A stretch of 64,000 nucleotides of DNA. Origin: a virus. The notes under the pieces were generated by a model that was not told the DNA's origin, did no database searches, and was given only the letters and a program-made list of their open reading frames with translations. The stretch lies in IMG/VR virus record IMGVR_UViG_3300028374_000796; one strand, 5' to 3'. Both the position numbers and the translations under genes were made by a program. Shown here piece by piece: positions 1-64,000 of this stretch (the first letter of the stretch is position 1; each line of letters starts with the position of its first letter).

Positions 1-448
1 TACCATTGAAACGAGCCATAACATCCCCATATTTCCCTTGCTTTAGGGAAGGATCCTGCTCTTCGGTTTCAATAATGATGCCTTCCTGACCTTCAAACTC
101 TTCATAGATGTCAAGAGTCGTTTCATTATTATGGGATTTTGTTTCGATCAGACATTTATCCCCTTTCTCCCACCTCAACGCACCCTTAGGTTTCTTTCCT
201 TTAGGCTCTTTTACCTCTATCCCCCAACCACGCTCAATAAACTTAACCATGTCCCTTACCTTGGTAGCCTCGTCCCTCATCTGCGCCCATCTAATGAATC
301 GTTCCGTCGTTTCATTAATGGCTATCTTTTGATGTACAGATTCTTTAGGAATAGAGGAGGCTTTCTTTTTCGCAAAGGACAGAAATTCATCCTTAAATTC
401 AGGATGTTTACGGGAAAGCTTAATAAGTTTCTTTTTTAGTTTCGACAT
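1..448 (-). CDS. Hypothetical (probable virion) protein with the shared N-terminal leader motif; runs off the window edge and is absent from the ORF track
   Basis: Manual translation from ATG at 448 with GGAG RBS upstream gives MSKLKKKLIKLSRKHPEFKDEFLSFAKKKASSIPKES...DVMARFNG; the frame is open to position 1. Confidence 0.85.
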   Translation of the reverse strand, partial: MSKLKKKLIKLSRKHPEFKDEFLSFAKKKASSIPKESVHQKIAINETTERFIRWAQMRDEATKVRDMVKFIERGWGIEVKEPKGKKPKGALRWEKGDKCLIETKSHNNETTLDIYEEFEGQEGIIIETEEQDPSLKQGKYGDVMARFNG

Positions 449-506
449 AGGAAAATCTCCAAGGATTTAAATTGCAATAAAGAGAGTGCTTCTCCCTATT
501 GGAAAT

Positions 507-514
507 ATAAATAG
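507..514 (-). promoter_or_regulatory. Candidate late-promoter motif CTATTTAT
   Basis: The same 8-mer lies in non-coding DNA upstream of four head/packaging-module genes (507, 7256, 11528, 20549). Confidence 0.4.
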
Positions 515-638
515 AAAAGTGATAGAATTAGGAGGTCTAGGTGAAGGGTTAAAAAGAAAAGTATCTATGTTAGTCTTAGGGGTTCCGGTAGTAGTGGTAG
601 TAGTCATTACTAATTTCTCTACCCTTTTTCTTAGTAAC

Positions 639-2546
639 TCACTTCCTGAATACCAGAACAGGCTCGTATCCTCGGTAACTCAAATTAGACAGAGGCATTC
701 TCAACGTGTCCTCGTGTACAAAGCCCAGAGAAACAGCACAGGAAGTCGTAAGAGATACTAGAGGAACTGTTTCTTTCGTTTTATTGCTGTCATTCAGATC
801 CGCAATATTAATGACTAAGTACCCACCCTCCTTTAAGTGGGTAAGGGCAGTCTTGAAAATAGGCTTCAAAAACCCGTCAGTCCAATCCTGTGCTGTCGAC
901 CCATAGTTTAAGTACGACTGACCATCTGCAGAAGAGTATTGCTCACGATCGAAATAAGGAGGGCTTGTGAATACTAGATCCAAAGGTCTGGATATATCAA
1001 AAAGTTCAGCTTCTTGATGTACTATCCTAGCTTCTAGATCTCCGACCTGACCCAATCTCTTCAAGTCTTTATAGATTTTCCTATTGCCTTCTACCGTTTC
1101 CAAATCAACGTCAGTACCTATATAGTTCATTTGAGAAGACATTGCTCCCAAGAGACGACCTCCATAGCCGCAGCAAGGATCCCAATACCAACCTCCGGGT
1201 TGACCATAGGTATCACAAATGAACTTAGCTTGTGCAGGTTTGAATAGGGTAGGAGTCCTCAGATTGGCTTGTAAAGCTCGCCTTACTCTCTTAGGGGTAA
1301 CAGGTGACCCATATTTTAACTGAAAGGTTACAGCTTGTTTTAATTGATCTCGGTCATACCATCCTTCCCTGCAGGACATTGAAGCTTCTGAATTTAACGC
1401 TTTGTACCGATTAAGGAAATAAGGTCTGCATAGTTCCAATCCATAATAAGAATTAGGTCTTATTTCTTTTTCTTCGTTAAGCGCCATCTCTTTTGTGGAT
1501 AATTTTTGAAACTCTAAACGAAACTGTTTATCTACTACTTGGAAAGGTTCGGGAAAAGGAGTCCTTAATAGTATGTCAATAGCCCTTTCCCTGTCAAGAA
1601 TCTGTTGTTCATTATCAAGGTCATTCCACCCCTCATAGTCTATGTCCTCCAGAAGACTCTCACTTGCCTCCAGGGATAACACATTATGCGAGCTATAATC
1701 GGTGTCACACTTCTTTGCCCGTCTCCAACACGTTACTTTGGGGACGCCGTAAATCGTTTCCATTTGGTCAAAAGACATGCCAAAGAATTGGTTAAGGAGG
1801 GCAGCTTTTTGTGGGGTGATATCTTTTTTCGGCACTTTAACCTTTAATTCTAGAATATCAGGAAGAAAAGAAATGTCATCTGACTCCAAGGTATAAGCCT
1901 CTATTCTCTTCTTGACATGGGAACCTTGACCTTCCATAATAATGAGGTTACCTTTTATTTTGGCTTTTTCAAATCCCAGGTCCCGTAATAGTTTACAGAG
2001 ACGTTTTCGATCCGCTTTGCTATATGAGTTACGGGTTGGAACATGAACATCTAAACCGTCAAACGTCCAATTCCCCTCTACGAACCATGTTAAGAGAAAT
2101 AGGTCTTCTTCTACAATATTTACAATTAGTTCGTAAGGTATTTGGCGTCTCCCTATTTGGTTTGTCGAAGAGGAATAAAACTCACGAAGGGGTTGAATGA
2201 GTTTAGAACTAACACTCATCAAGCGATACCCACCTCCGCTGTTGTCTTCTTTAAGAGAGGATACCAATGAGGGTCCTAACTTCTTTTCCTTCCATTTTAA
2301 CCAGTCTAGATCATGGGAAGTCTGAATAAATTGTGCAGTCTTATTAAGACTTACTTCCCGGACGGTAGACCCACAGATGAGAGTAGCCATTAAGATAGCT
2401 TTCTGCTCCGGAGTAAGAGAGTTGAGCACGGGCGCTTGAGAGGTCTGAATAAATTGAGCAGTAGATTTCCCTACTTTCATGATGGTAGAACCTGATAAGA
2501 GGGTAGAAGCTATTAAAGCTTTTTGTTCAGGGGATAGATACTTCAA
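639..2546 (-). CDS. DNA methyltransferase (N4-C/N6-A type) fused to a degenerate LAGLIDADG-like domain and an HTH
   Basis: C-terminal SAM motif DPCCGYGGRL and catalytic FTSPPYF. The N-terminus resembles LAGLIDADG_2 motifs (LSPEQKALIASTLLSGS, QTSHDLDWLKWK, LTWFVEG) with the usual GDG/DDG acidic residues altered. Confidence 0.8.
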   Translation of the reverse strand: MKYLSPEQKALIASTLLSGSTIMKVGKSTAQFIQTSQAPVLNSLTPEQKAILMATLICGSTVREVSLNKTAQFIQTSHDLDWLKWKEKKLGPSLVSSLKEDNSGGGYRLMSVSSKLIQPLREFYSSSTNQIGRRQIPYELIVNIVEEDLFLLTWFVEGNWTFDGLDVHVPTRNSYSKADRKRLCKLLRDLGFEKAKIKGNLIIMEGQGSHVKKRIEAYTLESDDISFLPDILELKVKVPKKDITPQKAALLNQFFGMSFDQMETIYGVPKVTCWRRAKKCDTDYSSHNVLSLEASESLLEDIDYEGWNDLDNEQQILDRERAIDILLRTPFPEPFQVVDKQFRLEFQKLSTKEMALNEEKEIRPNSYYGLELCRPYFLNRYKALNSEASMSCREGWYDRDQLKQAVTFQLKYGSPVTPKRVRRALQANLRTPTLFKPAQAKFICDTYGQPGGWYWDPCCGYGGRLLGAMSSQMNYIGTDVDLETVEGNRKIYKDLKRLGQVGDLEARIVHQEAELFDISRPLDLVFTSPPYFDREQYSSADGQSYLNYGSTAQDWTDGFLKPIFKTALTHLKEGGYLVINIADLNDSNKTKETVPLVSLTTSCAVSLGFVHEDTLRMPLSNLSYRGYEPVLVFRK

Positions 2547-2556
2547 TATAGAATCC

Positions 2557-3891
2557 TTATGATTTTACACCAGCACAATAAGGGCACCAATGTCCTTGCC
2601 TGATACTATTAGGAACTGCTTTCCAGACATGTCCTTCTTTGCATTGCCATTCTAATTTAGTTTGGGAGTTTACGTATACAGAGGATAAACACTCACCTTC
2701 GTTCTTTGTTGCGGTTTTTACCATATCTTCTATAGACAACTTAGCATATCCTGAACATTTTCGACACCATTTCCCGCTTAATATATTAGCGGGTTTTGAT
2801 TTCCATTGATGACCCTTCTTACATTCAAATTTCATTTTTTGATGAACATGTACATAATTAGAGGATAACACTTTACCTCCGAGTTTCCTAGCTTTCTTTC
2901 TAAGTAGTGTTAGGCGCTTCGTAGAATGGCTAAAAACATAAGCATCCAGAAAATCTATTTCTTTTGCCCTCATTTCATTTGAGATGTTAATACCTGATGT
3001 TTCTAACGTCTCTAATGCGTAATTCTGGAGATTAGAAATTGAGGTATAAGAAGGTATTTCTGGTATCTCTATCAATACCACAGAATGCTCATTACACAAT
3101 GCTTTCTTTTTCTTATCCCTTTTAACTTGTTTTTTAAAAGCTGCTTTGTCCTTATGAAAGATTCTTGTAAAAGAAAAATGCTGTTCCCCTTGGTGTTCAA
3201 AAGCGATGCCAAGAGATTTATTATACCCGTCTAACTCCATTTGAGTATTTCTTTTGGTTTTTAACCACTTTGGGTATGAAGTAGGAAACTTAGCATCAAA
3301 CACTTGCTCAAATACACACCTAACCAAACGTTCTCCAAGACTAGTATAACACTCGGGGCACCACCTTCCTCTCTTTACGTTATCTGGAGTGGCTTCCCAC
3401 TTATGACCCTCACTACATTGCCATCTAAGTTTTGTGCTTGTGTTGACATAATTAGTAGAAATACATAGACCCCCACGATCAATAGCCAACTCTTCCATTT
3501 CTTCAATAGTTAAACGAATATTTCCAGCACAGTGAGGACACCAAGATCCTAAGTCTTGCACACAGTGGAAAGTAGATTCCCACTGGTGTCCCTCTGAGCA
3601 TTCCCATAGTAAGGGCCTTCTATTATTTATGTATTTATTGGAAAGACACTTCCCTTTGTTTTTGGAGGCAAGATCTTTTGCATCTTCAATTGAATTTTTA
3701 GCCATTCCGGCGCAGTGAGGACACCAGCTATTTTTATTTCGGACATTATCTGGAGAAGCTTTCCATTGATGTCCCTGTGAGCATTCCCAAGTAATAGGTG
3801 TTTTGGCACTGTTATAAACCTTTGCTAGACATGTACCTCCCTTAGAATTAGCAGTTTTTTCAAGATCGTTAAGAGTTAGTTTTCTAGGCAC
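2557..3891 (-). CDS. Zn-ribbon-repeat protein with a central PD-(D/E)XK-like endonuclease domain (probable free-standing homing endonuclease)
   Basis: Five ~57-aa repeats (W-x-C-x2-GH-x-W...WCPxC) flank the segment ELDGYNKSLGIAFEHQGEQH. Confidence 0.75.
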   Translation of the reverse strand: MPRKLTLNDLEKTANSKGGTCLAKVYNSAKTPITWECSQGHQWKASPDNVRNKNSWCPHCAGMAKNSIEDAKDLASKNKGKCLSNKYINNRRPLLWECSEGHQWESTFHCVQDLGSWCPHCAGNIRLTIEEMEELAIDRGGLCISTNYVNTSTKLRWQCSEGHKWEATPDNVKRGRWCPECYTSLGERLVRCVFEQVFDAKFPTSYPKWLKTKRNTQMELDGYNKSLGIAFEHQGEQHFSFTRIFHKDKAAFKKQVKRDKKKKALCNEHSVVLIEIPEIPSYTSISNLQNYALETLETSGINISNEMRAKEIDFLDAYVFSHSTKRLTLLRKKARKLGGKVLSSNYVHVHQKMKFECKKGHQWKSKPANILSGKWCRKCSGYAKLSIEDMVKTATKNEGECLSSVYVNSQTKLEWQCKEGHVWKAVPNSIRQGHWCPYCAGVKS

Positions 3892-4216
3892 TACAATATC
3901 CTATGTTTGGAATTTAGTATAATGAAACATTTATAATTTATATTGTTTCATTTATTAAATATATGAACATCTTTTTAAGTTTTCTAGTGGAGTAATTAAA
4001 TTCTATTTACTATAAAACAATAACGCTAATTTAATAATTTCAATTAATTTGTATTTGCATGTAACTTTAAGACTCTAGTACCCCCTTTCACGTATTAAAT
4101 ATTGTAAAATTCCGCATTTATTCCGAAAAGAGGGTTTGAAACAGATGCAGGAGCGGATCGTTTCAAATGATATTTTCATAACATAATTTTGTTTCAATAT
4201 AGAAAATTCTGAACAT

Positions 4217-4249
4217 AAAAAATCCCCCAGCCCGTGAGGACTGGGGGTC
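4217..4249 (-). terminator. Rho-independent terminator after the major capsid gene
   Basis: Minus strand reads CCCCCAGTCC-TCAC-GGGCTGGGGG-ATTTTTT. Confidence 0.85.
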
Positions 4250-4285
4250 GGTAAAACCTACTCTCAGACTAGCTGAGAGGGATAG

Positions 4286-5164
4286 TTAGCGCTGTACAAC
4301 CAGACGACAAAGGCCGCGTGGGTTGAAGGCACCGATACCTAGGTTTTCAAAAACTGAAAATCCGATGGTTCTAGACTTCGGGTCATCAGCCGAAAGTACC
4401 GTCAATTCGGTACGAACGGGGATACGCCCAAACATTTCCGGATCGCAGCATACATAAACGTATCCGGGTGGTACAAGCCGAGAAACGATGATCTGAGCGC
4501 CCCAAAGGGTAGCCATAAGACCAGTTTTCAGCAAAGTAGCCTGAGATTCGATATCGAGGATTTCTCGACCGAACTTACGAATATCACCGTAATCACGGGC
4601 ATTCATGTAAATTCGAGCAACACGAAGGTCGTGTCTTTCGATTTCTGCAAAAGCATCAGCTAGTACAGAAGAGTTGATTGGTGCAACAACCTGCTGGTCA
4701 GGGTTAGTCTGACCGCTCATGTTATCGAATCCGGAAACTGCGATGGAATCGAGAACTGCAAAAACTCTCTCGTCTTCAGCAGCCTGAATCTGTGCTTTCG
4801 CAAGATCCTGGGCTCTTTCAATGAGGTCGAAACGACGCTCTTTGATCTGAGTCAAAGGAATTTCTGGGTTGGAAGCGATTTCGAATAAGGGAAAGATTAC
4901 TCGACGTGGCTTCTGAATAGCGAGAATGTTCTCGCCTTCCTCACCTACGACATAAGCCGTTACGTCGGGATCTTTGTCATAAATTGGGAGAGCGCCATCG
5001 GGGAGTTGCTCGACGAGAAAAGTCTTTCGTCCAACCGAAGTGTAGTCTCGACGAGTTCTCAAGGGTTGAATCATCGAAGCTGCGAGTTTGGCACGACCAG
5101 CAGCGGTTTTAATATACTCGCTGATGATCTTTTGCTTTACAGCATTATCTAAATTTTGAGACAT
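4286..5164 (-). CDS. Major capsid protein (HK97-fold type)
   Basis: 292 aa with a GGAGG RBS. It is the last gene of a scaffold-decoration-capsid run and is followed by a strong terminator; it has the backbone-helix-like segment IERAQDLAKAQIQAAEDERVFAVLD. Confidence 0.8.
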   Translation of the reverse strand: MSQNLDNAVKQKIISEYIKTAAGRAKLAASMIQPLRTRRDYTSVGRKTFLVEQLPDGALPIYDKDPDVTAYVVGEEGENILAIQKPRRVIFPLFEIASNPEIPLTQIKERRFDLIERAQDLAKAQIQAAEDERVFAVLDSIAVSGFDNMSGQTNPDQQVVAPINSSVLADAFAEIERHDLRVARIYMNARDYGDIRKFGREILDIESQATLLKTGLMATLWGAQIIVSRLVPPGYVYVCCDPEMFGRIPVRTELTVLSADDPKSRTIGFSVFENLGIGAFNPRGLCRLVVQR

Positions 5165-5185
5165 GTGGATTCCTCCAGTCTAAGA

Positions 5186-5809
5186 TTAAACGCGCAGGTC
5201 GAAGAGGACTTCTGCGTGTGCGTTATCAGGGGCGATTTTAACAACTCCGAGTACCGTTGCGTCAGCAGCGGCTCCACCGTCAAGTTCAACGTGAGCATCA
5301 CCAACTAAGTTAGTGAGGTACCCGTTCTGAGAAGCATAGAGGAAGTCCCCTGCGCCATACTCAAGAGCGTCTCCAATAGTAGCAACTACAAGCTGCTGTG
5401 TTTCATACAACATGGAACCCATGGTTCCCTGAGATGAGACATAAGGACCTTTGCCAGAAGCGGGTCCAGGAGTATTTTCATAAGCGTTGCCAGCAGCATC
5501 GTTAATGAAAAGACCAAGAGGACGAACAGCTCCAGCAGCTGCAGTATCAGCTACGGGACCCCCGACAAAACCGTTACCGGCATCTGGTCGGGTGAAAGCG
5601 ACGGATCCTGAAAGGACACCGTACTTGGGAGTTGTTGCAAGTCGCTCGGAGCGGGTACCCGCTGCGTCTACGACGGGAGGATTGGTTTGAGTGAAACCAT
5701 CAGTGGTAAGTTCAGCAGCAAACGAGTTGCGATGTCCTACATATAGAATACGGAGGGCCGAAGATGCACCTTTGAAATCATCACTCGCCTGTCCAGGCAT
5801 ATTTGACAT
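5186..5809 (-). CDS. Probable head decoration/cement protein
   Basis: 207 aa, Gly/Ala/Thr-rich, located between the scaffold and the MCP gene. Confidence 0.55.
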   Translation of the reverse strand: MSNMPGQASDDFKGASSALRILYVGHRNSFAAELTTDGFTQTNPPVVDAAGTRSERLATTPKYGVLSGSVAFTRPDAGNGFVGGPVADTAAAGAVRPLGLFINDAAGNAYENTPGPASGKGPYVSSQGTMGSMLYETQQLVVATIGDALEYGAGDFLYASQNGYLTNLVGDAHVELDGGAAADATVLGVVKIAPDNAHAEVLFDLRV

Positions 5810-5853
5810 GATATTTCTCCTTAAAAGGATTGGGGTTTACTTTACATTTGTGA

Positions 5854-5895
5854 AAGCGGAAATCCGCTTCTGGGTTAACGGGACCCGAAGGCCCC
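5854..5895 (-). promoter_or_regulatory. Two tandem stable hairpins between the scaffold and decoration genes
   Basis: GGGGCC-TTCG-GGTCCC (C(UUCG)G tetraloop) and AAGCGG-ATTT-CCGCTT. Confidence 0.55.
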
Positions 5896-5910
5896 TTTAC
5901 ATCGTACTAC

Positions 5911-7101
5911 TTAAAATACGTCAGAAACGTCGGGATCGGACTGCCAGAGTTTCGAGAGATCAACATCATCTCTCCCTCCGTCAGACGCTGCTTTCACCCG
6001 CCCGCCAAGACTTTGAACTCCTTTGGAACCTGATGCTTGGCGTTGGCCTTGCGTAGATTCTTGTTGTGGAGCCTTCGTCTGTGCTTCTTTTGGAACCGTG
6101 CCAGAAAAAAGATTTGCGAGAACAGAGTCGTCTTCAGCAATCGAAGCTCCTACTGTGTCCATCGTTGGTTCAAGTTCGATGTCCATGTCTGTGGGGGCAT
6201 AGCCATCCATATCCATGTCGTCATGATCTTCAAGATGCTCATCAGCATCCATCATTTCCGCAATCATCGCCTCGATCTCAGGGTCTTCCTCTGAGTGAGT
6301 TCCCATATCCATTGGGGTACCTGCTTCTTTATCTTCATCTTCATCATCATCATCTTCGTCATCTTCGTCATCTTCATCTTCGTCGTCTTCGTCATCTTCA
6401 TCTTCGTCCTGTTCAGACAACATCTCACGAAGCATTGCTTCTACTTCGTCATCATCATCGTCCTCTTCATCTTCATCATCTTCGTCTTCTACTTCATCAT
6501 CTTCAGCAAGCATCTCACGAAGCATTGCTTCGATTCGATCTTCATCAAAAGAAGAAGCTTTTTTCTTGCCTTTCTCTTCTTCGTCTTCCTTAGCGTCTTC
6601 CTTAGCGTCGTCTTCTTTCTCTTCTTCGTCGGCATCAGCCAATCGAACAATAGTAGAAATAACAACTTCGTCGGGAAGGCTCATGAAATCAAAAGCCTGC
6701 GCTTCAATAAGGGATTCAGGTGCGCCGGGAAAAAGGGCGTCTGCGATTTTGACACATTGAAATGCTTTTCGCTCCAAGTGTGCATATACATCGCGACTTG
6801 CTTCTCTTTGCTGACTAGCAGACCGGTTACGATCGCCACCATCAAAGGTGTAAGCATTGTCATAGGCATCATCGGAGTTCCACTCATTCACATCTTTGTG
6901 TGTAAGATTGGACTCTGACATATTAGGTTGACCAATTTCATTTCGGCCAAGTGCGGGGTCGTCAGGAAGAGGCTGATGTACATCTTCAGCCCAAGCACTG
7001 GGGTCTCCAGCTTGGTACTTGTCATGAGCAGGTTGCTCACGTTCCTGATTCATTTTATAAGGATCTGCTTTTTTGTTCCAAGAAAGTCTTTTTCGACTCA
7101 T
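5911..7101 (-). CDS. Probable capsid scaffolding protein (very acidic)
   Basis: ATG at 7101 with a GGAGG RBS; long D/E tracts and a repeated EAMLREML; located between the protease and capsid genes. Confidence 0.65.
   Translation of the reverse strand: MSRKRLSWNKKADPYKMNQEREQPAHDKYQAGDPSAWAEDVHQPLPDDPALGRNEIGQPNMSESNLTHKDVNEWNSDDAYDNAYTFDGGDRNRSASQQREASRDVYAHLERKAFQCVKIADALFPGAPESLIEAQAFDFMSLPDEVVISTIVRLADADEEEKEDDAKEDAKEDEEEKGKKKASSFDEDRIEAMLREMLAEDDEVEDEDDEDEEDDDDDEVEAMLREMLSEQDEDEDDEDDEDEDDEDDEDDDDEDEDKEAGTPMDMGTHSEEDPEIEAMIAEMMDADEHLEDHDDMDMDGYAPTDMDIELEPTMDTVGASIAEDDSVLANLFSGTVPKEAQTKAPQQESTQGQRQASGSKGVQSLGGRVKAASDGGRDDVDLSKLWQSDPDVSDVF
6421..6531. repeat. 21-nt direct repeat CATCTCACGAAGCATTGCTTC (two copies, 90-nt period) within a D/E low-complexity tract
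   Basis: Copies at 6421-6441 and 6511-6531. Confidence 0.9.
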
Positions 7102-7255
7102 GATTTTTACCTCCAAACCACGGTGGGGTGGGTATTGTCTTACGAACTAGCGCTAGTTTGTTTGACTTACCCTCTGCCTTTATGGTAAGAAGGTAAGATA
7201 AGTGAAGGGAGAAGGATCTAAGCCTTCCCGCAGTCGCTTCACCTAAAGGGTTTCT
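7102..7255 (-). promoter_or_regulatory. Long structured 5' leader of the scaffold-capsid operon
   Basis: Stems GTGAAG/CTTCAC, TCTTAC/GTAAGA and CTTACC/GGTAAG, plus the palindrome AACTAGCGCTAGTT. Confidence 0.45.
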
Positions 7256-7263
7256 ATAAATAG
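7256..7263 (-). promoter_or_regulatory. Candidate late-promoter motif CTATTTAT
   Basis: Intergenic, upstream of the scaffold-decoration-MCP operon. Confidence 0.4.
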
Positions 7264-7304
7264 AATAGCGAAATAAACCCTAGTTTTTCTTTGTTTAACT
7301 GGAT

Positions 7305-7688
7305 TTAGTCTGAATTTTTGGTAATAAGAGATAGTAGCTCTATTCTCAATTCAGGATTTTTATGTGCAATTCTGATAAGGGAATCTCTCAACTGAGTAGA
7401 AGATTCTTTCTCCAGATCATCTTCTACCTTCTTTTTGCTTTTAGTCTCAGGCTTTTTCTTATTACTCTCGTGCCATTCTTTTTGGATCCTTATTCTGTCT
7501 TCCATAGGCAAAGAATGATATTTAACGTCCTTGCCGGTTTCAGGATGTTTGAACTTCTTTCCTTCCATAGCATCCAAAAACTTACTTTTTCTGCCCTTAG
7601 CACTCGCAAGAAGTGATAGAACTTTGGGCTTGAGTTCAGGGTTTTTATGTGCTACCTTAATCAAGGTATTTCTTAGCTTTTTATTCAT
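7305..7688 (-). CDS. Small basic protein with two copies of the shared leader motif
   Basis: LRNTLIKVAHKNPELKPKVLSLL and LRDSLIRIAHKNPELRIELLSLI. Confidence 0.8.
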   Translation of the reverse strand: MNKKLRNTLIKVAHKNPELKPKVLSLLASAKGRKSKFLDAMEGKKFKHPETGKDVKYHSLPMEDRIRIQKEWHESNKKKPETKSKKKVEDDLEKESSTQLRDSLIRIAHKNPELRIELLSLITKNSD

Positions 7689-7701
7689 GATGGAATCTCT
7701 C

Positions 7702-10515
7702 TTATTTTAAAAGTTTACTTCTACGAATGAGAACCTTAGATTCCCCTACGGAAGTTTTTCTACCCAAAGCCAAGTGACAGGCATTCAGAAATGAATGAAC
7801 ATTGTTATAGTTGGAAGACCCACCTACCTTAGATAAGCAAGTATATAGTTCAGAGGGTAAAGGACTGGATCCATAGTCTCTATCTTTCAGGTACATAGCA
7901 GCAACAATGTCTCTATTAGATACCTGATTCATTCTAGCTACCTTGTCCCATCCTCCTTCTTTAGCTTCATAGATAACAGAAAAGACTTTTCTCAAACGAG
8001 TGCTATTCTTAATCTCAGATGAGTATCGAGAAGAGAATGCTTGAAAACCTGAAATGATATTATCATTCACGTTAGGCTTTCCACTGTCTCCTTTGTCCTC
8101 AAACAAAACTTCCCGTGGGTCTAAGCCCAACTCGTTTTTCATATCCTCAGTGATTTCTTTCTTGATATCGTTATGAAGCTCTTTCTTGATATCGTTTCGA
8201 ATTTCTTCGATAGGAGAACCTTCATCTCCTCCTTCTTCGTCTTCCTCCTCCTCATCATCAAAACCAAAGGACTTTTTAGATACGGAAGCTAAACGAGAAT
8301 TCAATTCCTCTTTGAGAATACGAACAGACTCTAGTTCTTGCCCCAGTATTTCTTGGGCAGCCGTTCTAACATGTTTGTCAATGTTCTGACTTTCCAGAAA
8401 CTCTGCCAACATAGGAGAAGCTGTAAGCAACTCAGCTTGCTTCTCAGCGGTTGCTTCTCTCTCTTCAGGGGTGATATCGGAAGAAGAGTTAAGAATGCTT
8501 CTAAGGACCGCTCCTTTGAATGCAGGGTTAGCTACCCAAGAAGCTTCAATGAAAGTAACGGATTCTGGATCAGTTTTATAACCACAGAGTTCTGCAATTA
8601 CACGCTTCTTTCCTTTGGCATCATGAAAATAATTGCCTTTCTCATACTTGACATGTTCGCAAAGTTCTGTTTCGTCCGCAGCTACGTTTCCACATTTCGT
8701 GCAAATGCTGTATTGAATAGAGCATCCCATACTCAAGGTATTGATTTTTCCCGCTTCGATATCTGCAACAAGTTCACCGTGCTTACGGTTAGTTGCTACC
8801 AAAATATCAACATAGACGGTATCGCCCAGGTCTCTGGATACTGCATCAATTACCTTACCTTTTGATAAATCTGGAATCTGAATGTGTTCTACATAGTTTT
8901 CGGCACCAATGAAAGTACGATAGGTACCCATGAGAAGTTCTCGCTCCCACGCATCTCCATTGCAATTATGAACTGCGAATCCATTAGCTAAGTACGAATG
9001 ATCCTCTTCTACCTCGATATTATAGACTTTAGTGTTTTCGGGTCTTGCCTCGACTTCGGTGATCATTTGGACACAATAATCATTAATGAATCGATGAGAA
9101 GGGGCTGTTTGCACTTTCACGTCAAATAAATCCTCATAGATAGTGTCTTTAATTAATTCAGACACCCAACAATATCCAACGAGGACTTCCCAACATTCTA
9201 GGGTAGTACTAAGGTCATTTATAACAGATCCCGTTACAGGGTCTTTGATACGACCAGGACGTTCTCGGTGAGAGCGGCGGGACGAAATTCCTAATGAATT
9301 TAGAATTTGATGAACTTGATTAATCAGGGAAGCAGAGGCCGAGGTACCCTCTAACCTAGGAGCCTTTTCTCCCGTAGGGACGAAAAAGGATCCATCTCCT
9401 TCAAACCAACCTCTGAGAATTTCAAAAAGAATTTCAGAAGACTCTTGTAGAAGGTATGGATGTAGGTATTTTGTTACAGACTCATTACCTTTTACCCATT
9501 TTTGGAAAAAAGATACCATATCTCTATTAGTGCGGGTCGTGGTGACATAAATACCCTTATGGTCACTGGAATCACGAACTACACATTGGACCCCAAATTC
9601 GGACTCCATTAATTCTACGACATTTTGTGCTAAAGTATGACGCTCATTTTCGTGAAATGCCCACAGTACCCCTACTTTGGAATTATCATTATAGCTATCA
9701 AGTTCATAATGACCTTCGGCAAGGAAGTATCCTATGAGACGAGCTTGTCCTTTGGTAATTCCAGTGTTATATACATCTATAGGGATAATAGGCTGCGTAG
9801 CAAAATGCTGTTTAGGAGTTAAATCCTCTGCTTCCAAAAAAGTCCCGTCTTTTTCTTTAAGAAGGGATTTATTAGAAGCTCCCTTTTCATAGTAGCACCA
9901 CTTAGAACAATAATGTCTGCCTAGTAAATGAGATGCGCTTTTATTATTTCTATCAATGTCGGAACCACACTCAACACATTCTTTATTAGCCTCAAAGACA
10001 AAGAAAGGATGCTCGGGAGTGGTACTAAGACGCTCATTGGATCCCTGGATTTTAATGTCCAGAATATTTCCCTCATAATCATTTTCAAAAGTCTGTGTAA
10101 CTTTTCTAATTCTCCCCTTATGAGTTCTTACCTCATCTCCAACTCGAACATCTTCGATATTTTTGACAGTACCATCACCCATAGTAATATGAGTACCGCT
10201 TTCAAAACAGTTCACAAATTTTGAAGTTTCTGGTGTGATATAATAATCGTTGTGGAGTCTCTTAATGGACTGACCACCGTCCCCCTGTATCTTTTCCCCT
10301 ATCTTTACGTTAGGAACTTCATCAACGTCTACAGACGCAATGATAGTACAGTGAGTAAGGAGGTATTTGCTGGGATCAGCATACTCTCCTAAATTAATAG
10401 AAGATCCTGTTTTGTTAAAAGGATCAGTGGAAGAAGCCTGGCGGATTTGATTCCACTTATCTTTTCCCACATTAGATTCTTCAACGATAGCTTTTGCAAA
10501 TTTTAAGAAGGCCAT
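7702..10515 (-). CDS. Prohead (head maturation) protease, intein-containing, with an acidic C-terminal extension
   Basis: The spliced product reads SKFVN-CNGDAWERELL; candidate catalytic His (YVEH) and Ser (TLSMGC); located in the head module. Confidence 0.75.
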   Translation of the reverse strand: MAFLKFAKAIVEESNVGKDKWNQIRQASSTDPFNKTGSSINLGEYADPSKYLLTHCTIIASVDVDEVPNVKIGEKIQGDGGQSIKRLHNDYYITPETSKFVNCFESGTHITMGDGTVKNIEDVRVGDEVRTHKGRIRKVTQTFENDYEGNILDIKIQGSNERLSTTPEHPFFVFEANKECVECGSDIDRNNKSASHLLGRHYCSKWCYYEKGASNKSLLKEKDGTFLEAEDLTPKQHFATQPIIPIDVYNTGITKGQARLIGYFLAEGHYELDSYNDNSKVGVLWAFHENERHTLAQNVVELMESEFGVQCVVRDSSDHKGIYVTTTRTNRDMVSFFQKWVKGNESVTKYLHPYLLQESSEILFEILRGWFEGDGSFFVPTGEKAPRLEGTSASASLINQVHQILNSLGISSRRSHRERPGRIKDPVTGSVINDLSTTLECWEVLVGYCWVSELIKDTIYEDLFDVKVQTAPSHRFINDYCVQMITEVEARPENTKVYNIEVEEDHSYLANGFAVHNCNGDAWERELLMGTYRTFIGAENYVEHIQIPDLSKGKVIDAVSRDLGDTVYVDILVATNRKHGELVADIEAGKINTLSMGCSIQYSICTKCGNVAADETELCEHVKYEKGNYFHDAKGKKRVIAELCGYKTDPESVTFIEASWVANPAFKGAVLRSILNSSSDITPEEREATAEKQAELLTASPMLAEFLESQNIDKHVRTAAQEILGQELESVRILKEELNSRLASVSKKSFGFDDEEEEDEEGGDEGSPIEEIRNDIKKELHNDIKKEITEDMKNELGLDPREVLFEDKGDSGKPNVNDNIISGFQAFSSRYSSEIKNSTRLRKVFSVIYEAKEGGWDKVARMNQVSNRDIVAAMYLKDRDYGSSPLPSELYTCLSKVGGSSNYNNVHSFLNACHLALGRKTSVGESKVLIRRSKLLK
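8965..10209 (-). mobile_element. Intein (415 aa) with LAGLIDADG endonuclease in the prohead protease
   Basis: Starts CFESGT, has block B TPEHPF, endonuclease motifs LIGYFLAEG and RGWFEGDG, and ends HSYLANGFAVHN followed by +1 Cys. Confidence 0.95.
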
Positions 10516-10535
10516 TATTGGATCTCCAATTAGGA

Positions 10536-11477
10536 TTATTCGTTATTTCGATAAGTGCCGCGATAGAATCTTTCGAGCACGTTGTTAGTGGTAGTATCAA
10601 AATACCCAGGAGTTCTAACAACTTTTTGCTTAGGTACGTCATCATCCTCTACAACAGGGAGTGGACCTGCGCCTAAATCTTCGGGGGTATCTTCTAATTC
10701 TTCTATCCTATCTTCATCAGCTTTTTTAAAAATGCTTGATTCACGGTCTCCATAAACCGCTTGAAGAAGGGGATCCTTAGGGGTGAAGAAATCCACAACG
10801 GTTCTTTGTTGGTCCAAAGGTTCTGGTTCTTCTCCAGGATTTAATAAATCCGCAGGAGTGATCATCCAAAGACACTGTGGACAAACATAGAGCTTTGTTC
10901 TTTTCTGATAACAGGCTTTCTGCAATTCAGTTTTGCACTGAGGACAATGAAAACAGCTTGTTTCTACTTCGGATTGAGTAGGGCCATATTGACGACCTTT
11001 AGCTTTCCAGTATAAAGAGTTCTTGACTCTTGATTCTATAAAGGCTACTCTAATAGATCTCTGAATTTCATCGTCACTATGCGTTGAAGCAAAACGAGAA
11101 AAGAGGAAGTTATAGGCATCCATTTCTTGCAAGCCTTCTTCCCGTAACCTATTAGCTTTTGATACTAGATTAGAATACCTTTTATGGTAAAAAGAAGATG
11201 CTACCCTCTGAGCGCGTTCGCGCTCCCAAGTATTATCTCCAGTATCTTCCAAATCTGTATCTTCAATATCCCGTTTCGTTACTTCCGTAGGAGATAATCG
11301 AAGTGTTCCAAAAGATGTTTCAACATCCAGGAACCCAATCTTATCTAAAACAGCAGTAACTCTACCCATAGAAGGAGCATATCTGTTCCCCCTCGTGAAA
11401 ATAGGTAGGAGCACAATGTCTCCTATTGTAAACTGTTGACAGAGCTTCCGCTCATCTATGTAGGCTTTTTTAGTCAC
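10536..11477 (-). CDS. Hypothetical head-module protein with a CxxC...CxxC zinc ribbon
   Basis: CPQCKTELQKACYQKRTKLYVCPQC. Confidence 0.7.
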   Translation of the reverse strand: MTKKAYIDERKLCQQFTIGDIVLLPIFTRGNRYAPSMGRVTAVLDKIGFLDVETSFGTLRLSPTEVTKRDIEDTDLEDTGDNTWERERAQRVASSFYHKRYSNLVSKANRLREEGLQEMDAYNFLFSRFASTHSDDEIQRSIRVAFIESRVKNSLYWKAKGRQYGPTQSEVETSCFHCPQCKTELQKACYQKRTKLYVCPQCLWMITPADLLNPGEEPEPLDQQRTVVDFFTPKDPLLQAVYGDRESSIFKKADEDRIEELEDTPEDLGAGPLPVVEDDDVPKQKVVRTPGYFDTTTNNVLERFYRGTYRNNE

Positions 11478-11527
11478 AAGAGGGCTCCGTAGTTAAAATG
11501 AAAAAGAAAAGCCCGACCGCCTTTCTA

Positions 11528-11535
11528 ATAAATAG
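11528..11535 (-). promoter_or_regulatory. Candidate late-promoter motif CTATTTAT
   Basis: Intergenic, about 50 nt upstream of the GTG at 11477. Confidence 0.35.
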
Positions 11536-11556
11536 GAAAGACGGTCGGAAAACTTT

Positions 11557-12084
11557 TCATCCCCAATAATCGTCGGAGTCTTTTCCTGCGACTTTGGAAT
11601 CATTCCAATAATCATCGGTAGAAGAAGTCTTAGACTCTCCCCAATAATCAGTGGAGGCTTCCTTTTTCTCTTCTTCCTTTTTCTCTTCTTCGTCCGCATC
11701 ATCTGCAAAACGATACCAAGAAGCAGACTTGGTATTGCTTAGTTCGGACTGTGGCTCTCCTTCAAGAGTTTCTTCATGGAATTGTCCATGAGGATCCTTT
11801 TTCATGTGATCCATATAAGGCTCATCAGTGTCGCCTTCGCCATCTTGAACCCCGTGCTGGTTGAACTGATCCATATAGGGTTCGTCAGGCTGGGTTTCAA
11901 GTGTCTTAGCTTGACGATCAAGTCCAACTAATCTTTCCAAACGATCGGAAAGACTGTCGACATGAAGACAAAAGTCATAAGCAGCTTTTTTTGACAAGCC
12001 ATAAGAGTTCCAGTTTCCTTGAACTTCAGTGGCGATTTTATCGAGACGCTTAGTATAAGCGATGATTTCTCTTTTGGTTAGCAT
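11557..12084 (-). CDS. Small acidic head-module protein (scaffold/core-like)
   Basis: The likely start is ATG 12084 (MLTKREII) after a GGAAGG RBS; DEPYMD occurs twice and DDYW/DYW repeats form the tail. Confidence 0.7.
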   Translation of the reverse strand: MLTKREIIAYTKRLDKIATEVQGNWNSYGLSKKAAYDFCLHVDSLSDRLERLVGLDRQAKTLETQPDEPYMDQFNQHGVQDGEGDTDEPYMDHMKKDPHGQFHEETLEGEPQSELSNTKSASWYRFADDADEEEKKEEEKKEASTDYWGESKTSSTDDYWNDSKVAGKDSDDYWG

Positions 12085-12195
12085 ATTCCCTTCCCTCTGT
12101 GGGTGGTTAATGATCTGTCGGTGAAAATGTCTCAACGACCTGCCCGCCATCAAAGGCGGAAATAGTCGTTACAAACAAACTACAAAAAGATTATT

Positions 12196-13590
12196 TCAAT
12201 TTTCGGTAACTCTCAGTAATAAATCTAAGAGAGCGTTATAGGTTGGTGCATCAATTGTGTTGTCATACTTCCCCTGATCACAAGTATAAATAGAGTAATC
12301 AAGAGCAATTCTACATGCCATGTCTGGATTATATCCAACCAGGTCATTAGATAGAAAAGGCTTTTTTAAACATTCCATTGCTTCATGTATAATAACAGCA
12401 AAATCTTTTTCATCTAGCTGTCTGGGGTCTTTGAGACGCCATTTAGGTGAAAGAGTCTTAAACCCATCATCTTCATGGAGGGGTCCAGGTAGACCACGAT
12501 ATTGTGCCCCTTTCCTAAATCCTGATCGGATAGCAGAGGCGATTTTTTTACCTTTTTCATCTGTAGTGGTTTTCTTCATCTCTAATGCCCCATCAAGGAT
12601 ATATTGCAAAGTGGTGATCCAGGCTGCCTCATTAGACAGATGGTTTTTTATTTGGTCCGAGGCTTCTTTTGCGGTTTCTATAAGAGTTTCTGTTTGCTCA
12701 AAGCCTGTTCTTCTTAACCTTTCTCTCCATTCTTTAGCCTGTTTCTTCAGTTCGGATCGGGAACCCTGATCAAATTCTTCGTCAGGTTCCTCAATATTTC
12801 TGAGAATTTCATCTAGATCTAAAGGGGGAAAGTCCTCTTTCTTAAAATTTTCCCAGGCATTTTCTACTAGCTGTATCATGACCTGATAGTAACTTTCATA
12901 CCAACCCCGACTCTCGGTGAGGCTTTCATTAATATACTTTTCTTTAAAATAGGTCAGATTGTCTGCGAACTGTTTTGCGTCCCAATTTTCCATGTGACGG
13001 CGAAACCGATGCCTCTCTTTGAGCTTGACCACTCCCTCTTCAAATACTTCATCCCGATCCCATTCAGGGGGCTTAGGACGAGTCTTTAATCCAAGGGCTT
13101 GCTTTATTGCTTTCTTTTCCCCAGCACTATAATCACTCCCCAGCATGTGTTGTAGCTCTGCTGCAGGTCTTTCGTATAGTTTGATAGCAGCATCTAGGAC
13201 CGCCTGCTCTGTTGCAGGACGATTCTCTTTTATGGGTTCCTTCTCTTTTTCTGATTCTTCTTCTATCTCATCAACGTCTTCTTCCAGATTGTCTTCTTCA
13301 ACTTCTTCTTCATCTTCGAGTTCTAATTCGTCTTCATCAAACTCAAAAGAAAGTATAGTTTTGAGAGCTACCCTCTTTGCAATAGAGGACCCTCCAATGT
13401 CCTTATAGTTTAGAGAAAGATCCTTATCATCACTATCGAGATCGGGATCTTCTACTTTAATACGGTCACGATTCTTGTCAGTTCTTGGAGGTTTCTTAGT
13501 CGGGCTTTTCTTAACCAGACGCTCTACTTCCTCGTTCTCTCTTTGGTATTGGTCCTTTGTGGACGTTTTGTATGGAGAAGTTTTCACCAC
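12196..13590 (-). CDS. Hypothetical head-module protein
   Basis: 464-aa ORF with an acidic tract, between the portal and protease genes. Confidence 0.7.
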   Translation of the reverse strand: MVKTSPYKTSTKDQYQRENEEVERLVKKSPTKKPPRTDKNRDRIKVEDPDLDSDDKDLSLNYKDIGGSSIAKRVALKTILSFEFDEDELELEDEEEVEEDNLEEDVDEIEEESEKEKEPIKENRPATEQAVLDAAIKLYERPAAELQHMLGSDYSAGEKKAIKQALGLKTRPKPPEWDRDEVFEEGVVKLKERHRFRRHMENWDAKQFADNLTYFKEKYINESLTESRGWYESYYQVMIQLVENAWENFKKEDFPPLDLDEILRNIEEPDEEFDQGSRSELKKQAKEWRERLRRTGFEQTETLIETAKEASDQIKNHLSNEAAWITTLQYILDGALEMKKTTTDEKGKKIASAIRSGFRKGAQYRGLPGPLHEDDGFKTLSPKWRLKDPRQLDEKDFAVIIHEAMECLKKPFLSNDLVGYNPDMACRIALDYSIYTCDQGKYDNTIDAPTYNALLDLLLRVTEN

Positions 13591-13619
13591 GGTTTAGCCT
13601 ATTAGCAAAAAAGAGGATA

Positions 13620-13665
13620 GGGGATGATAATCATTACTACTTAATATGAGAAGATTATCATCCCC
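13620..13665. repeat. 13-bp perfect inverted repeat downstream of the portal gene (terminator or processing hairpin)
   Basis: GGGGATGATAATC-N20-GATTATCATCCCC; on the minus strand a T-run follows after a 7-nt spacer. Confidence 0.7.
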
Positions 13666-13685
13666 CCACCACTTCTTTATTCTTC

Positions 13686-15455
13686 TTAGAACCTTCCGCC
13701 GCCCTCTTCAGGTTCGATATACTGTACATCGAACTGAGATACCTGTGACAGATACTTAATGAATAGGGGAAGGAAGTCAGACTTCTCAACCATTCCCCTT
13801 CCTACTTCACTGAGAACGCCTCTAATGGCTTCGTTGAAGGTAGCATCGTTGACGGTGAACATATCATTCTCTAACTGCTCACGAACCGCGTCAGGGTCCA
13901 AGTTAAATAGTTCAAGAATATAGTTGACAGAGAGGGAACCTTTCTGGTATAGATTGAACAGAGAGTCGAAAGTGTCTCTGTTATCTCTGACTGCCAAACG
14001 AGTGAAAGATAGTTTGGGGTAAAGAAGTACCTCATTACCAAATTCATCCATCTCTACAAAGCCTTTCCTTCTTGCAATAGGCTTAAAGAGATATTCTTCA
14101 ACATACCGTTGGATGTGGTCTCTATATAGAAGGTATCTATTATTGATTATCTCCAGATTGATTTTTTCTGCGCCAAAGGAACCATCTCCTGTCAGCATAG
14201 ATTCAGTCACTCCCAGTCCAGCGAACAACTGACGATCGGTCATATCATATTCACCACTCAAATTGAGCAGCCTAGAGTCCGCAGATATCTCTTCCCAATT
14301 CACCTGATAGTTCGTGATAATGGAAAAGTCAGGATCGAGTAGAGCAAGGTCAACCTGATCTCGTAATTCTTCTACATCATGAACATCCAAATCTTCTGCA
14401 TAAATAAGACGCTTTGGAGTCATTGCTCGGGAAGCGATACTTGTCTGTGCCTGTCTCAGTTTGTCTCTGTATACCAGAGTTCTAAGACACCTCTGGAGAA
14501 TAGAAACTCCATTGGTTTGATAGCTCGGTTTTGATCTAGCCAGATGATAGACAAAAGACCCTTCATGGGGATCGGTTCCTAGAGGAATGTTTTGTCCCGT
14601 TTCCAAATACTGCCGAATCTCTTTAGGGATATTCAGGTATTGTTTACTTGCCTGGGGATCCCCTTGCATAGCTCGTTGTACTAAATTAGCAGTTCTGGCA
14701 TCGGGAATGAGTTCAATGATATCTTCATCACTAAACTGAAAAGCATTTAGTTGTACTTGATCCGGTGGCAAAACTTGAAGTCTTTTCCAACCTTTATAAT
14801 GCTTTCTTTTATACTCTTCTTCAAGCTCACGCCAATTTGATCTATTCTTCTTCGTTACAACAGCTTCGCCGTCAAGTGTAATCTCATGTTCATACTTGAA
14901 ATAGATTTCTTCAGGGACCTCTACGGGAGTATCCTCTGCAAAAATAAAAGCCTCTCCGATCACATAATACTCACGAGTCGCATCAATGAGAACTTGAAGT
15001 AAATTAATTTGATCTACCATATCCGTAAAATAGGTTAAAATCTTACGGTTTTGTTTAGGGTCTTTCCCTTTAGGCAAAGTCAAACGAATCTTAGAAAGAG
15101 GCAACTCAGTATGGAGATCAATTGCTTGACCTACATAAGGATCATTATTATAGAAATGCCTGTAATAGGACCTTTGCTCTGTTCTATTCTGAGGAAGCTC
15201 AAGGAAGTCTGGAGACAAGTGTGGGCTATAAATATTAGTCCCCTGTCCATGCATAAAGCCGCCTCCGAAAGCACCAGCTCCCATTCCACCACTACCTGTT
15301 CTAAGGTTCATAGAAGCTACTGCGACCTTCTTACGGCGAGACGCTTCTACTTTCCTGCCCGGGGTTATCTCAACCTTACTAGGAGGATAAGAAGACCTAC
15401 GCACCTCTGAAACTCTGGATACAATTACACTTTGATCATCATTTGTTCTTGCCAT
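13686..15455 (-). CDS. Portal protein
   Basis: 589 aa, downstream of TerL; portal-like segments FYNNDPYVGQAIDLH and GVSILQRCLRTLVYRDKLRQAQ. Confidence 0.8.
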   Translation of the reverse strand: MARTNDDQSVIVSRVSEVRRSSYPPSKVEITPGRKVEASRRKKVAVASMNLRTGSGGMGAGAFGGGFMHGQGTNIYSPHLSPDFLELPQNRTEQRSYYRHFYNNDPYVGQAIDLHTELPLSKIRLTLPKGKDPKQNRKILTYFTDMVDQINLLQVLIDATREYYVIGEAFIFAEDTPVEVPEEIYFKYEHEITLDGEAVVTKKNRSNWRELEEEYKRKHYKGWKRLQVLPPDQVQLNAFQFSDEDIIELIPDARTANLVQRAMQGDPQASKQYLNIPKEIRQYLETGQNIPLGTDPHEGSFVYHLARSKPSYQTNGVSILQRCLRTLVYRDKLRQAQTSIASRAMTPKRLIYAEDLDVHDVEELRDQVDLALLDPDFSIITNYQVNWEEISADSRLLNLSGEYDMTDRQLFAGLGVTESMLTGDGSFGAEKINLEIINNRYLLYRDHIQRYVEEYLFKPIARRKGFVEMDEFGNEVLLYPKLSFTRLAVRDNRDTFDSLFNLYQKGSLSVNYILELFNLDPDAVREQLENDMFTVNDATFNEAIRGVLSEVGRGMVEKSDFLPLFIKYLSQVSQFDVQYIEPEEGGGRF

Positions 15456-15462
15456 ATTTGAC

Positions 15463-15819
15463 TTACTCCTGTACTTCCTCTAAATATCGTTTAAGACGCT
15501 CAATCTTTGATTCAACTGATCTTGATTCTTTAACGATAGTCTCTTCTATTATTTCTTCCCTTTCAGCGTCCCGCTCAAAGGCGTAAAGTCGCCTGTTCAA
15601 TTTTCTTAGAATAGGCATTTCCCGAACTCTACGAAGGACATCTCCAAAGAATCTCTCTTCGACTTCTGCGATCTTTCTTTCATGAACCTTCTCTACAAGA
15701 AGATTCTTGATTTTTTTGCTAGTATCCCCAGCTAATTTTAAATCACGTTCCAATCTGGAATACGTTTGTCTTAGGAGCGACATCAACTCTTTCAATTCTT
15801 TTAGCTCATCCTTATTCAT
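15463..15819 (-). CDS. Hypothetical protein (coiled-coil)
   Basis: 118-aa ORF in the operon, with an RBS. Confidence 0.65.
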   Translation of the reverse strand: MNKDELKELKELMSLLRQTYSRLERDLKLAGDTSKKIKNLLVEKVHERKIAEVEERFFGDVLRRVREMPILRKLNRRLYAFERDAEREEIIEETIVKESRSVESKIERLKRYLEEVQE

Positions 15820-15828
15820 GTTCTTCCT

Positions 15829-16104
15829 CTATTTTTTATCTAAGAAAGGGCGATCTTTCAGTTCTTTTTTTAGCTTCAAGAAACTTTTACACACTTTCCG
15901 CATTAACTGCCATTGATCCAAAGATCCTTCCGCAAGACCTACCCAGCTACCTTCTGATTTTTCAAAAAGATCCTTTAGTAATAGGTAGTCTTCCTCCTCC
16001 ATTCTTTTATAATGATCTCCCATTTTTCGGATATAAGTATGGATGGTCACATACCAAAAGCGTTCTTTCAGGGGGAGTTTATCTTTTTCTTCTTCTTTGC
16101 TCAT
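15829..16104 (-). CDS. Hypothetical protein
   Basis: 91-aa ORF whose start overlaps the TerL stop codon. Confidence 0.65.
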   Translation of the reverse strand: MSKEEEKDKLPLKERFWYVTIHTYIRKMGDHYKRMEEEDYLLLKDLFEKSEGSWVGLAEGSLDQWQLMRKVCKSFLKLKKELKDRPFLDKK

Positions 16105-19100
16105 TACCTACCTCCATTATTACGACCACCACCGGATCCTCTGGGGTTTCGCTTCGACGTATAGTTTCTGCTTCTTCGTTTACGACGATGATATTCAGTC
16201 GTAGTTCTAGGCTGTCTTCCTCCAATTCCACGGGAACCTACCACCTGAGGATTATGAGAATGATTCTTCTTATTCATAAGACGATCCATAGCAATCCAGA
16301 CTGCCCGTGTAAGAGCATCAGAAAAGTCATCATATTTCCCTCGAACTTGTGGAGCCTCTACCATGATCATTCGTTTTCCTCGGGAAGTGGACTCAAGCTC
16401 TAATAGCTCCTGAATGTGCGGAGAGTGACCTTGTCTCTCTAAACCGTCATCATCAGTGAGAACATAGTCATAGAGTTCGATTTTTTCGCGGTACATAAGG
16501 TTCTTAAATCCTTGATATATTTCAGAAGTTGTACTCCGGGTAAAATTGTTCATTTTGATCCTTGACAAATTACGCCTTTGAAGAATCTGATCAAAACCAA
16601 TACCTTCAAATGAGTCATAAGCTCCTTCTACGACATAAAACCGTTTACAGGCTTCTTCGATCCAGTTAGCAATCTGTTCGTAATCCAGAGTTTCAACAGA
16701 TCCCAAGTCCCTAGCATAAGGAACCATAGGCTTTTCCAAATGAGGATTCAGTAAATGCCACTCTGTTTTAGCCTGCCATTGCTCATGATAAGCCAACTGA
16801 ATCACGTCTTCCTTTAATCGTGTAAGTACCAAAGCTGTGCGGTCCCCTTTCGGGGCCAGGTCAAATCCAAGAAAATGCCGGTCCCTAGTTTTCCCTTTCT
16901 TAGCCGGTCTTAAATCGGGATTAATGCAGGCTAGGAGATCATCATCTCTTTCAATCCAGGACTTGACCTTATCTGTAAATTCAGCCCCGAACTCTGTGGT
17001 GAATGCAATGGGATTTTTTTCGTACTCTTTCTCAAAATAATTATGAGGAATAGTTGGATTCACTTCCCAGGTAGGAGCCTGAATCATTAAAAGACCCTTT
17101 GAACCGGGTCCTCCAGAGAGAGCCATCTCATATTGCTCATAGAACAGCCCCTGCTTGGCGTAAGGGGAAGAGATGAGGATCATCCTACCCTCTGAGTCTC
17201 CAATAGGTATGGAAGCGTCGTCAGGGTCTTTGGGAGAGAACTGCGCCAGAGAAGGGTTGAGAGCCTGATAAACTTCGGAAGCGGAAGCTTGACCACTCGT
17301 ATTAAAGAAAGCGACCTCGTCCATGATGGCCACAATATTAGCAGAACCACGAATACCTTTCGCTACAGAAGAGTAAAACGTAATTCTAACAGAGGGCGCT
17401 CCCTCATTATCTTGATCCTGAGGGGTATGAAATAGAGCTTGCGTTTGTGTCTCATTTCCCATAAACTGGGAGAAGAAATTACAATTATTGAAGTGACGGC
17501 GCACCTCTTTATATAACAAAGCAGCCTGATCCTTCGAGGTAGCAATTGAACAAATCTGAATAGGGGCGCCCTCAGGAGTACCGTAATAGGCTTGTGGGTT
17601 ATATTTCTTTAGCAGCTTATACATTTCATAAGCTGCAATCATAGCCGAGATCGAGCTATTATGATTGGTCATTCCATTAGCTACATATTGGTGACCCTCA
17701 GGAACACTAATATCCCCAACTTCAGTTCTAGTTTCTTTCACAGACACAACTGGATCAAAGAAATAGTCTTTTTCTAGGAATTCTTCACCTTTCGATATTA
17801 ACGTGTTAGATGCCCCATTCTCTTTTGCAGACTCAAGGGTATTTACAAGTCTTCTATACGTCATCTGGTCGGAACTTGAGGGCTTACAAACATTTCCCAA
17901 TTCTTTTCTTACATGACTCCTGCGCCATCCTTTTTCTGAGGATCCGTGGCATAAAGGATTGTTCTTAGGAATAGAATCTAAAAGGGACCTTGACCATTCT
18001 TTTTGGTGTGGAATTGAATTCAAACGAGATTTAGATTTCATACCACAAGTTTCTAGTCGGGTCTTAACCTGACTATTTTTTCTTTCCGTAAGAAATCCAA
18101 TTTGTTCACTGAAAATCCTAGCAGATCGAATCCCAAAAACACCTAAATCATAATAGTCAGTGCCCTCTATTTCTCTAGTTCTAACTCTGGATACGATACC
18201 GAAATTTAGAAGAAGTAACTGAACCTGTTTCGCCATTTTCGGAGATGCAGTACAAAAACTAATCCTTCCGTTATCTGCGCAGCCATCGGTTTCAAACAAT
18301 CCCTTAAGAAAAGCTGAGACAACCTGTTTGGGGGATCTCCGAATCGACCAAGGTATTTCCTTATCATTGGATTTAGCATCGTAATTCCAACCCAAGTCAT
18401 GTAGAAACTCTCGGAATCCTGTACTATGATAGCGTAGCGTTCCTGTTCCGGATTCCAAACCTTCGAGATCTAATTTCTGAGTCCAAAGACTTTCCCCCAT
18501 TAGTTCCTTGAAAAGATCTTCACAAATTGAAATCATTTCTGGATAGGGACCTACCGTAACTCCAATAGAGGATTTACTAGTCCAAGATCCGTCGCCCACC
18601 AATATTCCCATAAGGGTTGCAAAGTCTTCTGTTAGATATTCTGGGGTTGAAAATTCTTTATGACCCTTTTCATTGTTAAACTCAGAAAGGTCTAAATATT
18701 CTGTAGGCCAGAGATCAGTATTTCTATGAATACAGAGATGGTCCCCTTCCTTGATTTGATCCCCGTACTTCCAATCTATAGTCCCATCGGATCCTAATAC
18801 CTTGACCCTATGTTCAGCCGTGCATTCTATGTCATAGCCGCAGTGTGATTCGATCTTATAGGTATCTTCAAACCCGTTATAGTAAAAAGCGTCGGCTTCT
18901 GCTCTCTTAAGTTTCCCTTCCTGTGCGACCTCAAACCCTTTAAGGTCATACCATGTGTCTGAGGTCATTTTCTGGTCAGGAGCAAGCTCACGAAGCGTCT
19001 GGAGACCTTGAGAGGTAAGAAGAAACGTACCGTCTAGCGATCCACATTTCCCACTACGTCTGCCAATCGGAAGGATCAATTCTCTTCTATCGTGGTCCTG

Positions 19101-19436
19101 CTCTTTGATATTACAGCGGCCCTGACTATATAGATATTCTAGATAGCCAACCTCAGTGAATTCCAGCATTCCTGCGCCATCCTTCTGGGCATACCTCCAG
19201 GATTTAGGGACTTTGACATAGGGATCCGTGTCATCAAGTTCCAAATTATAGAACATTTTGAGGATAAATCTCTGAACAGGGAACAGGGCTTGTCCACAAA
19301 TCTCTTTAGCGAAACGAAGTCCGAAAGGAGATTCGATGAATTCGATGATATTCATTACATCATCGGTCTTCTTCTTACCTCCAGATCCGTCCTCCTGTTC
19401 CCTACCTATTTTTCTAGCTAAATCAGATAATGACAC
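16104..19436 (-). CDS. terL: Terminase large subunit, intein-containing
   Basis: Walker A GRRSGK|S is split by the intein; Walker B IMDE; coupling motif LISSP; nuclease motifs LGFDLA and YDDFSDA. Confidence 0.93.
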   Translation of the reverse strand: MSLSDLARKIGREQEDGSGGKKKTDDVMNIIEFIESPFGLRFAKEICGQALFPVQRFILKMFYNLELDDTDPYVKVPKSWRYAQKDGAGMLEFTEVGYLEYLYSQGRCNIKEQDHDRRELILPIGRRSGKCGSLDGTFLLTSQGLQTLRELAPDQKMTSDTWYDLKGFEVAQEGKLKRAEADAFYYNGFEDTYKIESHCGYDIECTAEHRVKVLGSDGTIDWKYGDQIKEGDHLCIHRNTDLWPTEYLDLSEFNNEKGHKEFSTPEYLTEDFATLMGILVGDGSWTSKSSIGVTVGPYPEMISICEDLFKELMGESLWTQKLDLEGLESGTGTLRYHSTGFREFLHDLGWNYDAKSNDKEIPWSIRRSPKQVVSAFLKGLFETDGCADNGRISFCTASPKMAKQVQLLLLNFGIVSRVRTREIEGTDYYDLGVFGIRSARIFSEQIGFLTERKNSQVKTRLETCGMKSKSRLNSIPHQKEWSRSLLDSIPKNNPLCHGSSEKGWRRSHVRKELGNVCKPSSSDQMTYRRLVNTLESAKENGASNTLISKGEEFLEKDYFFDPVVSVKETRTEVGDISVPEGHQYVANGMTNHNSSISAMIAAYEMYKLLKKYNPQAYYGTPEGAPIQICSIATSKDQAALLYKEVRRHFNNCNFFSQFMGNETQTQALFHTPQDQDNEGAPSVRITFYSSVAKGIRGSANIVAIMDEVAFFNTSGQASASEVYQALNPSLAQFSPKDPDDASIPIGDSEGRMILISSPYAKQGLFYEQYEMALSGGPGSKGLLMIQAPTWEVNPTIPHNYFEKEYEKNPIAFTTEFGAEFTDKVKSWIERDDDLLACINPDLRPAKKGKTRDRHFLGFDLAPKGDRTALVLTRLKEDVIQLAYHEQWQAKTEWHLLNPHLEKPMVPYARDLGSVETLDYEQIANWIEEACKRFYVVEGAYDSFEGIGFDQILQRRNLSRIKMNNFTRSTTSEIYQGFKNLMYREKIELYDYVLTDDDGLERQGHSPHIQELLELESTSRGKRMIMVEAPQVRGKYDDFSDALTRAVWIAMDRLMNKKNHSHNPQVVGSRGIGGRQPRTTTEYHRRKRRSRNYTSKRNPRGSGGGRNNGGR
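17658..19046 (-). mobile_element. Intein (463 aa) with LAGLIDADG endonuclease in the TerL Walker A motif
   Basis: Starts CGSLDG, has block B TAEHRV, motifs GILVGDG and GLFETDG, and ends YVANGMTNHN followed by +1 Ser. Confidence 0.95.
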
Positions 19437-19451
19437 GGTGTGATTCCCCTT

Positions 19452-20438
19452 TTACTTAGAAATAAATTTAGCGCCGAATTCCGAATCAAACCTTTCAGGT
19501 TTAGTTTTCTCATGAACCTGTTTATAATAATCTAGTGGAATAGAAGGATTCATTTCCCAGGTAGGAATTTGAAGAGCTAAACTAGGCAAAGGAGATGTCT
19601 GAGGAGACATAATTTTTTCAAACCGATCATAGAAAAACCCTTCTTTCTTATAAGGAGAAGAAAATAAAAGTAGTTTTCCTTCGCAGGGTCCGATCTCTAC
19701 TAAGGGATTAGAAGGGCTTTTCGGTGTGAAACTTTGAAGAGAAGGGAGTACTTCTTGGAGTTTATGACGAGCATCATTCTCTTTAAAGAAAGCTATCTCA
19801 TCAAAAGCTGCTACAATAGTAGGCAATCCATGAAGACCCTTTTTCACTGAAGAACTTTGGGACTGAAATCGCAAAGTAGGATCTCTCTGTTCCAACCTAT
19901 CCTGATGGGTATAAAAAGTAGCGTGACTCTTACTAGACTCTTCCAAGAACTGTGCAATGGGAGAATTTTTAATAAAACCCATTACACCTTTATGAAAAAG
20001 TCTAGATTGGTCTAGATTCACAGAAGTCAAAATAACTTGTAATGAAGAACCCTCAGGCATTCCATAACAAGTCTGGGGATTGTTCTTAGATAACAATTTA
20101 TACAACTCATAAGAAATCATCATCTGAGAAAGAAGAGATTTACCTCCCCTACGTCCCGCTACCAGCACTAATTCAGAACAATATTTTTGATAGCTGGTGC
20201 TACACCTTCCCTCATTATAAAGGTAAGATAAGTACTCCTTTTCAGTAAAAGAATGAGTAGTAATACCTTCCCAGGTTTCGGAAATAGAGATACAGCGATC
20301 CGTATCATCTAACGGAATGCCATAAGTCATTTTAAGGATGAACTTTTGAACAGGAAATAGAGAGTGACCTTGCTTATGAAATCCTAAGCCGTTGGTACAT
20401 TCTATAAATTCAATGATATTTTTGAGGGTTTTAGACAT
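19452..20438 (-). CDS. Terminase large-subunit ATPase-domain-only paralogue (no intein, no nuclease domain)
   Basis: Colinear with the TerL N-half: NIIEFIE, LFPVQKFILKM, GRRGGKS, AFDEIAFF, FSSPY; it ends at EFGAKF. Confidence 0.85.
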   Translation of the reverse strand: MSKTLKNIIEFIECTNGLGFHKQGHSLFPVQKFILKMTYGIPLDDTDRCISISETWEGITTHSFTEKEYLSYLYNEGRCSTSYQKYCSELVLVAGRRGGKSLLSQMMISYELYKLLSKNNPQTCYGMPEGSSLQVILTSVNLDQSRLFHKGVMGFIKNSPIAQFLEESSKSHATFYTHQDRLEQRDPTLRFQSQSSSVKKGLHGLPTIVAAFDEIAFFKENDARHKLQEVLPSLQSFTPKSPSNPLVEIGPCEGKLLLFSSPYKKEGFFYDRFEKIMSPQTSPLPSLALQIPTWEMNPSIPLDYYKQVHEKTKPERFDSEFGAKFISK

Positions 20439-20442
20439 TATA

Positions 20443-20472
20443 ATCTCCAGTAACTTAGGAAGGACTGGAGAT
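20443..20472 (-). promoter_or_regulatory. RBS-sequestering hairpin of the TerL paralogue
   Basis: Perfect 9-bp stem ATCTCCAGT/ACTGGAGAT contains the GGAG that lies 6 nt before the ATG. Confidence 0.5.
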
Positions 20473-20548
20473 CATCGTTTTTATCGTAGTCGTTGTTAGG
20501 TCATTTCGTAAGAAGACCCAACCCTTCAGGTATGAGGGTGTTGATTAA

Positions 20549-20556
20549 ATAAATAG
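20549..20556 (-). promoter_or_regulatory. Candidate late-promoter motif CTATTTAT
   Basis: Intergenic, about 110 nt upstream of the TerL-paralogue ATG. Confidence 0.35.
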
Positions 20557-20557
20557 G

Positions 20558-21118
20558 TTAGTCAGCTTTGATATAGGCCATTGCTTCCTTGTCCCATCTA
20601 CTATCATCATCAAGCTTTTTTCCAATCTCGTCGAACAAAATCGAAATCTGTTCAGAAGGTAAATCCATCTCTTCGGCGGACTTGCGAATTACTCTAGTAA
20701 GTAACCATGTCATAAATTTTTCAAATCGCTTGGACTTGAAATCAAAAGACTGGTCGAGGACCGCATCCCGTTTACGAAAATAAATATCAGCAACACTTTT
20801 TAAAGCAGTTACTTTCTTTGACGAGAGAACCGAAGTATCTTCCCCCTTTCGTTCGCTCTCCCCTCTTTCAAAGTGAAGAGAAGCAGCTTCCTTGGCCAGT
20901 TCGATCATAAGCATATCTAAAACATCTAACGAATCAGGATTCTCTCCCAGCATAGACGTAAGATTATCTTTTTGAAGATGCTTAGACTTCTGTTTTAGGA
21001 CCTCCCTAATCTCAGGACTTTTGGGAAGGAGCTTAATTTTCCTAGGTCTGCCCCTTCCCCGTTTGGTTTTCTTCTTTAAAGTTACAGAAGTAACCGGCTT
21101 TGGATATTTAGAACTCAT
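20558..21118 (-). CDS. Candidate terminase small subunit (AT-hook-like N-terminus)
   Basis: RGRGRPRK motif, helical body, directly upstream of the terL genes. Confidence 0.4.
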   Translation of the reverse strand: MSSKYPKPVTSVTLKKKTKRGRGRPRKIKLLPKSPEIREVLKQKSKHLQKDNLTSMLGENPDSLDVLDMLMIELAKEAASLHFERGESERKGEDTSVLSSKKVTALKSVADIYFRKRDAVLDQSFDFKSKRFEKFMTWLLTRVIRKSAEEMDLPSEQISILFDEIGKKLDDDSRWDKEAMAYIKAD

Positions 21119-21151
21119 AATTTTTACCTCTAGTATCTAAACAGACTTGAA

Positions 21152-21688
21152 TTACTGTCTATTCAAATAAGATGCAATACGCTGAACAGTTTTTCTAGCA
21201 GGGTCCGTCATAAACATACGGATCTTATCTGAGAAGTTTTTAGATCCTCGGGCACCTTTGATGTCAATATTGATATACTCGGGAGCCAGAGAAAAAGAAA
21301 CATCTGCGAAAAAGGTAATCTTCTCTCCATCCTCATCATGCTTAGTAAAACGAAAGCCCAGATCCTCTTCACCCCTAAGCTCAAAAGACATTCCGTCAAG
21401 TCCTTCAACAGAATCCTTTAGCTCACTAGAGATATGACCAATATAGGAAGAAAGAAGTTCTCCCAATGAAGTTCGCTTTTTGATGCGAACCATTGATCCT
21501 TCCCTAGACATAGAAGAGGTATCAGTTTTGGAAGGAGAAACCGAATAGGGGTCTCCTTTCCGAATAAAAGCAGATGTCTTTCCCCTACTAGTATCACTGG
21601 AAATACGAGTCAGTACGGGAACAATATGCTGCCGTAACTCAGGTTTTTGATTTCCTAGACGAATAAGGCTTTTCTTTAGATTTGACAT
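21152..21688 (-). CDS. Hypothetical protein with the shared leader motif
   Basis: MSNLKKSLIRLGNQKPELRQHIVPVL. Confidence 0.75.
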   Translation of the reverse strand: MSNLKKSLIRLGNQKPELRQHIVPVLTRISSDTSRGKTSAFIRKGDPYSVSPSKTDTSSMSREGSMVRIKKRTSLGELLSSYIGHISSELKDSVEGLDGMSFELRGEEDLGFRFTKHDEDGEKITFFADVSFSLAPEYINIDIKGARGSKNFSDKIRMFMTDPARKTVQRIASYLNRQ

Positions 21689-21690
21689 AA

Positions 21691-24600
21691 TTACTCCGTT
21701 GTGAAACCACCAAATGAAATTCCTTCCATCGGGGCTTGTGTAGATTCTTTGTTAAATTCAATATTGCCCATCTCAGAATTGACATGGGATGCGGTCATTT
21801 CTAACTCTTCCATTTGCTCCAGACCTGTTGTAGCATTAAGAGTTCGCTCATCCATCAAATCGCTCATATGGTTTTGGGTTCTCTCGATAATTTTATCAAG
21901 GTACACCGATCCCATTTTAAAGACTTGACTTCCGAATTTAGACTTGAGATTTTCTTTAACATCCTCAGAGGAATTACCTTTCATAAGGAGTTGTCTAGCT
22001 TCATAGAGCATAGAACCAACTTTCTTTTCAGATTTGGCACTCTCTAATGAATTTCCATAAAACCCTGTGGTACTGATATCAGCTTCTAGGGTATCTGTAC
22101 TGGAAGATTGCGTATGCGCCATTCTAACCTTATCTCGAAGGTTCATGTTCTGGGATACTAGAGATTTAGCGTCTCTTCTATTGATTGATCCGGACCTGAC
22201 TCGATATCCAAGCGCTTTTTGAACTTGACGTTCATTGTACTTGGGTTCAGGTAACAAATCTTTACCGTAGAGGAGACAGGATCCACTCTTATTATAAACA
22301 CATCCTCCACATTTAGAGCCTTTTACGATCTGAGACAGTGTCTCATTCATGGCTCTCTTTCCTACTGCGCAGTCCGCAAAAGAATCAGCGGTACTATAAG
22401 ACCTTCCAAACAGACCTTCTTCTTCTCGCATAGCAAGGATAAGAGGAGCATTTTTGACGATATCTTCTTCTGAGAAAGTTTTTCGTATCTCAGAAGACAG
22501 TTTGGATCCATAAGATCCTGAGAGCATTCTATCCCGAAGCCAACGGCCAATTTTTGTTTCAAAAAATTCAGGAAGTAAAACTGACTCAGTGCCTACAGGT
22601 TGAAATTCGGGATCCGTAACCGCAGCCAGAACCACTTCTTCTAATTTTTGACCTTGTGCATAATTACGCACATTAGAAGACGTTTTATTTTGGGAAAGCC
22701 AAACTGTCTTGACCAGATCCATTCCGAAACGGGCATTAAGAGTTGCTATAATCTTTCTGCCACCATTCTTTTTAAGATAATAGCGGAGGTCTCTAGTAGC
22801 AGTTCCGGCTTCCTTAGAATTGATCTTCGTTTTAAAAGATTCAAGATCCTTGGGGCTTACTTCCATCTCACTCTCTTTTACTTGCGTTGTAGAGTAGATA
22901 GCATGTCTGTACTTCTTCACAGACAGAGGAAGAATCTTTCCAAAAGTCGCCTGTGCTATCTTATGAACGGTAGAAACACTATGATTGTGCATCTCAGGTA
23001 GTTTTAACTCTACCAATGCTGCAATTTTGTCTTCGTCATCCACAGGATGGAGACCTTTTGCAAGGGCCATTCGTCTAAGGATGGCAGAATGTGTGATCTC
23101 CTTAGAGAAAAAAGCTTTCATATCTTCCATCACAGGAAGAGATTGCAAATGAGCATTCCTTTGTGTAAAAGCAGCTTTCTCTTCTTCTTTAGTGAAAGGA
23201 AAAGAAGCGGTGTACAAACGCCCTAGCAGGTTCATATGAGGCTTTAAAGGGAACAGTACGGGGTCAGTATCAATCAAAGCTTTGATAGCCGGTCCGTGGT
23301 CCCCTGCAAGCATTCTACGAGCTACTTTATTGCGAGCATTAAGATCTGCAAAGGTTTCCCCTTCCCTAATATTTGCTGTCCTGGGATTGTTCTTGACCAC
23401 CTTAGTTCTAGTTACTTTCTTAGATCGTAACTTGGACTCCGCTTGGTCTGGGGTAAGGTTAAGAGTTGGGTCATCAGGATTCTGGTCATAAGAATGGTAT
23501 TCAGCAGTTTTAGAAAATACAGGTCGTGAATATATCATCTGTGTAAACGACTGAAACTCGCTGGTAGGCATTTCTTGAATCTTTGGATAAAGAGACGCGA
23601 TAACTTTCCGCCCTTTAGTAGAAGTTCCGAAGCCTTTGACCTTCGCATATCTTTTTAGAACCGCTGCCTTAGTAGAATCCTTTTCAAAAAATTCTTCCAA
23701 TTCAGAGGATGCCAGATAAGGTAGGCTTGACAATTTAGGATTTTTGAACTTCGCCAATTCATCTTTTGTAACGTAAGAAGATAATACATAGAGACGACCC
23801 ATCAAGTGAATGTGAGCCTCTAAGGTATCAAAACCTTCCGAAGCCAACCTTGAAGCCATTGCATCACTATGGTCTCCCTTGAGCATCTTATGAGCAAGTT
23901 TACGGGCTATCTCAGGACGATACCTTGAGTCTACCTTCTCTCTAGTAATCTCGGTCTCTGCGACGCTCTGACGAGCTTCTGAGGATGAAATACCACGAGT
24001 GGGGTCAAAAATGGACGGTGCTAAATGTTCGTAATGTCGAATTTTCTCGGGAAGAGGGGAAGCATAAACACTTTGCGCAAAAGAACGTAGCTTGTCCTCA
24101 TTAAAGGAAGCTACTCTTTTTCCCATCTTCGCAATGACTTCCCCTTTGGTAGCTTCATAATCAGGACCGTATTGCGATAACGCATATCGGTGTAGGATCC
24201 TATTAAGAGCTTTTGGGGAGTTAAGGGAAAATGATTGAAAAGAAGAAGATGCAACTTTCTCATCAGAAGGCTTACCATAAGTAAGCAATCCTTTATGTTC
24301 CTTTAAATAGGCATCCGCAGCTTCTCTAGTATCAAAGAAACTAAGGTCAGCATATAAACGACCCATCAAATTAACGTGAGGCTCTAAGGATGCAAGTCCC
24401 TTATCGGATGCAATTGCATCACGAACTTCGGGACCGTGGTTTCCTTCCAACATCGCCTTACCGATCTTCTTCAATTTTCCAGATCGATAAACGTTTGCAA
24501 CTACTTCCCTCTGAATTTCAGCACTTTCAAGGGACGTGAGAGCTTGCTTAGAAGATACAGTAGCAGCAAGGTTCCTGACTACAGGTCTGCCGTCGATAGC

Positions 24601-25350
24601 CTCTGTCCCTTGCTTTAAGGGAGCTAGAGAAGCATTTCTAATTTTCTCTTTGACTGGAAAATGTTCTGGTATTCCAGAAAGGTCTTTTCCTAGAGATTCA
24701 GCTTTATTTCGATAAAAAGCCCAGGTATCTTCGGTATATTGAATATCAAATACCAGTTCCTTTTGGAACCTAGAACATTTTTCTTCTTTTGCCCATACAC
24801 AACCGGAGCATTTGTCTTTCGCCACAACAAATTTAGCGCCCTTATTATGACGTCCTACAAAATCCTGTCCTTCCCCTTGGTCACAATTAGGGAAAAGAGA
24901 TGAATCTACATAGACCGTACCAATAAGTCCACGCTCGGAAAACGCTTTCTTGATTGTGTCGGTTGCTTTTGCTAAAACACTCTTATCAAAATGAGACTTG
25001 AGAAGAGTAGTAGCCTCTTTAGCCGTTGTACCTGCCATCAAGTGCTTTCGTAGAAACTGCTCTACTACTTCCAATTTAACATCATCGGTCAGATCATTAG
25101 AGATTTCTCTCTCAGACCAGAACGGTGTGTTAGGCTTGGACGGTTCTCTATTCTCAGGGGAAAGACGATACTTGTCTTCATCTGTTAAATATCCCCACTG
25201 TTCCTCAAGATCCGGGATAGCATCCAAGTTCTGTTTTGGTAGTTTTTCATACTCACGGTACTCTTCTTCATCGACGTTAACCCAATCCAAATCGGAAAGG
25301 GTTTTCGACTCGTCAGAAAGAAGCGTTGTGAGATCACCTAAATCAGCCAT
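21691..25350 (-). CDS. Large internally repeated virion/core protein (five related modules, the outer two Cys-rich)
   Basis: Three ML.G.H...H..L[ML]GRLY repeats lie between two GL.G..Y...C...KC.GC...C modules. Confidence 0.75.
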   Translation of the reverse strand: MADLGDLTTLLSDESKTLSDLDWVNVDEEEYREYEKLPKQNLDAIPDLEEQWGYLTDEDKYRLSPENREPSKPNTPFWSEREISNDLTDDVKLEVVEQFLRKHLMAGTTAKEATTLLKSHFDKSVLAKATDTIKKAFSERGLIGTVYVDSSLFPNCDQGEGQDFVGRHNKGAKFVVAKDKCSGCVWAKEEKCSRFQKELVFDIQYTEDTWAFYRNKAESLGKDLSGIPEHFPVKEKIRNASLAPLKQGTEAIDGRPVVRNLAATVSSKQALTSLESAEIQREVVANVYRSGKLKKIGKAMLEGNHGPEVRDAIASDKGLASLEPHVNLMGRLYADLSFFDTREAADAYLKEHKGLLTYGKPSDEKVASSSFQSFSLNSPKALNRILHRYALSQYGPDYEATKGEVIAKMGKRVASFNEDKLRSFAQSVYASPLPEKIRHYEHLAPSIFDPTRGISSSEARQSVAETEITREKVDSRYRPEIARKLAHKMLKGDHSDAMASRLASEGFDTLEAHIHLMGRLYVLSSYVTKDELAKFKNPKLSSLPYLASSELEEFFEKDSTKAAVLKRYAKVKGFGTSTKGRKVIASLYPKIQEMPTSEFQSFTQMIYSRPVFSKTAEYHSYDQNPDDPTLNLTPDQAESKLRSKKVTRTKVVKNNPRTANIREGETFADLNARNKVARRMLAGDHGPAIKALIDTDPVLFPLKPHMNLLGRLYTASFPFTKEEEKAAFTQRNAHLQSLPVMEDMKAFFSKEITHSAILRRMALAKGLHPVDDEDKIAALVELKLPEMHNHSVSTVHKIAQATFGKILPLSVKKYRHAIYSTTQVKESEMEVSPKDLESFKTKINSKEAGTATRDLRYYLKKNGGRKIIATLNARFGMDLVKTVWLSQNKTSSNVRNYAQGQKLEEVVLAAVTDPEFQPVGTESVLLPEFFETKIGRWLRDRMLSGSYGSKLSSEIRKTFSEEDIVKNAPLILAMREEEGLFGRSYSTADSFADCAVGKRAMNETLSQIVKGSKCGGCVYNKSGSCLLYGKDLLPEPKYNERQVQKALGYRVRSGSINRRDAKSLVSQNMNLRDKVRMAHTQSSSTDTLEADISTTGFYGNSLESAKSEKKVGSMLYEARQLLMKGNSSEDVKENLKSKFGSQVFKMGSVYLDKIIERTQNHMSDLMDERTLNATTGLEQMEELEMTASHVNSEMGNIEFNKESTQAPMEGISFGGFTTE

Positions 25351-25377
25351 ATTTTTTACCTGGGCTATCGCGAAGTG

Positions 25378-26205
25378 TTAATCTTGAAGATTCTCTTCCA
25401 TTTCATCAACTTCATCATCCCCAAAACCTTCGGGATCCGAAATGATGTCTTCCGCTTCTTCCATAATCTCATCTACTTCGTCTTGATCATCCTGCGACAT
25501 TGTTTCAATTGGTTCTTTCCAATGATCCGCACGAATTTCATCTGAAATCGTATCAATACTGTTAGTAATAATTTCGATAGCTTCTCCAAGACCTTTTCTC
25601 ATCTCTCTAATTTCTTGAATATACCCTTTACCTCCCAACTTTCCATCAGGAGAGATATTCACACTTTTGATCTTAGTGAATCTATCCTTTGCAGAAATCA
25701 AATGCCCCATTGCAACGGACAGCGACCACATTGTTTTGGAAAGAGGCTTGACATATTTCGATTTGAACTTAAAATCAGAAGGGATTTCTCTCTGTTCAGG
25801 TCCTTGATCCTTAATGAATCGAATCTCTCCCGCTGTTTTAGTTCGGGATACAGGTACTCCAGCTTTCTTAGCGAAGACTCTTTTCGCCACTTTTACATGT
25901 AAAGAGTCTCCACTGGAGATCGTAATTCGTTTCTTTGAAGACATTCGCATTTCTCCTACATAAGTACCAGTGACCTCTACCCATTCATCTACATAATCCG
26001 CTTCCCATTTCCACTCAGGAAACTCGGACTTTAAAAGTTTTCGTAATCTCTTAGCTTCTAGTAAGTCTTCCCTACCAGGAGTTTCGGAACCTACGTTGCC
26101 GTTATCTCTGGTAATAAAAGTTATTGAGTTATTAGATAGAGAGTCTATTTTAAACCAGGTACGATTTTCCCTGAGAAATTTTTCAAATCCTAGCATGGAA
26201 ACCAT
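25378..26205 (-). CDS. Hypothetical head-module protein
   Basis: 275-aa ORF in the operon with an acidic C-terminus. Confidence 0.7.
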   Translation of the reverse strand: MVSMLGFEKFLRENRTWFKIDSLSNNSITFITRDNGNVGSETPGREDLLEAKRLRKLLKSEFPEWKWEADYVDEWVEVTGTYVGEMRMSSKKRITISSGDSLHVKVAKRVFAKKAGVPVSRTKTAGEIRFIKDQGPEQREIPSDFKFKSKYVKPLSKTMWSLSVAMGHLISAKDRFTKIKSVNISPDGKLGGKGYIQEIREMRKGLGEAIEIITNSIDTISDEIRADHWKEPIETMSQDDQDEVDEIMEEAEDIISDPEGFGDDEVDEMEENLQD

Positions 26206-26209
26206 ATGA

Positions 26210-26533
26210 TCACACCTTCAAGGGATTACCGGTTTCATCGAAAAGACGTTCGATAAGGAATTCCCCATCATCGCCTTCTTTGAGAGACCATAGGTCCTGT
26301 TCTGACTTACGAACTAAGGTGTTGGTATTCGCAACACGGGTAAAGCCTGATAGTTGGTCCACAGAAGCTACCCTCATTTGATCAGGCATCTCATCTGCTA
26401 TAGTAGCATGGCGCATATCATGAAACCGTTCGTCGGCTTCAATGGTGTCGCTAAGGAAATAGTCCATTCCGGTCGACTTAGTGGCGACCTTCGAGACATC
26501 AAAATTAGTAAAATTATCGTACCAGTTGCTCAT
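26210..26533 (-). CDS. Hypothetical head-module protein
   Basis: 107-aa ORF with an RBS. Confidence 0.7.
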   Translation of the reverse strand: MSNWYDNFTNFDVSKVATKSTGMDYFLSDTIEADERFHDMRHATIADEMPDQMRVASVDQLSGFTRVANTNTLVRKSEQDLWSLKEGDDGEFLIERLFDETGNPLKV

Positions 26534-26553
26534 AGTGTAGCCCTCGGGCTGAA

Positions 26554-26832
26554 TTACATTTCAGTGGATTCAAGGCCCAATTTATCAGCCTTGGATACAA
26601 CATTATGAATTGCGTCCTGATCAGTGGACATAAAAGTAGCGTGGTCAAACCCTTCGGTTACTGACACGCTTGATCCGTATGAAGCCACCTTCACGTCCTT
26701 CACAAAAGATCGCATTACACGATCGTCTGAGAAGTATACGGTCAAAGTTCTTCCTACTTCAGCAACTGAGTCTATATACTTAGCAGCAACCCTTTTTGAC
26801 ATTATTACTCGATGATGGATGCTGTCTTTCAT
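26554..26832 (-). CDS. Hypothetical protein
   Basis: 92-aa ORF with an AGGAG RBS. Confidence 0.65.
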   Translation of the reverse strand: MKDSIHHRVIMSKRVAAKYIDSVAEVGRTLTVYFSDDRVMRSFVKDVKVASYGSSVSVTEGFDHATFMSTDQDAIHNVVSKADKLGLESTEM

Positions 26833-26909
26833 GACGTTGCTCCTTTCGGATGAGTTAAAGTGATTCCGTATGCTATACGATAAAAAAGGAATACCGAAAG
26901 TCTACTACA

Positions 26910-27695
26910 TCAAGTAAGGGTATTTTTAGCCCGTTTACTCCATTTAGGAAGCTTCACTTCTCTTAGGATATTAAAATTGTAACGGATTCGGACGAAAACG
27001 CGGTAGATAGCCGCAAATTGGAGAGTTTCTTCGTCTTGTAATTCGGAGGGGAGGTCTTCTACAATAGCAGTTATTGCATTTAATTCCTCTTCAAAGTCTT
27101 CAGGTTCCATACCATCCATACGATGAGAGATACAGTCGAGCTTTTCTAATACATTTTTCGCCTCAAATGATGTAGGATCTAAGGTATTAGCCCAAGCATA
27201 AAACCTATCAAGAAGGGTCTTACCTAAATGATGCAGGTTTTTAATAAAACGATGTCGTACCCTTCCTTGAGTAATCTCAAGCCTATTGGCGACTTCGGAC
27301 TGACAGGTGGTTTCATACATTTCCTTGAAAATAGAAGCATCTAATTCAGTAGGCATGATATCAATCAGGATATCATAAATATCATGTTTATCTAGGTCTG
27401 GCATATCTACTAGAAATCTAATCCTTGACAACGCTCTCTTAATTCGATAAGAAACTGCTGCTTGAGTAATGCCGAAGATTTCCGCAATGTCGGTCTGTTT
27501 CTTATTTCTAAAAAAATAAAGACGAATCAGATCCGTCTCTCGATCTGGAAGACGGTCTAAAACGTCTCGGATTTTATCCAAACGGGGATTCATCCATTCT
27601 TCATCTTGTCCATGAATGGGGTCTAGTATATCTTCCGTCGAAAAACGTTGGGCGAGTTCTGCGGGGTCAATCGGTTGAATGTAATAACGACTCAT
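26910..27695 (-). CDS. Sigma-70 region-4-like tandem HTH protein
   Basis: LDRLPDRETDLIRLYFFRNKKQTDIAEIFGITQAAVSYRIKRA and a second HTH, CQSEVANRLEITQGRVRHRF. Confidence 0.7.
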   Translation of the reverse strand: MSRYYIQPIDPAELAQRFSTEDILDPIHGQDEEWMNPRLDKIRDVLDRLPDRETDLIRLYFFRNKKQTDIAEIFGITQAAVSYRIKRALSRIRFLVDMPDLDKHDIYDILIDIMPTELDASIFKEMYETTCQSEVANRLEITQGRVRHRFIKNLHHLGKTLLDRFYAWANTLDPTSFEAKNVLEKLDCISHRMDGMEPEDFEEELNAITAIVEDLPSELQDEETLQFAAIYRVFVRIRYNFNILREVKLPKWSKRAKNTLT

Positions 27696-28611
27696 CAGTG
27701 TACCTCAGGAAACCTTGATTGGGATTATTAGCTTCAAGCAACTCTGCTCGAAGAGATTTAAATTCTAAAAGATCGCACATACCGTTAATTTCGTCTTTAT
27801 TCCAATTTCCTTTTATACACTCGTAGTCGTCTACAGTTCGTAATGTCATAATTTGAGAATTAATTTGAGCCTGATCTTCAAAGGCTGCAAGTTTTTCTGT
27901 CTCCTTATCAGACAGGTTCTCTATATCAGAATTATAAATAGATTCGATACTTCCGTCGTTGTCATTGACTATGCGGGCTATCACTTTTTTACGGAATCTA
28001 GGCAATCCAGGGAGACAATCACTGGAATCTCCATCAAAAACTCGAAAAGTTAGAAGGTACTCAGGTCGAACACCATAATCTTCTGCAACCTTGTCCGGAT
28101 CGTATGCCTTGCCTTCGGGAGTCATTTGGATAGTCTTCCAGGTCACCAACTGCAACATATCTCTGTCACTAGTAAGGATAATATTATGGTCATCCTGCAT
28201 GGGACCTCGCGCCAAAGTACCAATTAGATCATCAGCCTCATATCCTTTAGCTTTTACCTGATCTACATTCAAAGACTTCAAGAAATTTTGAAGGAACTCA
28301 ATCTGGAGGGTGAAGATGTCGATCATTTCTTCCCCTTCTTTATCAGACTCTACTTCTTTAAAATCCCGATCGCGATTGGATTTATAATCTGCAAAAACCT
28401 TTTGACGTTCTTTCTTCGCAGTAGGACAGTCCCAGGCCACTGTAATTTTATGCTCGGGGTATTGTCTTTTCCATTTAAGGACTCTCTTTACGAATCCATA
28501 AACAATACCTGTAGGGACGCCTGACGACGTTTTAAGACCCTGCTTTACATCATAGATATGATGGCTCCGAAATGCGATGTTCATACCGTCTACAATTAGG
28601 TTCTTTGACAT
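27667..28611 (-). CDS. 5'-3' exonuclease / flap endonuclease (PolA N-terminal domain type)
   Basis: LIVDGMN, VAWD, YKSNR, YEADDLIGT, SDRDMLQLV, GDSSDCLPG. Confidence 0.93.
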   Translation of the reverse strand: MSKNLIVDGMNIAFRSHHIYDVKQGLKTSSGVPTGIVYGFVKRVLKWKRQYPEHKITVAWDCPTAKKERQKVFADYKSNRDRDFKEVESDKEGEEMIDIFTLQIEFLQNFLKSLNVDQVKAKGYEADDLIGTLARGPMQDDHNIILTSDRDMLQLVTWKTIQMTPEGKAYDPDKVAEDYGVRPEYLLTFRVFDGDSSDCLPGLPRFRKKVIARIVNDNDGSIESIYNSDIENLSDKETEKLAAFEDQAQINSQIMTLRTVDDYECIKGNWNKDEINGMCDLLEFKSLRAELLEANNPNQGFLRYTDESLLHSTD

Positions 28612-28631
28612 ATCTTTTCCTTAGTTTCGTG

Positions 28632-29159
28632 TTAAATTTTTCGTAAAAATTGCAAAGGGAGTTCCACAATGGTTTCAATACTAACCAATTCGTGAATCTC
28701 CACTAATGCGTGATCTGTTTGTGGGTTAAAATCTAGGACCGTACCTTCTAAATTTTCATAAGCTCCTTCGATGATCTCAACATAGTCTCCTTCTCCAAAA
28801 TCTCGAAGGGTTTGAGTACGGAGGCGAGCTTTTAATTCATCTACCTCTTCTCCTGGAATGTAGACGATAAATCGACCATGGGGTTCATCTCTAGTCAATA
28901 CCCTCTGAATATAGGCGGATCTTTCCAGATCGAAATAAAATCCGGCAGCTAGTCCTCCTTCAATGAAAATATAACCTTCCATAAGACAAATGGTAACCCA
29001 ATTATCCCTCCTATGAAAAGAAGCAGAAGGCACAAAGATCTCTACCTTTTCATCTCCGATATCCCCCTTTAATAATTTAACTAAATCTGGAGGGCTTTCC
29101 TTCTCCCCCATATGAGATAATTCAAGAATAACCCACTGTTTGCTGCTGCTTTCAGTCAT
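28632..29159 (-). CDS. nusG: NusG-family transcription antitermination factor
   Basis: NGN-like domain (WVIL...IFVP...LMEGYIFIE) plus KOW motif (GDYVEIIEGAYENLEGTV); the ATG overlaps the dnaX stop codon. Confidence 0.8.
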   Translation of the reverse strand: MTESSSKQWVILELSHMGEKESPPDLVKLLKGDIGDEKVEIFVPSASFHRRDNWVTICLMEGYIFIEGGLAAGFYFDLERSAYIQRVLTRDEPHGRFIVYIPGEEVDELKARLRTQTLRDFGEGDYVEIIEGAYENLEGTVLDFNPQTDHALVEIHELVSIETIVELPLQFLRKI

Positions 29160-30573
29160 CAAAAAATCTCCGATCAAACTCTCTTACATCCTGTGCAGAA
29201 AAGTTCCGGAGATCGCTTTTAGTGGGGTTTAAAGGTCTTATAGAGTTCACATCATCTTCGTCTCCCAATTCTGGCTTTGCAGGCATATCAGGATTGACGA
29301 AATGTGAACCCGTCTGTGAAATGTCATTTGCCAAATCTCGGGCAACGTCAACATTATATCCAGACGGAATCGTAGTCGTATCGTCGTCTGTATCATCAGA
29401 CGAGCTATCATCAGAACTATCTTCACAAGAATCGTTAGGATTAACTTGCTTAGGCGCGGTGCCTCTACCCCCTTGAACACTAGATGAGGAAAAAATAGTC
29501 CCATCATTTAAATAACGATGTAAAATAACCAACTCACAGGTCAAAACATTCTCATCTATTTTTTTGCTTGAACCCAAAATACGATCTGCTATCCAAAGAA
29601 CATTTTCTCCCAATAGGTCAAATACCTTTTTAGCTTTTTCTTGGTCTACATAACCAATTCCTTCTAAGATATCCCAGGAGGCTCGATAAGAAGCCATAGC
29701 TGCGTCCGCTAGTCCTTCGTAGAAAGCGGGAGGGTCAACCATCCTTAACGTCTCTTCTGCCAATGACAGTGCTTTAGGGAGGTCGTCCTGAATATGCTCC
29801 AAAATGAGGTAATAATTAGAAACTGCACCAAGGCCCAGATGCTTTCTCGAATTTGCAGAAGTAACAGGTCCCGCCTGCGATACCCTTTCAAGGGCATTTA
29901 CCATATCACGGATCTGTCCTCTTCCAAAAGAATAGATGATATCTAAAGCGTCCTCTGTATGTGAGATATTTTCCTGTTCACAGATCCATCGAAGACGATC
30001 AACTGCTTCCTCCCTTTCAGGTTCTTTGATTCCAAACATCATACAACGGGCTTTGATCGTGTTTCTAATCTTCTCAGGTTCCGTAGTACAGAACAAACAA
30101 ACCAGTCGTTTGTCTTTGCTCCCCGTTACGTTATCTTCCATTGGTTTGAGAAGAGCGTCCATGGCCTGCGCTGAAAGACGGTGGCATTCATCTATCAGGT
30201 AAATCTTTCGATCCTTTCCACCTAAGGTATAATAATCAAGTTCATCTACGATCTGACGAATTTTATCGGCCCCCGAGTTATTGGCAGCATCCATCTCAAT
30301 AAAAGAGAAGGAAGAGGTGCCATCTATGATCTCTCGACAAGACTCACATTGATTGCAAGGCTCTCCGGTATCCGGATCTACATCATCACAAAGCATTGCT
30401 CTAGCCAAAATACGAGCAGTAGTAGTCTTGCCCGTACCGGAAGGACCCGCAAAGATATAAGACTTATGAAAAACCTGATCTGTTGTAACTAATTTTTTAA
30501 GAACATCAACTGTCCCTTTTTGACCTACCACATCTTCAAATTTAAGTGGGCGATATTTCGTATCAAATGACAT
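29152..30573 (-). CDS. dnaX: DNA polymerase III clamp-loader subunit gamma/tau
   Basis: KYRPLKFEDVVGQ, GPSGTGKT, Zn motif C...PCNQCESC, IEMDAA, LIDECH, TIKARC. Confidence 0.93.
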   Translation of the reverse strand: MSFDTKYRPLKFEDVVGQKGTVDVLKKLVTTDQVFHKSYIFAGPSGTGKTTTARILARAMLCDDVDPDTGEPCNQCESCREIIDGTSSFSFIEMDAANNSGADKIRQIVDELDYYTLGGKDRKIYLIDECHRLSAQAMDALLKPMEDNVTGSKDKRLVCLFCTTEPEKIRNTIKARCMMFGIKEPEREEAVDRLRWICEQENISHTEDALDIIYSFGRGQIRDMVNALERVSQAGPVTSANSRKHLGLGAVSNYYLILEHIQDDLPKALSLAEETLRMVDPPAFYEGLADAAMASYRASWDILEGIGYVDQEKAKKVFDLLGENVLWIADRILGSSKKIDENVLTCELVILHRYLNDGTIFSSSSVQGGRGTAPKQVNPNDSCEDSSDDSSSDDTDDDTTTIPSGYNVDVARDLANDISQTGSHFVNPDMPAKPELGDEDDVNSIRPLNPTKSDLRNFSAQDVREFDRRFFDD

Positions 30574-30597
30574 ATTCGTAACCTAGCTCATTTTATA

Positions 30598-31539
30598 TTA
30601 GATAAACGATGAAAATATAGAAGAATCGTAAGAAGCATTGCAAGAAGGATTTAACCAAAGACGCTCTTTGCAAGCGTTTTCCTTGCCCCTAGTTGTTCCT
30701 CCCTCCACTCGTGATATATTACCATATCCACCCATAGTTTTCCAGGGAATACACTCCCAAGACTCTGGTAATTCATAATCCCCTTCGTAACCCGCAAGTA
30801 TAATCTTCACGTCGGGATTATCCCCATGCTCTAAACACCACTCACCAACCTCAGAAGCCACTGAGTAGCTTTCATGAGCATAAGTGTCGTGTCTATCCTT
30901 ATTCGCATAAGGAGGGTCTAAGAAGACTGCTACCGGAGTTGTATTGAGAAGAATATTGTCTCCAACAACTCTTTTCCAATTCCCACAAGTTACTCGGGTA
31001 TTTCGGAGACGAGTTTCAAATTTAGCAAGCATAGCATCTACATCGAAAGTTTTACCATGCACACCTCTAGGAGAATAGACGCAGGGGATCGCTTTTTTCT
31101 GTTTTACAAAAGCATCTCCAATAGCAGCTCCCATTCCCCATATCCACCATGCTGCTATTTTTACATCATGGAAATGTGGATCTGTCCTAAGAATATCCGT
31201 TAGGTCTTCTCCATGTAAACGTGCCTCTAACTCTCCCCTTTGAGATTCTACCCATTCGGAACGAGCATGAAGATCCAACTCATTCATGGGCCAATCAATT
31301 ATAGGTTTTAATTCTTCAGGATTCCACTTCAAGGTTCTCCAGGCATTTGTTATCATACCATCGAGGTCGTTTAGTATTTCCAATTCTAACGCTTCCGGTC
31401 GTGGGTTAGCCAAAGAAATGGCGGCGGACCCTACGAAAGGCTCGATATAGGATCGAACTTCTCCAAATCGATCCCAGACCAAATCCGCTATAGAGGATTT
31501 ACCTCCAAAATAAGGGAAGGGCGCTTTAAGTTGTGGCAT
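30598..31539 (-). CDS. Dam-like (D12 class) DNA adenine methyltransferase
   Basis: PYFGGKS, YIEPFVGSA, LNDLD, FLDPPY. Confidence 0.9.
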   Translation of the reverse strand: MPQLKAPFPYFGGKSSIADLVWDRFGEVRSYIEPFVGSAAISLANPRPEALELEILNDLDGMITNAWRTLKWNPEELKPIIDWPMNELDLHARSEWVESQRGELEARLHGEDLTDILRTDPHFHDVKIAAWWIWGMGAAIGDAFVKQKKAIPCVYSPRGVHGKTFDVDAMLAKFETRLRNTRVTCGNWKRVVGDNILLNTTPVAVFLDPPYANKDRHDTYAHESYSVASEVGEWCLEHGDNPDVKIILAGYEGDYELPESWECIPWKTMGGYGNISRVEGGTTRGKENACKERLWLNPSCNASYDSSIFSSFI

Positions 31540-31562
31540 GAAAACCTCTAAAATCAAAAGGT

Positions 31563-31596
31563 AAAAAGGGGCGACCCATCTTAATGAGCCGCCCCT
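31563..31596 (-). terminator. Rho-independent terminator
   Basis: AGGGGCGGCTCAT-TAAG-ATGGGTCGCCCCT-TTTT. Confidence 0.8.
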
Positions 31597-31614
31597 ATGA
31601 TTCTAGTTGGGAAA

Positions 31615-32175
31615 TTAGAGGTCTGACATTAGATCGTCAAAATCATCGGAATTACTGCCTTTAGCTGCGGCATTTGACCCCGAACTTTTCTTGGCAGTCT
31701 TATTCGTGCCCTTACCGGATTTAGAGGTAGGAGGAGTTGGGGTATTCTGAGGGAGTTGGAGCGTAGCAATTTTTGCCAGGCCAGTTTTCCAACCCAACCC
31801 ATGACGATTCACGGTCGTAGGGAAAACCATAAGCTCAGGGCTCCTAAGCTTCCAGGACATGTCTCCGGTACGCTCGTTCTCAATACCGTAAGCATGTTCT
31901 AATAGATGGTCTACCCATGCCTCTCGTTGAGACATATCTAGGTCAGCCCATGCATCTGCGCCAATCTCCATCATATAGTCGAAAGGCTCTTCCATGAAAG
32001 GCTTGTACTTGGCAGTAACTTTGCCAATCTTACCAACGATGGGGACTCCATCACTTTTGGAAGCTTTTTCTTTGAAAACACAACAAATCTTAGCTCCAAT
32101 AAGATCTGCGTGGTACTTCATGTATGATTGAACAATATCGTTGACTTCGTCTGCAATCCAATAATCTTGTGCCAT
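31615..32175 (-). CDS. Putative phage metallopeptidase-like protein with a degenerate HExxH motif
   Basis: YMMEIGADAW...QREAWVDHLLEH; acidic C-terminal tail DFDDLMSDL. Confidence 0.55.
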   Translation of the reverse strand: MAQDYWIADEVNDIVQSYMKYHADLIGAKICCVFKEKASKSDGVPIVGKIGKVTAKYKPFMEEPFDYMMEIGADAWADLDMSQREAWVDHLLEHAYGIENERTGDMSWKLRSPELMVFPTTVNRHGLGWKTGLAKIATLQLPQNTPTPPTSKSGKGTNKTAKKSSGSNAAAKGSNSDDFDDLMSDL

Positions 32176-32211
32176 AATAGTGGCTCCTTGTTTTTCGGTT
32201 CGTGTTAATTA

Positions 32212-32967
32212 TTACCCAAAAAGGGGTCCTGCTCTATTTGAACTATTGAGAGAGTAAAAAAGTTCCGATCCAAATTGTTGCCGGAAACTTTCTTCTCCCA
32301 ATCTCTCCCATGAATCGGAAGGGTCACTTCCGCCATATGAGACTTTCTCAATGATATCGAAATCTCTCCGATATTCTCTATAAAACTTGTTAAAAAACTT
32401 CTCCCCCTGTTCATCATGATCGAACATGATATGTACTCGATCTACATAACGTTTAAGAAATGTGATCTGTTCAGGGTTCAACGTAGCTGTACCACAACAC
32501 AGTGTATTTGGAAAGACCCTTTGCATTGGAAACAGATCAAAGATCCCTTCCACCAAATAAACTTCTCTAGTCTCCCATATATGAGGCATGGCCACATTAG
32601 TCCCAAAAAAGAGAGCGTCTATGTCTGCCCTCAGTGTATACAACTTCCAATAGTCTTTGATCTTGGGGTCTGGAGTTCTAATCTGAAGAGCCTTTTTAAT
32701 TCCGATAGCATTGGTCATAGGGAAAAGGAGTTTACCTTTCAGCTTAACTCCTTTACCAGACTGCTTCCAATAATGCAACTCTTCTTCAGTTGCTTTCTTA
32801 GGATCTATATAAGGAGGCCACTCATCTTCTGGGATGTATCCTAAGTTGAGGTCTGTAATTTGATCTTCTGAAACTCCTCGGGACGCCAGATATCTAAGAG
32901 CTTTTTGGCTTTTAGATATGTGTTTTGCCCCTTCTTTAAAAATTTGGTCCAGATAAAACTTGCTCAT
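32212..32967 (-). CDS. dnaG: DnaG-type primase catalytic core (TOPRIM) lacking the N-terminal Zn-binding domain
   Basis: YLASRGV...LGY, LLFP, YLVEGIFD, IMFDHDEQG, DPSD. Confidence 0.8.
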   Translation of the reverse strand: MSKFYLDQIFKEGAKHISKSQKALRYLASRGVSEDQITDLNLGYIPEDEWPPYIDPKKATEEELHYWKQSGKGVKLKGKLLFPMTNAIGIKKALQIRTPDPKIKDYWKLYTLRADIDALFFGTNVAMPHIWETREVYLVEGIFDLFPMQRVFPNTLCCGTATLNPEQITFLKRYVDRVHIMFDHDEQGEKFFNKFYREYRRDFDIIEKVSYGGSDPSDSWERLGEESFRQQFGSELFYSLNSSNRAGPLFG

Positions 32968-33224
32968 TTCATTTCTCTCGTACTAATCGTTTTAGATATT
33001 CGTCTAATTCTTTTTCTGTCAATAACCTTTTCTGTGACTCTAACAACTCCTTCCAAGAAAGTAGAAGAATTACTGGACCTTGTGAGAAGTTTTAAACTGC
33101 ATTCGTTATTGGGTTCTAAAACCATAATACAGTCTTTGATATTTAATCCTTTAAGGCGTGCTTTGAACCCTGTAGCATCTATGCTAGTAAGGTCTTCTGT
33201 ATTTTGGAAACGATAATTACTCAT
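32964..33224 (-). CDS. Hypothetical protein
   Basis: 86-aa ORF overlapping both neighbouring genes. Confidence 0.6.
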   Translation of the reverse strand: MSNYRFQNTEDLTSIDATGFKARLKGLNIKDCIMVLEPNNECSLKLLTRSSNSSTFLEGVVRVTEKVIDRKRIRRISKTISTREMK

Positions 33225-33960
33225 TTGCAGACTCAGTATTATTATCCTCTTCCTCTACCTCTTCCCCTACTTCTTCTTCGGTTTCGTGCTCTGGCTCGGG
33301 GAGACGGACTACGACCACCCCTCTTTCTGCATTATGAAGGAAAATAGTAATATTCGTGTCAATTCTAGTTAATATCCCCACAAACGAGGGGTGCGCCGAA
33401 AAAACAATATAGGGTCCTAGAAATTCATTTAAGAATACTGGTCTGGTATCTAGCATCCCAACAACAAAATGCTCTTTTTCCCACTCTTTTAGAGTATTCA
33501 GATCCGGAAGTTCGGAAACTCCACCCTTACCTGAGGGATGAACCAATATACCAGTTTCTTGAAGGGCTTTATATCCTCTAGGACCACACATGATTTGAAA
33601 CATGGAGAGATCATAGGTCAAAAAATACTCTTTGATGTCGTCGATCTCATTTCGAGTAAATGAATCCATCATGGCTACGCCGCCCCACTTATTTTCACAA
33701 CCCTCTATAAATATCTGGTCGACCAATTCTGCATGAAACGCATCTTCATCCTGAGGCTCTAATTCAAAGAAATTGGTAGGGACACCTACCTTAGCGTTTC
33801 CTACACACTGAACCTTACCACGGGAAGTAGACACAAAAAAACTGTCTAGATCCTGATGAGGATTCATACGCATAGTGAGGGGAGTTTTTAATCCCGCCTT
33901 CTTCTCTTTCATTTTCTTGCGATGAACTTCCGTCGAAAGAAATTTAGTGAGTGCTGACAT
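33217..33960 (-). CDS. Hypothetical protein
   Basis: 247-aa ORF in the operon. Confidence 0.7.
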   Translation of the reverse strand: MSALTKFLSTEVHRKKMKEKKAGLKTPLTMRMNPHQDLDSFFVSTSRGKVQCVGNAKVGVPTNFFELEPQDEDAFHAELVDQIFIEGCENKWGGVAMMDSFTRNEIDDIKEYFLTYDLSMFQIMCGPRGYKALQETGILVHPSGKGGVSELPDLNTLKEWEKEHFVVGMLDTRPVFLNEFLGPYIVFSAHPSFVGILTRIDTNITIFLHNAERGVVVVRLPEPEHETEEEVGEEVEEEDNNTESANE

Positions 33961-33966
33961 TAGTAA

Positions 33967-34434
33967 TTACCCCAGTCCCATATTTCGGATTGCACAACTT
34001 ATTCGATGAAGTTGAAAAACGAACCAGACCCAAAAGGCTTGATACCATTTTTGGTCCCAACTATAAACCTTCTCTTCTAGAACCCACTGTAATGCAGCTA
34101 TGTCCTTATAGCTGTTGGCCACCACAACTTCATCTTCCAGTTTTTCTTCAAAGTCACTTTGAATGCTTTCCCTAGTATTTTTACAGGAAAAATAAGGACA
34201 GTTCTTGGCGGTTTCTTCATCATCGCAGATAAAACCTTGCCATTCCTCTGGGTTCTCCGCAGCAAGTAGACATAAACCTATCTCCACTTCCTCTCCCTCT
34301 TCATTGGTGGAAGTATGTCTATAGTTGTTTACACAGTTCTTAGGACACTGGCTCAATTTTTCCTTGTACTGACGAGACAGATACTTTCTCTTTACGGTTC
34401 TTAACTTCTTTTTAACTTCTTTATTAGAATGCAT
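33967..34434 (-). CDS. Cys-rich hypothetical protein with an aromatic/hydrophobic C-terminus
   Basis: CPKNC...CLL...FICDD...NCPYFSC; WYQAFWVWFVFQL. Confidence 0.65.
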   Translation of the reverse strand: MHSNKEVKKKLRTVKRKYLSRQYKEKLSQCPKNCVNNYRHTSTNEEGEEVEIGLCLLAAENPEEWQGFICDDEETAKNCPYFSCKNTRESIQSDFEEKLEDEVVVANSYKDIAALQWVLEEKVYSWDQKWYQAFWVWFVFQLHRISCAIRNMGLG

Positions 34435-34447
34435 CTTATCCCTTTCA

Positions 34448-35080
34448 TTAATTTGACTGTTTCGATAAAACTAAGGCTCCAGAATTATCTAAAGTAGCTT
34501 CATAGGCGGTGTCTGCATATTCCAGAAAACTTTTGTTGTGCGTTATCAGCAATACATCTATATCTAACTCATCACACATTTTCTGAATAAATTCTCCGGC
34601 ATTTGGAACATAATCAGAAGATAAAGCCGCAAGACTTTCATCCAATATCAAGTATCGTGCTAATTTCTTTTTCAGAAGCACCAGAAGGCGCAGGAGAAGA
34701 CTTTCGACGCTTGTTACCCCACCGCCAAAGCTTTGAAGACACTGACCTCTAATACCATCCTCAACCGTTTCAAAATCAACCCAGACCTTCCCCCTTTTCT
34801 GGTCTACGGCAACATCAAAAGATATATCCTGATCATGGAAAATTGTCTGTAAACCTTCGGTGACGATTTCAGAAAAACTCTCTGCATATTTATGAACGTA
34901 TTTGTCAAGTAAGAATTTGAATAATTCTTCTACTTTTTCTAAAACTAAAATCTCTTCCCTAGATTCTTCTATCTCTTCTTTATAGGATTTTTCTTGTTTT
35001 ACCAATACATCATAGGTGGCCGAAACTCTATCAGACCGCTTTATCAGATCTTCGTATTTATTTAGGTCTTCATCAAGCAT
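34448..35080 (-). CDS. sbcC: SbcC/Rad50 C-terminal half (ABC signature, Walker B, H-switch)
   Basis: Coiled coil followed by QSFGGG, YLILDES and LITHN; likely start ATG 35080. Confidence 0.8.
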   Translation of the reverse strand: MLDEDLNKYEDLIKRSDRVSATYDVLVKQEKSYKEEIEESREEILVLEKVEELFKFLLDKYVHKYAESFSEIVTEGLQTIFHDQDISFDVAVDQKRGKVWVDFETVEDGIRGQCLQSFGGGVTSVESLLLRLLVLLKKKLARYLILDESLAALSSDYVPNAGEFIQKMCDELDIDVLLITHNKSFLEYADTAYEATLDNSGALVLSKQSN

Positions 35081-35092
35081 TATTATAACTCC

Positions 35093-35130
35093 AAAAAAGC
35101 CCCCTCCCACTCTTTAAAGAAGGAGGAGGC
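35093..35130 (-). terminator. Probable terminator after dnaN
   Basis: GCCTCCTCC...GGGAGGGGC-TTTTTT. Confidence 0.55.
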
Positions 35131-35137
35131 CATTCAC

Positions 35138-36289
35138 TTATAGTATGATGTCTTCTCTGAGAGTCATCAAGCAAACCTTAGTATCGCCTTCGGGAGTTTC
35201 CTCATAGAATTTGAGGTACTTCTCTGTAGGACTATATGCCAGATGAAAATCTTCTCCAAAAGATCCCAGTGCTTTCGTCAACAAAGGGTGTGCTGCTGAA
35301 AATTCCAAGTCAGCCTGACCTCTGGACCGATTACAGGGAACAGAAACCGTTGCGTTTTTTCTTTCCGCAAAAGTTCTCATACTCATATTGAGTACCGCAG
35401 TGTCTCCCGTACCCGTAACTTTTAGCTTCAAATACTTATCATTTTCATCTGCGGTAGCTAGAAGAGCGCCGATTGCTTGCTTCAGACGATCTTTATCTAG
35501 CGACCAAACATCTTCCTCTACCAACGTATCAGGAATTCCTTTGAACAAGGGAAGGTCATGACGTTGTTTAGAAAAACCAAAGAAAGAACCGGGGCTAGTT
35601 TCGAAAAAGAACACGGTATCTGTAGCTCGGATTTTAACTCGAAAGTCATCTTCTTGCCTTTTCAAATAAGTACGGGCAGGAGCGATCTGTTCTTGACCAA
35701 TCTTCCAACCTGTATCAAGTTTGGGGCAACAATACAGCGCCATTAGTTTGGCGTCCGTACCAAAAAATTGACCGTCCCTTACCTGTGCTACTTTCAACTT
35801 TCCAGTTGGGTCTGAATTCGTAATAGAATCCGATACCATAGGAGAAACAAAACCAAGGGACTCTAGAATGGTTCCTACTTCTATCTCAGAAACAACCTCA
35901 GAGTTCTTATAAGCGGTTTCAAATCGCTTGGAGGGGAACTTGTTGTGGTCCTTAATGGAAGGGAAAGGACTTTCTACAGAGCCACATTTGAAAGTAACTT
36001 GATCCCCATTCAACCCAATCTCAATAGTATCTTCGATGACGTTAGAAATCCATTTAGAAAGACGAGACTCTTTTACCGCAAAAACTCCCTCACCTTTGGT
36101 TTCTTCTACGCCATCTTCGTCAGTGAGAACGATATTGGTATAGACCTGATTATTAGAGGCTTTGATTGTAAGCTTGTTTTCTTCTACTTTAAACAGGATC
36201 GAAGACGTGATCTCTCCATCTTTTTGTACAGATGAAGACAATACTTTCAGGCAATCCTGCAATACATTTTTATTAATTACTACTCTCAT
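35138..36289 (-). CDS. dnaN: DNA polymerase III beta-type sliding clamp
   Basis: 383 aa; N-terminus MRVVINKNVLQDCLKVL; SSILFKVEENKLTIKASN; three-domain beta-clamp length; clamp-loader genes are present. Confidence 0.75.
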   Translation of the reverse strand: MRVVINKNVLQDCLKVLSSSVQKDGEITSSILFKVEENKLTIKASNNQVYTNIVLTDEDGVEETKGEGVFAVKESRLSKWISNVIEDTIEIGLNGDQVTFKCGSVESPFPSIKDHNKFPSKRFETAYKNSEVVSEIEVGTILESLGFVSPMVSDSITNSDPTGKLKVAQVRDGQFFGTDAKLMALYCCPKLDTGWKIGQEQIAPARTYLKRQEDDFRVKIRATDTVFFFETSPGSFFGFSKQRHDLPLFKGIPDTLVEEDVWSLDKDRLKQAIGALLATADENDKYLKLKVTGTGDTAVLNMSMRTFAERKNATVSVPCNRSRGQADLEFSAAHPLLTKALGSFGEDFHLAYSPTEKYLKFYEETPEGDTKVCLMTLREDIIL

Positions 36290-36333
36290 GGTAGTCTCCT
36301 ATGCTTCTTTTACTAGTAATGATGATGAGGGGT

Positions 36334-36606
36334 TTAATTGTCATATTTAGACAAGGAATCTTCCACTTCGGAAAGGGCAGTCTCGAAAACTGCGATCTTT
36401 CCATTCAAGATCCTCTTTTTCTCTACGATCAAGTCCGGTAGGTCTTCCAATGAGAATCCCTTTGCCTCTGCTTTTTCATTGAGCTTTTTCAACTTTTCTT
36501 GGGCAGCATTAAGGACTGCCATTTTCTGAGCACGATCGTTAACCAACCGTTCTCTCTTTTCCTTAGCTTTTTTGATTCTATCTTCAAACTCTTTCTGTTC
36601 ACTCAT
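36334..36606 (-). CDS. Small coiled-coil protein
   Basis: 90 aa, K/E-rich heptads. Confidence 0.7.
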   Translation of the reverse strand: MSEQKEFEDRIKKAKEKRERLVNDRAQKMAVLNAAQEKLKKLNEKAEAKGFSLEDLPDLIVEKKRILNGKIAVFETALSEVEDSLSKYDN

Positions 36607-36637
36607 TTAGTATTCCTCTTCATTTCTTTGGGGTAAA

Positions 36638-37537
36638 TTACTCGGATTTCAGACTATCAAACCCAATATGTGTTGGGCCTTTCTTCTTAAAATCTGCTTC
36701 GATTTGAGGTTTTTTGCTATTACTAGCCCTCTTTATCTTATTAGCTCTCTTCTGACTTTGACGCTCACTACAGATTTGTTCATAAGGACACCATTGACAG
36801 TGTGAATAATGTGGGTTAGCCTTGAAACGTCTTTTACGGATATCTTCAATGACTTCCTCGATTTCCATTTTTAATTCTTTGATCTTAGCCCGCTCTACTG
36901 GAATCCAATCCATTGCTAGTTCGGGATCATCTGCAAAACGATAAAAATAAAAACCCATTTTATCTGGTAGCTTTTTATAGCGGAGATAAAACATTAGGGC
37001 ATAATAATATAGCTGTTGAACATCTACATATTTTTCGCGATGCTTCGAGGCTTTTCCATCAAGTAAAAGAACTTGTCCATCTTGGCGGCGGATAATAAAG
37101 TCGATATATCCCAACAAAAAATCCGAGGATCCAAAACGAACTTTAATATTCACTTCGCTCTTAGCATAAGGACCTAAGAAACCTTCTCTCTTGATCCCTT
37201 CCAGCACTTTTGGTACAATCTCATAACACTCTTTAAGAGGTTCTGTTGAAGTAGCAAAACGACATCGAGGATCATTGAAATCCACATAATTATCCGCAAG
37301 GAACTCATAGTAATACTTCTCAGTACGTTCAATTAGCGTGTCAGAGGTTTTTCCACCTCTTCTCCACAACTCATCGTTGTAAAAATCTTCATAAACCCTC
37401 TGAACTACCGATCCAATAATAGCATTATGCTTTGAATCCTTGACAGGAGGTTCTTGTTTTTTTACACGCTTCAAGTCATATTGCTTAGAGCAAGTTTTAT
37501 ATTGTTTAAACGCGCTATATGATAACCATATACCCAT
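36638..37537 (-). CDS. PD-(D/E)XK (RecB/Cas4-like) nuclease
   Basis: N-terminal Cys (KTCSKQ), GYIDF...LLDGK and C-terminal CQWCPYEQIC. Confidence 0.8.
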   Translation of the reverse strand: MGIWLSYSAFKQYKTCSKQYDLKRVKKQEPPVKDSKHNAIIGSVVQRVYEDFYNDELWRRGGKTSDTLIERTEKYYYEFLADNYVDFNDPRCRFATSTEPLKECYEIVPKVLEGIKREGFLGPYAKSEVNIKVRFGSSDFLLGYIDFIIRRQDGQVLLLDGKASKHREKYVDVQQLYYYALMFYLRYKKLPDKMGFYFYRFADDPELAMDWIPVERAKIKELKMEIEEVIEDIRKRRFKANPHYSHCQWCPYEQICSERQSQKRANKIKRASNSKKPQIEADFKKKGPTHIGFDSLKSE

Positions 37538-37596
37538 ATTAGTTTACCTCTTAAAAGACACTTCCTAAACGTATAGGCGTGCCGGTTCAATTCCAC

Positions 37597-39039
37597 TCAA
37601 TTATCTTTAGGACTGGTCATAAAAAATTCTCCAATTCCCATTTCATCTGGTAATTCTTCTTCTGACTCCAAAGGAACATAGCGATCATCCCATTGATCAT
37701 AGGTTTCCCTAGTATATTCTGCTAATCGTTCTTCTGCGATTTGGGCATACTCAGGATTAAGTTCTACTCCCACGGAATCCCTACCTAATTTTAGGGACAC
37801 AAGTGCTGTGGTAGCTGCTCCCATAAAAGGATCGAGTACCGTACAAGGGACTATCTTGTGGTCTTCACAGGTACAGGTAGGTTCCCACCCTTTCTCTGTT
37901 CCTTTATAATTTTGGGAAGCAGAGTGCCCTTTTTTAAGTCGAGTGCCGTCATCGTTTTCGAGATCTATTTCTGAGGTTTCAAAACCGCCACCCTTGGTTT
38001 GAGGGGTAGGAACTCCTTTTTTACCAAGGATACCTTCAGGGTTTCCGGGATGATCCATTTGACGGACATAAGGTGCGCCGCATTGAGAACAACATCCTTT
38101 CTCAGAAGTTCCCGCTTTCACACAAGGTTCTACTAACGATTCAGGTGCCGTTGCGAAATGAGCACCCCTATAAGAACTTGTTCCTATACACCAAACGTTT
38201 CTTCGGTTCCGTCCCCCAGCTACAGGAGACATAGAGGGCATACTTACTCCATTTCCTGAATACGCCATATTTTCACTGTCCGCATAACTACCCACGTGTC
38301 CCATCTCTTTTCTTTCTTCCCAGGATCCCCTTCCGTCAATTGCAGTAGCGGGTGTTTCCCTAATAGCAACATGGTCGTAGAAATATTTTTCAGACTTGGT
38401 TAGGAGGAAAAGGGACTCCGAGGATGTAGTGCATCGATCCTGGACTGATTCCGGCATACAAGTACCAACATGTAAATTCATGTTGTCTAATGCTGCTCGG
38501 GCTTTTTCGGGAGAGATTCCTGCCATTCTCATGGCCTTCCAAGCTTCATCTTGAAAATCATCCTGACCACTTATACCCTTTGCCCATGTTATTTCTTGTC
38601 GGAGATACCAACCGTCTGCTTGTAATGCAAAAGCAGCGCGCCAGGGAATACCAATGAGATCTTTTGGTTTGATCACACTGTGCCCCCCTAAATTGGCAGA
38701 GGCGGATTCAAAATGATATTTGCTTTCATCATTTTTTCCACTTACATTTCCGTTATGAGACTTGACTGTCTTACGGTTTCCCCTTGAGTATGAGTCCCCT
38801 ATATTCAACCAAAGAGTTCCATCCCCTCTTAGAACTCTTCTTGCTTCTCTCATTACTTCTGTGAGTGCAGCAACAAATTCTTCGGGGCTTGGCTCCATAC
38901 CTATCTGAGCATCGTTTCCATAATTTCTAAGCCCAAAATACGGTGGGCTTGTCCAAATCATATGAACACTTTCATCTTCCAGAGTCTTTAACTGCTCTCG
39001 ACAATCCCCTACCAATATTTTCCAGTCTTTTTTTGTCAC
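37597..39039 (-). CDS. N4-C/N6-A DNA methyltransferase (beta-type motif order)
   Basis: TSPPYF, MPESVQDR, RNVW, HFATAP, VLDPFMGAATT, GVELNPEY. Confidence 0.93.
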   Translation of the reverse strand: MTKKDWKILVGDCREQLKTLEDESVHMIWTSPPYFGLRNYGNDAQIGMEPSPEEFVAALTEVMREARRVLRGDGTLWLNIGDSYSRGNRKTVKSHNGNVSGKNDESKYHFESASANLGGHSVIKPKDLIGIPWRAAFALQADGWYLRQEITWAKGISGQDDFQDEAWKAMRMAGISPEKARAALDNMNLHVGTCMPESVQDRCTTSSESLFLLTKSEKYFYDHVAIRETPATAIDGRGSWEERKEMGHVGSYADSENMAYSGNGVSMPSMSPVAGGRNRRNVWCIGTSSYRGAHFATAPESLVEPCVKAGTSEKGCCSQCGAPYVRQMDHPGNPEGILGKKGVPTPQTKGGGFETSEIDLENDDGTRLKKGHSASQNYKGTEKGWEPTCTCEDHKIVPCTVLDPFMGAATTALVSLKLGRDSVGVELNPEYAQIAEERLAEYTRETYDQWDDRYVPLESEEELPDEMGIGEFFMTSPKDN

Positions 39040-39050
39040 GATAATCTCTC

Positions 39051-39506
39051 TTAATCCTTTAAAGCGAAAACAGCATGTTTATGTCTCCAAACTTTATAGT
39101 TTGATCCGGTGAGTGTCTGGAGGTTTTTGACAGTGAATCCCTTTTGGAACGTTCCTGTTCTAGTTAAAATGCCATCATTGAAAGGAGTACCATTCCCTGT
39201 AGGGATATTTTTTGGATGTCTGACTGCAATTAATACCTTGGTTCCCAACTTATTGAGATCCGATATAACTTCTTCTCGTTCCTGAGGATCCTCTATGACG
39301 TTAAGAACATAAGAACAAAGGACCCAATCAAAGTGACCTTTAGGTCGATCTGGAAAGTAATGAGGATCATATCCTAGAACTTCCCAACCGCCCTCAGAAA
39401 AGGCTTCGATGTCTTTGCCATGTCCACAACCATAATCCAAAATAAAGGAAGGTTCTTCGTTCTCCATAAGCCATCGACAAGGCATTGAGGCATTGCTTCT
39501 ACGCAT
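39051..39506 (-). CDS. Small class I SAM-dependent methyltransferase
   Basis: LDYGCGHG, YDPHY, CSYVLNVI, DGILTRTGTFQK. Confidence 0.8.
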   Translation of the reverse strand: MRRSNASMPCRWLMENEEPSFILDYGCGHGKDIEAFSEGGWEVLGYDPHYFPDRPKGHFDWVLCSYVLNVIEDPQEREEVISDLNKLGTKVLIAVRHPKNIPTGNGTPFNDGILTRTGTFQKGFTVKNLQTLTGSNYKVWRHKHAVFALKD

Positions 39507-39531
39507 AGCAGTTTTGTATCAGGGAATAATA

Positions 39532-40512
39532 TCAGTCATTATCTAACATCGCGTCTTCGAGATACTTAATTGCTTTGCTCTGTACTTCACCTCTAAAAGA
39601 TGAAAGCGATCGGATGGTGGTAAAAATATCATCCTCATCCTCATCTTCTGCGCTAGCAGTTAAAGAGGAGATGAATTGGTCGATATCTCTTTTCTCATTT
39701 TCGAGACGGCGGTGTCTCTCTAGATCAAAAATGTTATCGCTATCTTCCACTTCATACTCAATAGCTTCAGTATTAATAGAGACAATTCCTTCCACATCTT
39801 TGCCTATCTCAATATATCCGAAACGTGGAATGCGAGTCAGGTTATCCTGTACCAAAGAACCCCGAGTCATTGACCCTAGATTCATAAAGGTAGTTCCCTG
39901 AACCTTCTGAATACCTTGGTCCACATGAAGGTGGCCAAATACAAATAAGTCTGGGCTGCATTCCGATAGGTCAAAATAGGAAAGGCTTTCTTCTGTGCCC
40001 GCAAATAGTAACTCTCCTTTGGGAGTTGCACTTGCATGAACACAGGCGATCAAAACATCCTCATCTCCCCTATCAACATCAAAATCCTTTGGTTCATAAT
40101 CGCTTCTATAGGGGAATCCCAGAACTCTCACTTTCAGATCCCCATCTTCAAAAAGGTGATCTGTCATCTGCGTAAAAATGCCTGCGGAGAAAAGAACCTG
40201 TAGAGGTTGCCTTTCCAAATAATTGATATTGTTATAGGGAAAATCATGGTTGCCGGGATTCTCATAGATCGGACAGTCATAAAACTGACGATGCAAATCA
40301 ATAACCCTTCTCACCATTTCATGCGAGTTCTTAGTAGCTGCTTTAGCATGGAAGAAATCACCATTGTCTAGAACAGCATCACAGCCCTTACTAGAGGCAA
40401 AGATCCCCACTTGCTTGAGCTTGTCTAGGCAAGTGGTTAAGTAATCGTCTACGCGGCTCTGAGGGGCTTTGTCATGGACATGACAGTCTGTACGCACTGT
40501 AAATTTAATCAT
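39532..40512 (-). CDS. sbcD: SbcD/Mre11 metallophosphoesterase nuclease
   Basis: DCH, GDFFH, GNHD, GHLH, GSMTR; adjacent to the SbcC N-half. Confidence 0.88.
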   Translation of the reverse strand: MIKFTVRTDCHVHDKAPQSRVDDYLTTCLDKLKQVGIFASSKGCDAVLDNGDFFHAKAATKNSHEMVRRVIDLHRQFYDCPIYENPGNHDFPYNNINYLERQPLQVLFSAGIFTQMTDHLFEDGDLKVRVLGFPYRSDYEPKDFDVDRGDEDVLIACVHASATPKGELLFAGTEESLSYFDLSECSPDLFVFGHLHVDQGIQKVQGTTFMNLGSMTRGSLVQDNLTRIPRFGYIEIGKDVEGIVSINTEAIEYEVEDSDNIFDLERHRRLENEKRDIDQFISSLTASAEDEDEDDIFTTIRSLSSFRGEVQSKAIKYLEDAMLDND

Positions 40513-41684
40513 TCCCCTACCTCAACTCCACAGACGGGACATTCTCCCGCGTCTACTAATATAGAATGTACTTCGTTGGCTACATCTTCTATATCCGAAT
40601 TCAACGTTTCAATTTCGGACTTTAATTGGGGTATCGAATCCAAACATCGCTGAGAATCTTCTAATAATTCTTCCAATTCTTGATATTCATCATAAAGCTC
40701 TTGAATATCATTAGGCTCTGGGATATCAATATCAACTAGGCCGTCATAAATAGCCACATCTTTTTGAGCAGAGGTAACATGACTTTGGAAAACCGTTAAC
40801 GTTCTTAGGAGGTTGATCAAATCAGCTTCATCGAAAGTTGGAATTTCAATATTGGAAAGACCCTCATATCTCTCCACAATCAAGGTCTGTTCTGACGATA
40901 TATCGTAAAAAGCTTCAAAAGCTTTGAGAGCAGAAAGGATACTGTCTCCATCCCATTTAGGAATAACTAATTCTTCTAATCCGGTAAGGGACGTTACAAT
41001 GAGATCAGCTTCATCTTTCTCTTCTTTAAGGGTATCTAGGTGACGAATGTCTTCTTTAAATTCGCCTATATCATGATGCTGTGTTTTTAATTCTTCTACT
41101 TGTCTCATATCGTCCTCTAACTCGTCATAATTCTTTAACTCTTCTTGCGTGGACGCCAGATCCTTTTCTCTTAGTCGTACTACTGAGTCCAGGTTCTTAC
41201 GGTCTTTCTGGCAATTTCGGAAAGCTACTTGAACCTCAGACAGACGCCCAATATCTGAAATAATCTCAGCTGCTTCGGATCCTGTAACTTTTGAAGGGTC
41301 CAAAAGAAAAATTGGATTAAACTGAGAAGCTACTTGAACACTGATCTTGGACCTACTAGATTCGATATCTCTAAACCCAGCTTCCCCAATATGTTCGGGT
41401 GATCCACGTCCAACATTTTCTAATTTTTCCCCATTAATTTCATAGTCGTTATGCCCTCCCCCTTTTTTCCAAAGGAGATCTATTTCAGGACATTGGATAT
41501 GAACTTCGGTATGGTGTTCATCTTTACGAACAAAGGAATCACCTTCCAGATTAGTAAGAGCGCCGTCTATGGCTCTAACAATTGCACTTTTCCCTATATT
41601 AGAACGCCCTACAATGGTAGTGAAACCCTTGATCTCTAAGTCTACTTCTTTGATACTTTGAAAATTTTTAATCTTTACTTTCAT
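40509..41684 (-). CDS. sbcC: SbcC/Rad50 N-terminal half ending at the zinc hook
   Basis: IKNFQSI, Walker A GRSNIGKS, a coiled coil, and terminal CPVCG; no signature motif or Walker B. Confidence 0.82.
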   Translation of the reverse strand: MKVKIKNFQSIKEVDLEIKGFTTIVGRSNIGKSAIVRAIDGALTNLEGDSFVRKDEHHTEVHIQCPEIDLLWKKGGGHNDYEINGEKLENVGRGSPEHIGEAGFRDIESSRSKISVQVASQFNPIFLLDPSKVTGSEAAEIISDIGRLSEVQVAFRNCQKDRKNLDSVVRLREKDLASTQEELKNYDELEDDMRQVEELKTQHHDIGEFKEDIRHLDTLKEEKDEADLIVTSLTGLEELVIPKWDGDSILSALKAFEAFYDISSEQTLIVERYEGLSNIEIPTFDEADLINLLRTLTVFQSHVTSAQKDVAIYDGLVDIDIPEPNDIQELYDEYQELEELLEDSQRCLDSIPQLKSEIETLNSDIEDVANEVHSILVDAGECPVCGVEVGE

Positions 41685-41712
41685 GATAGTGATCCCTCTT
41701 TTCTAATTACAT

Positions 41713-41747
41713 AAAAATCCCCCACACCCATAAAGGCATGGGGGATT
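41713..41747 (-). terminator. Rho-independent terminator after recA
   Basis: AATCCCCCATGCC-TTTAT-GGGTGTGGGGGATT-TTT. Confidence 0.75.
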
Positions 41748-41755
41748 TAAAAGAA

Positions 41756-44194
41756 TCACTCGTCCTGATCTTCATCGTCTCCCATATCATGTTCTTCTAC
41801 CATGATATCGTCATCGCTTACCTTACCCGCCTTCTTAAAACCTTTGGAGAAGGAAGCAACTTGCTTAACGATCTCCTGGAAATCATCGGGATTTTCCAAT
41901 AGATATTCACGAAGGTTTTCCTTACCTTGTTGCTTGACTTCTTCGCCTTGCGCGTTGGTGAACGTGTACCAAGCTCCACCTCTCTGTAGGACATTTCGAG
42001 AGTCTGCGATGTCAATAACAGAACGGACATTATCAATACCCTCTCCATAGCGGATTACGAACTCCCCACTATGTCCCTGATGCCGACTAACTTTGTTCTT
42101 GACATTCTTGGCACGAACAATATTGGAAATAGGCTGCTTGTCACTTTTACCTGTCATCTCATTTTCAACCTGAGAATATTCAGTTCTGCAACGTTTGACC
42201 ATCAGTCTCAGAGAAGCATAGTATTTGAGAGCACGCCCTCCACTAGTTTCTTCGTCAGGACCCGTATCATACATGGAAGTCTTGATTCTTGACCTCAACT
42301 GATTGATATAAATTAGAGCAGTTCCGCTTTCCTCAATCCCTTTTACAATCTTGGGAAGAAAGGAACTCTGGAGACGGGCAATGTGACCAAGCTGACCTGT
42401 AGAAGAAACGTCGTTATCTTCAATGTCTTTTTGGGGCTTCATAGCAGCCACAGAGTCAACGATAATTAAATCAACCCCACTCTCTGCCATCGCCTTGATG
42501 ATCTCGGCACCTTCCTCCCAGTGAAGAGGCTGGACCAATAGAAAGTTTTCACTTTGGATATCCAAACCCAAATCCGCAGCATAAGTAGGAGCGAAAGCGT
42601 GCTCATAATCTAGAAAACAAACAGACCCTCCTTCTTTCTGACATTGAATGGCAGTGTGAATGGCAACCGTGGTATTATGACTAATGAATCCATTGGACCA
42701 GAACGAGTGAGTTTCTGGAAGGCTCACGTCGAAAGTGGGAACATCTTCTTCGGTATCAATAGAGACAACAGGGGAAAAGAAATAGTCCTTATCCAAAAGA
42801 TCCTGCAACTGGCGCGCTACTCTCATCCCTTCTGGATTAGTTCGACCCTCTAAAACTTCCAATATAGAAGCTAGACGAGTTCGGGAAGGATTAGCTCTTC
42901 CTGACATATAGTCACCAAAGAGACGATTATCGCTTCTATTGGTTCCCTCAGTATGAGTATAAAGAGTTTTCAGAAGACCACTAATATTAGGTACGCCGTC
43001 AACATTGGAATTGAAAGGTCGATCACTAAAATTAGCAATAGACTCTTTTCGTTGTTCCGAAATGAATCCAATCTCTTCTGCATATCGAGAGGCATATTCT
43101 CCTGCCCAGGTCAATCTCCAATAGTCATTATCCGGGTAGTTTTTCACCTTCTTCTCACTGAGGACACTAAGGTATCCCATAGAAAGGAGAATCAATTGAA
43201 CTTGATCCAAAAGCTCTTTGCTAGCAGAAGTTACTTCGATAGCTCTCTTAGTAGAGTCAATATGGCATTCTAAGTCCACATAAGCTCTCAGAAACGCTTC
43301 CTGAACTTTGCGAGTACCTTGACGTACGCAAAAGGGAACTTCCTTTTCAGAAGCTACCACGTAGTCCAGACCATATTTGGTTGCTACCTTATCTCTAAGA
43401 GATGTAGAATTGATATGATGGTCAATTGTATCGGAATCAGATTTGGAATAGGAAAGGATCGGGGTAGAGGACCCAAATAGATTCTTAGTAATCTGATAAT
43501 AATCCGAAATAATGTCTTCGTCGCTATTGGAAAAACCAATGCGATCTTCAGAAGTAAGGGAACCGTCCGCTACCAAGTATCCCAACCAGCGAGATTCTTC
43601 TTCTGAGATTTCACATTTGGAAGGAAAATTTCCTTTGGACATTAGGACCAAAGCATCTCCTACTCTAATATCTTCTGCATTCTTCCAGACGATATTTCCT
43701 TCAGGGGACATAACTCTGAGAGGATGATTTCCAGTTACTCCAACTTTCATTCCCAGTTGGTTCTGGATGTCAAAGACTTTCTGTTCACCATTCCAGGTCA
43801 AATGAGAAGTGGATTCCATTTCGCCATTTTCATTTAGAAGACGAACTTCGTGTTCTTCGATCTTCTCAGTAGTTTCGATAGGCTTTCCGCATTTCTCGAA
43901 AAGTTCTTCGATAGTAAGCATTCCATATTCGGAATGAACGTAAGTGCCCGCACGGACGCATTTTCCCGAGCCTTCTGGGCCGAAGATCTCAGTGATCCTC
44001 CCCCTTGGGATTCCAGGACACCTCTTCTCACCGCCTTCGGTTCGATATCCACCAATAAGGTAATCTAACACAATAGAACCCGTAGGAATGCAAGGAATTG
44101 GCTCTGTGCCATCCCCCATTTCTACAACGGATTTTTTCATGTCAACAATTTTACTTTTCTTTAGGGATTTGAGAGCTTTTTGAAGATTGCTCAT
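41756..44194 (-). CDS. recA: RecA recombinase, intein-containing
   Basis: IPTGSIVLD, GRITEIFGPEGSGK|TT, IIVDSVAA, INQLRS, GGRALKYYAS, KNKV. Confidence 0.95.
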   Translation of the reverse strand: MSNLQKALKSLKKSKIVDMKKSVVEMGDGTEPIPCIPTGSIVLDYLIGGYRTEGGEKRCPGIPRGRITEIFGPEGSGKCVRAGTYVHSEYGMLTIEELFEKCGKPIETTEKIEEHEVRLLNENGEMESTSHLTWNGEQKVFDIQNQLGMKVGVTGNHPLRVMSPEGNIVWKNAEDIRVGDALVLMSKGNFPSKCEISEEESRWLGYLVADGSLTSEDRIGFSNSDEDIISDYYQITKNLFGSSTPILSYSKSDSDTIDHHINSTSLRDKVATKYGLDYVVASEKEVPFCVRQGTRKVQEAFLRAYVDLECHIDSTKRAIEVTSASKELLDQVQLILLSMGYLSVLSEKKVKNYPDNDYWRLTWAGEYASRYAEEIGFISEQRKESIANFSDRPFNSNVDGVPNISGLLKTLYTHTEGTNRSDNRLFGDYMSGRANPSRTRLASILEVLEGRTNPEGMRVARQLQDLLDKDYFFSPVVSIDTEEDVPTFDVSLPETHSFWSNGFISHNTTVAIHTAIQCQKEGGSVCFLDYEHAFAPTYAADLGLDIQSENFLLVQPLHWEEGAEIIKAMAESGVDLIIVDSVAAMKPQKDIEDNDVSSTGQLGHIARLQSSFLPKIVKGIEESGTALIYINQLRSRIKTSMYDTGPDEETSGGRALKYYASLRLMVKRCRTEYSQVENEMTGKSDKQPISNIVRAKNVKNKVSRHQGHSGEFVIRYGEGIDNVRSVIDIADSRNVLQRGGAWYTFTNAQGEEVKQQGKENLREYLLENPDDFQEIVKQVASFSKGFKKAGKVSDDDIMVEEHDMGDDEDQDE
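42674..43960 (-). mobile_element. Intein (429 aa) with LAGLIDADG endonuclease in the RecA P-loop
   Basis: Starts CVRAGT, has block B TGNHPL, motifs LGYLVADG and RAYVDLEC, and ends HSFWSNGFISHN followed by +1 Thr. Confidence 0.95.
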
Positions 44195-44287
44195 AATATT
44201 CCTCGTTTCGTTTTAGTTCTGTGATGGGTTCTTGACTTTTGCTGTCATTACCCTTAACGTATTAGACCTATCTAAATATGCCAATCT

Positions 44288-44953
44288 TTATTCATCATCT
44301 TTATCAGTATCATAAAGATAATCATATTTAGATGTGTCTAGTTGATAATGCTTGTCTCCTTCTTGATAGATAATTCCCACTTTATCTACCCTTCCGGTAT
44401 CCTGTTTAGTTACAGTCTTAGCAAACATGTGGTGTTCTCGGGGAGTCAAGTCTTCTTCTTCGATTTCTTCTAAAAGAAAGAGCCTAAATCTCCATGCAAG
44501 CCAACCAATAATAATAGCATCTGCAATATTATGGTTCATTCTAGTTTGAGCATCTAAAAGCATCTTAGCTGCATCTACCATATCGCTTTTGAACATTTTT
44601 CCGGAATCGTCTAAAATACCTCTAGCATACGATTTAATTCTTGTGGGAAGAAACGTTGCAAAAGGGATTCGATGATTAAAACAGATCTCAGAAAATGAGA
44701 TCCAAATAGGGTATAGACCTGCGGACCATGAAGCATTATGAGGAGGTATTTCAATCCCAACATAGTCGGGCTTGTATTTCTCTACTACTTCCTTTATTCC
44801 TTCTCTTAGCTTGGCATAGCGAACAACAAAAAACTCTTTGGACTTCGTTTTAATACGGCCAGAATCAATGAGACGATCCTCACCTTGTTTGGACATATCA
44901 AGTACCGCCCATCCAGTGTCCGTTAAACTTGGGTCTATCCCCATTACGATCAT
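44288..44953 (-). CDS. ruvC: RuvC-like Holliday junction resolvase
   Basis: MGIDPSLTDTGWAV, VGIE, HNIADA. Confidence 0.85.
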   Translation of the reverse strand: MIVMGIDPSLTDTGWAVLDMSKQGEDRLIDSGRIKTKSKEFFVVRYAKLREGIKEVVEKYKPDYVGIEIPPHNASWSAGLYPIWISFSEICFNHRIPFATFLPTRIKSYARGILDDSGKMFKSDMVDAAKMLLDAQTRMNHNIADAIIIGWLAWRFRLFLLEEIEEEDLTPREHHMFAKTVTKQDTGRVDKVGIIYQEGDKHYQLDTSKYDYLYDTDKDDE

Positions 44954-44964
44954 AAATCAGATCC

Positions 44965-45219
44965 TCATAACTTCCTGAAAGCTTTGCTAAACAGGTTAGG
45001 TTGGTTTCGGCGTTCCCACTCTTCCCTCATAAGGTCAACGACCTTGTGTGTAGGATGAAAGGGGAACTCTCTTTCCTCATAAGAATCTTCCAGTGCCGAA
45101 ACTGTCTGATTATATAGCTCTTTATCAGATATCGCAGCGAAGCGAAGCCTCTTATTGTACTCTTCTTTTAGATGATTAAGATGAGAAGGGTTGGTCGCGT
45201 TTAGTATCGTTTTGGGCAT
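44965..45219 (-). CDS. Hypothetical protein
   Basis: 84-aa ORF with a GAGG RBS. Confidence 0.6.
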   Translation of the reverse strand: MPKTILNATNPSHLNHLKEEYNKRLRFAAISDKELYNQTVSALEDSYEEREFPFHPTHKVVDLMREEWERRNQPNLFSKAFRKL

Positions 45220-45254
45220 AATAGTGGCCCCTCGTATTTGTTTTAGGATAAAAG

Positions 45255-45284
45255 AAAAAGGGGAACCCGGTGCGGGCTCCCCTT
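45255..45284 (-). terminator. Rho-independent terminator
   Basis: AAGGGGAGCCCG-CA-CCGGGTTCCCC-TTTTT. Confidence 0.75.
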
Positions 45285-45300
45285 AAGAGTAAACTTTAGC

Positions 45301-45969
45301 TTACTCAATTCCCGCCATCAGGTCGTCATAATCAACGTCTGAGGAGGCATCTGGGGCAGGTGAAACATCGTCCCCAAAGTGGTCCTTCAATTCGTCAATT
45401 GGAACTTCTCTCCCGATAGAGAGACGATCTTCCATCGCCTCGACAGTTTCGAGAATCTCCTGACGGAGTGTATCTCGTTGCTGCCAAATTGCTTCTTTTG
45501 GCGAAATTCGGAAAGTTAATTTCTGAAAGGTGTCATCCTCGCAGTCGACTTTCAGATCATATTTGGTAAGAGGGAAGTCCCCATGTAGATTTGCCATCTT
45601 ACGGTATTTATCTTCCCCGAAAGTCCATGGCTTAACATCGTACTCAAAAGGCTTAATAGGATTGCCTTGTCGATCCGTGCGATATTGCACGATAAAGGTT
45701 CCAATTTTTCTTTTGGGGGGTCCCAACTTAGATCGAAGGTAATCATTATCTAGGATATATCCTTTACCCTTAACATAATGAATCTCCTCTGCTACCATCT
45801 TTGGAGTATCCTCGTCACTCATTCTCAATTCGCCGGTTTGTTCATCCTTGTAAAACCAGCAAAACGAAATGAGGTCGGTTCTGTTACGCTCTCCTCGATA
45901 GTATTCAATGTCTCCACCAGACATAATCTTTTTGTCGTTTTTTCCAAATCCAATCAAATTGCTACTCAT
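45301..45969 (-). CDS. Probable single-stranded DNA-binding protein (gp32-like)
   Basis: Aromatic-rich core and an acidic tail DVDYDDLMAGIE; located in the replication module. Confidence 0.55.
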   Translation of the reverse strand: MSSNLIGFGKNDKKIMSGGDIEYYRGERNRTDLISFCWFYKDEQTGELRMSDEDTPKMVAEEIHYVKGKGYILDNDYLRSKLGPPKRKIGTFIVQYRTDRQGNPIKPFEYDVKPWTFGEDKYRKMANLHGDFPLTKYDLKVDCEDDTFQKLTFRISPKEAIWQQRDTLRQEILETVEAMEDRLSIGREVPIDELKDHFGDDVSPAPDASSDVDYDDLMAGIE

Positions 45970-46186
45970 GGTTCATCTCCACGAAATGTGACTTTGCTAG
46001 GTTAGGACGGGGCATAGTATGCAGGTCTTTACCATTGCTTATTCACTTGTTTTTTATTATCCTCTTTCGAGGCTGACCAACCTTTTGTTGGTCTATTATA
46101 GTAACTATCAACACTTAATTGATATTCACTTTTTATGACTTTTTTTACACTTTATTTTAGTGTCATGTTGGAAGTCACTTCAGGGA

Positions 46187-46450
46187 TCAGACTTCTTCTG
46201 TTTCCGCATCTTCTTCAGAATTTTGATCTTCTACGCAACATGCGAGTCGAAGATCAACATTTACGGGGTCTTGCTCTCCCTTAGAGATAGCAAGGACTTC
46301 GCCCCTGGCTGCGTGAGCAGCTTTCTTAACTGTCATAAGAGCTTTGCGTGCTCTAGTAGCAGAAACCTTCGTCTTAGCCGAGTAGGCGTCTCTAAGGTCG
46401 TCTGCTGCTTCTTCGAGTGCTTCGATCAATTGTTCCACTGATGTTGCCAT
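46187..46450 (-). CDS. Hc1-like (histone H1-like) small nucleoid protein
   Basis: KVSATRARKALMTVKKAAHAARGEV resembles the Hc1-family motif KxAxxRARKxxxxxKK. Confidence 0.55.
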   Translation of the reverse strand: MATSVEQLIEALEEAADDLRDAYSAKTKVSATRARKALMTVKKAAHAARGEVLAISKGEQDPVNVDLRLACCVEDQNSEEDAETEEV

Positions 46451-46569
46451 GGTATTACTCCTGTTGTTATTTTAACTTTTCATTATATGCTCTACACAGT
46501 TTCTATGTAAGCACTACCCGAACGATTCAATGACATTCGGATATTCCAAATAAACCTAAAAAACTGCTC

Positions 46570-47283
46570 TTAAATGCCGCTTAGTAGGTCTTCTACATCT
46601 ACTTCATCTTCAAATACGGCAGACGATTCCTTACTGGGATTAGCATCCATCCCTTCCAAAACCGTATCGAAATCCGTATCATCTTTTTCACCTTCGCCCC
46701 CAAACAATTCATCATAATCTTCGGGAACTTCGGAGTTCTCTTCTACGGGCAGCATGGTATCAAGATCAATATCTTCATCCTTCATGGGAGTTGAGGAATC
46801 TGATTGGTCTCCCCAATCTCCACCGATCTTAATCTCGTCCTCTACCAATCTAATTTGAAGTCTTACATCTCTGTTAATATCTTTCAGTTCTCTAAGTTTA
46901 GATTTAATGATCGTTTCTACATGTCCCAAATCCGTCAGGTTGGCATTACAATCATTAATCTCATCTTTGAGATCTTGAAGAAGATCGCCTACTTTGGCTT
47001 CTCGGTCTCTAACCGATGAAAGAGAAGTGACCTTAGTGTCATTAGACATTAAATCATTGGACTTCATTTCATACTCAGCTTCCAACTTTCCAAGTTGTCT
47101 TTCATATTTAAGCTGCTCCCGGCTTACTTCCCGCTCAAACTTCTGAATCGTATTTGTCATATTGCGAGTTTCTGCTACCATGTTGTTTAGAAATTTTGGA
47201 CCCCTTTGAATCGGGTCATAATCTAAATCAACATTGGATTCTTCAATTATTTCAAAAATATCTTCTATGCGTTTATCGTCCAC
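46570..47283 (-). CDS. Coiled-coil protein with an acidic tail
   Basis: 237 aa; tail DVEDLLSGI. Confidence 0.7.
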   Translation of the reverse strand: MDDKRIEDIFEIIEESNVDLDYDPIQRGPKFLNNMVAETRNMTNTIQKFEREVSREQLKYERQLGKLEAEYEMKSNDLMSNDTKVTSLSSVRDREAKVGDLLQDLKDEINDCNANLTDLGHVETIIKSKLRELKDINRDVRLQIRLVEDEIKIGGDWGDQSDSSTPMKDEDIDLDTMLPVEENSEVPEDYDELFGGEGEKDDTDFDTVLEGMDANPSKESSAVFEDEVDVEDLLSGI

Positions 47284-47656
47284 TCTCTACCTCCATCGCA
47301 GTTTCTTTCAGGGCGTCGGTATTTACCTCTGATTTCTTCTGCAAATTTTCAATGAGCATCCCATAATTTTTGGACACTGCATTCTGTTCCACCTGAATTT
47401 CTCTGAGATCAACGGATCTTCTAGATCCTAAATCTGCGTACAAATCTTTAGTTACTCGTTCCGCTAAGATAGCCTCTGCCATCCTAGCTTCCTCCATTGA
47501 CCAACCCTCATCTTCACCACACTTAACCGTGTATGAGACGAATGAAGAGCTCTTGATACCACTATTACGGGTTTCAAGGGAAAAGGAAGACGTTATTGTC
47601 TCCACTCTCATGCTATCTTTAATTGTATTGGGGTCTAAAGGTTTTGTAGAAGTCAT
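47273..47656 (-). CDS. Hypothetical protein
   Basis: 127-aa ORF with an RBS. Confidence 0.65.
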   Translation of the reverse strand: MTSTKPLDPNTIKDSMRVETITSSFSLETRNSGIKSSSFVSYTVKCGEDEGWSMEEARMAEAILAERVTKDLYADLGSRRSVDLREIQVEQNAVSKNYGMLIENLQKKSEVNTDALKETAMEVESGR

Positions 47657-47719
47657 CTTATCCTCTCGTTATAATTCGTGTAGTGACGCATCACCACAGG
47701 AACGAATGAGAGGGGTTGA

Positions 47720-48537
47720 TTACTTCCCAAAAAGTTCAGAAAGTTCTACTTCTTCGGGGATCTCATCTTCGCTTTCTAAGGGTATATAATGTTCATCTAA
47801 TTGATCATACGTTTCTCTAGTATATTCAGCTAAACGATCTTCTGCTATTTGAGCGTACTCAGGATTCAATTCAATTCCGATCGAGTTTCTACCTAACTTC
47901 TCAGCGACAAGTGCAGTTGTAGCTGCTCCCATGAAAGGGTCTAAGACTGTACAAGGGATAGGTTCATTAGGTTCACATTCGCAAGTAGCTTTCCAACCTT
48001 TTTTAATAACCTGCTCTAAAGGTGCTCCACATTCAACGCAGCATCCACCTGCTGACGTTCCTATCTCGATGCATTTCGTTACTAGTGCTTCGGGTGCCGT
48101 AGCAAAATGAGTGCCCCTGAAAGGCTTTGTGGGGATACACCATACATTGCGTAGATTTCGTTTTGGGGTCATTTCACATTGATCTTCATTTCCTCTAACC
48201 ACATTAGCACCTTTATAGGATAAGCGCGCCTGTCTCTTAAAACCATTTCCAGAAGGAGGGTCACTTACGCTTGCTTCTTTAGCTGCGATATAGTCATAAA
48301 AATATTTGCTTGACTTTGAAAATAGGAACAGATGTTCATGCGCACTTGAAGGACGATCTCGGACTGATTCAGGCATTGGGTTTCCAGCGTAAAGATCAAG
48401 ATCTTTCGTCATTCTAGTAGCTACTTCCGGACTGACTCCGTTATTGATAGCTACTTCATAAACCCTTTGAGCGAAGTCATCTTGACCACTAATTCCTTTG
48501 GCCCATATAATATTTTCCAGCTTTTTTTATCCGTCAC
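47720..48537 (-). pseudogene. Second N4/N6 DNA methyltransferase with an internal frameshifting deletion
   Basis: A GTG start at 48537 encodes MTDKKSWKILYG, matching the paralogue's MTKKDWKILVG. The sequence then continues in another frame as IWAKGISGQDDF (paralogue residue ~151). The SPPY motif is missing. Confidence 0.85.
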
Positions 48538-48907
48538 TTGAACCTTCCGGGTTTAGCATGTGTTCTAGTACCTCAATACTTCTTTTGGTATTAGACGGAG
48601 TGTCGCGCTTTCCGATCCGGTCCATTAACCCTTCAACCACTTCTGAAAAATTAGGGTGTCTTTCACCTTCAGAACTCACAGAATACCAATGACTATACCC
48701 CTCCCTATCCCTATAAAGGGAACCTCCAAATAATTGGAGAGATCCTGCCCAGGTTTGTGAAGCGATGTGAAAATCTAAACTGAACTTAACTAACTGGTCC
48801 AGTGTTACATTATATATTTCTATATTACTAAATTCTAGGTTTTCTTCTATTGTTACTCTACAGTTAGGATAGTGATCTTCCCTGTAGTTTTTGATCCTAT
48901 CTTTCAT
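48527..48907 (-). CDS. Hypothetical protein
   Basis: 126-aa ORF with a GAGG RBS. Confidence 0.65.
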   Translation of the reverse strand: MKDRIKNYREDHYPNCRVTIEENLEFSNIEIYNVTLDQLVKFSLDFHIASQTWAGSLQLFGGSLYRDREGYSHWYSVSSEGERHPNFSEVVEGLMDRIGKRDTPSNTKRSIEVLEHMLNPEGSSDG

Positions 48908-48913
48908 TTTCCC

Positions 48914-51136
48914 TCACTTGATAAGTTTTCTTAATTTCTCTCCGAATGCGGTATTTCTTTGGGACACTTCGTCATTTTGAATTGCTCTTCTCAGCGCCGA
49001 CCATTCCCCGAAAATAAATACCTTCTTTTTGGCTCGGGTAACCGCAGTATAAAGTAGGTTTCTTTGAAGCTGAATGGAGAACTTGCGATGGAAGGGGAAA
49101 ATTACATAGTCATATTCTTGTCCCTGGGCGCGGTGGATTGTGACTGCATATGAGAGCATAAGCAGACCTTTCGCTTTCTCATAAGGTATGTCGAGAAGCC
49201 GGGGAGAAGGCTCATCAAAAAGCTTGGTTCTGATTTTCTTAGCTTTTTTGTCTACCTCATAAATCTTTCCCACTTCTCCATTGAACACATCCAGATTATA
49301 GTCATTTTCCACGATCATTATTCGATCTTCCTCTCGAAAGAACTTGCCCTTACCCAAATTGACTTCTCTTTGACTCTGTCTTGGATTAAGAGACTCTTTA
49401 ATCTTCTCATTTAAAATATCAACTCCCAAAGGACCTTTGTAAGTAGGACTAAATACCTGGAAAGTGGCGTCACCTTTACCCTTGTAAATCTTCTCTACTA
49501 CATGAAGAATCCCCGACACAATTTTATCAGGGTCACTTTCTTCGATGAATCTGAAATCGGTTTTGGAAACCGTTGGGTCCCCAATCAACAGTTCCTTTCC
49601 TTGTTTGATTCTATGAGCGTTAACGACAATATCCGAAGCGCCCTGTTGACGGAAAATTTCGGTTAGATTAACTCTGTGAATTTTTCCGGAGTTAATCATT
49701 TCATGCAAAACATTGCCTGCACCCACTGAGGGTAGTTGATTATCATCCCCCACAAATACCAGAATGGTAGAAGGTTTAAGGGCAGATAACAGATGATACA
49801 TCAAGTTCTGGTCTAACATTGAAATTTCATCAATGAGAACGGCGTCCGTAACATACTTGTTTTTCTCATTGAACTTCCAGCTTCCGTCTGGAGAATATCC
49901 AAGGGTCCTGTGAATGGTACCTGCGTCTTCCCCTACGACGGTAGAGAGTCGTTTAGCAGCAATTCCAGTAGGACTCATCAGTTTGAATTTCTTGCCGCTT
50001 TGTTTGAAAAGGCGGACAAGAGCCTTGGAAACGGTAGTTTTCCCTGTGCCCGGCCCCCCTGTTACTAGCAAAACCTTGTTCTCATTTAAGTCTCTAATAG
50101 CGCTTTCTTGCTCGTCACTAAACTGGAATTTATAAATCCGTTGATATTCTTCAATAAAATCATCGGTATTGATTTTGAGATCGTGGTCGTCGTCACTAAA
50201 TTCTGAGAGCATACGAGCACAGTTCATCTCTACTTCATAATTCCATTTCAGATAGACCCGATCATCTTCCAATACAATTCGGTCTTTTGCCTCTCTTTCT
50301 TTTAGTGCAGCTTCCACATCGTTCTGTCCTAAGAATCTTCCAAAGGGCTCTATACCCTTCTTAGCAGGCATTCGATTAAGAGCCTTGTGTAGACCACTCT
50401 TATTTAGATAAAGGTGCCCTCGTTGCTCTGAGGCCACTGTGATAAGGTATTCAAGGAGGGAAGCGATCCGAAACTCTGAATCGGGTGCAAATCCCATCTG
50501 CAAAGCAATCTTATCTGCGGCAGGAAATGATACGTTTTCAACTAGGGCTAACTCATAAGGATTATTCTGGATAATATCCAGTGTCTTCTCGCCCAATGTA
50601 GCATAAATGCTTTTGACTAAATACGAAGGTAAACCCATTCCCAAAAGAGCCTGAGATACCTTACCAAACATTCGGGCTTGTCTCCATTCCCTAGCAATGG
50701 CTTCTGCTTTCGTATCAGATAGAAAATCTAAATCCCGCAAAGCGTCAGGTTCATTATCAAGGATATCAAATACTTCATCCTCCCCGAAGTGCCCAACGAT
50801 CTTACCTGCTACAACAGGACCCACTGAGGGCAACTGTGCTGCAATATAACCTTCTTTGGCTTCTCGACCGTCATAGATAGGTTCATAGGATTCTGCTTTA
50901 AACGTATATCCATATTTCGGGTGTTTTTCCCACTCTCCTTTAACTTTTATTTCAACTCCAGGATAGATACGAGGGCTGAAAAAATAGCCTTTGATCTTGG
51001 CATTTTTACCATTACCTGCATCAAGGTTGAGAGCCTGAAAAATATAAAAGTCCGAATCCTTATCTGAAAAGTAAACTTTAGTTACTCGGGCGCGAAAAGA
51101 TTTGGTACGGGTTTGTGATAGGCTGGAAAAATTCAT
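48914..51136 (-). CDS. recD2: RecD2-like SF1 helicase
   Basis: N-terminal OB/HhH region (HPKYGYTF, NPYEL), TGGPGTGKTT, LIDEISM, GDDNQLPSVGAG, YAVTIHRAQG, YTAVTRAK. Confidence 0.93.
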   Translation of the reverse strand: MNFSSLSQTRTKSFRARVTKVYFSDKDSDFYIFQALNLDAGNGKNAKIKGYFFSPRIYPGVEIKVKGEWEKHPKYGYTFKAESYEPIYDGREAKEGYIAAQLPSVGPVVAGKIVGHFGEDEVFDILDNEPDALRDLDFLSDTKAEAIAREWRQARMFGKVSQALLGMGLPSYLVKSIYATLGEKTLDIIQNNPYELALVENVSFPAADKIALQMGFAPDSEFRIASLLEYLITVASEQRGHLYLNKSGLHKALNRMPAKKGIEPFGRFLGQNDVEAALKEREAKDRIVLEDDRVYLKWNYEVEMNCARMLSEFSDDDHDLKINTDDFIEEYQRIYKFQFSDEQESAIRDLNENKVLLVTGGPGTGKTTVSKALVRLFKQSGKKFKLMSPTGIAAKRLSTVVGEDAGTIHRTLGYSPDGSWKFNEKNKYVTDAVLIDEISMLDQNLMYHLLSALKPSTILVFVGDDNQLPSVGAGNVLHEMINSGKIHRVNLTEIFRQQGASDIVVNAHRIKQGKELLIGDPTVSKTDFRFIEESDPDKIVSGILHVVEKIYKGKGDATFQVFSPTYKGPLGVDILNEKIKESLNPRQSQREVNLGKGKFFREEDRIMIVENDYNLDVFNGEVGKIYEVDKKAKKIRTKLFDEPSPRLLDIPYEKAKGLLMLSYAVTIHRAQGQEYDYVIFPFHRKFSIQLQRNLLYTAVTRAKKKVFIFGEWSALRRAIQNDEVSQRNTAFGEKLRKLIK

Positions 51137-51218
51137 TTAGTGACCATTACCTGTGAGATCTTATTGGAGATGTTAAAAATATCTAATTCTTTAACGCTTT
51201 AGAAAGGGATCCTGTTCC

Positions 51219-51255
51219 AAAAAAGGGTGAAGACCTTTTCCAGATCTCCACCCTT
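51219..51255 (-). terminator. Rho-independent terminator
   Basis: AAGGGTGGAGATCT-GGAAA-AGGTCTTCACCCTT-TTTT. Confidence 0.75.
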
Positions 51256-51283
51256 CTTATCCCCTCATTCCTGTAGTTAAATC

Positions 51284-51475
51284 TTAACGAGAAACACTTA
51301 CACTTGTACTTGTATTTGGAGGTACCAAAAAGTCTTGACCCAGATAATAGACCGTACCCTGTCCAAGTGAATCCGCAATGGCCATTTGAACATCAGCATC
51401 TTTATGAAGACGTAAATATTCCAAATAGGTGGGAGTCAACTGTGTTCTAATGGCTTCGATACCTTCTGCTCCTTT
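51284..51475 (-). pseudogene. Start-less 63-codon remnant resembling the C-terminus of an SPFH/prohibitin protein
   Basis: In frame right after the RNA-ligase TAA: KGAEGIEAIRTQLTPTYLEYLRLHKDADVQMAIADSLGQGTVYYLGQDFLVPPN... Confidence 0.4.
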
Positions 51476-52555
51476 TTAATTATACTCAGTTGCTTCGCCA
51501 CCACGTACCAGATAAGATTCTGATACGTTTTTCAAAATTACACGTCCCAGTCGCGGGTGCTGGCGTTCCTTGATAGGTTTAATTACTACACCTTCACGGA
51601 TATGAAGTTCATCCCCTGTAACTTGTTCTTGACCATCAGTGATATCCTCCAATACTTCTTCGGAGAAGGGACCTCTATAGAGAACAGGAACTCCAGGAAT
51701 ATCATACGTTTCCAGAAAAGCGTCTAAGTCTTCTACGTTCAAATAATGACCATCGCTTTCGTATCCAATATGAACATCGAAAACTGCAAGCCCGATCTCA
51801 GAGGAGTTTCCGCCGTATGAGAGGTCCTGGATACCATAAACTTCGCCAAGAATAAAGACCGGTTTTCCGTAGAACTCTACAGCTTGTTCTAATTTCTTGG
51901 GAAGACCCTGCTGTCGGGCAGCTTTCAGATACAGGTTATCTTTGTTTGCAGTAGAGTTAGGCTTGAATACCAGACCTTTAGAACCTAATCCTTTAGAGGC
52001 GACCACTAGGGGACCATACTCGGGATCCTGATCTTCTTCAAGAAGAAAACCTGCTTGAAAATTTGTACCGTGAATTTTTTCTGTAATACAAACTTCTTCT
52101 CCGTCTTCCAGTACCTCTGGAAACCGTTTGATATTTTCAAGATCGTATTTCATGGTTTTGGCAGGTCCCAAGGCATATACCTCACCACCCATATCCAAAG
52201 GAATCTTCGGGACGTATTTTTCGATTCCCAGTTCTTCGGCCACATCCTGACCTTCCTCCCATTCGGATCTGGCTGGGTAGCAAAGTCCCTGTGAAAGAAC
52301 ACCACGTAATCGAGCAGCCTTAACTCTATTGCCCTTAGATCCAGCTAATTTCCCTTCCAAACCCATTTCTTTCAAAATAGGATTAGGGACAATAGATCCT
52401 TCTGGAAAATAGGCAACAAGATCCCCATCCTTGAATTGGTCTTTTCCGACAATAGACTTGAAATTGGTACCAACGATTTGAGCAATTTCAAGTCGGTCAG
52501 CATTGGGATGATTTTCAATACGAACTTTAACTACTTCTACTACAAATTCTGCCAT
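51476..52555 (-). CDS. ATP-dependent RNA ligase (DRB0094-like) with an N-terminal tRNA-binding OB fold
   Basis: HPNADRLE, QFKDGDLVAY, TEKIHGTN, GEVYG, FDV, REGVVI, LKNVS. Confidence 0.88.
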   Translation of the reverse strand: MAEFVVEVVKVRIENHPNADRLEIAQIVGTNFKSIVGKDQFKDGDLVAYFPEGSIVPNPILKEMGLEGKLAGSKGNRVKAARLRGVLSQGLCYPARSEWEEGQDVAEELGIEKYVPKIPLDMGGEVYALGPAKTMKYDLENIKRFPEVLEDGEEVCITEKIHGTNFQAGFLLEEDQDPEYGPLVVASKGLGSKGLVFKPNSTANKDNLYLKAARQQGLPKKLEQAVEFYGKPVFILGEVYGIQDLSYGGNSSEIGLAVFDVHIGYESDGHYLNVEDLDAFLETYDIPGVPVLYRGPFSEEVLEDITDGQEQVTGDELHIREGVVIKPIKERQHPRLGRVILKNVSESYLVRGGEATEYN

Positions 52556-52575
52556 TTTACTACCTACTATTATCT

Positions 52576-53226
52576 TTATGTCAATAAGTTATTCAAATCT
52601 CCACTCATCTCCCTAAGGAACTCTTTTGCTCCGATGACCGCCTCTTTTTCATTTTTATAAGAATTACTAGTTTCTAAGGCATACGTAGGGAAACTTATAG
52701 AAAGGACCACTTCATCCTTCCTCCTCTTAAATCGAATTTGAGGCATCAAGGTAGAAGACCTTACATCATATTGTCCAGAATTACCAGAGGAAAAATTAAA
52801 TCTAGCAGGATCCATTTTTCCATTCCACAGAGCCAGCCTAAGATTTTGGATCTCCGTACCGTTTTTAAGGTCTTTATCATGGCTTCCATCTTCTCTCATG
52901 ACTAAGGTAGCTTCTCTAGGATATATAATAGTACGGTTACTATCCTTGGGATCTCTAGCAGATAAAAGACCCTTTATCCATTCACCACTTACCACAAGTA
53001 AGGTTCCTTTGGATAAATTTTTTGTCTTTTTCACTAAGCAAACGATATCATTCCTCTTGGGATCCTTAGAACCGTCTGCATACAAAAGATCATCTCCTTC
53101 TGGAACATAACTATACCAAGTAGGATGTCCAAAAAAGATTTTATGACATTGAGTACAGATAGTCTCCATTGGTGAGCACCAACCATAAGAACAGCGGATA
53201 CATCTATGGTGATAAGGATTTGTCAT
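52576..53226 (-). CDS. Hypothetical protein with N-terminal CxxC pairs
   Basis: RCIRC...ICTQC. Confidence 0.65.
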   Translation of the reverse strand: MTNPYHHRCIRCSYGWCSPMETICTQCHKIFFGHPTWYSYVPEGDDLLYADGSKDPKRNDIVCLVKKTKNLSKGTLLVVSGEWIKGLLSARDPKDSNRTIIYPREATLVMREDGSHDKDLKNGTEIQNLRLALWNGKMDPARFNFSSGNSGQYDVRSSTLMPQIRFKRRKDEVVLSISFPTYALETSNSYKNEKEAVIGAKEFLREMSGDLNNLLT

Positions 53227-53441
53227 AGGTTGCGATCCCTTCGTTGGACCTCTTTTACCACACTATCCTCAGGTAATCGATCTGCCATGACTCTGGGGCA
53301 TGAGATATATTCAGGAGGGTCATCGCTATATCGTGCGATCAAAGAACTATGACACGAATAGAGGTCATAAGTTAGGCCTCCGTGTTCATACTCACCAAGG
53401 AAAGTACATTTATCACAATCATGTTCGTAATTCTTTTTCAT
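53223..53441 (-). CDS. Small Cys/His-containing hypothetical protein
   Basis: HDCDKCTFLG...DLYSC...EYISC. Confidence 0.6.
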   Translation of the reverse strand: MKKNYEHDCDKCTFLGEYEHGGLTYDLYSCHSSLIARYSDDPPEYISCPRVMADRLPEDSVVKEVQRRDRNL

Positions 53442-55400
53442 TCAACTTTTCTCCATCATAGCAAAAAGCTCATCTTCTCCAATGATGGGAGTCTCATACT
53501 TATGAGCTTTTTTAGCCTTGGATGAAGTAGAAGTCTTATCATTACATACTAAATAGGTCAAGCTCTGTGAGACACTTTTCTTCACATCCCCACCATTATC
53601 CTTGATCATCTTCTCGATGACCTTACGAGGCTTGTCCAGCTTTCCAGTAATACAAAAAGACATACCTTTCAAAGGACCTGCATTGGAAACGATGCTCACA
53701 TAGTTTAGCAAATCTTCAATCATGTCTTCCCGATCTTTTAATCCTTGAACCAGTGAAGAGGCTTTCCCTTCCCCAACTCCTCGGGCGGCAGAAATTTGAA
53801 GTACCGAAGAAGTTCGGATTTGGTCCAATGTATCCTGACCCGATTTCATGACCTTCTTAATGGTACTATTTGAACAGATTGGAATATTGAGTCCTCCCAA
53901 AAACTGATCCAAAGTGACCTCAGTTCTGGAATGCAAAAGGTCCAATAGCTTATTGGCAGTTTTCAACCCTACAATAGCTCCTCCCGTATTTTGAAGATTA
54001 GCAATGTCATCAGGATCTAATCGGTAGAGATCTGCAATCGTAGTAACCAAACCTTCTTCTACCAGAGCGTTTAAGACGAACTCTCCCCAGTCCAAAAGGT
54101 CAAGGGAAGCTACCCATGCCTTTAGAGTGCCGGATACCCTAGAAGGGCATTCAGGAGACTCACATGCGAGATATTTACCGTCTACTACCAACGTAGAAGA
54201 ACAGGACGGACAGTGTGTAGGGATATCAAGGATCCCTTCCGAATTTTTCTTAATGACTTCTTGAACTCTGGGGATCACGTCATTAGCCCTTTTTACCAGA
54301 ATATCATCTCCAATATTCAACCCTAATTGTTGGATATAAGAAACATTGTACAAAGAAGCTCTTTGCACTTCAGCGCCTACCAACGTTACCAGGTCAAAAA
54401 CAGCGACAGGGGTTACTCTTCCCGTATTACCCACTTGCCAGATTACTTCTTGGAGAGTAGATGGTGCCACTTCTGCGCTAAATTTAAGAGCGACAGATCC
54501 GTGTGGACGTCGGTTTCGATCCCCTGCCCGATTAAAAACCTTTTGGTCGTGATATCGAATGACCAGACCATCAATTTCATAGAACAATTCATCCCTGTGA
54601 TGGTCTTCATAGGCGACATAGACCTCTCCAATTTCTTCCATAGACAAAGGACCTCCATGTCCTGGAGTCATTAGATCACAAGAATCAATGAAGATAAACT
54701 TTTCGGTTTGATCTTCAAAGTTGTAACCGTCAATGAAAGCTTCGTAGACATAGACCGAAAGATATTCGCACCTTTTTGCTTTTTCACGAGACTCTACTCT
54801 GGCCAGACCTGATGCAGCATTTCGGGGATTAGAATAATCTTCAAAATGAACATCAAACCAGTCGTGCGTTAGGACGATCTCTCCCCGAAAAGTGCCGGTA
54901 ATGGGTTTAGACTGTGGATTAGGGGGTTCAATATGACGGGGAACTCCACGCATCAAAACTACGTTGGCTATGATATCTTCTCCAAGGTGGCCGTCTCCCC
55001 TAGTAACCGCAGAAACCAATTTACCTTTTTCATATTGAAGAGCAATAGAAATTCCATCCATTTTCTCGGACCAGAAAAGGACTTTTTCTTCGGAAAGATC
55101 TGAGGCTTGTGATCTTAGAGCAGGGCCGCTCGATTCCAACCATTTGCTCATATCCTCTAGTGAGTTAGCCTTGTTTAGCGAACCCATAGGAATAACATGA
55201 GGAACTTTTTTCCACTTGGTCTTAGTGTCTGCTTGCGCTCCGACATTAGCGAGGATTGAGGAATCGGGATGAAGGTCTCGGAGTTCATCTTCTAGAGCAT
55301 CGAAAGCTTGGTCACTGATCTCAGGATCATCGTTATAGTACGCTTCTCGATGGTACTCAATCAGTTGCTCTAGCTCTTCAATTCTATTTTGATCACTCAT
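53442..55400 (-). CDS. ligA: NAD-dependent DNA ligase
   Basis: YYNDDPEISDQAFD, EKMDG, TRGDG, RGE, NPRNAASG, EIDGLV, VGNTG, Zn finger, HhH and BRCT (CITG). Confidence 0.95.
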   Translation of the reverse strand: MSDQNRIEELEQLIEYHREAYYNDDPEISDQAFDALEDELRDLHPDSSILANVGAQADTKTKWKKVPHVIPMGSLNKANSLEDMSKWLESSGPALRSQASDLSEEKVLFWSEKMDGISIALQYEKGKLVSAVTRGDGHLGEDIIANVVLMRGVPRHIEPPNPQSKPITGTFRGEIVLTHDWFDVHFEDYSNPRNAASGLARVESREKAKRCEYLSVYVYEAFIDGYNFEDQTEKFIFIDSCDLMTPGHGGPLSMEEIGEVYVAYEDHHRDELFYEIDGLVIRYHDQKVFNRAGDRNRRPHGSVALKFSAEVAPSTLQEVIWQVGNTGRVTPVAVFDLVTLVGAEVQRASLYNVSYIQQLGLNIGDDILVKRANDVIPRVQEVIKKNSEGILDIPTHCPSCSSTLVVDGKYLACESPECPSRVSGTLKAWVASLDLLDWGEFVLNALVEEGLVTTIADLYRLDPDDIANLQNTGGAIVGLKTANKLLDLLHSRTEVTLDQFLGGLNIPICSNSTIKKVMKSGQDTLDQIRTSSVLQISAARGVGEGKASSLVQGLKDREDMIEDLLNYVSIVSNAGPLKGMSFCITGKLDKPRKVIEKMIKDNGGDVKKSVSQSLTYLVCNDKTSTSSKAKKAHKYETPIIGEDELFAMMEKS

Positions 55401-55481
55401 TATAGATTTTTCCTTTATTTTGAATTCAATTATACCTGTGCCCTATATACCCTGGTTCTAGGAAAATTACAAGCTCCAAAT

Positions 55482-55516
55482 AAAAAACCGCCCCTCATCC
55501 CTAAGGATGGAAGCGG
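55482..55516 (-). terminator. Rho-independent terminator
   Basis: CCGCTTCCATCC-TTAG-GGATGAGGGGCGG-TTTTTT. Confidence 0.8.
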
Positions 55517-55541
55517 CTTAGTAGGTATAGACTCGAAAACT

Positions 55542-55946
55542 TTAGATGCGAGACTGTTCTTTATACAGTTCAATCATATCCACGATCTTACCTGCTGCGA
55601 ACGTCTCACCAGTACGGGAGGGATCATTCACACTTCGGGGTCCGGTTCCGGAAATCTGTACGATCACGGTGCCTTCGTCGAACCGGACAGAATATTTCAT
55701 CTGACGAGGATCGAAAGATACCTCAGTGTCCTGACCGCGATAAGATACTATATAATGATGTCTTCCGACCTTTTTAACGGATCTCATAGCCTCTTGTTTC
55801 TTTTCCTCACGATATTTGATATAAGCGGGATCCCAGTCTTCTTCTGAAGCGTTAACTTCGACCGCTGCAATAATTTTTTGGAGATGAGGTCTAAGTTCAG
55901 GGGTATCAGAACCCAAACGAATAAGTTGGTTTTTCAAGTTTGACAT
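55542..55946 (-). CDS. Hypothetical protein with the shared leader motif
   Basis: MSNLKNQLIRLGSDTPELRPHLQKII...VNAS. Confidence 0.75.
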   Translation of the reverse strand: MSNLKNQLIRLGSDTPELRPHLQKIIAAVEVNASEEDWDPAYIKYREEKKQEAMRSVKKVGRHHYIVSYRGQDTEVSFDPRQMKYSVRFDEGTVIVQISGTGPRSVNDPSRTGETFAAGKIVDMIELYKEQSRI

Positions 55947-55995
55947 AGGAAGCGTCCTTTGGTTAAGTATAAAGTAGTACTACATAAAAGCTAAA

Positions 55996-57456
55996 TTACA
56001 GGTTCAATAGATCCATTATTTCATCCACCCTATTAGAAGTTTCAGGATCTTCATCGTCATTAGAATCATCGTCTAACATTTGATCGAAAGTGTCCTTGAT
56101 TTCTTCTTCTTTTTGATGCGCATCAAATTCCTTCTGGAAGTCATCAAACCACTCATCTTTCTCCATAGGTTCCTGAGGAACATCGACCACTTTGTGGCCA
56201 TCTCTAACTTCTTTATAGAAAATATACTTGACAGGAACCTTGCGTATTCTTAACTCTCTCGCAATGGCTAACCTGTGGTTTCCTTCTCCAACTTTCGCGT
56301 ATCCGTTCTTTCCGAAAATAACAATAACGGGCTGTTGATCTTTTCTCCATCCGTTCTTAGCCATATCTTCTTTGATGGCATCCCATTTCTGAGGTCCCGG
56401 CAGGTCTACGTCTTTTCCGTCAACGAGCGCCCACCCTGCTCTTGCTGTGGATCGGGTCCAAGTATACTCTCGTAACTGCCAAAGCTCTCTGGGGGAATGA
56501 TAGGCATGGATATGAGCATCATAGGTTTGATCAGATTCTAATGCCCATCTCTCCGCAACTTCCTCCAGTGAAAGATTCTCTTTGCGTGGATCATAATAGT
56601 CGTTACGGGCTACAATAACCCTTTCAGCTATTCTGGTAGCCATAAAATGTTGGGAAGCAATCCTAGAAGCTACAGATTTCTTATTTAGAGTTCCCATAGG
56701 CTTTCCTTCCTTTATATAATGCTCTTCAAACCCAGGAACAAGATACTGATTCCGTAAAGTTGCATCTTCATGGCCTAACTCTTTGCAAACCTCTTCAAGG
56801 GCTTTTTTGAACTCTTGTTCTAGAAGTTCTTTTTTCTCTTTTTTATCAGAAGGAAGATTTGGACCCTTTTTTCGCACTTCTTTAAGAGCCTCCCGCATTA
56901 GATCGTTCGCATGATATCCTCGAATATCCTTGGCAGTGATATCAAATTCTTCCAAATAGTTGTTTACGTCGGCAGCGCGAATACAAAGAGAATCGTCTTC
57001 GTCTCCCTCACATTCAAATATAGAGTCATCTTTGGACAGATTTTTTAAACGTTCTTTCAGTACCTTAACTAGCTGTTTATCATTAACAGTTTTGTCCTGT
57101 TTGACCCCTGATTTTCCTACATATTTAATCTTGGCTTTACCCTTGGAAAAAGTAACATGCTTCTTTCTCCAGGTCGTTGTTCCAAAATGACCATGATCAT
57201 CTGCGCTATCTAAATTACCCACCCTAGAGTAGGTTTCATCCATGAGTCCTACTGCCAGTGCTTTCATTCGCACCTTCCAGTCATCTGACTTCAGGTCTTC
57301 TTTTACCTTCTTTCGGATCTTGGAAATAGATGAATCAAGTTTTTCCACTTGATCTGCTTTTGCCTTATTACGTTCTTTGATCTGGTAATTTGAATACTCA
57401 TAAACAGTATCCCCACTTTCAGTGGTCTTTTTAGATTTGTATTGGGTCTTTGGCAT
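55996..57456 (-). CDS. Type IB topoisomerase fused to a C-terminal ParB/Srx-like domain
   Basis: TopIB catalytic set SRVGN, YVGKSG, KDIRGY, LGH, NQYL; C-terminal VIVIF...GEGNHRLAIARELRIRKVPV; probable start ATG 57456 (track start 57495). Confidence 0.85.
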   Translation of the reverse strand: MPKTQYKSKKTTESGDTVYEYSNYQIKERNKAKADQVEKLDSSISKIRKKVKEDLKSDDWKVRMKALAVGLMDETYSRVGNLDSADDHGHFGTTTWRKKHVTFSKGKAKIKYVGKSGVKQDKTVNDKQLVKVLKERLKNLSKDDSIFECEGDEDDSLCIRAADVNNYLEEFDITAKDIRGYHANDLMREALKEVRKKGPNLPSDKKEKKELLEQEFKKALEEVCKELGHEDATLRNQYLVPGFEEHYIKEGKPMGTLNKKSVASRIASQHFMATRIAERVIVARNDYYDPRKENLSLEEVAERWALESDQTYDAHIHAYHSPRELWQLREYTWTRSTARAGWALVDGKDVDLPGPQKWDAIKEDMAKNGWRKDQQPVIVIFGKNGYAKVGEGNHRLAIARELRIRKVPVKYIFYKEVRDGHKVVDVPQEPMEKDEWFDDFQKEFDAHQKEEEIKDTFDQMLDDDSNDDEDPETSNRVDEIMDLLNL

Positions 57457-57463
57457 AATAAAT

Positions 57464-57670
57464 TTACTGGTTGCGGAGTATATCTGCCAAGGCATCTAGC
57501 TCTTTTAATCCAACAACGGTACAACGGACCTCTTTATCGAGATACTGGGCTAGGACCTCTTCTAAGTCTACCAGGGTTCCGTCTACCTGTTCGATTTGAT
57601 AAGGGCCATCTTCTTCTTTTCGGAGATAGCCTTCTAATAGATGTCCTAATGATGAGGGAAACTGACTCAT
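57464..57670 (-). CDS. Hypothetical protein
   Basis: 68-aa ORF with an AGGA RBS. Confidence 0.6.
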   Translation of the reverse strand: MSQFPSSLGHLLEGYLRKEEDGPYQIEQVDGTLVDLEEVLAQYLDKEVRCTVVGLKELDALADILRNQ

Positions 57671-57697
57671 AAAAATTCCTTTACTTGTAGTATCTAA

Positions 57698-58093
57698 TTA
57701 GTTGTAAACTTCAATGCTAGGCAGCTGAATAGCCATTTTAGCTGTATCTCCCCTTTCAATTAAGGTAACAACATCTTTCCAGGCGGAGTCTTCGATCTTC
57801 ATGTTCGCAGCTTTTTCAATTTCCGAACGAAGACCTGAAAGCCCTTTAGTTGTGATAGTAGTTTCCGAGCTATTATGTGTAATTCTCCATTCCGCATCTT
57901 TAGGAATAGGATCCCCAATTCGATGATCTCGATTCATGGGACCTCCAATCCAAATATGTATTTGGTTTTGTGAATTTACTCTTAAAGGTTTAAGAGCAGT
58001 CTTCTCCAGTGTAGCTAGAACAGGACGGAGGTGATATCTCAACTCAGGGTTAGTTGATCCTAGTTTAATAAGTTGTTCTTTTAGATTAGTCAT
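57698..58093 (-). CDS. Hypothetical protein with the shared leader motif
   Basis: ATG 58093: MTNLKEQLIKLGSTNPELRYHLRPVLATLEKTA. Confidence 0.75.
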   Translation of the reverse strand: MTNLKEQLIKLGSTNPELRYHLRPVLATLEKTALKPLRVNSQNQIHIWIGGPMNRDHRIGDPIPKDAEWRITHNSSETTITTKGLSGLRSEIEKAANMKIEDSAWKDVVTLIERGDTAKMAIQLPSIEVYN

Positions 58094-58113
58094 TTTAGCC
58101 TCTTTTTTAGGCA

Positions 58114-58149
58114 CAAAAAGGAAAGGAACAGTATTTCTACTGTCCCTTT
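58114..58149 (-). terminator. Probable terminator
   Basis: AAAGGGACAGTA-GAAA-TACTGTTCCTTT-CCTTTTT. Confidence 0.6.
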
Positions 58150-58161
58150 AATATTAATTCT

Positions 58162-58356
58162 TTATTCAGCATCTTCCGCTGGTAGCTCAGGTGCTTCAAC
58201 AACAACTTCTTCTTCGCTATCAAGAAGCTCCTCAACTTTTTCAAAGGCTGCATCAAAAGCGCCAAGGAAGTAGGAAGCTCCCATAACAACTGCTACGACG
58301 ATAGAGGCTAGAAGTTTACGAGATTTGATTTCCTGTACTATTTTACTGAGATTCAT
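58162..58356 (-). CDS. Small single-pass membrane protein
   Basis: Hydrophobic LLASIVVAVVMGASYFLGAF and an acidic tail. Confidence 0.65.
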   Translation of the reverse strand: MNLSKIVQEIKSRKLLASIVVAVVMGASYFLGAFDAAFEKVEELLDSEEEVVVEAPELPAEDAE

Positions 58357-58423
58357 AATATCTCCATAAGAGAAAAGGGAAGTGGTAATACTATCCCTCC
58401 CTCATTATGAAAAGAATATCAAA

Positions 58424-61400
58424 TTAGCCACAAGAGCCATTTCCACAATCTAGGCATTTGTCGCAGCCTCCCTCGTAAATCAGATTCGGAGAGCCACATG
58501 CCTCACACTCTTTTCCAACCACTACCGTACCGTCCTCGATGTGAGACGTAAGAAACTTACGGGCGGCAGTGAGGGTAGAGGCGATATAATCGCCTTCGAT
58601 GTCTGTGAGTGCATGTACGACGGACACAATACCAATATTATGCCTGAGAGCCATACCAATCATCTTACAGAGACGAACATGATGGAGATCGTCTTTGATC
58701 TTTTCCAACTGTTCATATACCAGATCAAAGTCAACCCCTTTTCCAATAAGGAGCTTGGTTACACTTTTAACAGCTCTATTTAGAGAAACATATTCTCCAT
58801 CTGCCATGTCATTTGTATGAACCCAAAAAGCAATTGGAAACTGATCATCATCGGGGAGATAGGAAAGATGAAGATAATATTTATTACCTTCTGCTTTTAC
58901 TTTTACCGTATCGCCGTTACTGAATTTGGGAGGCAATTTAGTATCCCTTACGATAACACCTTCGTCGGTAATCTCAGCGTCTTCGTCCAGTAAGCCCCTC
59001 TCTTTAAGTAATTCAGAGAGTGAACTAGCTGTAGATTTAGAGGTTGGTTCGGATCCCGAAACTGCCAGTACGTTTTCCATGATCCCATCTCTGTAGGTAG
59101 TGAAGCCTACCAACTTGGCTTTCCATGCCTGAACATAGAGATCTTTGAACTCATCAAAGGGATAGTTCTTTGGTAAGTTACAGGTTTTAGATACTGACTG
59201 ATCACAGCTTTCTTGGATAAGAGCTTGGACTTGAACATGCTCATTTACTTTAAGGTCTTGCGCTGTTGACAAATATTCTGCGTCCTGATCGATATCATTG
59301 GGAAAATGTTTTAGGACCCAACTATATCCATAGTCCTGTACTTTCTCTACAAAGCACAGTCCTCGGTTATGAGGTTCATAGTGCCACATCCTTCCGTTAT
59401 ACTCCCCTCTCCATGCGGTAGAATCTCCAACTTCCACTTCTTCAAGGATGTCTTTTACATTGTCCCTTGTCAGACCGTGGGGCCACTTATCTGAAATTAC
59501 AGTTCGATCATATCCGAAAGAGAAGACCGGCTCAATTCCATTTGATACCATATCACAAATAACTGATGAGTTCCCTAGAGGCGGATTCGTCAGTCTTTTA
59601 GCATTCCTGAGACCATATTGACGAACCAATTCTTTGGTGCTGTCCGCTGCGGTACAGTAGTCCTTGAAATAAGGAGTATCCAGATATTTTTCCTCATACA
59701 TTGGGAAAGGACCACGTTCTCTAGCCAAAAGAGCAGATGCTCTAAGGGTTTCATCATCCTTAGCCTGTTGAATTCTACGGACAAATTCATTACCTCCATC
59801 CCCACCATAGCGGATCCCCATCATAAACATGGCAGATCCCAGACCATTCACTCCCATTCCATATTGACGGATGTTTTTAAGTGCCCAATCATATGCAGGA
59901 AGAGGAACCGCGCCGATATCATTCACATTATCTAACATTCGTGCAAAGGTATTAATAGCGTCTCTATAGCCTTCATAATCAAAAGACCTATCATCCCTTA
60001 CAAATCTAGTGAGATTGACTGAGCCTAGCAGACAGACCGTTGTAAACCCGATGAGGTGGTTATCAAAATCTCCCATATAAGGTTCTAGATAGGGGGCTGG
60101 TTTGTATCCTTTATCCAAGTAGGAAGTTCCTGGAATTTCGCCACACCCTCTAGATACAATACCGTGCGTATTCCAGTCATCAGACTTAGGTTCATATAAA
60201 TCGTAAACTGTATCCTTTCCATCTAGTTCAATGGATTCTATTTTCACCTTCCACTTTGTTCCAGTTAACTGCCTACCGCATACAATACTCTCTAACTGAT
60301 CATGTTTATCCGGGTGTGAAATACCTCCGGTAAACCTATAAACAGCCTCAATACAATCATTAGTTAAATGACCTTCATACACATCGTGATTCCGAACAAC
60401 CTCTCTACCATAGATCGACCGAAGATCGCCCGCCTTAGCCACCTCATACAATTTATAATCAGCACCAGAGATCAAGCAAACTTCTCTAAAAAAGTTGTGC
60501 AATTTTTGACTAGTGCTTTTAAAACGGATGGACGGATATCGACTTGAACGATTAACATTACCATCAGAACTAATTAATCCATCTAGAACCCCAGAGAGAA
60601 ACTCTGAGTTACTATTCAACCACCATTCAGGGGGACATTTCTCATGAGAATATTGAAGGTTATCAAGACCTACTTTTTCAAAAAATTCAGAAGCTGCCTT
60701 AGACTGCACCCTCAAGTGCATCGCATTTCCTTCTGCGCTGTGGTCTTCACAAAAAGTCATTCCTGCCTTTTCCAAAGCCCCCGTAAGATAAGAATTATCT
60801 TCGACTGAATTGGCAGACAAAATAAACCTTTTAAGTTCCGACCGACAACCATCCCCCAACCAATATCCCGCTAGAAATCCATCGTTCCTAGTAAGATCTA
60901 TTCTGTTAGTAGTTTTAAACCGATAAGGCTGCTTTCTAACATAATCCCCGACTTTCAAATCCTTTAGGCGGACGGTATTATCCCATTTTTTACGGCAATT
61001 TGAATTCTGCATAACATGGAAAATATGTCCTTCAGTTACACGAAGAGAAGTACCGTCTGAAAACTTCACTAAATACACGGGACAGTCCTCATGTACTTCT
61101 ATTTCCTGAACAGGATCAAAACCTAAAGATGTTTGGATTTTATCTCCAACCTTAACATCTTCAACAGGGACAAGACCTTTCTCCGTAGCAACTAAAGTAC
61201 CTTTAGCAACGCAGGGATTACTTGCAGTAACAGGACCTAGATACACCAGGGGATTTTGACGATTCATATTGTCAAAGAAAAGAACGCCGGGTTCTGCTCG
61301 GTTATAAGTAGACTCCATAATAAGATCGTAGAGTTCTACTGCTTTTACCTGCTTATAGGTCTTTCCTTCAAAATGAAGGTCATACATGGTATCGTTTTCT

Positions 61401-62251
61401 ACAGCTTCCATGAAGGCATCATCTACCAGAACGCTGATATTGAATTTCGTGAGCTTTCCACTTTCTTGCTTGGCTCTTACGAATTCTTCAATGTCGGGAT
61501 GCCAGATAGGAAGGGCGGCTAACATAGCGCCTTTCCGGGGCATAACTTTTTCGATTCGATCCTGCGTATCATCGTCCAGATGATTAGTTAGACGATCCTC
61601 GTAGCCATCATTATCTCCTTTAACGATCATAGCAGACATTTTGTCCCATAGTTCCATATAAGAAACTACTCCGGGATGACGAATGCCAACCCCTTTGATC
61701 AGAGTTCCACGGGGACGAATGAATCCAAAATTGATTCCGTATCCGCCTTCGCTTTTTAGAGTGTCTGCTGCTTCCAGTAGAGACAAGAAAATATTAGTGA
61801 GAGAATCCGGTGTTTGATCCGTTTCCATATCACAAACGATCTTAGCATCTGTATTAGGAACGCTCTTTGCGTAAGAAATCTTAGCGTCAGAAACAGGAGA
61901 ATTTATGAAGCAATTAAGTAGAGTTGCTTTATCAAAGATTGTTCCTGCATTCGCAGTAATACGTCCCCCTGTGGTGCATTTAAGGCCGTCTGCGACCCAT
62001 CGTTCCCCTTCCAGATCTACATAAAAGTCTTCACCACCTTTGTCAGATTCCTTAGCAGGTTTAAAATCCACCAACGTTTTCAAAAATCGATCGTACCATA
62101 CTTCTACTTCTTTTTCTGTAGCTTCATAATGGGATCTTTCCACTTCTGCCAGGGCCCTAGCAACTCTTTGAAAAGTTTCAAGGGGTGTTTCGTCTCCGAA
62201 TCTATATTTAGTCTCCCAGTTTTCGCGTGCTAAAAGGGTTTTAAAAATCAT
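58424..62251 (-). CDS. nrdJ: Class II (B12-dependent) ribonucleotide reductase with an atypical intein
   Basis: GGRITANAG, LNCF, GGYGINF, KFNISV, AEPGVLF, NP|CGE, CLLGSVNL, GIEP, QSVSKTCN, GFTTYRDG, C-terminal Zn ribbon. Confidence 0.92.
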   Translation of the reverse strand: MIFKTLLARENWETKYRFGDETPLETFQRVARALAEVERSHYEATEKEVEVWYDRFLKTLVDFKPAKESDKGGEDFYVDLEGERWVADGLKCTTGGRITANAGTIFDKATLLNCFINSPVSDAKISYAKSVPNTDAKIVCDMETDQTPDSLTNIFLSLLEAADTLKSEGGYGINFGFIRPRGTLIKGVGIRHPGVVSYMELWDKMSAMIVKGDNDGYEDRLTNHLDDDTQDRIEKVMPRKGAMLAALPIWHPDIEEFVRAKQESGKLTKFNISVLVDDAFMEAVENDTMYDLHFEGKTYKQVKAVELYDLIMESTYNRAEPGVLFFDNMNRQNPLVYLGPVTASNPCVAKGTLVATEKGLVPVEDVKVGDKIQTSLGFDPVQEIEVHEDCPVYLVKFSDGTSLRVTEGHIFHVMQNSNCRKKWDNTVRLKDLKVGDYVRKQPYRFKTTNRIDLTRNDGFLAGYWLGDGCRSELKRFILSANSVEDNSYLTGALEKAGMTFCEDHSAEGNAMHLRVQSKAASEFFEKVGLDNLQYSHEKCPPEWWLNSNSEFLSGVLDGLISSDGNVNRSSRYPSIRFKSTSQKLHNFFREVCLISGADYKLYEVAKAGDLRSIYGREVVRNHDVYEGHLTNDCIEAVYRFTGGISHPDKHDQLESIVCGRQLTGTKWKVKIESIELDGKDTVYDLYEPKSDDWNTHGIVSRGCGEIPGTSYLDKGYKPAPYLEPYMGDFDNHLIGFTTVCLLGSVNLTRFVRDDRSFDYEGYRDAINTFARMLDNVNDIGAVPLPAYDWALKNIRQYGMGVNGLGSAMFMMGIRYGGDGGNEFVRRIQQAKDDETLRASALLARERGPFPMYEEKYLDTPYFKDYCTAADSTKELVRQYGLRNAKRLTNPPLGNSSVICDMVSNGIEPVFSFGYDRTVISDKWPHGLTRDNVKDILEEVEVGDSTAWRGEYNGRMWHYEPHNRGLCFVEKVQDYGYSWVLKHFPNDIDQDAEYLSTAQDLKVNEHVQVQALIQESCDQSVSKTCNLPKNYPFDEFKDLYVQAWKAKLVGFTTYRDGIMENVLAVSGSEPTSKSTASSLSELLKERGLLDEDAEITDEGVIVRDTKLPPKFSNGDTVKVKAEGNKYYLHLSYLPDDDQFPIAFWVHTNDMADGEYVSLNRAVKSVTKLLIGKGVDFDLVYEQLEKIKDDLHHVRLCKMIGMALRHNIGIVSVVHALTDIEGDYIASTLTAARKFLTSHIEDGTVVVGKECEACGSPNLIYEGGCDKCLDCGNGSCG
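60146..61213 (-). mobile_element. Intein (356 aa) with LAGLIDADG endonuclease and a non-canonical C-terminus (...VSRG|C)
   Basis: Starts CVAKGT after SNP, has block B TEGH, motifs GYWLGDG and GLISSDG; blocks F/G read VYDLYEPKSDDWNTHGIVSRG, then CGEI. Confidence 0.9.
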
Positions 62252-62310
62252 ACGTGTGACTCCGTGTGGACAGATTTTTTCTACTGCCCTATCTATATAA
62301 AGGTTGTCGT

Positions 62311-63282
62311 TCAGTTGTGAATAATGAAACTCTGGAGTAAAAGGCGTCCGGGTTTCCCCATTTTGGACTTCGCTTCTACGTCGCAGATAGTTCGATATGC
62401 CTTAAGCAATTCTTCGATGTTGCGGGTACTAATCTGGTCAGATACTTTATTGTCAAAAATCCATTTGGATAAACCAAGTTCTGCTGCTATCTGACTGTCA
62501 CCTGTTCCTGCATCTCTTAGGGATCTAGCTTTCAGGAGGTTCTCTATTCTATCAAAGAATCCTCGAATTATTACTAACTCGGATCGGACCCACTGTGTCT
62601 CAGGGGTCTTTTCAAAATGACGGGCCATAAATTGGAGGGCAACATTCTTATTTCCCAATCCCCAATGCCGTACAATCTCAAAAGGAGATAAAGCACTTTG
62701 ACTATAAAGAACCGCCTGAATATCCTCAGGCTCGATGATTTTCCTCTCGCCACAATAGATAGCTACTTTATCTAATTCATTAGAAAGAGAAGGGAGAGAA
62801 TTACCGACATTCATTACAATGGCTTCTGCAAAATCCTTTTTAAGTCGTAACCCTCTTTGGTTTGCTTCTTCCACTAACCATTCTCCCAGATTCCAGTCTT
62901 TAATCGTGTCACATTTAAGGGTATCAACGACTTTAAGAGACTTAAACCATTTCGCATCTCTCCCCCGATCGGTAGAGACAAAAACTACCACTTTATCCGT
63001 AGAAGGATTTTTGCAGTAGGCTTTTAGAAGTTTCTGGTTTTTTATTTTATTAGCATCCCTAACTACTATTAGTTTTTTCATAGAAAGAAAAGAGGCAGTT
63101 GCCTCTAAAAGGGCAGGTTCTAGCTCCTCATCGTCATCGCCGCCAACATAGGATTCATAATGGTGATTCGGAAGAAGAATTTTGGCTCTAGCTAATTCTC
63201 TATCCTTAAAAAAAGATTCATTACCTAGAAATGAAACGACTTTAGGTTCGGAACTCCAATCTATTTTTTTAATTGTCATCAT
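62311..63282 (-). CDS. holA: DNA polymerase III delta-like clamp-loader subunit
   Basis: FLGNESF, SFLSMKKLIVV, NELDKVAIY...IEPEDI; adjacent to a delta-prime-like gene. Confidence 0.78.
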   Translation of the reverse strand: MMTIKKIDWSSEPKVVSFLGNESFFKDRELARAKILLPNHHYESYVGGDDDEELEPALLEATASFLSMKKLIVVRDANKIKNQKLLKAYCKNPSTDKVVVFVSTDRGRDAKWFKSLKVVDTLKCDTIKDWNLGEWLVEEANQRGLRLKKDFAEAIVMNVGNSLPSLSNELDKVAIYCGERKIIEPEDIQAVLYSQSALSPFEIVRHWGLGNKNVALQFMARHFEKTPETQWVRSELVIIRGFFDRIENLLKARSLRDAGTGDSQIAAELGLSKWIFDNKVSDQISTRNIEELLKAYRTICDVEAKSKMGKPGRLLLQSFIIHN

Positions 63283-64000
63283 TAAGCCCCTCTCTTCCTG
63301 TAAGGATCGCATTCTGTAATTGATGAGAAAAAGCCAACCCTCGTCGGTCTCTTAGATCATGCAAATTTTTGAAAGCATCAAACACTCGATAGGATTTATC
63401 TTCCCAGTCCTCTTTAATAAAGAGAACGTCTTCTAGACGATCTTGATTCAGGATTTTTTCTATATTTTCTTCCAACAAAAGAACATCGTGAACGATCCCA
63501 AATAAGAAATCAAAAAATAAGGGTTGGTCATCTTCTGGAATTTTCCCTATAAATTTTAGAACTATGTGGACGGGAGTCCTTCTTAGATTTTTGAAAAGAC
63601 TGAAAGCTCGATTCCTTAGTTCAAACCCCGTAAGGGATTCCTCTTTGGAGGGCTGTACTAACCTCAGGGCGCGATCTAAAGAACCCGAGCATAATCGAGA
63701 GGCAAGTATCTTTTCGTCTTCATCGAGTTCTTCTGGAGCGTCCAGAAGGTCATAGATGATGTCGTCACTCAATGGAGCGAAATGAGTGGTCACTGTTCGG
63801 GATCTAAGAGTAGGGAAAACCAGTTCCAAATTGGTTACCGTGAAGATAAAAAGTGTATCCTCGAAACCATCCTCAATCGTTTTTAGGAGAGCATCACTTT
63901 GTTTATGCGAAGGAAAGTCCTGAATATCACCAAAAATGATAACCCGCTTTCGGGCTTCTGCTCTGGGCTTATTAGCCTCCTCCAATGATTCACGAATTAC
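63269..64000 (-). CDS. holB: DNA polymerase III delta-prime-like subunit; 5'-partial, frame open to the window edge
   Basis: VIRESLEEANKP...KRVIIF...SDALLKTIED...FIF...FPTLRSR (SRC-like motif). Confidence 0.78.
   Translation of the reverse strand, partial: VIRESLEEANKPRAEARKRVIIFGDIQDFPSHKQSDALLKTIEDGFEDTLFIFTVTNLELVFPTLRSRTVTTHFAPLSDDIIYDLLDAPEELDEDEKILASRLCSGSLDRALRLVQPSKEESLTGFELRNRAFSLFKNLRRTPVHIVLKFIGKIPEDDQPLFFDFLFGIVHDVLLLEENIEKILNQDRLEDVLFIKEDWEDKSYRVFDAFKNLHDLRDRRGLAFSHQLQNAILTGREGLNDDN

What the first reader, a model, noticed from the sequence alone, without database searches (positions are those of the whole stretch)
359..58093. A ~28-aa leader shared by five dispersed, otherwise unrelated proteins: candidate capsid-targeting signal
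Seen: six copies of L[KR]xxLI[KR][LVI][GAS]xxxPE[LF][KR]xx[LIVF]xx[LIVF]. They occur in ORF <1-448 (LKKKLIKLSRKHPEFK), 7305-7688 (two copies), 21152-21688 (LKKSLIRLGNQKPELR), 55542-55946 (LKNQLIRLGSDTPELR) and 57698-58093 (LKEQLIKLGSTNPELR). Five copies are N-terminal, and the downstream regions share no visible similarity. Several are followed by small-residue sites (KKASS, KTSA, VNAS, EKTA). Established: T4 internal proteins share a short capsid-targeting sequence that the prohead protease removes. Inference: this is a modular address tag that loads diverse cargo proteins into the head for ejection into the host.
Basis: partly seen in the sequence, partly recalled or inferred. Interest (0 to 1): 0.8.

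Follow-up and report, generated by a model that had tools for sequence, protein, structure and literature searches.

The report
Portable hairpin tag on huge-phage proteins
A clade of uncultured giant phages puts the same 30-residue helix-turn-helix peptide on dozens of small, basic, otherwise unrelated proteins, most likely as an address tag that the head protease later clips off, though packaging into the capsid has not been shown.

Summary
Six copies of L[KR]xxLI[KR][LVI][GAS]xxxPE[LF][KR] lie on five minus-strand ORFs; none occurred in 100 shuffles. The window is part of a phage-G-like huge phage. The motif is a portable module. With it masked, 29 bearers from three genomes share one similar pair. 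P0003 homologs exist with and without it. AlphaFold2 models it as a confident helix-turn-helix hairpin, then a disordered linker, then a folded body. It is widespread and undescribed: 3,529 protein clusters, 5-16 tagged genes in each of six related phages of 250-536 kb (6-17 copies), none in 596 Gb of prokaryotic genomes, no Pfam or NCBIfam family, and no paper. Tagged proteins are small, basic and unannotated.

The capsid-targeting reading is only partly supported. In its favour, the hairpin is followed at a fixed distance by [KR]-x-A-[SAGT]. That signature also punctuates the acidic scaffold candidate at aligned sites and flanks the prohead protease domain. Against it, most tagged genes lie outside the head module, copies also occur internally, C-terminally and in multi-copy proteins, and relatives with the same head genes lack the tag. 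No virion data exist.

The scan had not recorded this hairpin before. Earlier notes on related phages flagged the K-x-A site.

The parts
2..448 (-). P0001, tagged ORF (3' end runs off the window); leader hairpin at 356-445, junction KKAS at 356-367
   Evidence: candidate late-promoter element 58 nt upstream
7305..7688 (-). P0002, 127-aa bivalent protein: hairpin at the N-terminus (7593-7682) and at the C-terminus (7308-7397), small beta-beta-alpha middle domain and Lys-rich linker; inserted between protease and scaffold candidate, absent at this spot in G003, G007 and G001
   Evidence: AlphaFold2 pLDDT 93-95 on both hairpins
21152..21688 (-). P0003, tagged ORF next to the terminase genes: leader 21596-21685, disordered linker with junction GKTSA/F (21566-21583), folded alpha/beta body
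55542..55946 (-). P0004, tagged ORF between the NAD-dependent DNA ligase gene and a 499-aa ORF; leader 55854-55943
57698..58093 (-). P0005, tagged ORF just downstream of the ribonucleotide reductase gene; leader 58001-58090; ATG start at 58093 supported by homolog lengths
7702..10515 (-). Prohead (head maturation) protease interrupted by an intein (about residues 103-517); conserved [KR]-x-A at its N-terminus and just after the protease domain
5911..7116 (-). Acidic scaffold candidate (D+E 32%), six [KR]-x-A-[SAGT] sites against 0.8 expected, conserved C-terminal tail unlike the leader
5186..5809 (-). 207-aa protein in the position of phage G's capsid decoration protein gp26
   Evidence: position only
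4286..5164 (-). Major head protein (HK97-type, 292 aa), 79-86% identical across the tag-bearing relatives
13686..15455 (-). Portal protein
506..515 (-). Candidate late-promoter element TCTATTTATA upstream of P0001 (others at 7255-7264, 11527-11536, 20548-20557 upstream of head genes; 12285-12294 and 27933-27942 are inside ORFs)
   Evidence: 6 matches, all on the coding strand, 1.35 expected, none in 28-64 kb

Best explanation
The motif is a self-contained helix-turn-helix hairpin of about 30 residues: helix LRxxLIRL(A/G), turn xxP, helix ELRxxLLPLL. It works as a portable docking tag. In this clade of phage-G-like huge phages it is placed mostly at the N-terminus of small, basic, fast-evolving proteins. 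The most likely mechanism has three steps. First, the hairpin's exposed hydrophobic face docks the protein onto a conserved phage-encoded assembly inside the prohead (head protein inner surface, core, or other hairpin-bearing proteins). Second, the prohead protease cuts at the [KR]-x-A/[SAG] junction that follows the hairpin, and that precedes internal copies, releasing the cargo. Third, the basic cargo stays with the DNA. Shown here: modularity, fold, distribution, the junction signature and its sharing with the scaffold and protease. Inferred: the docking partner, cleavage, encapsidation and ejection.
For: Portable module: 1 similar pair among 29 motif-masked bearers, and in that pair the tag is C-terminal in one protein and N-terminal in the other. 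In the P0003 family, four members carry the tag and three have a different short N-terminus, while the junction Lys is invariant. The tag is the largest shared N-terminal family in G007 (11) and G003 (7). In G007, genes in the same slots as P0003 and P0004/P0005 carry the same tag on a non-homologous body. Fold: hairpin pLDDT 93-95; tag, then a 33-residue disordered linker, then a folded body in P0003. Junction: [KR]xA[SAGT] follows 56% of copies against 2% expected (8 genomes) and 35% against 6% (database sample). Internal copies are preceded by K..A-S. The same signature occurs 6-11 times in four scaffold candidates against 0.8-2.0 in shuffles, at four aligned sites, and at both borders of the protease domain in five orthologs including phage G gp19. 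Cargo: 60 tagged proteins have median length 208 aa and pI 9.3 (bodies 8.5) against 5.2 for untagged window genes, and no enzyme domains. P0002 and P0003 abut head genes and P0001 has the head-gene promoter-like element. In G007, 13 of 16 tagged genes lie inside the virion module between tail sheath and terminase. T4 precedent for N-terminal capsid targeting and removal: PMC9026906.
Against: There are no virion proteomics and no cultured phage with the tag. Outside G007, tagged genes are no closer to the head module than chance (3 observed against 2.8 expected). P0004 and P0005 lie among DNA-metabolism genes and lack the promoter-like element. In the multi-copy-biased database sample, more than half of copies are internal (183 of 342) and 47 are C-terminal, which a simple leader does not predict. 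G001 (complete), G002 and G004 have the same head protein, scaffold and protease but no tag and no substitute leader. No partner was found by phyletic profile. The conserved scaffold tail is unlike the tag. A-S and A-A next to helices could be helix caps rather than cut sites. The protease's fold and specificity are untested.
Confidence: 0.42

Rival explanations
1. Generic docking or self-association module unrelated to the capsid. The hairpins pair with each other (four-helix bundles) or with an unidentified hub. Multi-copy proteins would then build a multivalent network, such as a replication or assembly factory or a condensate, and single-tag proteins would be recruited to it in the infected cell.
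For: Copies occur at N-termini, C-termini and internally, up to 5-6 per protein, separated by charged low-complexity linkers that carry other recurrent short modules. A lone two-helix hairpin has an exposed hydrophobic face that needs a partner. Most tagged genes are dispersed through the genome, some among DNA-metabolism genes. Relatives with identical head components do without the tag. From memory, not tested here: helix-turn-helix dimerisation/docking domains such as RIIa and DPY-30 work this way.
Against: It does not explain why the scaffold and protease junction signature sits at a fixed distance from the hairpin, nor the concentration of tagged genes in G007's virion module. The P0002 model gave no confident packing of its two hairpins (pTM 0.43). 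No hub was identified.
Confidence: 0.3
2. An oligomerisation hairpin for DNA-associated proteins. The tag dimerises small basic proteins that coat or organise phage DNA in the cell. They could also be in the virion, but the tag would not be an address signal.
For: Tagged proteins are strongly basic even without the leader (pI 8.5 against 5.2). P0002 has a Lys-rich linker. One tagged protein matches fusellovirus VP2 (E 4.6e-07), a virion DNA-binding protein according to general knowledge.
Against: Bodies are unrelated and mostly have no DNA-binding signature. The P0003 body is a generic alpha/beta protein-binding-like fold. Many multi-copy proteins have acidic linkers.
Confidence: 0.12
3. A degenerate helical repeat (LRV/HEAT-like) that is simply a common structural element with no targeting or docking role.
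For: Two database hits have Pfam LRV repeats next to a motif copy. The motif is a leucine-rich two-helix unit.
Against: None of the window proteins or 60 sampled bearers matches LRV or HEAT. Copies are usually single and terminal (82% N-terminal), separated from the body by disordered linkers, and far better conserved than the bodies.
Confidence: 0.08
4. Ordinary paralogues or chance similarity.
For: Some tagged genes are in tandem clusters (G007 216-223 kb, G003 62-65 kb).
Against: 0 matches in shuffles; no similarity beyond the motif; homologous bodies occur with and without the tag.
Confidence: 0.02

Closest known systems
Phage T4 capsid targeting sequence (CTS) on internal proteins IPI-III and Alt, removed by prohead protease gp21 (PMC9026906)
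   Same: A shared N-terminal peptide on otherwise unrelated, basic, poorly conserved proteins; a candidate protease site right after it; a repertoire of tagged proteins that varies between related phages.
   Different: T4's tag is 10 residues; this one is a 28-30-residue structured hairpin. There is no sequence similarity. The T4 site is L/I-x-E, while here it is [KR]-x-A-[SAG]. This tag also occurs C-terminally, internally and in multi-copy proteins. The head lineage differs (phage-G-like small HK97-type head protein with a separate acidic scaffold). No experiment exists for this tag.
C-terminal helix-turn-helix coat-binding domain of the phage P22 scaffolding protein (general knowledge, not tested here)
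   Same: A short basic helix-turn-helix that docks a protein onto the inside of an HK97-fold shell; P0002 and several relatives end with the hairpin.
   Different: The conserved scaffold candidate here lacks the hairpin and has its own conserved tail. The hairpin sits on many non-scaffold proteins, mostly at the N-terminus.
Herpesvirus assemblin release and maturation sites (cut between Ala and Ser) and prohead proteases of related fold (general knowledge; the same analogy appears in earlier scan notes e1-5321754 and e1-5388521)
   Same: A small-residue Ala/Ser-type junction conserved at the end of the protease domain and near the scaffold C-terminus.
   Different: The fold and catalytic type of this protease could not be established here. 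Only an invariant His and Ser are seen in the alignment.
Encapsulin cargo-loading peptides (general knowledge)
   Same: Short terminal tags that send diverse cargo to the interior of an HK97-fold shell.
   Different: Those are extended peptides, usually C-terminal and not removed. No sequence similarity.
Propeptides of phiKZ/SPN3US head and ejection proteins (PMC5694885, PMC10052503, titles and abstracts only)
   Same: Giant phages that package many proteins whose N-terminal propeptides are removed by the prohead protease.
   Different: Those propeptides are not a single shared, structured motif. Cut sites end in Glu. The phage lineage is unrelated.

Membership tests
T4-type capsid targeting sequence | Located at the extreme N-terminus of the precursor | tested here: met
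   5 of 6 copies in the window; 53 of 65 copies in eight genomes. However, 12 of 65 there, and most copies in multi-copy proteins, are not N-terminal.
T4-type capsid targeting sequence | Sequence related to the T4 CTS and followed by a gp21-type L/I-x-E site | tested here: not met
   The motif consensus has no resemblance to the 10-residue T4 CTS. The junction is [KR]-x-A-[SAGT], not Glu-terminal.
T4-type capsid targeting sequence | Sufficient to load a foreign protein into the head; removed by the prohead protease | not testable with these tools
   Needs fusion and packaging experiments and mass spectrometry; no cultured member.
Scaffold-type coat-binding helix-turn-helix (P22-like) | Helix-turn-helix fold of about 30 residues | tested here: met
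   AlphaFold2: H3-15, turn, H20-30, pLDDT 93-95; the C-terminal copy is the same; also in P0003.
Scaffold-type coat-binding helix-turn-helix (P22-like) | Carried at the C-terminus of the phage's conserved scaffolding protein | tested here: not met
   The acidic scaffold candidates of four phages lack the motif and share a different C-terminal tail. P0002 has it but is not conserved at this locus.
Pfam LRV / HEAT-like repeats | Match to PF01816, PF25591 or PF13646 above threshold | tested here: not met
   No such hit for P0001-P0005 or for 60 bearers. Only two database proteins have true LRV repeats beside a motif copy.
Any curated family (Pfam, NCBIfam, PHROGs) | Significant profile match covering the motif | tested here: not met
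   Best is DUF6865 at E 0.003-0.026, below its cut-off. NCBIfam gives nothing. PHROGs has no family covering the motif.
Assemblin/HK97-type prohead serine protease (for the cutting enzyme) | Fold and Ser/His catalytic residues | tested here: inconclusive

The most novel reading that the evidence does not exclude
Phage-G-like megaphages build an internal protein core from multivalent hairpin-tagged 'beads-on-a-string' proteins. They dock a large, fast-changing set of small basic effectors onto it through the same structured hairpin. An Ala/Ser-specific prohead protease then excises the hairpins on both sides. This would be a structured, bidirectional, multi-copy cargo-loading code unlike the short linear T4 tag.
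Probability: 0.25. Interest if true: 0.85.

Novelty: new variant of a known kind. Interest (0 to 1): 0.62.

Why it matters
Huge phages carry hundreds of genes of unknown function, and what they load into their capsids is known only for a few cultured models. A recognisable 30-residue tag, present on 5-16 genes per genome and in thousands of metagenomic protein clusters, would let one list candidate packaged or ejected proteins directly from sequence in an uncultured clade. These are likely early host-takeover or anti-defence factors. Together with the K-x-A-S junction it would give a testable processing rule. It would also offer a compact structured handle for loading foreign proteins into large HK97-type shells. 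If the tag instead drives a capsid-independent multivalent network, that would be a new organising principle for giant-phage infection.

Tried and rejected
1. Pfam, PHROGs and NCBIfam scans of the five window proteins, 20 two-ended proteins and 60 bearers found no family for the motif.
2. The ESM Atlas search on P0002 gave no usable hit.
3. Foldseek searches gave nothing significant: P0002 against the PDB, and P0003 against the PDB and viral models. VIA-align on P0003 found only a common alpha/beta arrangement (best Z 10.1, actin-capping protein).
4. The phyletic-profile hunt for a docking partner failed. The two head-module genes missing from tag-less G001 by BLAST (10536-11477 and 20558-21118) are present in tag-less G002 and G004.
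5. The head-module proximity statistic was rejected as general support because it depends on G007 alone.
6. I first considered P0002 to be the scaffold. I rejected this because it is absent from the same slot in G003, G007 and G001, where a conserved acidic protein fills the scaffold position.
7. The protease family could not be established by PDB sequence or profile searches.
8. I looked for the window's own full genome in the viral collection and did not find it. No whole genome is held for the window.
I used an IUPAC DNA pattern instead.
11. A literature search for the motif string and for shared leaders in huge phages found nothing.
12. A J-domain (HPD) resemblance was considered and dropped. 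The His is not conserved in the window's variant and there is no DnaJ profile hit.
Full report
**What is in the window**

The window is one strand-uniform stretch of an uncultured huge phage. All real genes are on the minus strand.
- The first 28 kb hold a head and packaging module:
  - large terminase in two pieces, one with an intein (16104-19436 and 19452-20438);
  - portal (13686-15455);
  - a prohead protease interrupted by an intein (7702-10515);
  - a very acidic 401-aa scaffold candidate (5911-7116);
  - a 207-aa protein in the position of phage G's decoration protein (5186-5809);
  - a 292-aa HK97-type major head protein (4286-5164).
- The rest encodes a sigma factor, clamp and clamp loader, nucleases, methyltransferases, a UvsX-like recombinase, a helicase, RNA and DNA ligases and ribonucleotide reductase.
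- Cultured relatives, by major head protein identity, are Tunturiibacter phage Tunturi_5 (49%), Bacillus phage G (39%) and cluster-C mycobacteriophages (about 28%).
- Uncultured relatives of 250-536 kb share a head protein that is 79-86% identical, although their portals are only about 50% identical.

**The observation**

Three regexes of decreasing stringency each find only these six in all six frames, and none in 100 shuffles.
- Five copies begin at residue 2-4 of their ORF. The sixth ends ORF 7305-7688, which therefore has one copy at each end.

**It is a portable module, not a paralogue signature**

- Among 29 bearers from the window and the syntenic relatives G003 and G007, masking the motif leaves a single BLAST pair. 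In that pair the shared domain has the motif at its C-terminus in one protein and at its N-terminus in the other.
- P0003 has six homologs among 5.8 billion proteins. Three of them replace the leader with an unrelated short N-terminus but keep the junction Lys and the C-terminal domain.
- An unbiased all-against-all comparison of N-termini makes this leader the largest shared N-terminal family in G007 (11 members) and G003 (7).
- Tagged genes sit in non-orthologous slots between conserved genes.
- Where a slot is shared, the leader is the same and the body is not homologous. This holds for the P0003 slot next to the terminase and for the P0004/P0005 slot between ligase and reductase in G007.

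**Structure**

- AlphaFold2 models both copies in P0002 as helix-turn-helix hairpins with pLDDT 93-95.
- In P0003 the hairpin (residues 2-31) is followed by a 33-residue disordered linker and a confident alpha/beta body.
- That body has only generic fold matches.

**Distribution**

- A profile of 14 copies, run against 1.84 billion cluster representatives, finds 3,529 proteins at E<=0.001 and 219 at E<=1e-10. None of the ten whose cluster records I looked up carries a name, and all ten come from metagenomes.
- A back-translated pattern of about 40 bits hits 16 places on 14 viral contigs of 52-536 kb, and nothing in 596 Gb of prokaryotic genomes.
- Six related phages carry 5-16 tagged genes each (6-17 copies).
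- The only deposited phage record with the motif is an unannotated 485-kb metagenomic genome.
- Phage G, Tunturi_5 and the uncultured relatives G001, G002 and G004 have none.
- No Pfam, NCBIfam or PHROG family and no paper covers the motif.
- The scan's own notes hold no earlier record of this hairpin.

**What the tagged proteins are like**

- In eight genomes, 53 of 65 copies are N-terminal, 5 are C-terminal and 7 are internal.
- The 60 proteins have a median length of 208 aa.
- They are basic: pI 9.3, or 8.5 without the leader, against 5.2 for the window's untagged genes.
- None has a recognisable enzyme domain.
- The database's top hits are biased toward multi-copy proteins. They show another architecture: two to six hairpins joined by charged linkers that carry other recurrent short modules.

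**The junction**

This held in an independent set of four genomes.
- Stated as [KR]-x-A-[SAGT] at profile positions 24-34, it occurs after 56% of copies against 2% expected from the same proteins' downstream sequence. In the database sample the figures are 35% against 6%.
- Internal copies are preceded by the mirror pattern, K at -4, A at -2 and S at -1.
- The same signature occurs 6-11 times in each of four scaffold candidates, against 0.8-2.0 in composition-matched shuffles. The sites lie at four aligned positions, including in tag-less G001.
- It is also conserved at the N-terminus of the protease and directly after its domain in five orthologs, including phage G gp19.
- Earlier scan notes on related phages had flagged the same K-x-A string as a likely head-protease site. 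I treat that as agreement, not proof.
- The protease's fold and specificity remain untested here, and the phage G literature gives no cut sites.
- In the window itself only P0001 fits the signature strictly.

**Reading and caveats**

The best-supported mechanism is a docking hairpin that brings small basic proteins to a conserved phage assembly and is then cut off at the junction by the prohead protease. That would place the cargo inside the prohead, as with the T4 capsid targeting sequence.

Weighing against it:
- Outside G007, tagged genes are no nearer the head module than chance. G007's enrichment reflects one cluster inside its virion module.
- P0004 and P0005 sit among replication genes and lack the promoter-like element shared by head genes and P0001.
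- Phages with the same head protein, scaffold and protease lack the tag.
- The scaffold's own conserved tail is unlike the tag.
- No docking partner emerged.

A capsid-independent self-associating or hub-docking module therefore remains a serious rival.

**Limits**

- No whole genome is held for the window.

Noticed in passing
window 7702-10515, 16104-19436, 41756-44194, 58424-62251: Four essential genes (prohead protease, large terminase, UvsX-like recombinase, ribonucleotide reductase large subunit) each carry an intein with a LAGLIDADG or Hint domain. G007's orthologs of the protease, terminase and recombinase are much shorter and appear intein-free.
   Followed up: partly
window 506-515, 7255-7264, 11527-11536, 12285-12294, 20548-20557, 27933-27942 (minus strand): YCTATTTATW occurs six times, only on the coding strand and only in the structural half (1.35 expected). 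Four copies are intergenic, upstream of the scaffold candidate, a head-module gene, a terminase piece and P0001. This is a candidate late promoter, possibly read by the phage's own sigma factor (26910-27695).
   Followed up: partly
window 4286-5164 and orthologs in G002, G003, G005-G009: The major head protein is 79-86% identical across phages whose portal (about 50%), terminase (about 40%) and scaffold (about 30-40%) have diverged far more. This is unusually strong constraint on the shell protein.
   Followed up: partly
window 5911-7116 and scaffold candidates of G003, G007, G001: The acidic scaffold candidates share a conserved C-terminal tail (LSxLWxSxPDVSDVF) and repeated 'EAMLxEMLAE' units. 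The tail is a candidate head-protein-binding element.
   Followed up: no
window 639-3891: Directly downstream of the head protein gene lie a free-standing HNH endonuclease (2557-3891) and a 635-aa protein with a C-terminal DNA methyltransferase domain (639-2546). An earlier scan note (e1-5365466) describes nuclease-methyltransferase genes at the same spot in a relative.
   Followed up: no
database proteins P0013, P0014, P0022, P0044, P0088, P0123 and others; G003 82362-82856 and 153583-154539: Linkers between hairpins carry other recurrent short modules: a two-Cys 'CEKLP..M[RK].NC' module (14 of 149 hits), 'NMSPED...W' (13), 'YLxxHPxADxxxHxV' (17) and an 'HPxTGxxV' mini-domain as in P0002 (12). 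This looks like a wider vocabulary of short modules in these phages.
   Followed up: partly
G007 (IMGVR_UViG_3300021978_000001) about 13, 17-19, 25-29, 110, 127 and 405-409 kb: Dispersed repeated DNA whose translations read like translated CRISPR-type or REP-type repeats ('VFPAHAGMVR', 'GPSPHARGT..TIPACAGN').
   Followed up: no
P0164-P0166 (leaderless homologs of P0003): These start with a shared 'MNWYE' peptide in place of the hairpin and keep the K-x-A-A junction. This may be a different leader used in another phage lineage. Their genomic context could not be read.
   Followed up: no

Follow-up and report, generated by a model that had tools for sequence, protein, structure and literature searches.

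The third step of protein splicing is defined as cyclisation of the terminal intein residue, Asn, or Gln, Asp or Glu (PMC4031507, PMC3207474). How, then, could an intein whose last residue is a glycine leave its host protein? This question arises at a ribonucleotide reductase (RNR) gene located in the window, the 64,000-nucleotide viral stretch that was analysed. The gene (58424..62251, minus strand, as are all the features below) encodes an NrdJ-like (class II-like) RNR precursor of 1275 aa with a single intein inside, and its reading frame is open throughout, as the preliminary description had stated. Its product matches PF02867 (E 6e-90) and, further, LAGLIDADG_3, Hint_2 and Intein_splicing. 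The top NCBIfam model is TIGR02504 (NrdJ_Z) with 392.6 bits for a cut-off of 399.95, the intein-free orthologue P0264 reaching 397.2 bits against the same cut-off. The N-extein (residues 1-346, 61214..62251) ends in GPVTASNP. The C-extein (residues 703-1275 plus the stop codon, 58424..60145), delimited by the ORF and its domain matches, begins with CGEIPG and ends in a Cys-rich, zinc-ribbon-like tail. Its first residue, Cys+1 (60143..60145), is the thiyl-radical Cys of the RNR N-P-C-G-E loop, an assignment already made in the preliminary description and borne out by the contiguous loop of P0264; it is a Cys in 120/120 family members.

P0264 is the closest intein-free orthologue (76% identity over the N-extein). 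It reads GPVTASNPCGEIPGSS uninterrupted, its N-extein counterpart running straight into CGEIPG, and the ASNPCGEIPG stretch is likewise contiguous in P0267, P0268 and other insert-free orthologues. Because P0264 lacks any break at SNP/CGEI, the boundaries of the insert (60146..61213) are exact. Removal of residues 347-702 rejoins S-N-P and C-G-E into the N-x-C-x-E radical loop.

The intein itself is 356 aa long and, according to domain matches and a structural model, consists of a HINT splicing domain into which a LAGLIDADG homing endonuclease is inserted. It sits between SNP and the thiyl-radical Cys, starts with CVAKGTLV and ends with GIVSRG before CGEI; ORF, domains and codons thus agree with the layout first read from the DNA. 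Cys1 (61211..61213), the N-terminal nucleophile of block A, is conserved in 120/120 family members. Block B reads T-E-G-H (61025..61036), where Thr60 is B:7 (Thr in 115/120 members) and His63 is B:10 (His in 120/120). The LAGLIDADG domain (intein residues ~108-325, 60239..60892; PF14528, E 3e-9) carries both motifs, YWLGDGC and VLDGLISSDGNV, and their acidic and glycine residues are conserved (D121/G122 and D217/G218), as in a putative endonuclease. Its fold matches those of I-DmoI and PI-SceI in Foldseek. Asp338 (60200..60202, in VYDL) is block F:4, required for the N-terminal steps, and is Asp in 120/120 members. The C-terminal stretch of the intein, VYDLYEPKSDDWNTHGIVSRG, directly precedes CGEI, and its terminal Ser-Arg-Gly (G:5, G:6 and G:7) is encoded by TCT AGA GGG (60146..60154), the next codon being TGT for Cys+1. 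The AlphaFold2 model of the intein has a pLDDT of 87.8 and a pTM of 0.87.

Several hallmarks of class 1 inteins are found here, namely in-frame insertion, the Cys1/Cys+1 pair, TEGH, the F:4 Asp and the HINT fold. In place of the cyclisable class 1 G:7 residue (Asn, rarely Gln, Asp or Glu) stands Gly356, codon GGG. The two helper His residues, common though not obligatory in class 1, are replaced by Asp345 at F:13 and Arg355 at G:6. Class 2, class 3 and BIL HINT domains yield spliced products through an altered reaction order, including ligation by a freed alpha-amine (PMC4031507). However, the class 2 signature (Ala1, with neither Ser1 nor Cys1 as nucleophile) was not found, Cys1 being present in 120/120 members, nor was that of class 3 (the required Cys at F:4, a WCT triplet, no Cys1), F:4 being Asp in all members. 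BILs lack a +1 nucleophile and reside in variable, non-essential proteins, whereas here Cys+1 is present and the host site is the RNR active site. All three groups keep the terminal Asn, which is absent from the window intein.

The thiyl-Cys site is the most frequent RNR intein site (PMC2677866), and canonical inteins occupy it as well. Class 1 inteins ending in His-Asn at this site (P0205, P0209, P0216) are full-length homologues with profile scores of 120-195 bits, and share blocks A, B and F:4 with the Gly-ending ones. They read ETHSFIANG.VVHN/C, with His at F:13, His at G:6 and Asn at G:7, where Asp, Arg and Gly stand in the window intein. At the same site of a sister phage NrdJ, the P0265 intein ends in Ser-Asn. 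Other inteins splice without a terminal Asn, such as the Gln-ending CIV RNR intein and the Pab and Mma Pol II inteins (PMC4031507). Unlike Gly, however, Gln can cyclise, to a glutarimide.

The glycine terminus is real. The window contains three other inteins, each with the canonical HN end, before Ser (NHN/S), Thr (SHN/T) and Cys (VHN/C), so the Gly terminus is peculiar to the 60146..61213 intein and does not stem from assembly or genetic code. In addition, contigs from three further lake metagenome runs (X3, X4 and X5) span positions 60143-60154 with zero differences. A sequencing or assembly error is ruled out by these identical codons together with the three HN inteins, in line with the earlier view that the unusual codons did not look like one. 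The Ser-Arg codons happen to form an XbaI site (TCTAGA). An engineered site was rejected as their origin, the motif occurring 21 times in the window and relatives using other codons.

Gly-ending inteins form a large family. The intein profile gave 1195 hits at E <= 1e-30. About 180 homologous RNR inteins at the thiyl-Cys site end in Gly, and so do 167 of the 220 full-length, alignable homologues at the RNR site. In the first search, the Gly terminus was present in 118/120 homologues, with Arg at G:6 in 107/120 and Ser, Asn or Gln at G:5 in all 120; Cys1, His B:10, Asp F:4, Gly G:7 and Cys+1 are near-invariant among these members. All 25 family loci in GTDB species genomes also end in Gly. The closest homologues, L001-L003 (74-66% identical), and the mini-intein L004 share the terminus [S/N/Q][R/Q]G before Cys. 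The whole Gly-ending clade does so, which settles the suggested search for this terminus in related NrdJ proteins. Ten mini-inteins that lack the endonuclease retain the RG terminus, and mini-inteins of the clade measure 133-147 aa, among them one of 147 aa in L004 (3048-3488) and one of 144 aa in L007 (3907-4338). The carriers are phages, Chloroflexota, Patescibacteria, Blastocatellia, Nitrospinota and one DPANN archaeon, to which are added MAGs labelled Gammaproteobacteria and Pseudomonadales. The collection scan was run on alignment A2, alignment A1 being too divergent; the alignment of the phage clade (A4) returned zero relatives when scanned against IMG/VR. Among GenBank phages, a nucleotide search with the RNR gene gave no match, and a protein search retrieved only distant inteins, from mycobacteriophage, Pectobacterium and Lactococcus phages, at 25-28% identity.

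In phylogenetic trees, the Gly-ending inteins form one group (FastTree support 82, IQ-TREE SH-aLRT 95), sister to six Asp-ending inteins, with a support of 100 for the joint branch. The trees thus show a single origin of the sampled Gly-ending clade next to Asp-ending inteins. Alignment shows that the cyclisation apparatus was replaced throughout this clade: His to Asp at F:13, His to Arg or Gln at G:6, and Asn to Gly at G:7. F:13 was assigned to Asp345 (60179..60181), the first D of SDDW, from the alignment with His-Asn-ending same-site relatives and from the +7 spacing with the F:4 Asp. The preliminary description had noted the loss of the usual block-F His at SDDW. The His is indeed absent, but the position is not simply lost, since it holds an invariant Asp: F:13 is Asp in 61/61 Gly-ending cluster representatives and in 0/51 of the relatives ending in Asn, Gln or Asp. 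This covariation of F:13 Asp with G:7 Gly is, at the level of sequence, a new observation, and designates Asp345 as a proposed relocated carboxylate.

The comparison with the Asp-ending RNR inteins is instructive. Both groups occupy the NP/CGE site, have the Cys1/Cys+1 pair and the HINT plus LAGLIDADG build, and lack the F:13 and penultimate His residues (TLTW.TNG.VS[FLY]D before Cys in the Asp-ending group). On the other hand, a terminal Asp can cyclise to an anhydride and is accompanied by Leu or Phe at F:13, whereas the Gly-ending inteins lack a terminal side chain and carry an invariant Asp at F:13. We take Chy RIR1 of Carboxydothermus hydrogenoformans to be the prototype of the Asp-ending RNR inteins. 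In the work of Amitai, Dassa and Pietrokovski in 2004, C-terminal cleavage of Chy RIR1 reportedly still took place once the Asp had been mutated to Ala, which amounts to scission in the absence of cyclisation.

Taken at the level of sequence comparison, we consider it probable that the window carries a functional and mobile LAGLIDADG intein belonging to a widespread monophyletic clade, in which the Asn-cyclisation apparatus has been replaced and the carboxylate of Asp345 cleaves the Gly356-Cys+1 bond. Because Cys1, Thr B:7, His B:10, Asp F:4 and Cys+1 are all conserved, the first two steps would be canonical, with an N-to-S acyl shift at Cys1 followed by transthioesterification onto Cys+1. In step 3, the Gly356-Cys+1 amide would be broken without side-chain cyclisation by the invariant Asp345 carboxylate, whose side chain would occupy the place of the Asn-activating His. 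In known inteins, both the terminal Asn and the tetrahedral intermediate are targets of the F:13 His (PMC4031507). Asp345 could either attack the Gly carbonyl as a nucleophile, with a mixed anhydride formed transiently, or activate water as a general base. Arg or Gln at G:6 and the polar G:5 residue may assist, while Gly would give room. The usual S-to-N shift would finally release active NrdJ whose N-P-C-G-E loop is intact. We infer this role of Asp345 from covariation and positional homology. For a single carboxylate, hydrolysing an amide or forming an anhydride is demanding chemistry, which counts against the proposal.

An alternative chemistry would rely on a double N-to-S acyl shift. Cys+1 would attack the Gly356 carbonyl, and its freed alpha-amine would attack the N-extein thioester on Cys1; the resulting intein-Gly thioester on Cys+1 would then be hydrolysed or captured by Cys1, giving a head-to-tail cyclic intein. 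Position -1 is indeed invariably Gly and position +1 invariably Cys. In peptide chemistry, Gly-Cys is among the sequences likeliest to undergo an N-to-S shift. Ligation by a freed alpha-amine has a precedent in BIL domains (PMC4031507), and Asp at F:13 with Arg at G:6 would be equally usable as a base and oxyanion partner. Nevertheless, we find this route unlikely. Two thioesters must be coordinated, and the perfect F:13 Asp covariation is explained less specifically. Cys+1 invariance is mechanistically uninformative because this residue is also the RNR catalytic Cys, and the lack of members with Ser+1 or Thr+1 removes any discrimination from that side. Cleavage by the Asp345 carboxylate has also to be set against cutting of the C-terminal junction by a protease or cofactor acting in trans, of host or phage origin, instead of by the intein. 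Such a cutter would account for the missing cyclisable residue, but it has no direct support and no conserved neighbour gene accompanies the intein. Furthermore, a shared helper is unlikely because this Gly-ending mobile element, with the same terminus, spans phages, several bacterial groups and a DPANN archaeon, and we give the idea very little weight. Least credible of all is a displaced junction in the phage subclade. The Asn348-Thr349 pair, conserved in the closest relatives of the window intein, could form a canonical Asn/Thr site (DDWN/THGIVSRGCGE) that would leave eight extra residues before the catalytic Cys. However, Ile stands at that position in most clade members (WITEG), intein-free orthologues join NP directly to CGE, and in the AlphaFold2 model the downstream residues make up the final beta-strand of the HINT domain. 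It is also implausible that the finger loop would carry eight inserted residues at the radical Cys.

The preliminary description had left the choice between non-canonical splicing or branch resolution and a dead RNR yet to decay; the data favour the former and speak strongly against the latter. If the element were dead, splicing would be impossible, the phage RNR would be inactive and stop codons would simply have yet to accumulate. All three canonical step-3 residues are indeed missing, and the phage might live on the host RNR. However, the terminus is common to the whole clade, and its codons are turning over synonymously: in 33 DNA copies, all four Gly, all six Arg and all six Ser codons are in use at the terminal positions, as are both Asp codons at F:13. 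With all synonymous codons in use, the terminal residues are therefore under selection. As dS is saturated, selection is read here from dN and codon usage in place of a dN/dS ratio; dN is 0.23-0.36 in the intein and 0.26-0.37 in the exteins, hence equal in both. A family of homologues ending in HN around a single copy under relaxed selection had been named in advance as the pattern expected of decay, and the reverse is observed. The mini-inteins keep the RG terminus, and the reading frame is the same in independent samples, as seen in the contigs over 60143-60154. Moreover, bacterial carriers have the gene in nrdR-nrdJ operons beside ftsA-ftsZ. In 5/5 Chloroflexota genomes (MAGs of unstated completeness), the Gly-intein nrdJ is the sole PF02867 gene, hence the sole RNR catalytic-subunit gene found, and NrdD is absent; two of the five, one of them a single 10.4-Mb contig, additionally have no R2 gene. 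Decay is thus highly improbable. Judged by conservation and codon turnover, the Gly terminus is neither decay nor error, and the phage NrdJ is most likely functional.

A clade deprived of Asn and of both helper His residues, yet present in the sole RNR of some bacteria, would mean that in nature the bond between intein and C-extein is also broken by a second route. A full-text literature search found Gly-ending inteins nowhere described. Whether they make up a fourth mechanistic class seems to us evenly balanced. Such a class would be defined by the absence of a cyclisable end residue and by a carboxylate moved from the terminus, where the Asp-ending inteins have it, to F:13. Its route could be an inter-residue anhydride, a protease-like hydrolysis, or a Gly-Cys N-to-S shift possibly freeing a cyclic intein. 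How C-terminal cleavage proceeds without cyclisation, hinted at by the Asp-to-Ala result on Chy RIR1, becomes a testable question, and a succinimide-free chemistry of C-terminal cleavage could provide protein ligation and tag removal with new tools. In practice, Gly-ending inteins will be missed or mis-trimmed by intein finders that insist on Asn at the terminus.

Among solved structures, none belongs to the Gly-ending clade, and the best sequence match is PI-PkoII (E 7e-11). By fold, the top Foldseek matches to the intein model are TliVMA (7qsu), PI-SceI (1ef0, 1vde) and the RNR intein PI-PfuI (1dq3), with E values of 1e-16 to 1e-13. These share the same two-domain fold (TM ~0.6) at a sequence identity of 12-15% with the window intein.

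The ribonucleotide reductase (RNR) precursor of the window is an intact 1275-residue ORF (58424–62251, minus strand). Pfam finds a PF02867 barrel (E 6e-90) split around a region with LAGLIDADG_3, Hint_2 and Intein_splicing matches, and the best NCBIfam model is the adenosylcobalamin RNR model NrdJ_Z (392.6 bits for a model cut-off of 399.95). The intein occupies residues 347–702 (356 aa; 60146–61213, minus strand). It starts at SNP/CVAKGTLV, has TEGH as block B, contains two LAGLIDADG motifs and ends VYDLYEPKSDDWNTHGIVSRG/CGEI, with codons TCT AGA GGG TGT at the junction. The nearest intein-free orthologue, P0264 (N-extein identity 76%), reads GPVTASNPCGEIPGSS at this position, hence the intein boundaries are exact. 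AlphaFold2 models the intein plus 10-residue flanks confidently (pLDDT 87.8, pTM 0.87), and the best PDB matches of this model are the LAGLIDADG inteins TliVMA, PI-SceI and PI-PfuI (E 1e-16 to 1e-13).

The ORF, the codons and P0264 show that the non-canonical Ser-Arg-Gly end noted in the preliminary description is real. Its view that the codons are no sequencing error also holds, as Logan contigs from three further runs have no differences at the terminal codons and three inteins of the same window end in His-Asn. These are LAGLIDADG inteins with canonical ends, located in the large terminase TerL (16104–19436, minus strand; HQYVANGMTNHN/S, ..NHN/S), at the P-loop GSGK/C of a RecA/UvsX-like recombinase (41756–44194, minus strand; HSFWSNGFISHN/T, ..SHN/T) and in a protein of 937 aa that has a prohead-protease-like region (7702–10515, minus strand; HSYLANGFAVHN/C, ..VHN/C). 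Hence, canonical and non-canonical termini coexist within one genome. The window belongs to a large lake-water phage encoding a portal, large terminase, clamp loader, ligase and RecA/UvsX-like protein; with four inteins in 64 kb, this phage is intein-rich.

Ends of the SRG/C type recur in related NrdJ proteins, where the preliminary description had proposed to look for them. When the intein region was used for a word-indexed search, about 118 RNRs were retrieved that carry homologous inteins at the same site. Of the 120 inteins extracted, 118 end in Gly and 2 in Asp; the penultimate position is mostly Arg (107) or Gln (8), and the third-last is Ser, Asn or Gln without exception. Cys1, Cys+1, His B:10 and Asp F:4 are invariant in the family, and Thr B:7 nearly so. 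Ten mini-inteins (133–147 aa) have lost the endonuclease and kept ..RG/C. In two syntenic Chloroflexota loci (gene order ftsA-ftsZ-nrdR-nrdJ-DUF218-A2M), a 362-aa full intein (L006:3910-4995) and a 144-aa mini-intein (L007:3907-4338) occupy the same position; the latter is a natural endonuclease deletion that kept ..VSRG/C. Scanning one genome per GTDB species gave 25 family loci, all from MAGs and all with a G/C end. The carriers are Chloroflexota (Anaerolineae, Ardenticatenaceae, Caldilineaceae), Patescibacteria, Blastocatellia, Nitrospinota, a DPANN archaeon, and MAGs labelled Gammaproteobacteria and Pseudomonadales.

Searched exhaustively with a profile, 1.84 billion cluster representatives yielded 1195 matches at E <= 1e-30. 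The best 150 of these all lie at the NP/CGE site, with Gly-enders scoring highest, followed by Asp-enders (..TLTW.TNG.VS[FLY]D/C), then canonical Asn-enders (..ETHSFIANG.VVHN/C) and a few Gln-enders. Gln-enders at this site include P0172 and P0253 (..TGQ/C) as well as P0193, P0201 and P0259 (..HQ/C), so that related inteins at the RNR site carry Asn, Gln, Asp and Gly termini. In the reviews PMC4031507 and PMC3207474, the terminal residues given are Asn, Gln, Asp and Glu alone, and Asn is said to be required. No description of a Gly-ending intein was found in a full-text literature search. The closest described relative is the Asp-ending Chy RIR1 intein, for which Amitai et al. in 2004 reportedly saw C-terminal cleavage also when the last residue was Ala.

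In unrooted trees built without the last eight intein residues, a single branch (FastTree support 82, 129 rows; IQ-TREE SH-aLRT 95, 59 rows) separates all Gly-enders from the canonical Asn-enders, the Gln-enders and a second Asp group. The Gly-enders are sister to a six-member Asp-ending clade (joint branch support 100). The window's intein belongs to a monophyletic and undescribed variant of class-1-like inteins. It lies within a 10-member subclade (support 100) in which the NrdJ hosts are similar to the phage enzyme of the window. Among its close relatives, clamp-loader genes precede nrdJ, and one relative is on a 318-kb contig. In the window, clamp-loader-like genes (DNA_pol3_delta_C; 62311–63312 and 63269–64000, minus strand) are directly upstream of nrdJ, an order that recurs in the related phage contigs L001, L002 and L004.

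The non-canonical mechanism, one of two alternatives proposed at the outset, is favoured: the third splicing step of the Gly-enders must differ from the textbook one. An alignment of cluster representatives comprised 61 Gly-enders, 9 Asp-enders and 42 Asn- or Gln-enders. Asp345 of the window's intein (KS-D-DW) aligns with the canonical block-F His (ET-H-SF), has the +7 spacing from the F:4 Asp that well-studied inteins show, and is followed two residues later by Trp in place of the usual Phe. Asp at F:13 accompanies Gly at G:7 in 61/61 Gly-ending representatives and occurs in 0/51 others, Asp-enders having Leu or Phe there. In addition, a polar residue (Gln, Ser or Asn) occupies G:5 in the Gly clade versus Val, Thr or Ile in canonical relatives, and B:13 is His in 43 of the 61 Gly-clade representatives. 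The F:13 side chain of canonical inteins works on the terminal Asn and the tetrahedral intermediate (PMC4031507). The best reading is that steps 1 and 2 would be canonical, and that the carboxylate found at the terminus of Asp-enders would be relocated to F:13 in Gly-enders. The F:13 Asp could then attack the Gly carbonyl, giving a mixed anhydride, or activate water; Arg or Gln at G:6 would help, and Gly would give access. A less likely route, the main rival to this relocated carboxylate, would start with an N-to-S shift at Gly-Cys+1 and proceed to aminolysis of the Cys1 thioester.

The other alternative, a dead RNR not yet decayed, is very unlikely given the family-wide Gly end, the constraint on the intein, its synonymous codon turnover and its presence in sole RNRs. 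Relative to the closest phage relatives L001–L003 (74, 69 and 66% identity), synonymous sites are saturated, so the dN/dS comparison first envisaged reduces to dN; this is 0.23–0.36 for the intein and 0.26–0.37 for the extein, indicating equal constraint on intein and enzyme. Across 33 DNA copies, all four Gly codons are used at G:7 (10, 9, 7 and 7), all six Arg codons at G:6, all six Ser codons at G:5 and both Asp codons at F:13. Such codon usage shows that amino acids rather than nucleotides are kept at these positions.

In bacteria, nrdR precedes the intein-bearing nrdJ, often beside ftsA-ftsZ. The intein-bearing nrdJ was the sole PF02867 match in each of five Chloroflexota MAGs, selected via the family loci; no NrdD was found in the five, and no R2 gene in two of them, one being a single 10.4-Mb contig, while control genomes gave the expected matches. 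As this nrdJ is the only RNR catalytic gene found, we infer that the precursor must mature, unless these Chloroflexota live without RNR. The other three genomes carry an R2-like (PF00268) gene without a class I alpha subunit (G001:C3:3664331-3664975, G004:C34:121917-122651 and G005:C11:92765-93364); they could encode R2-like ligand-binding oxidases or be orphan R2 genes.

Sister phage NrdJ genes either lack an insert at the site of the window's intein or carry inteins of other lineages there, such as those of P0265, ending ..VSN/C, and P0289, starting with Ser1 and ending ..GN/C. A different lineage is also found at the NP/C site of P0300, a phage-like NrdJ of 1008 aa on a 191-kb contig, with the apparent end ..NGVSVAR/CGEV. 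This terminal Arg without Asn may be another kind of non-canonical terminus, or the copy may have decayed.
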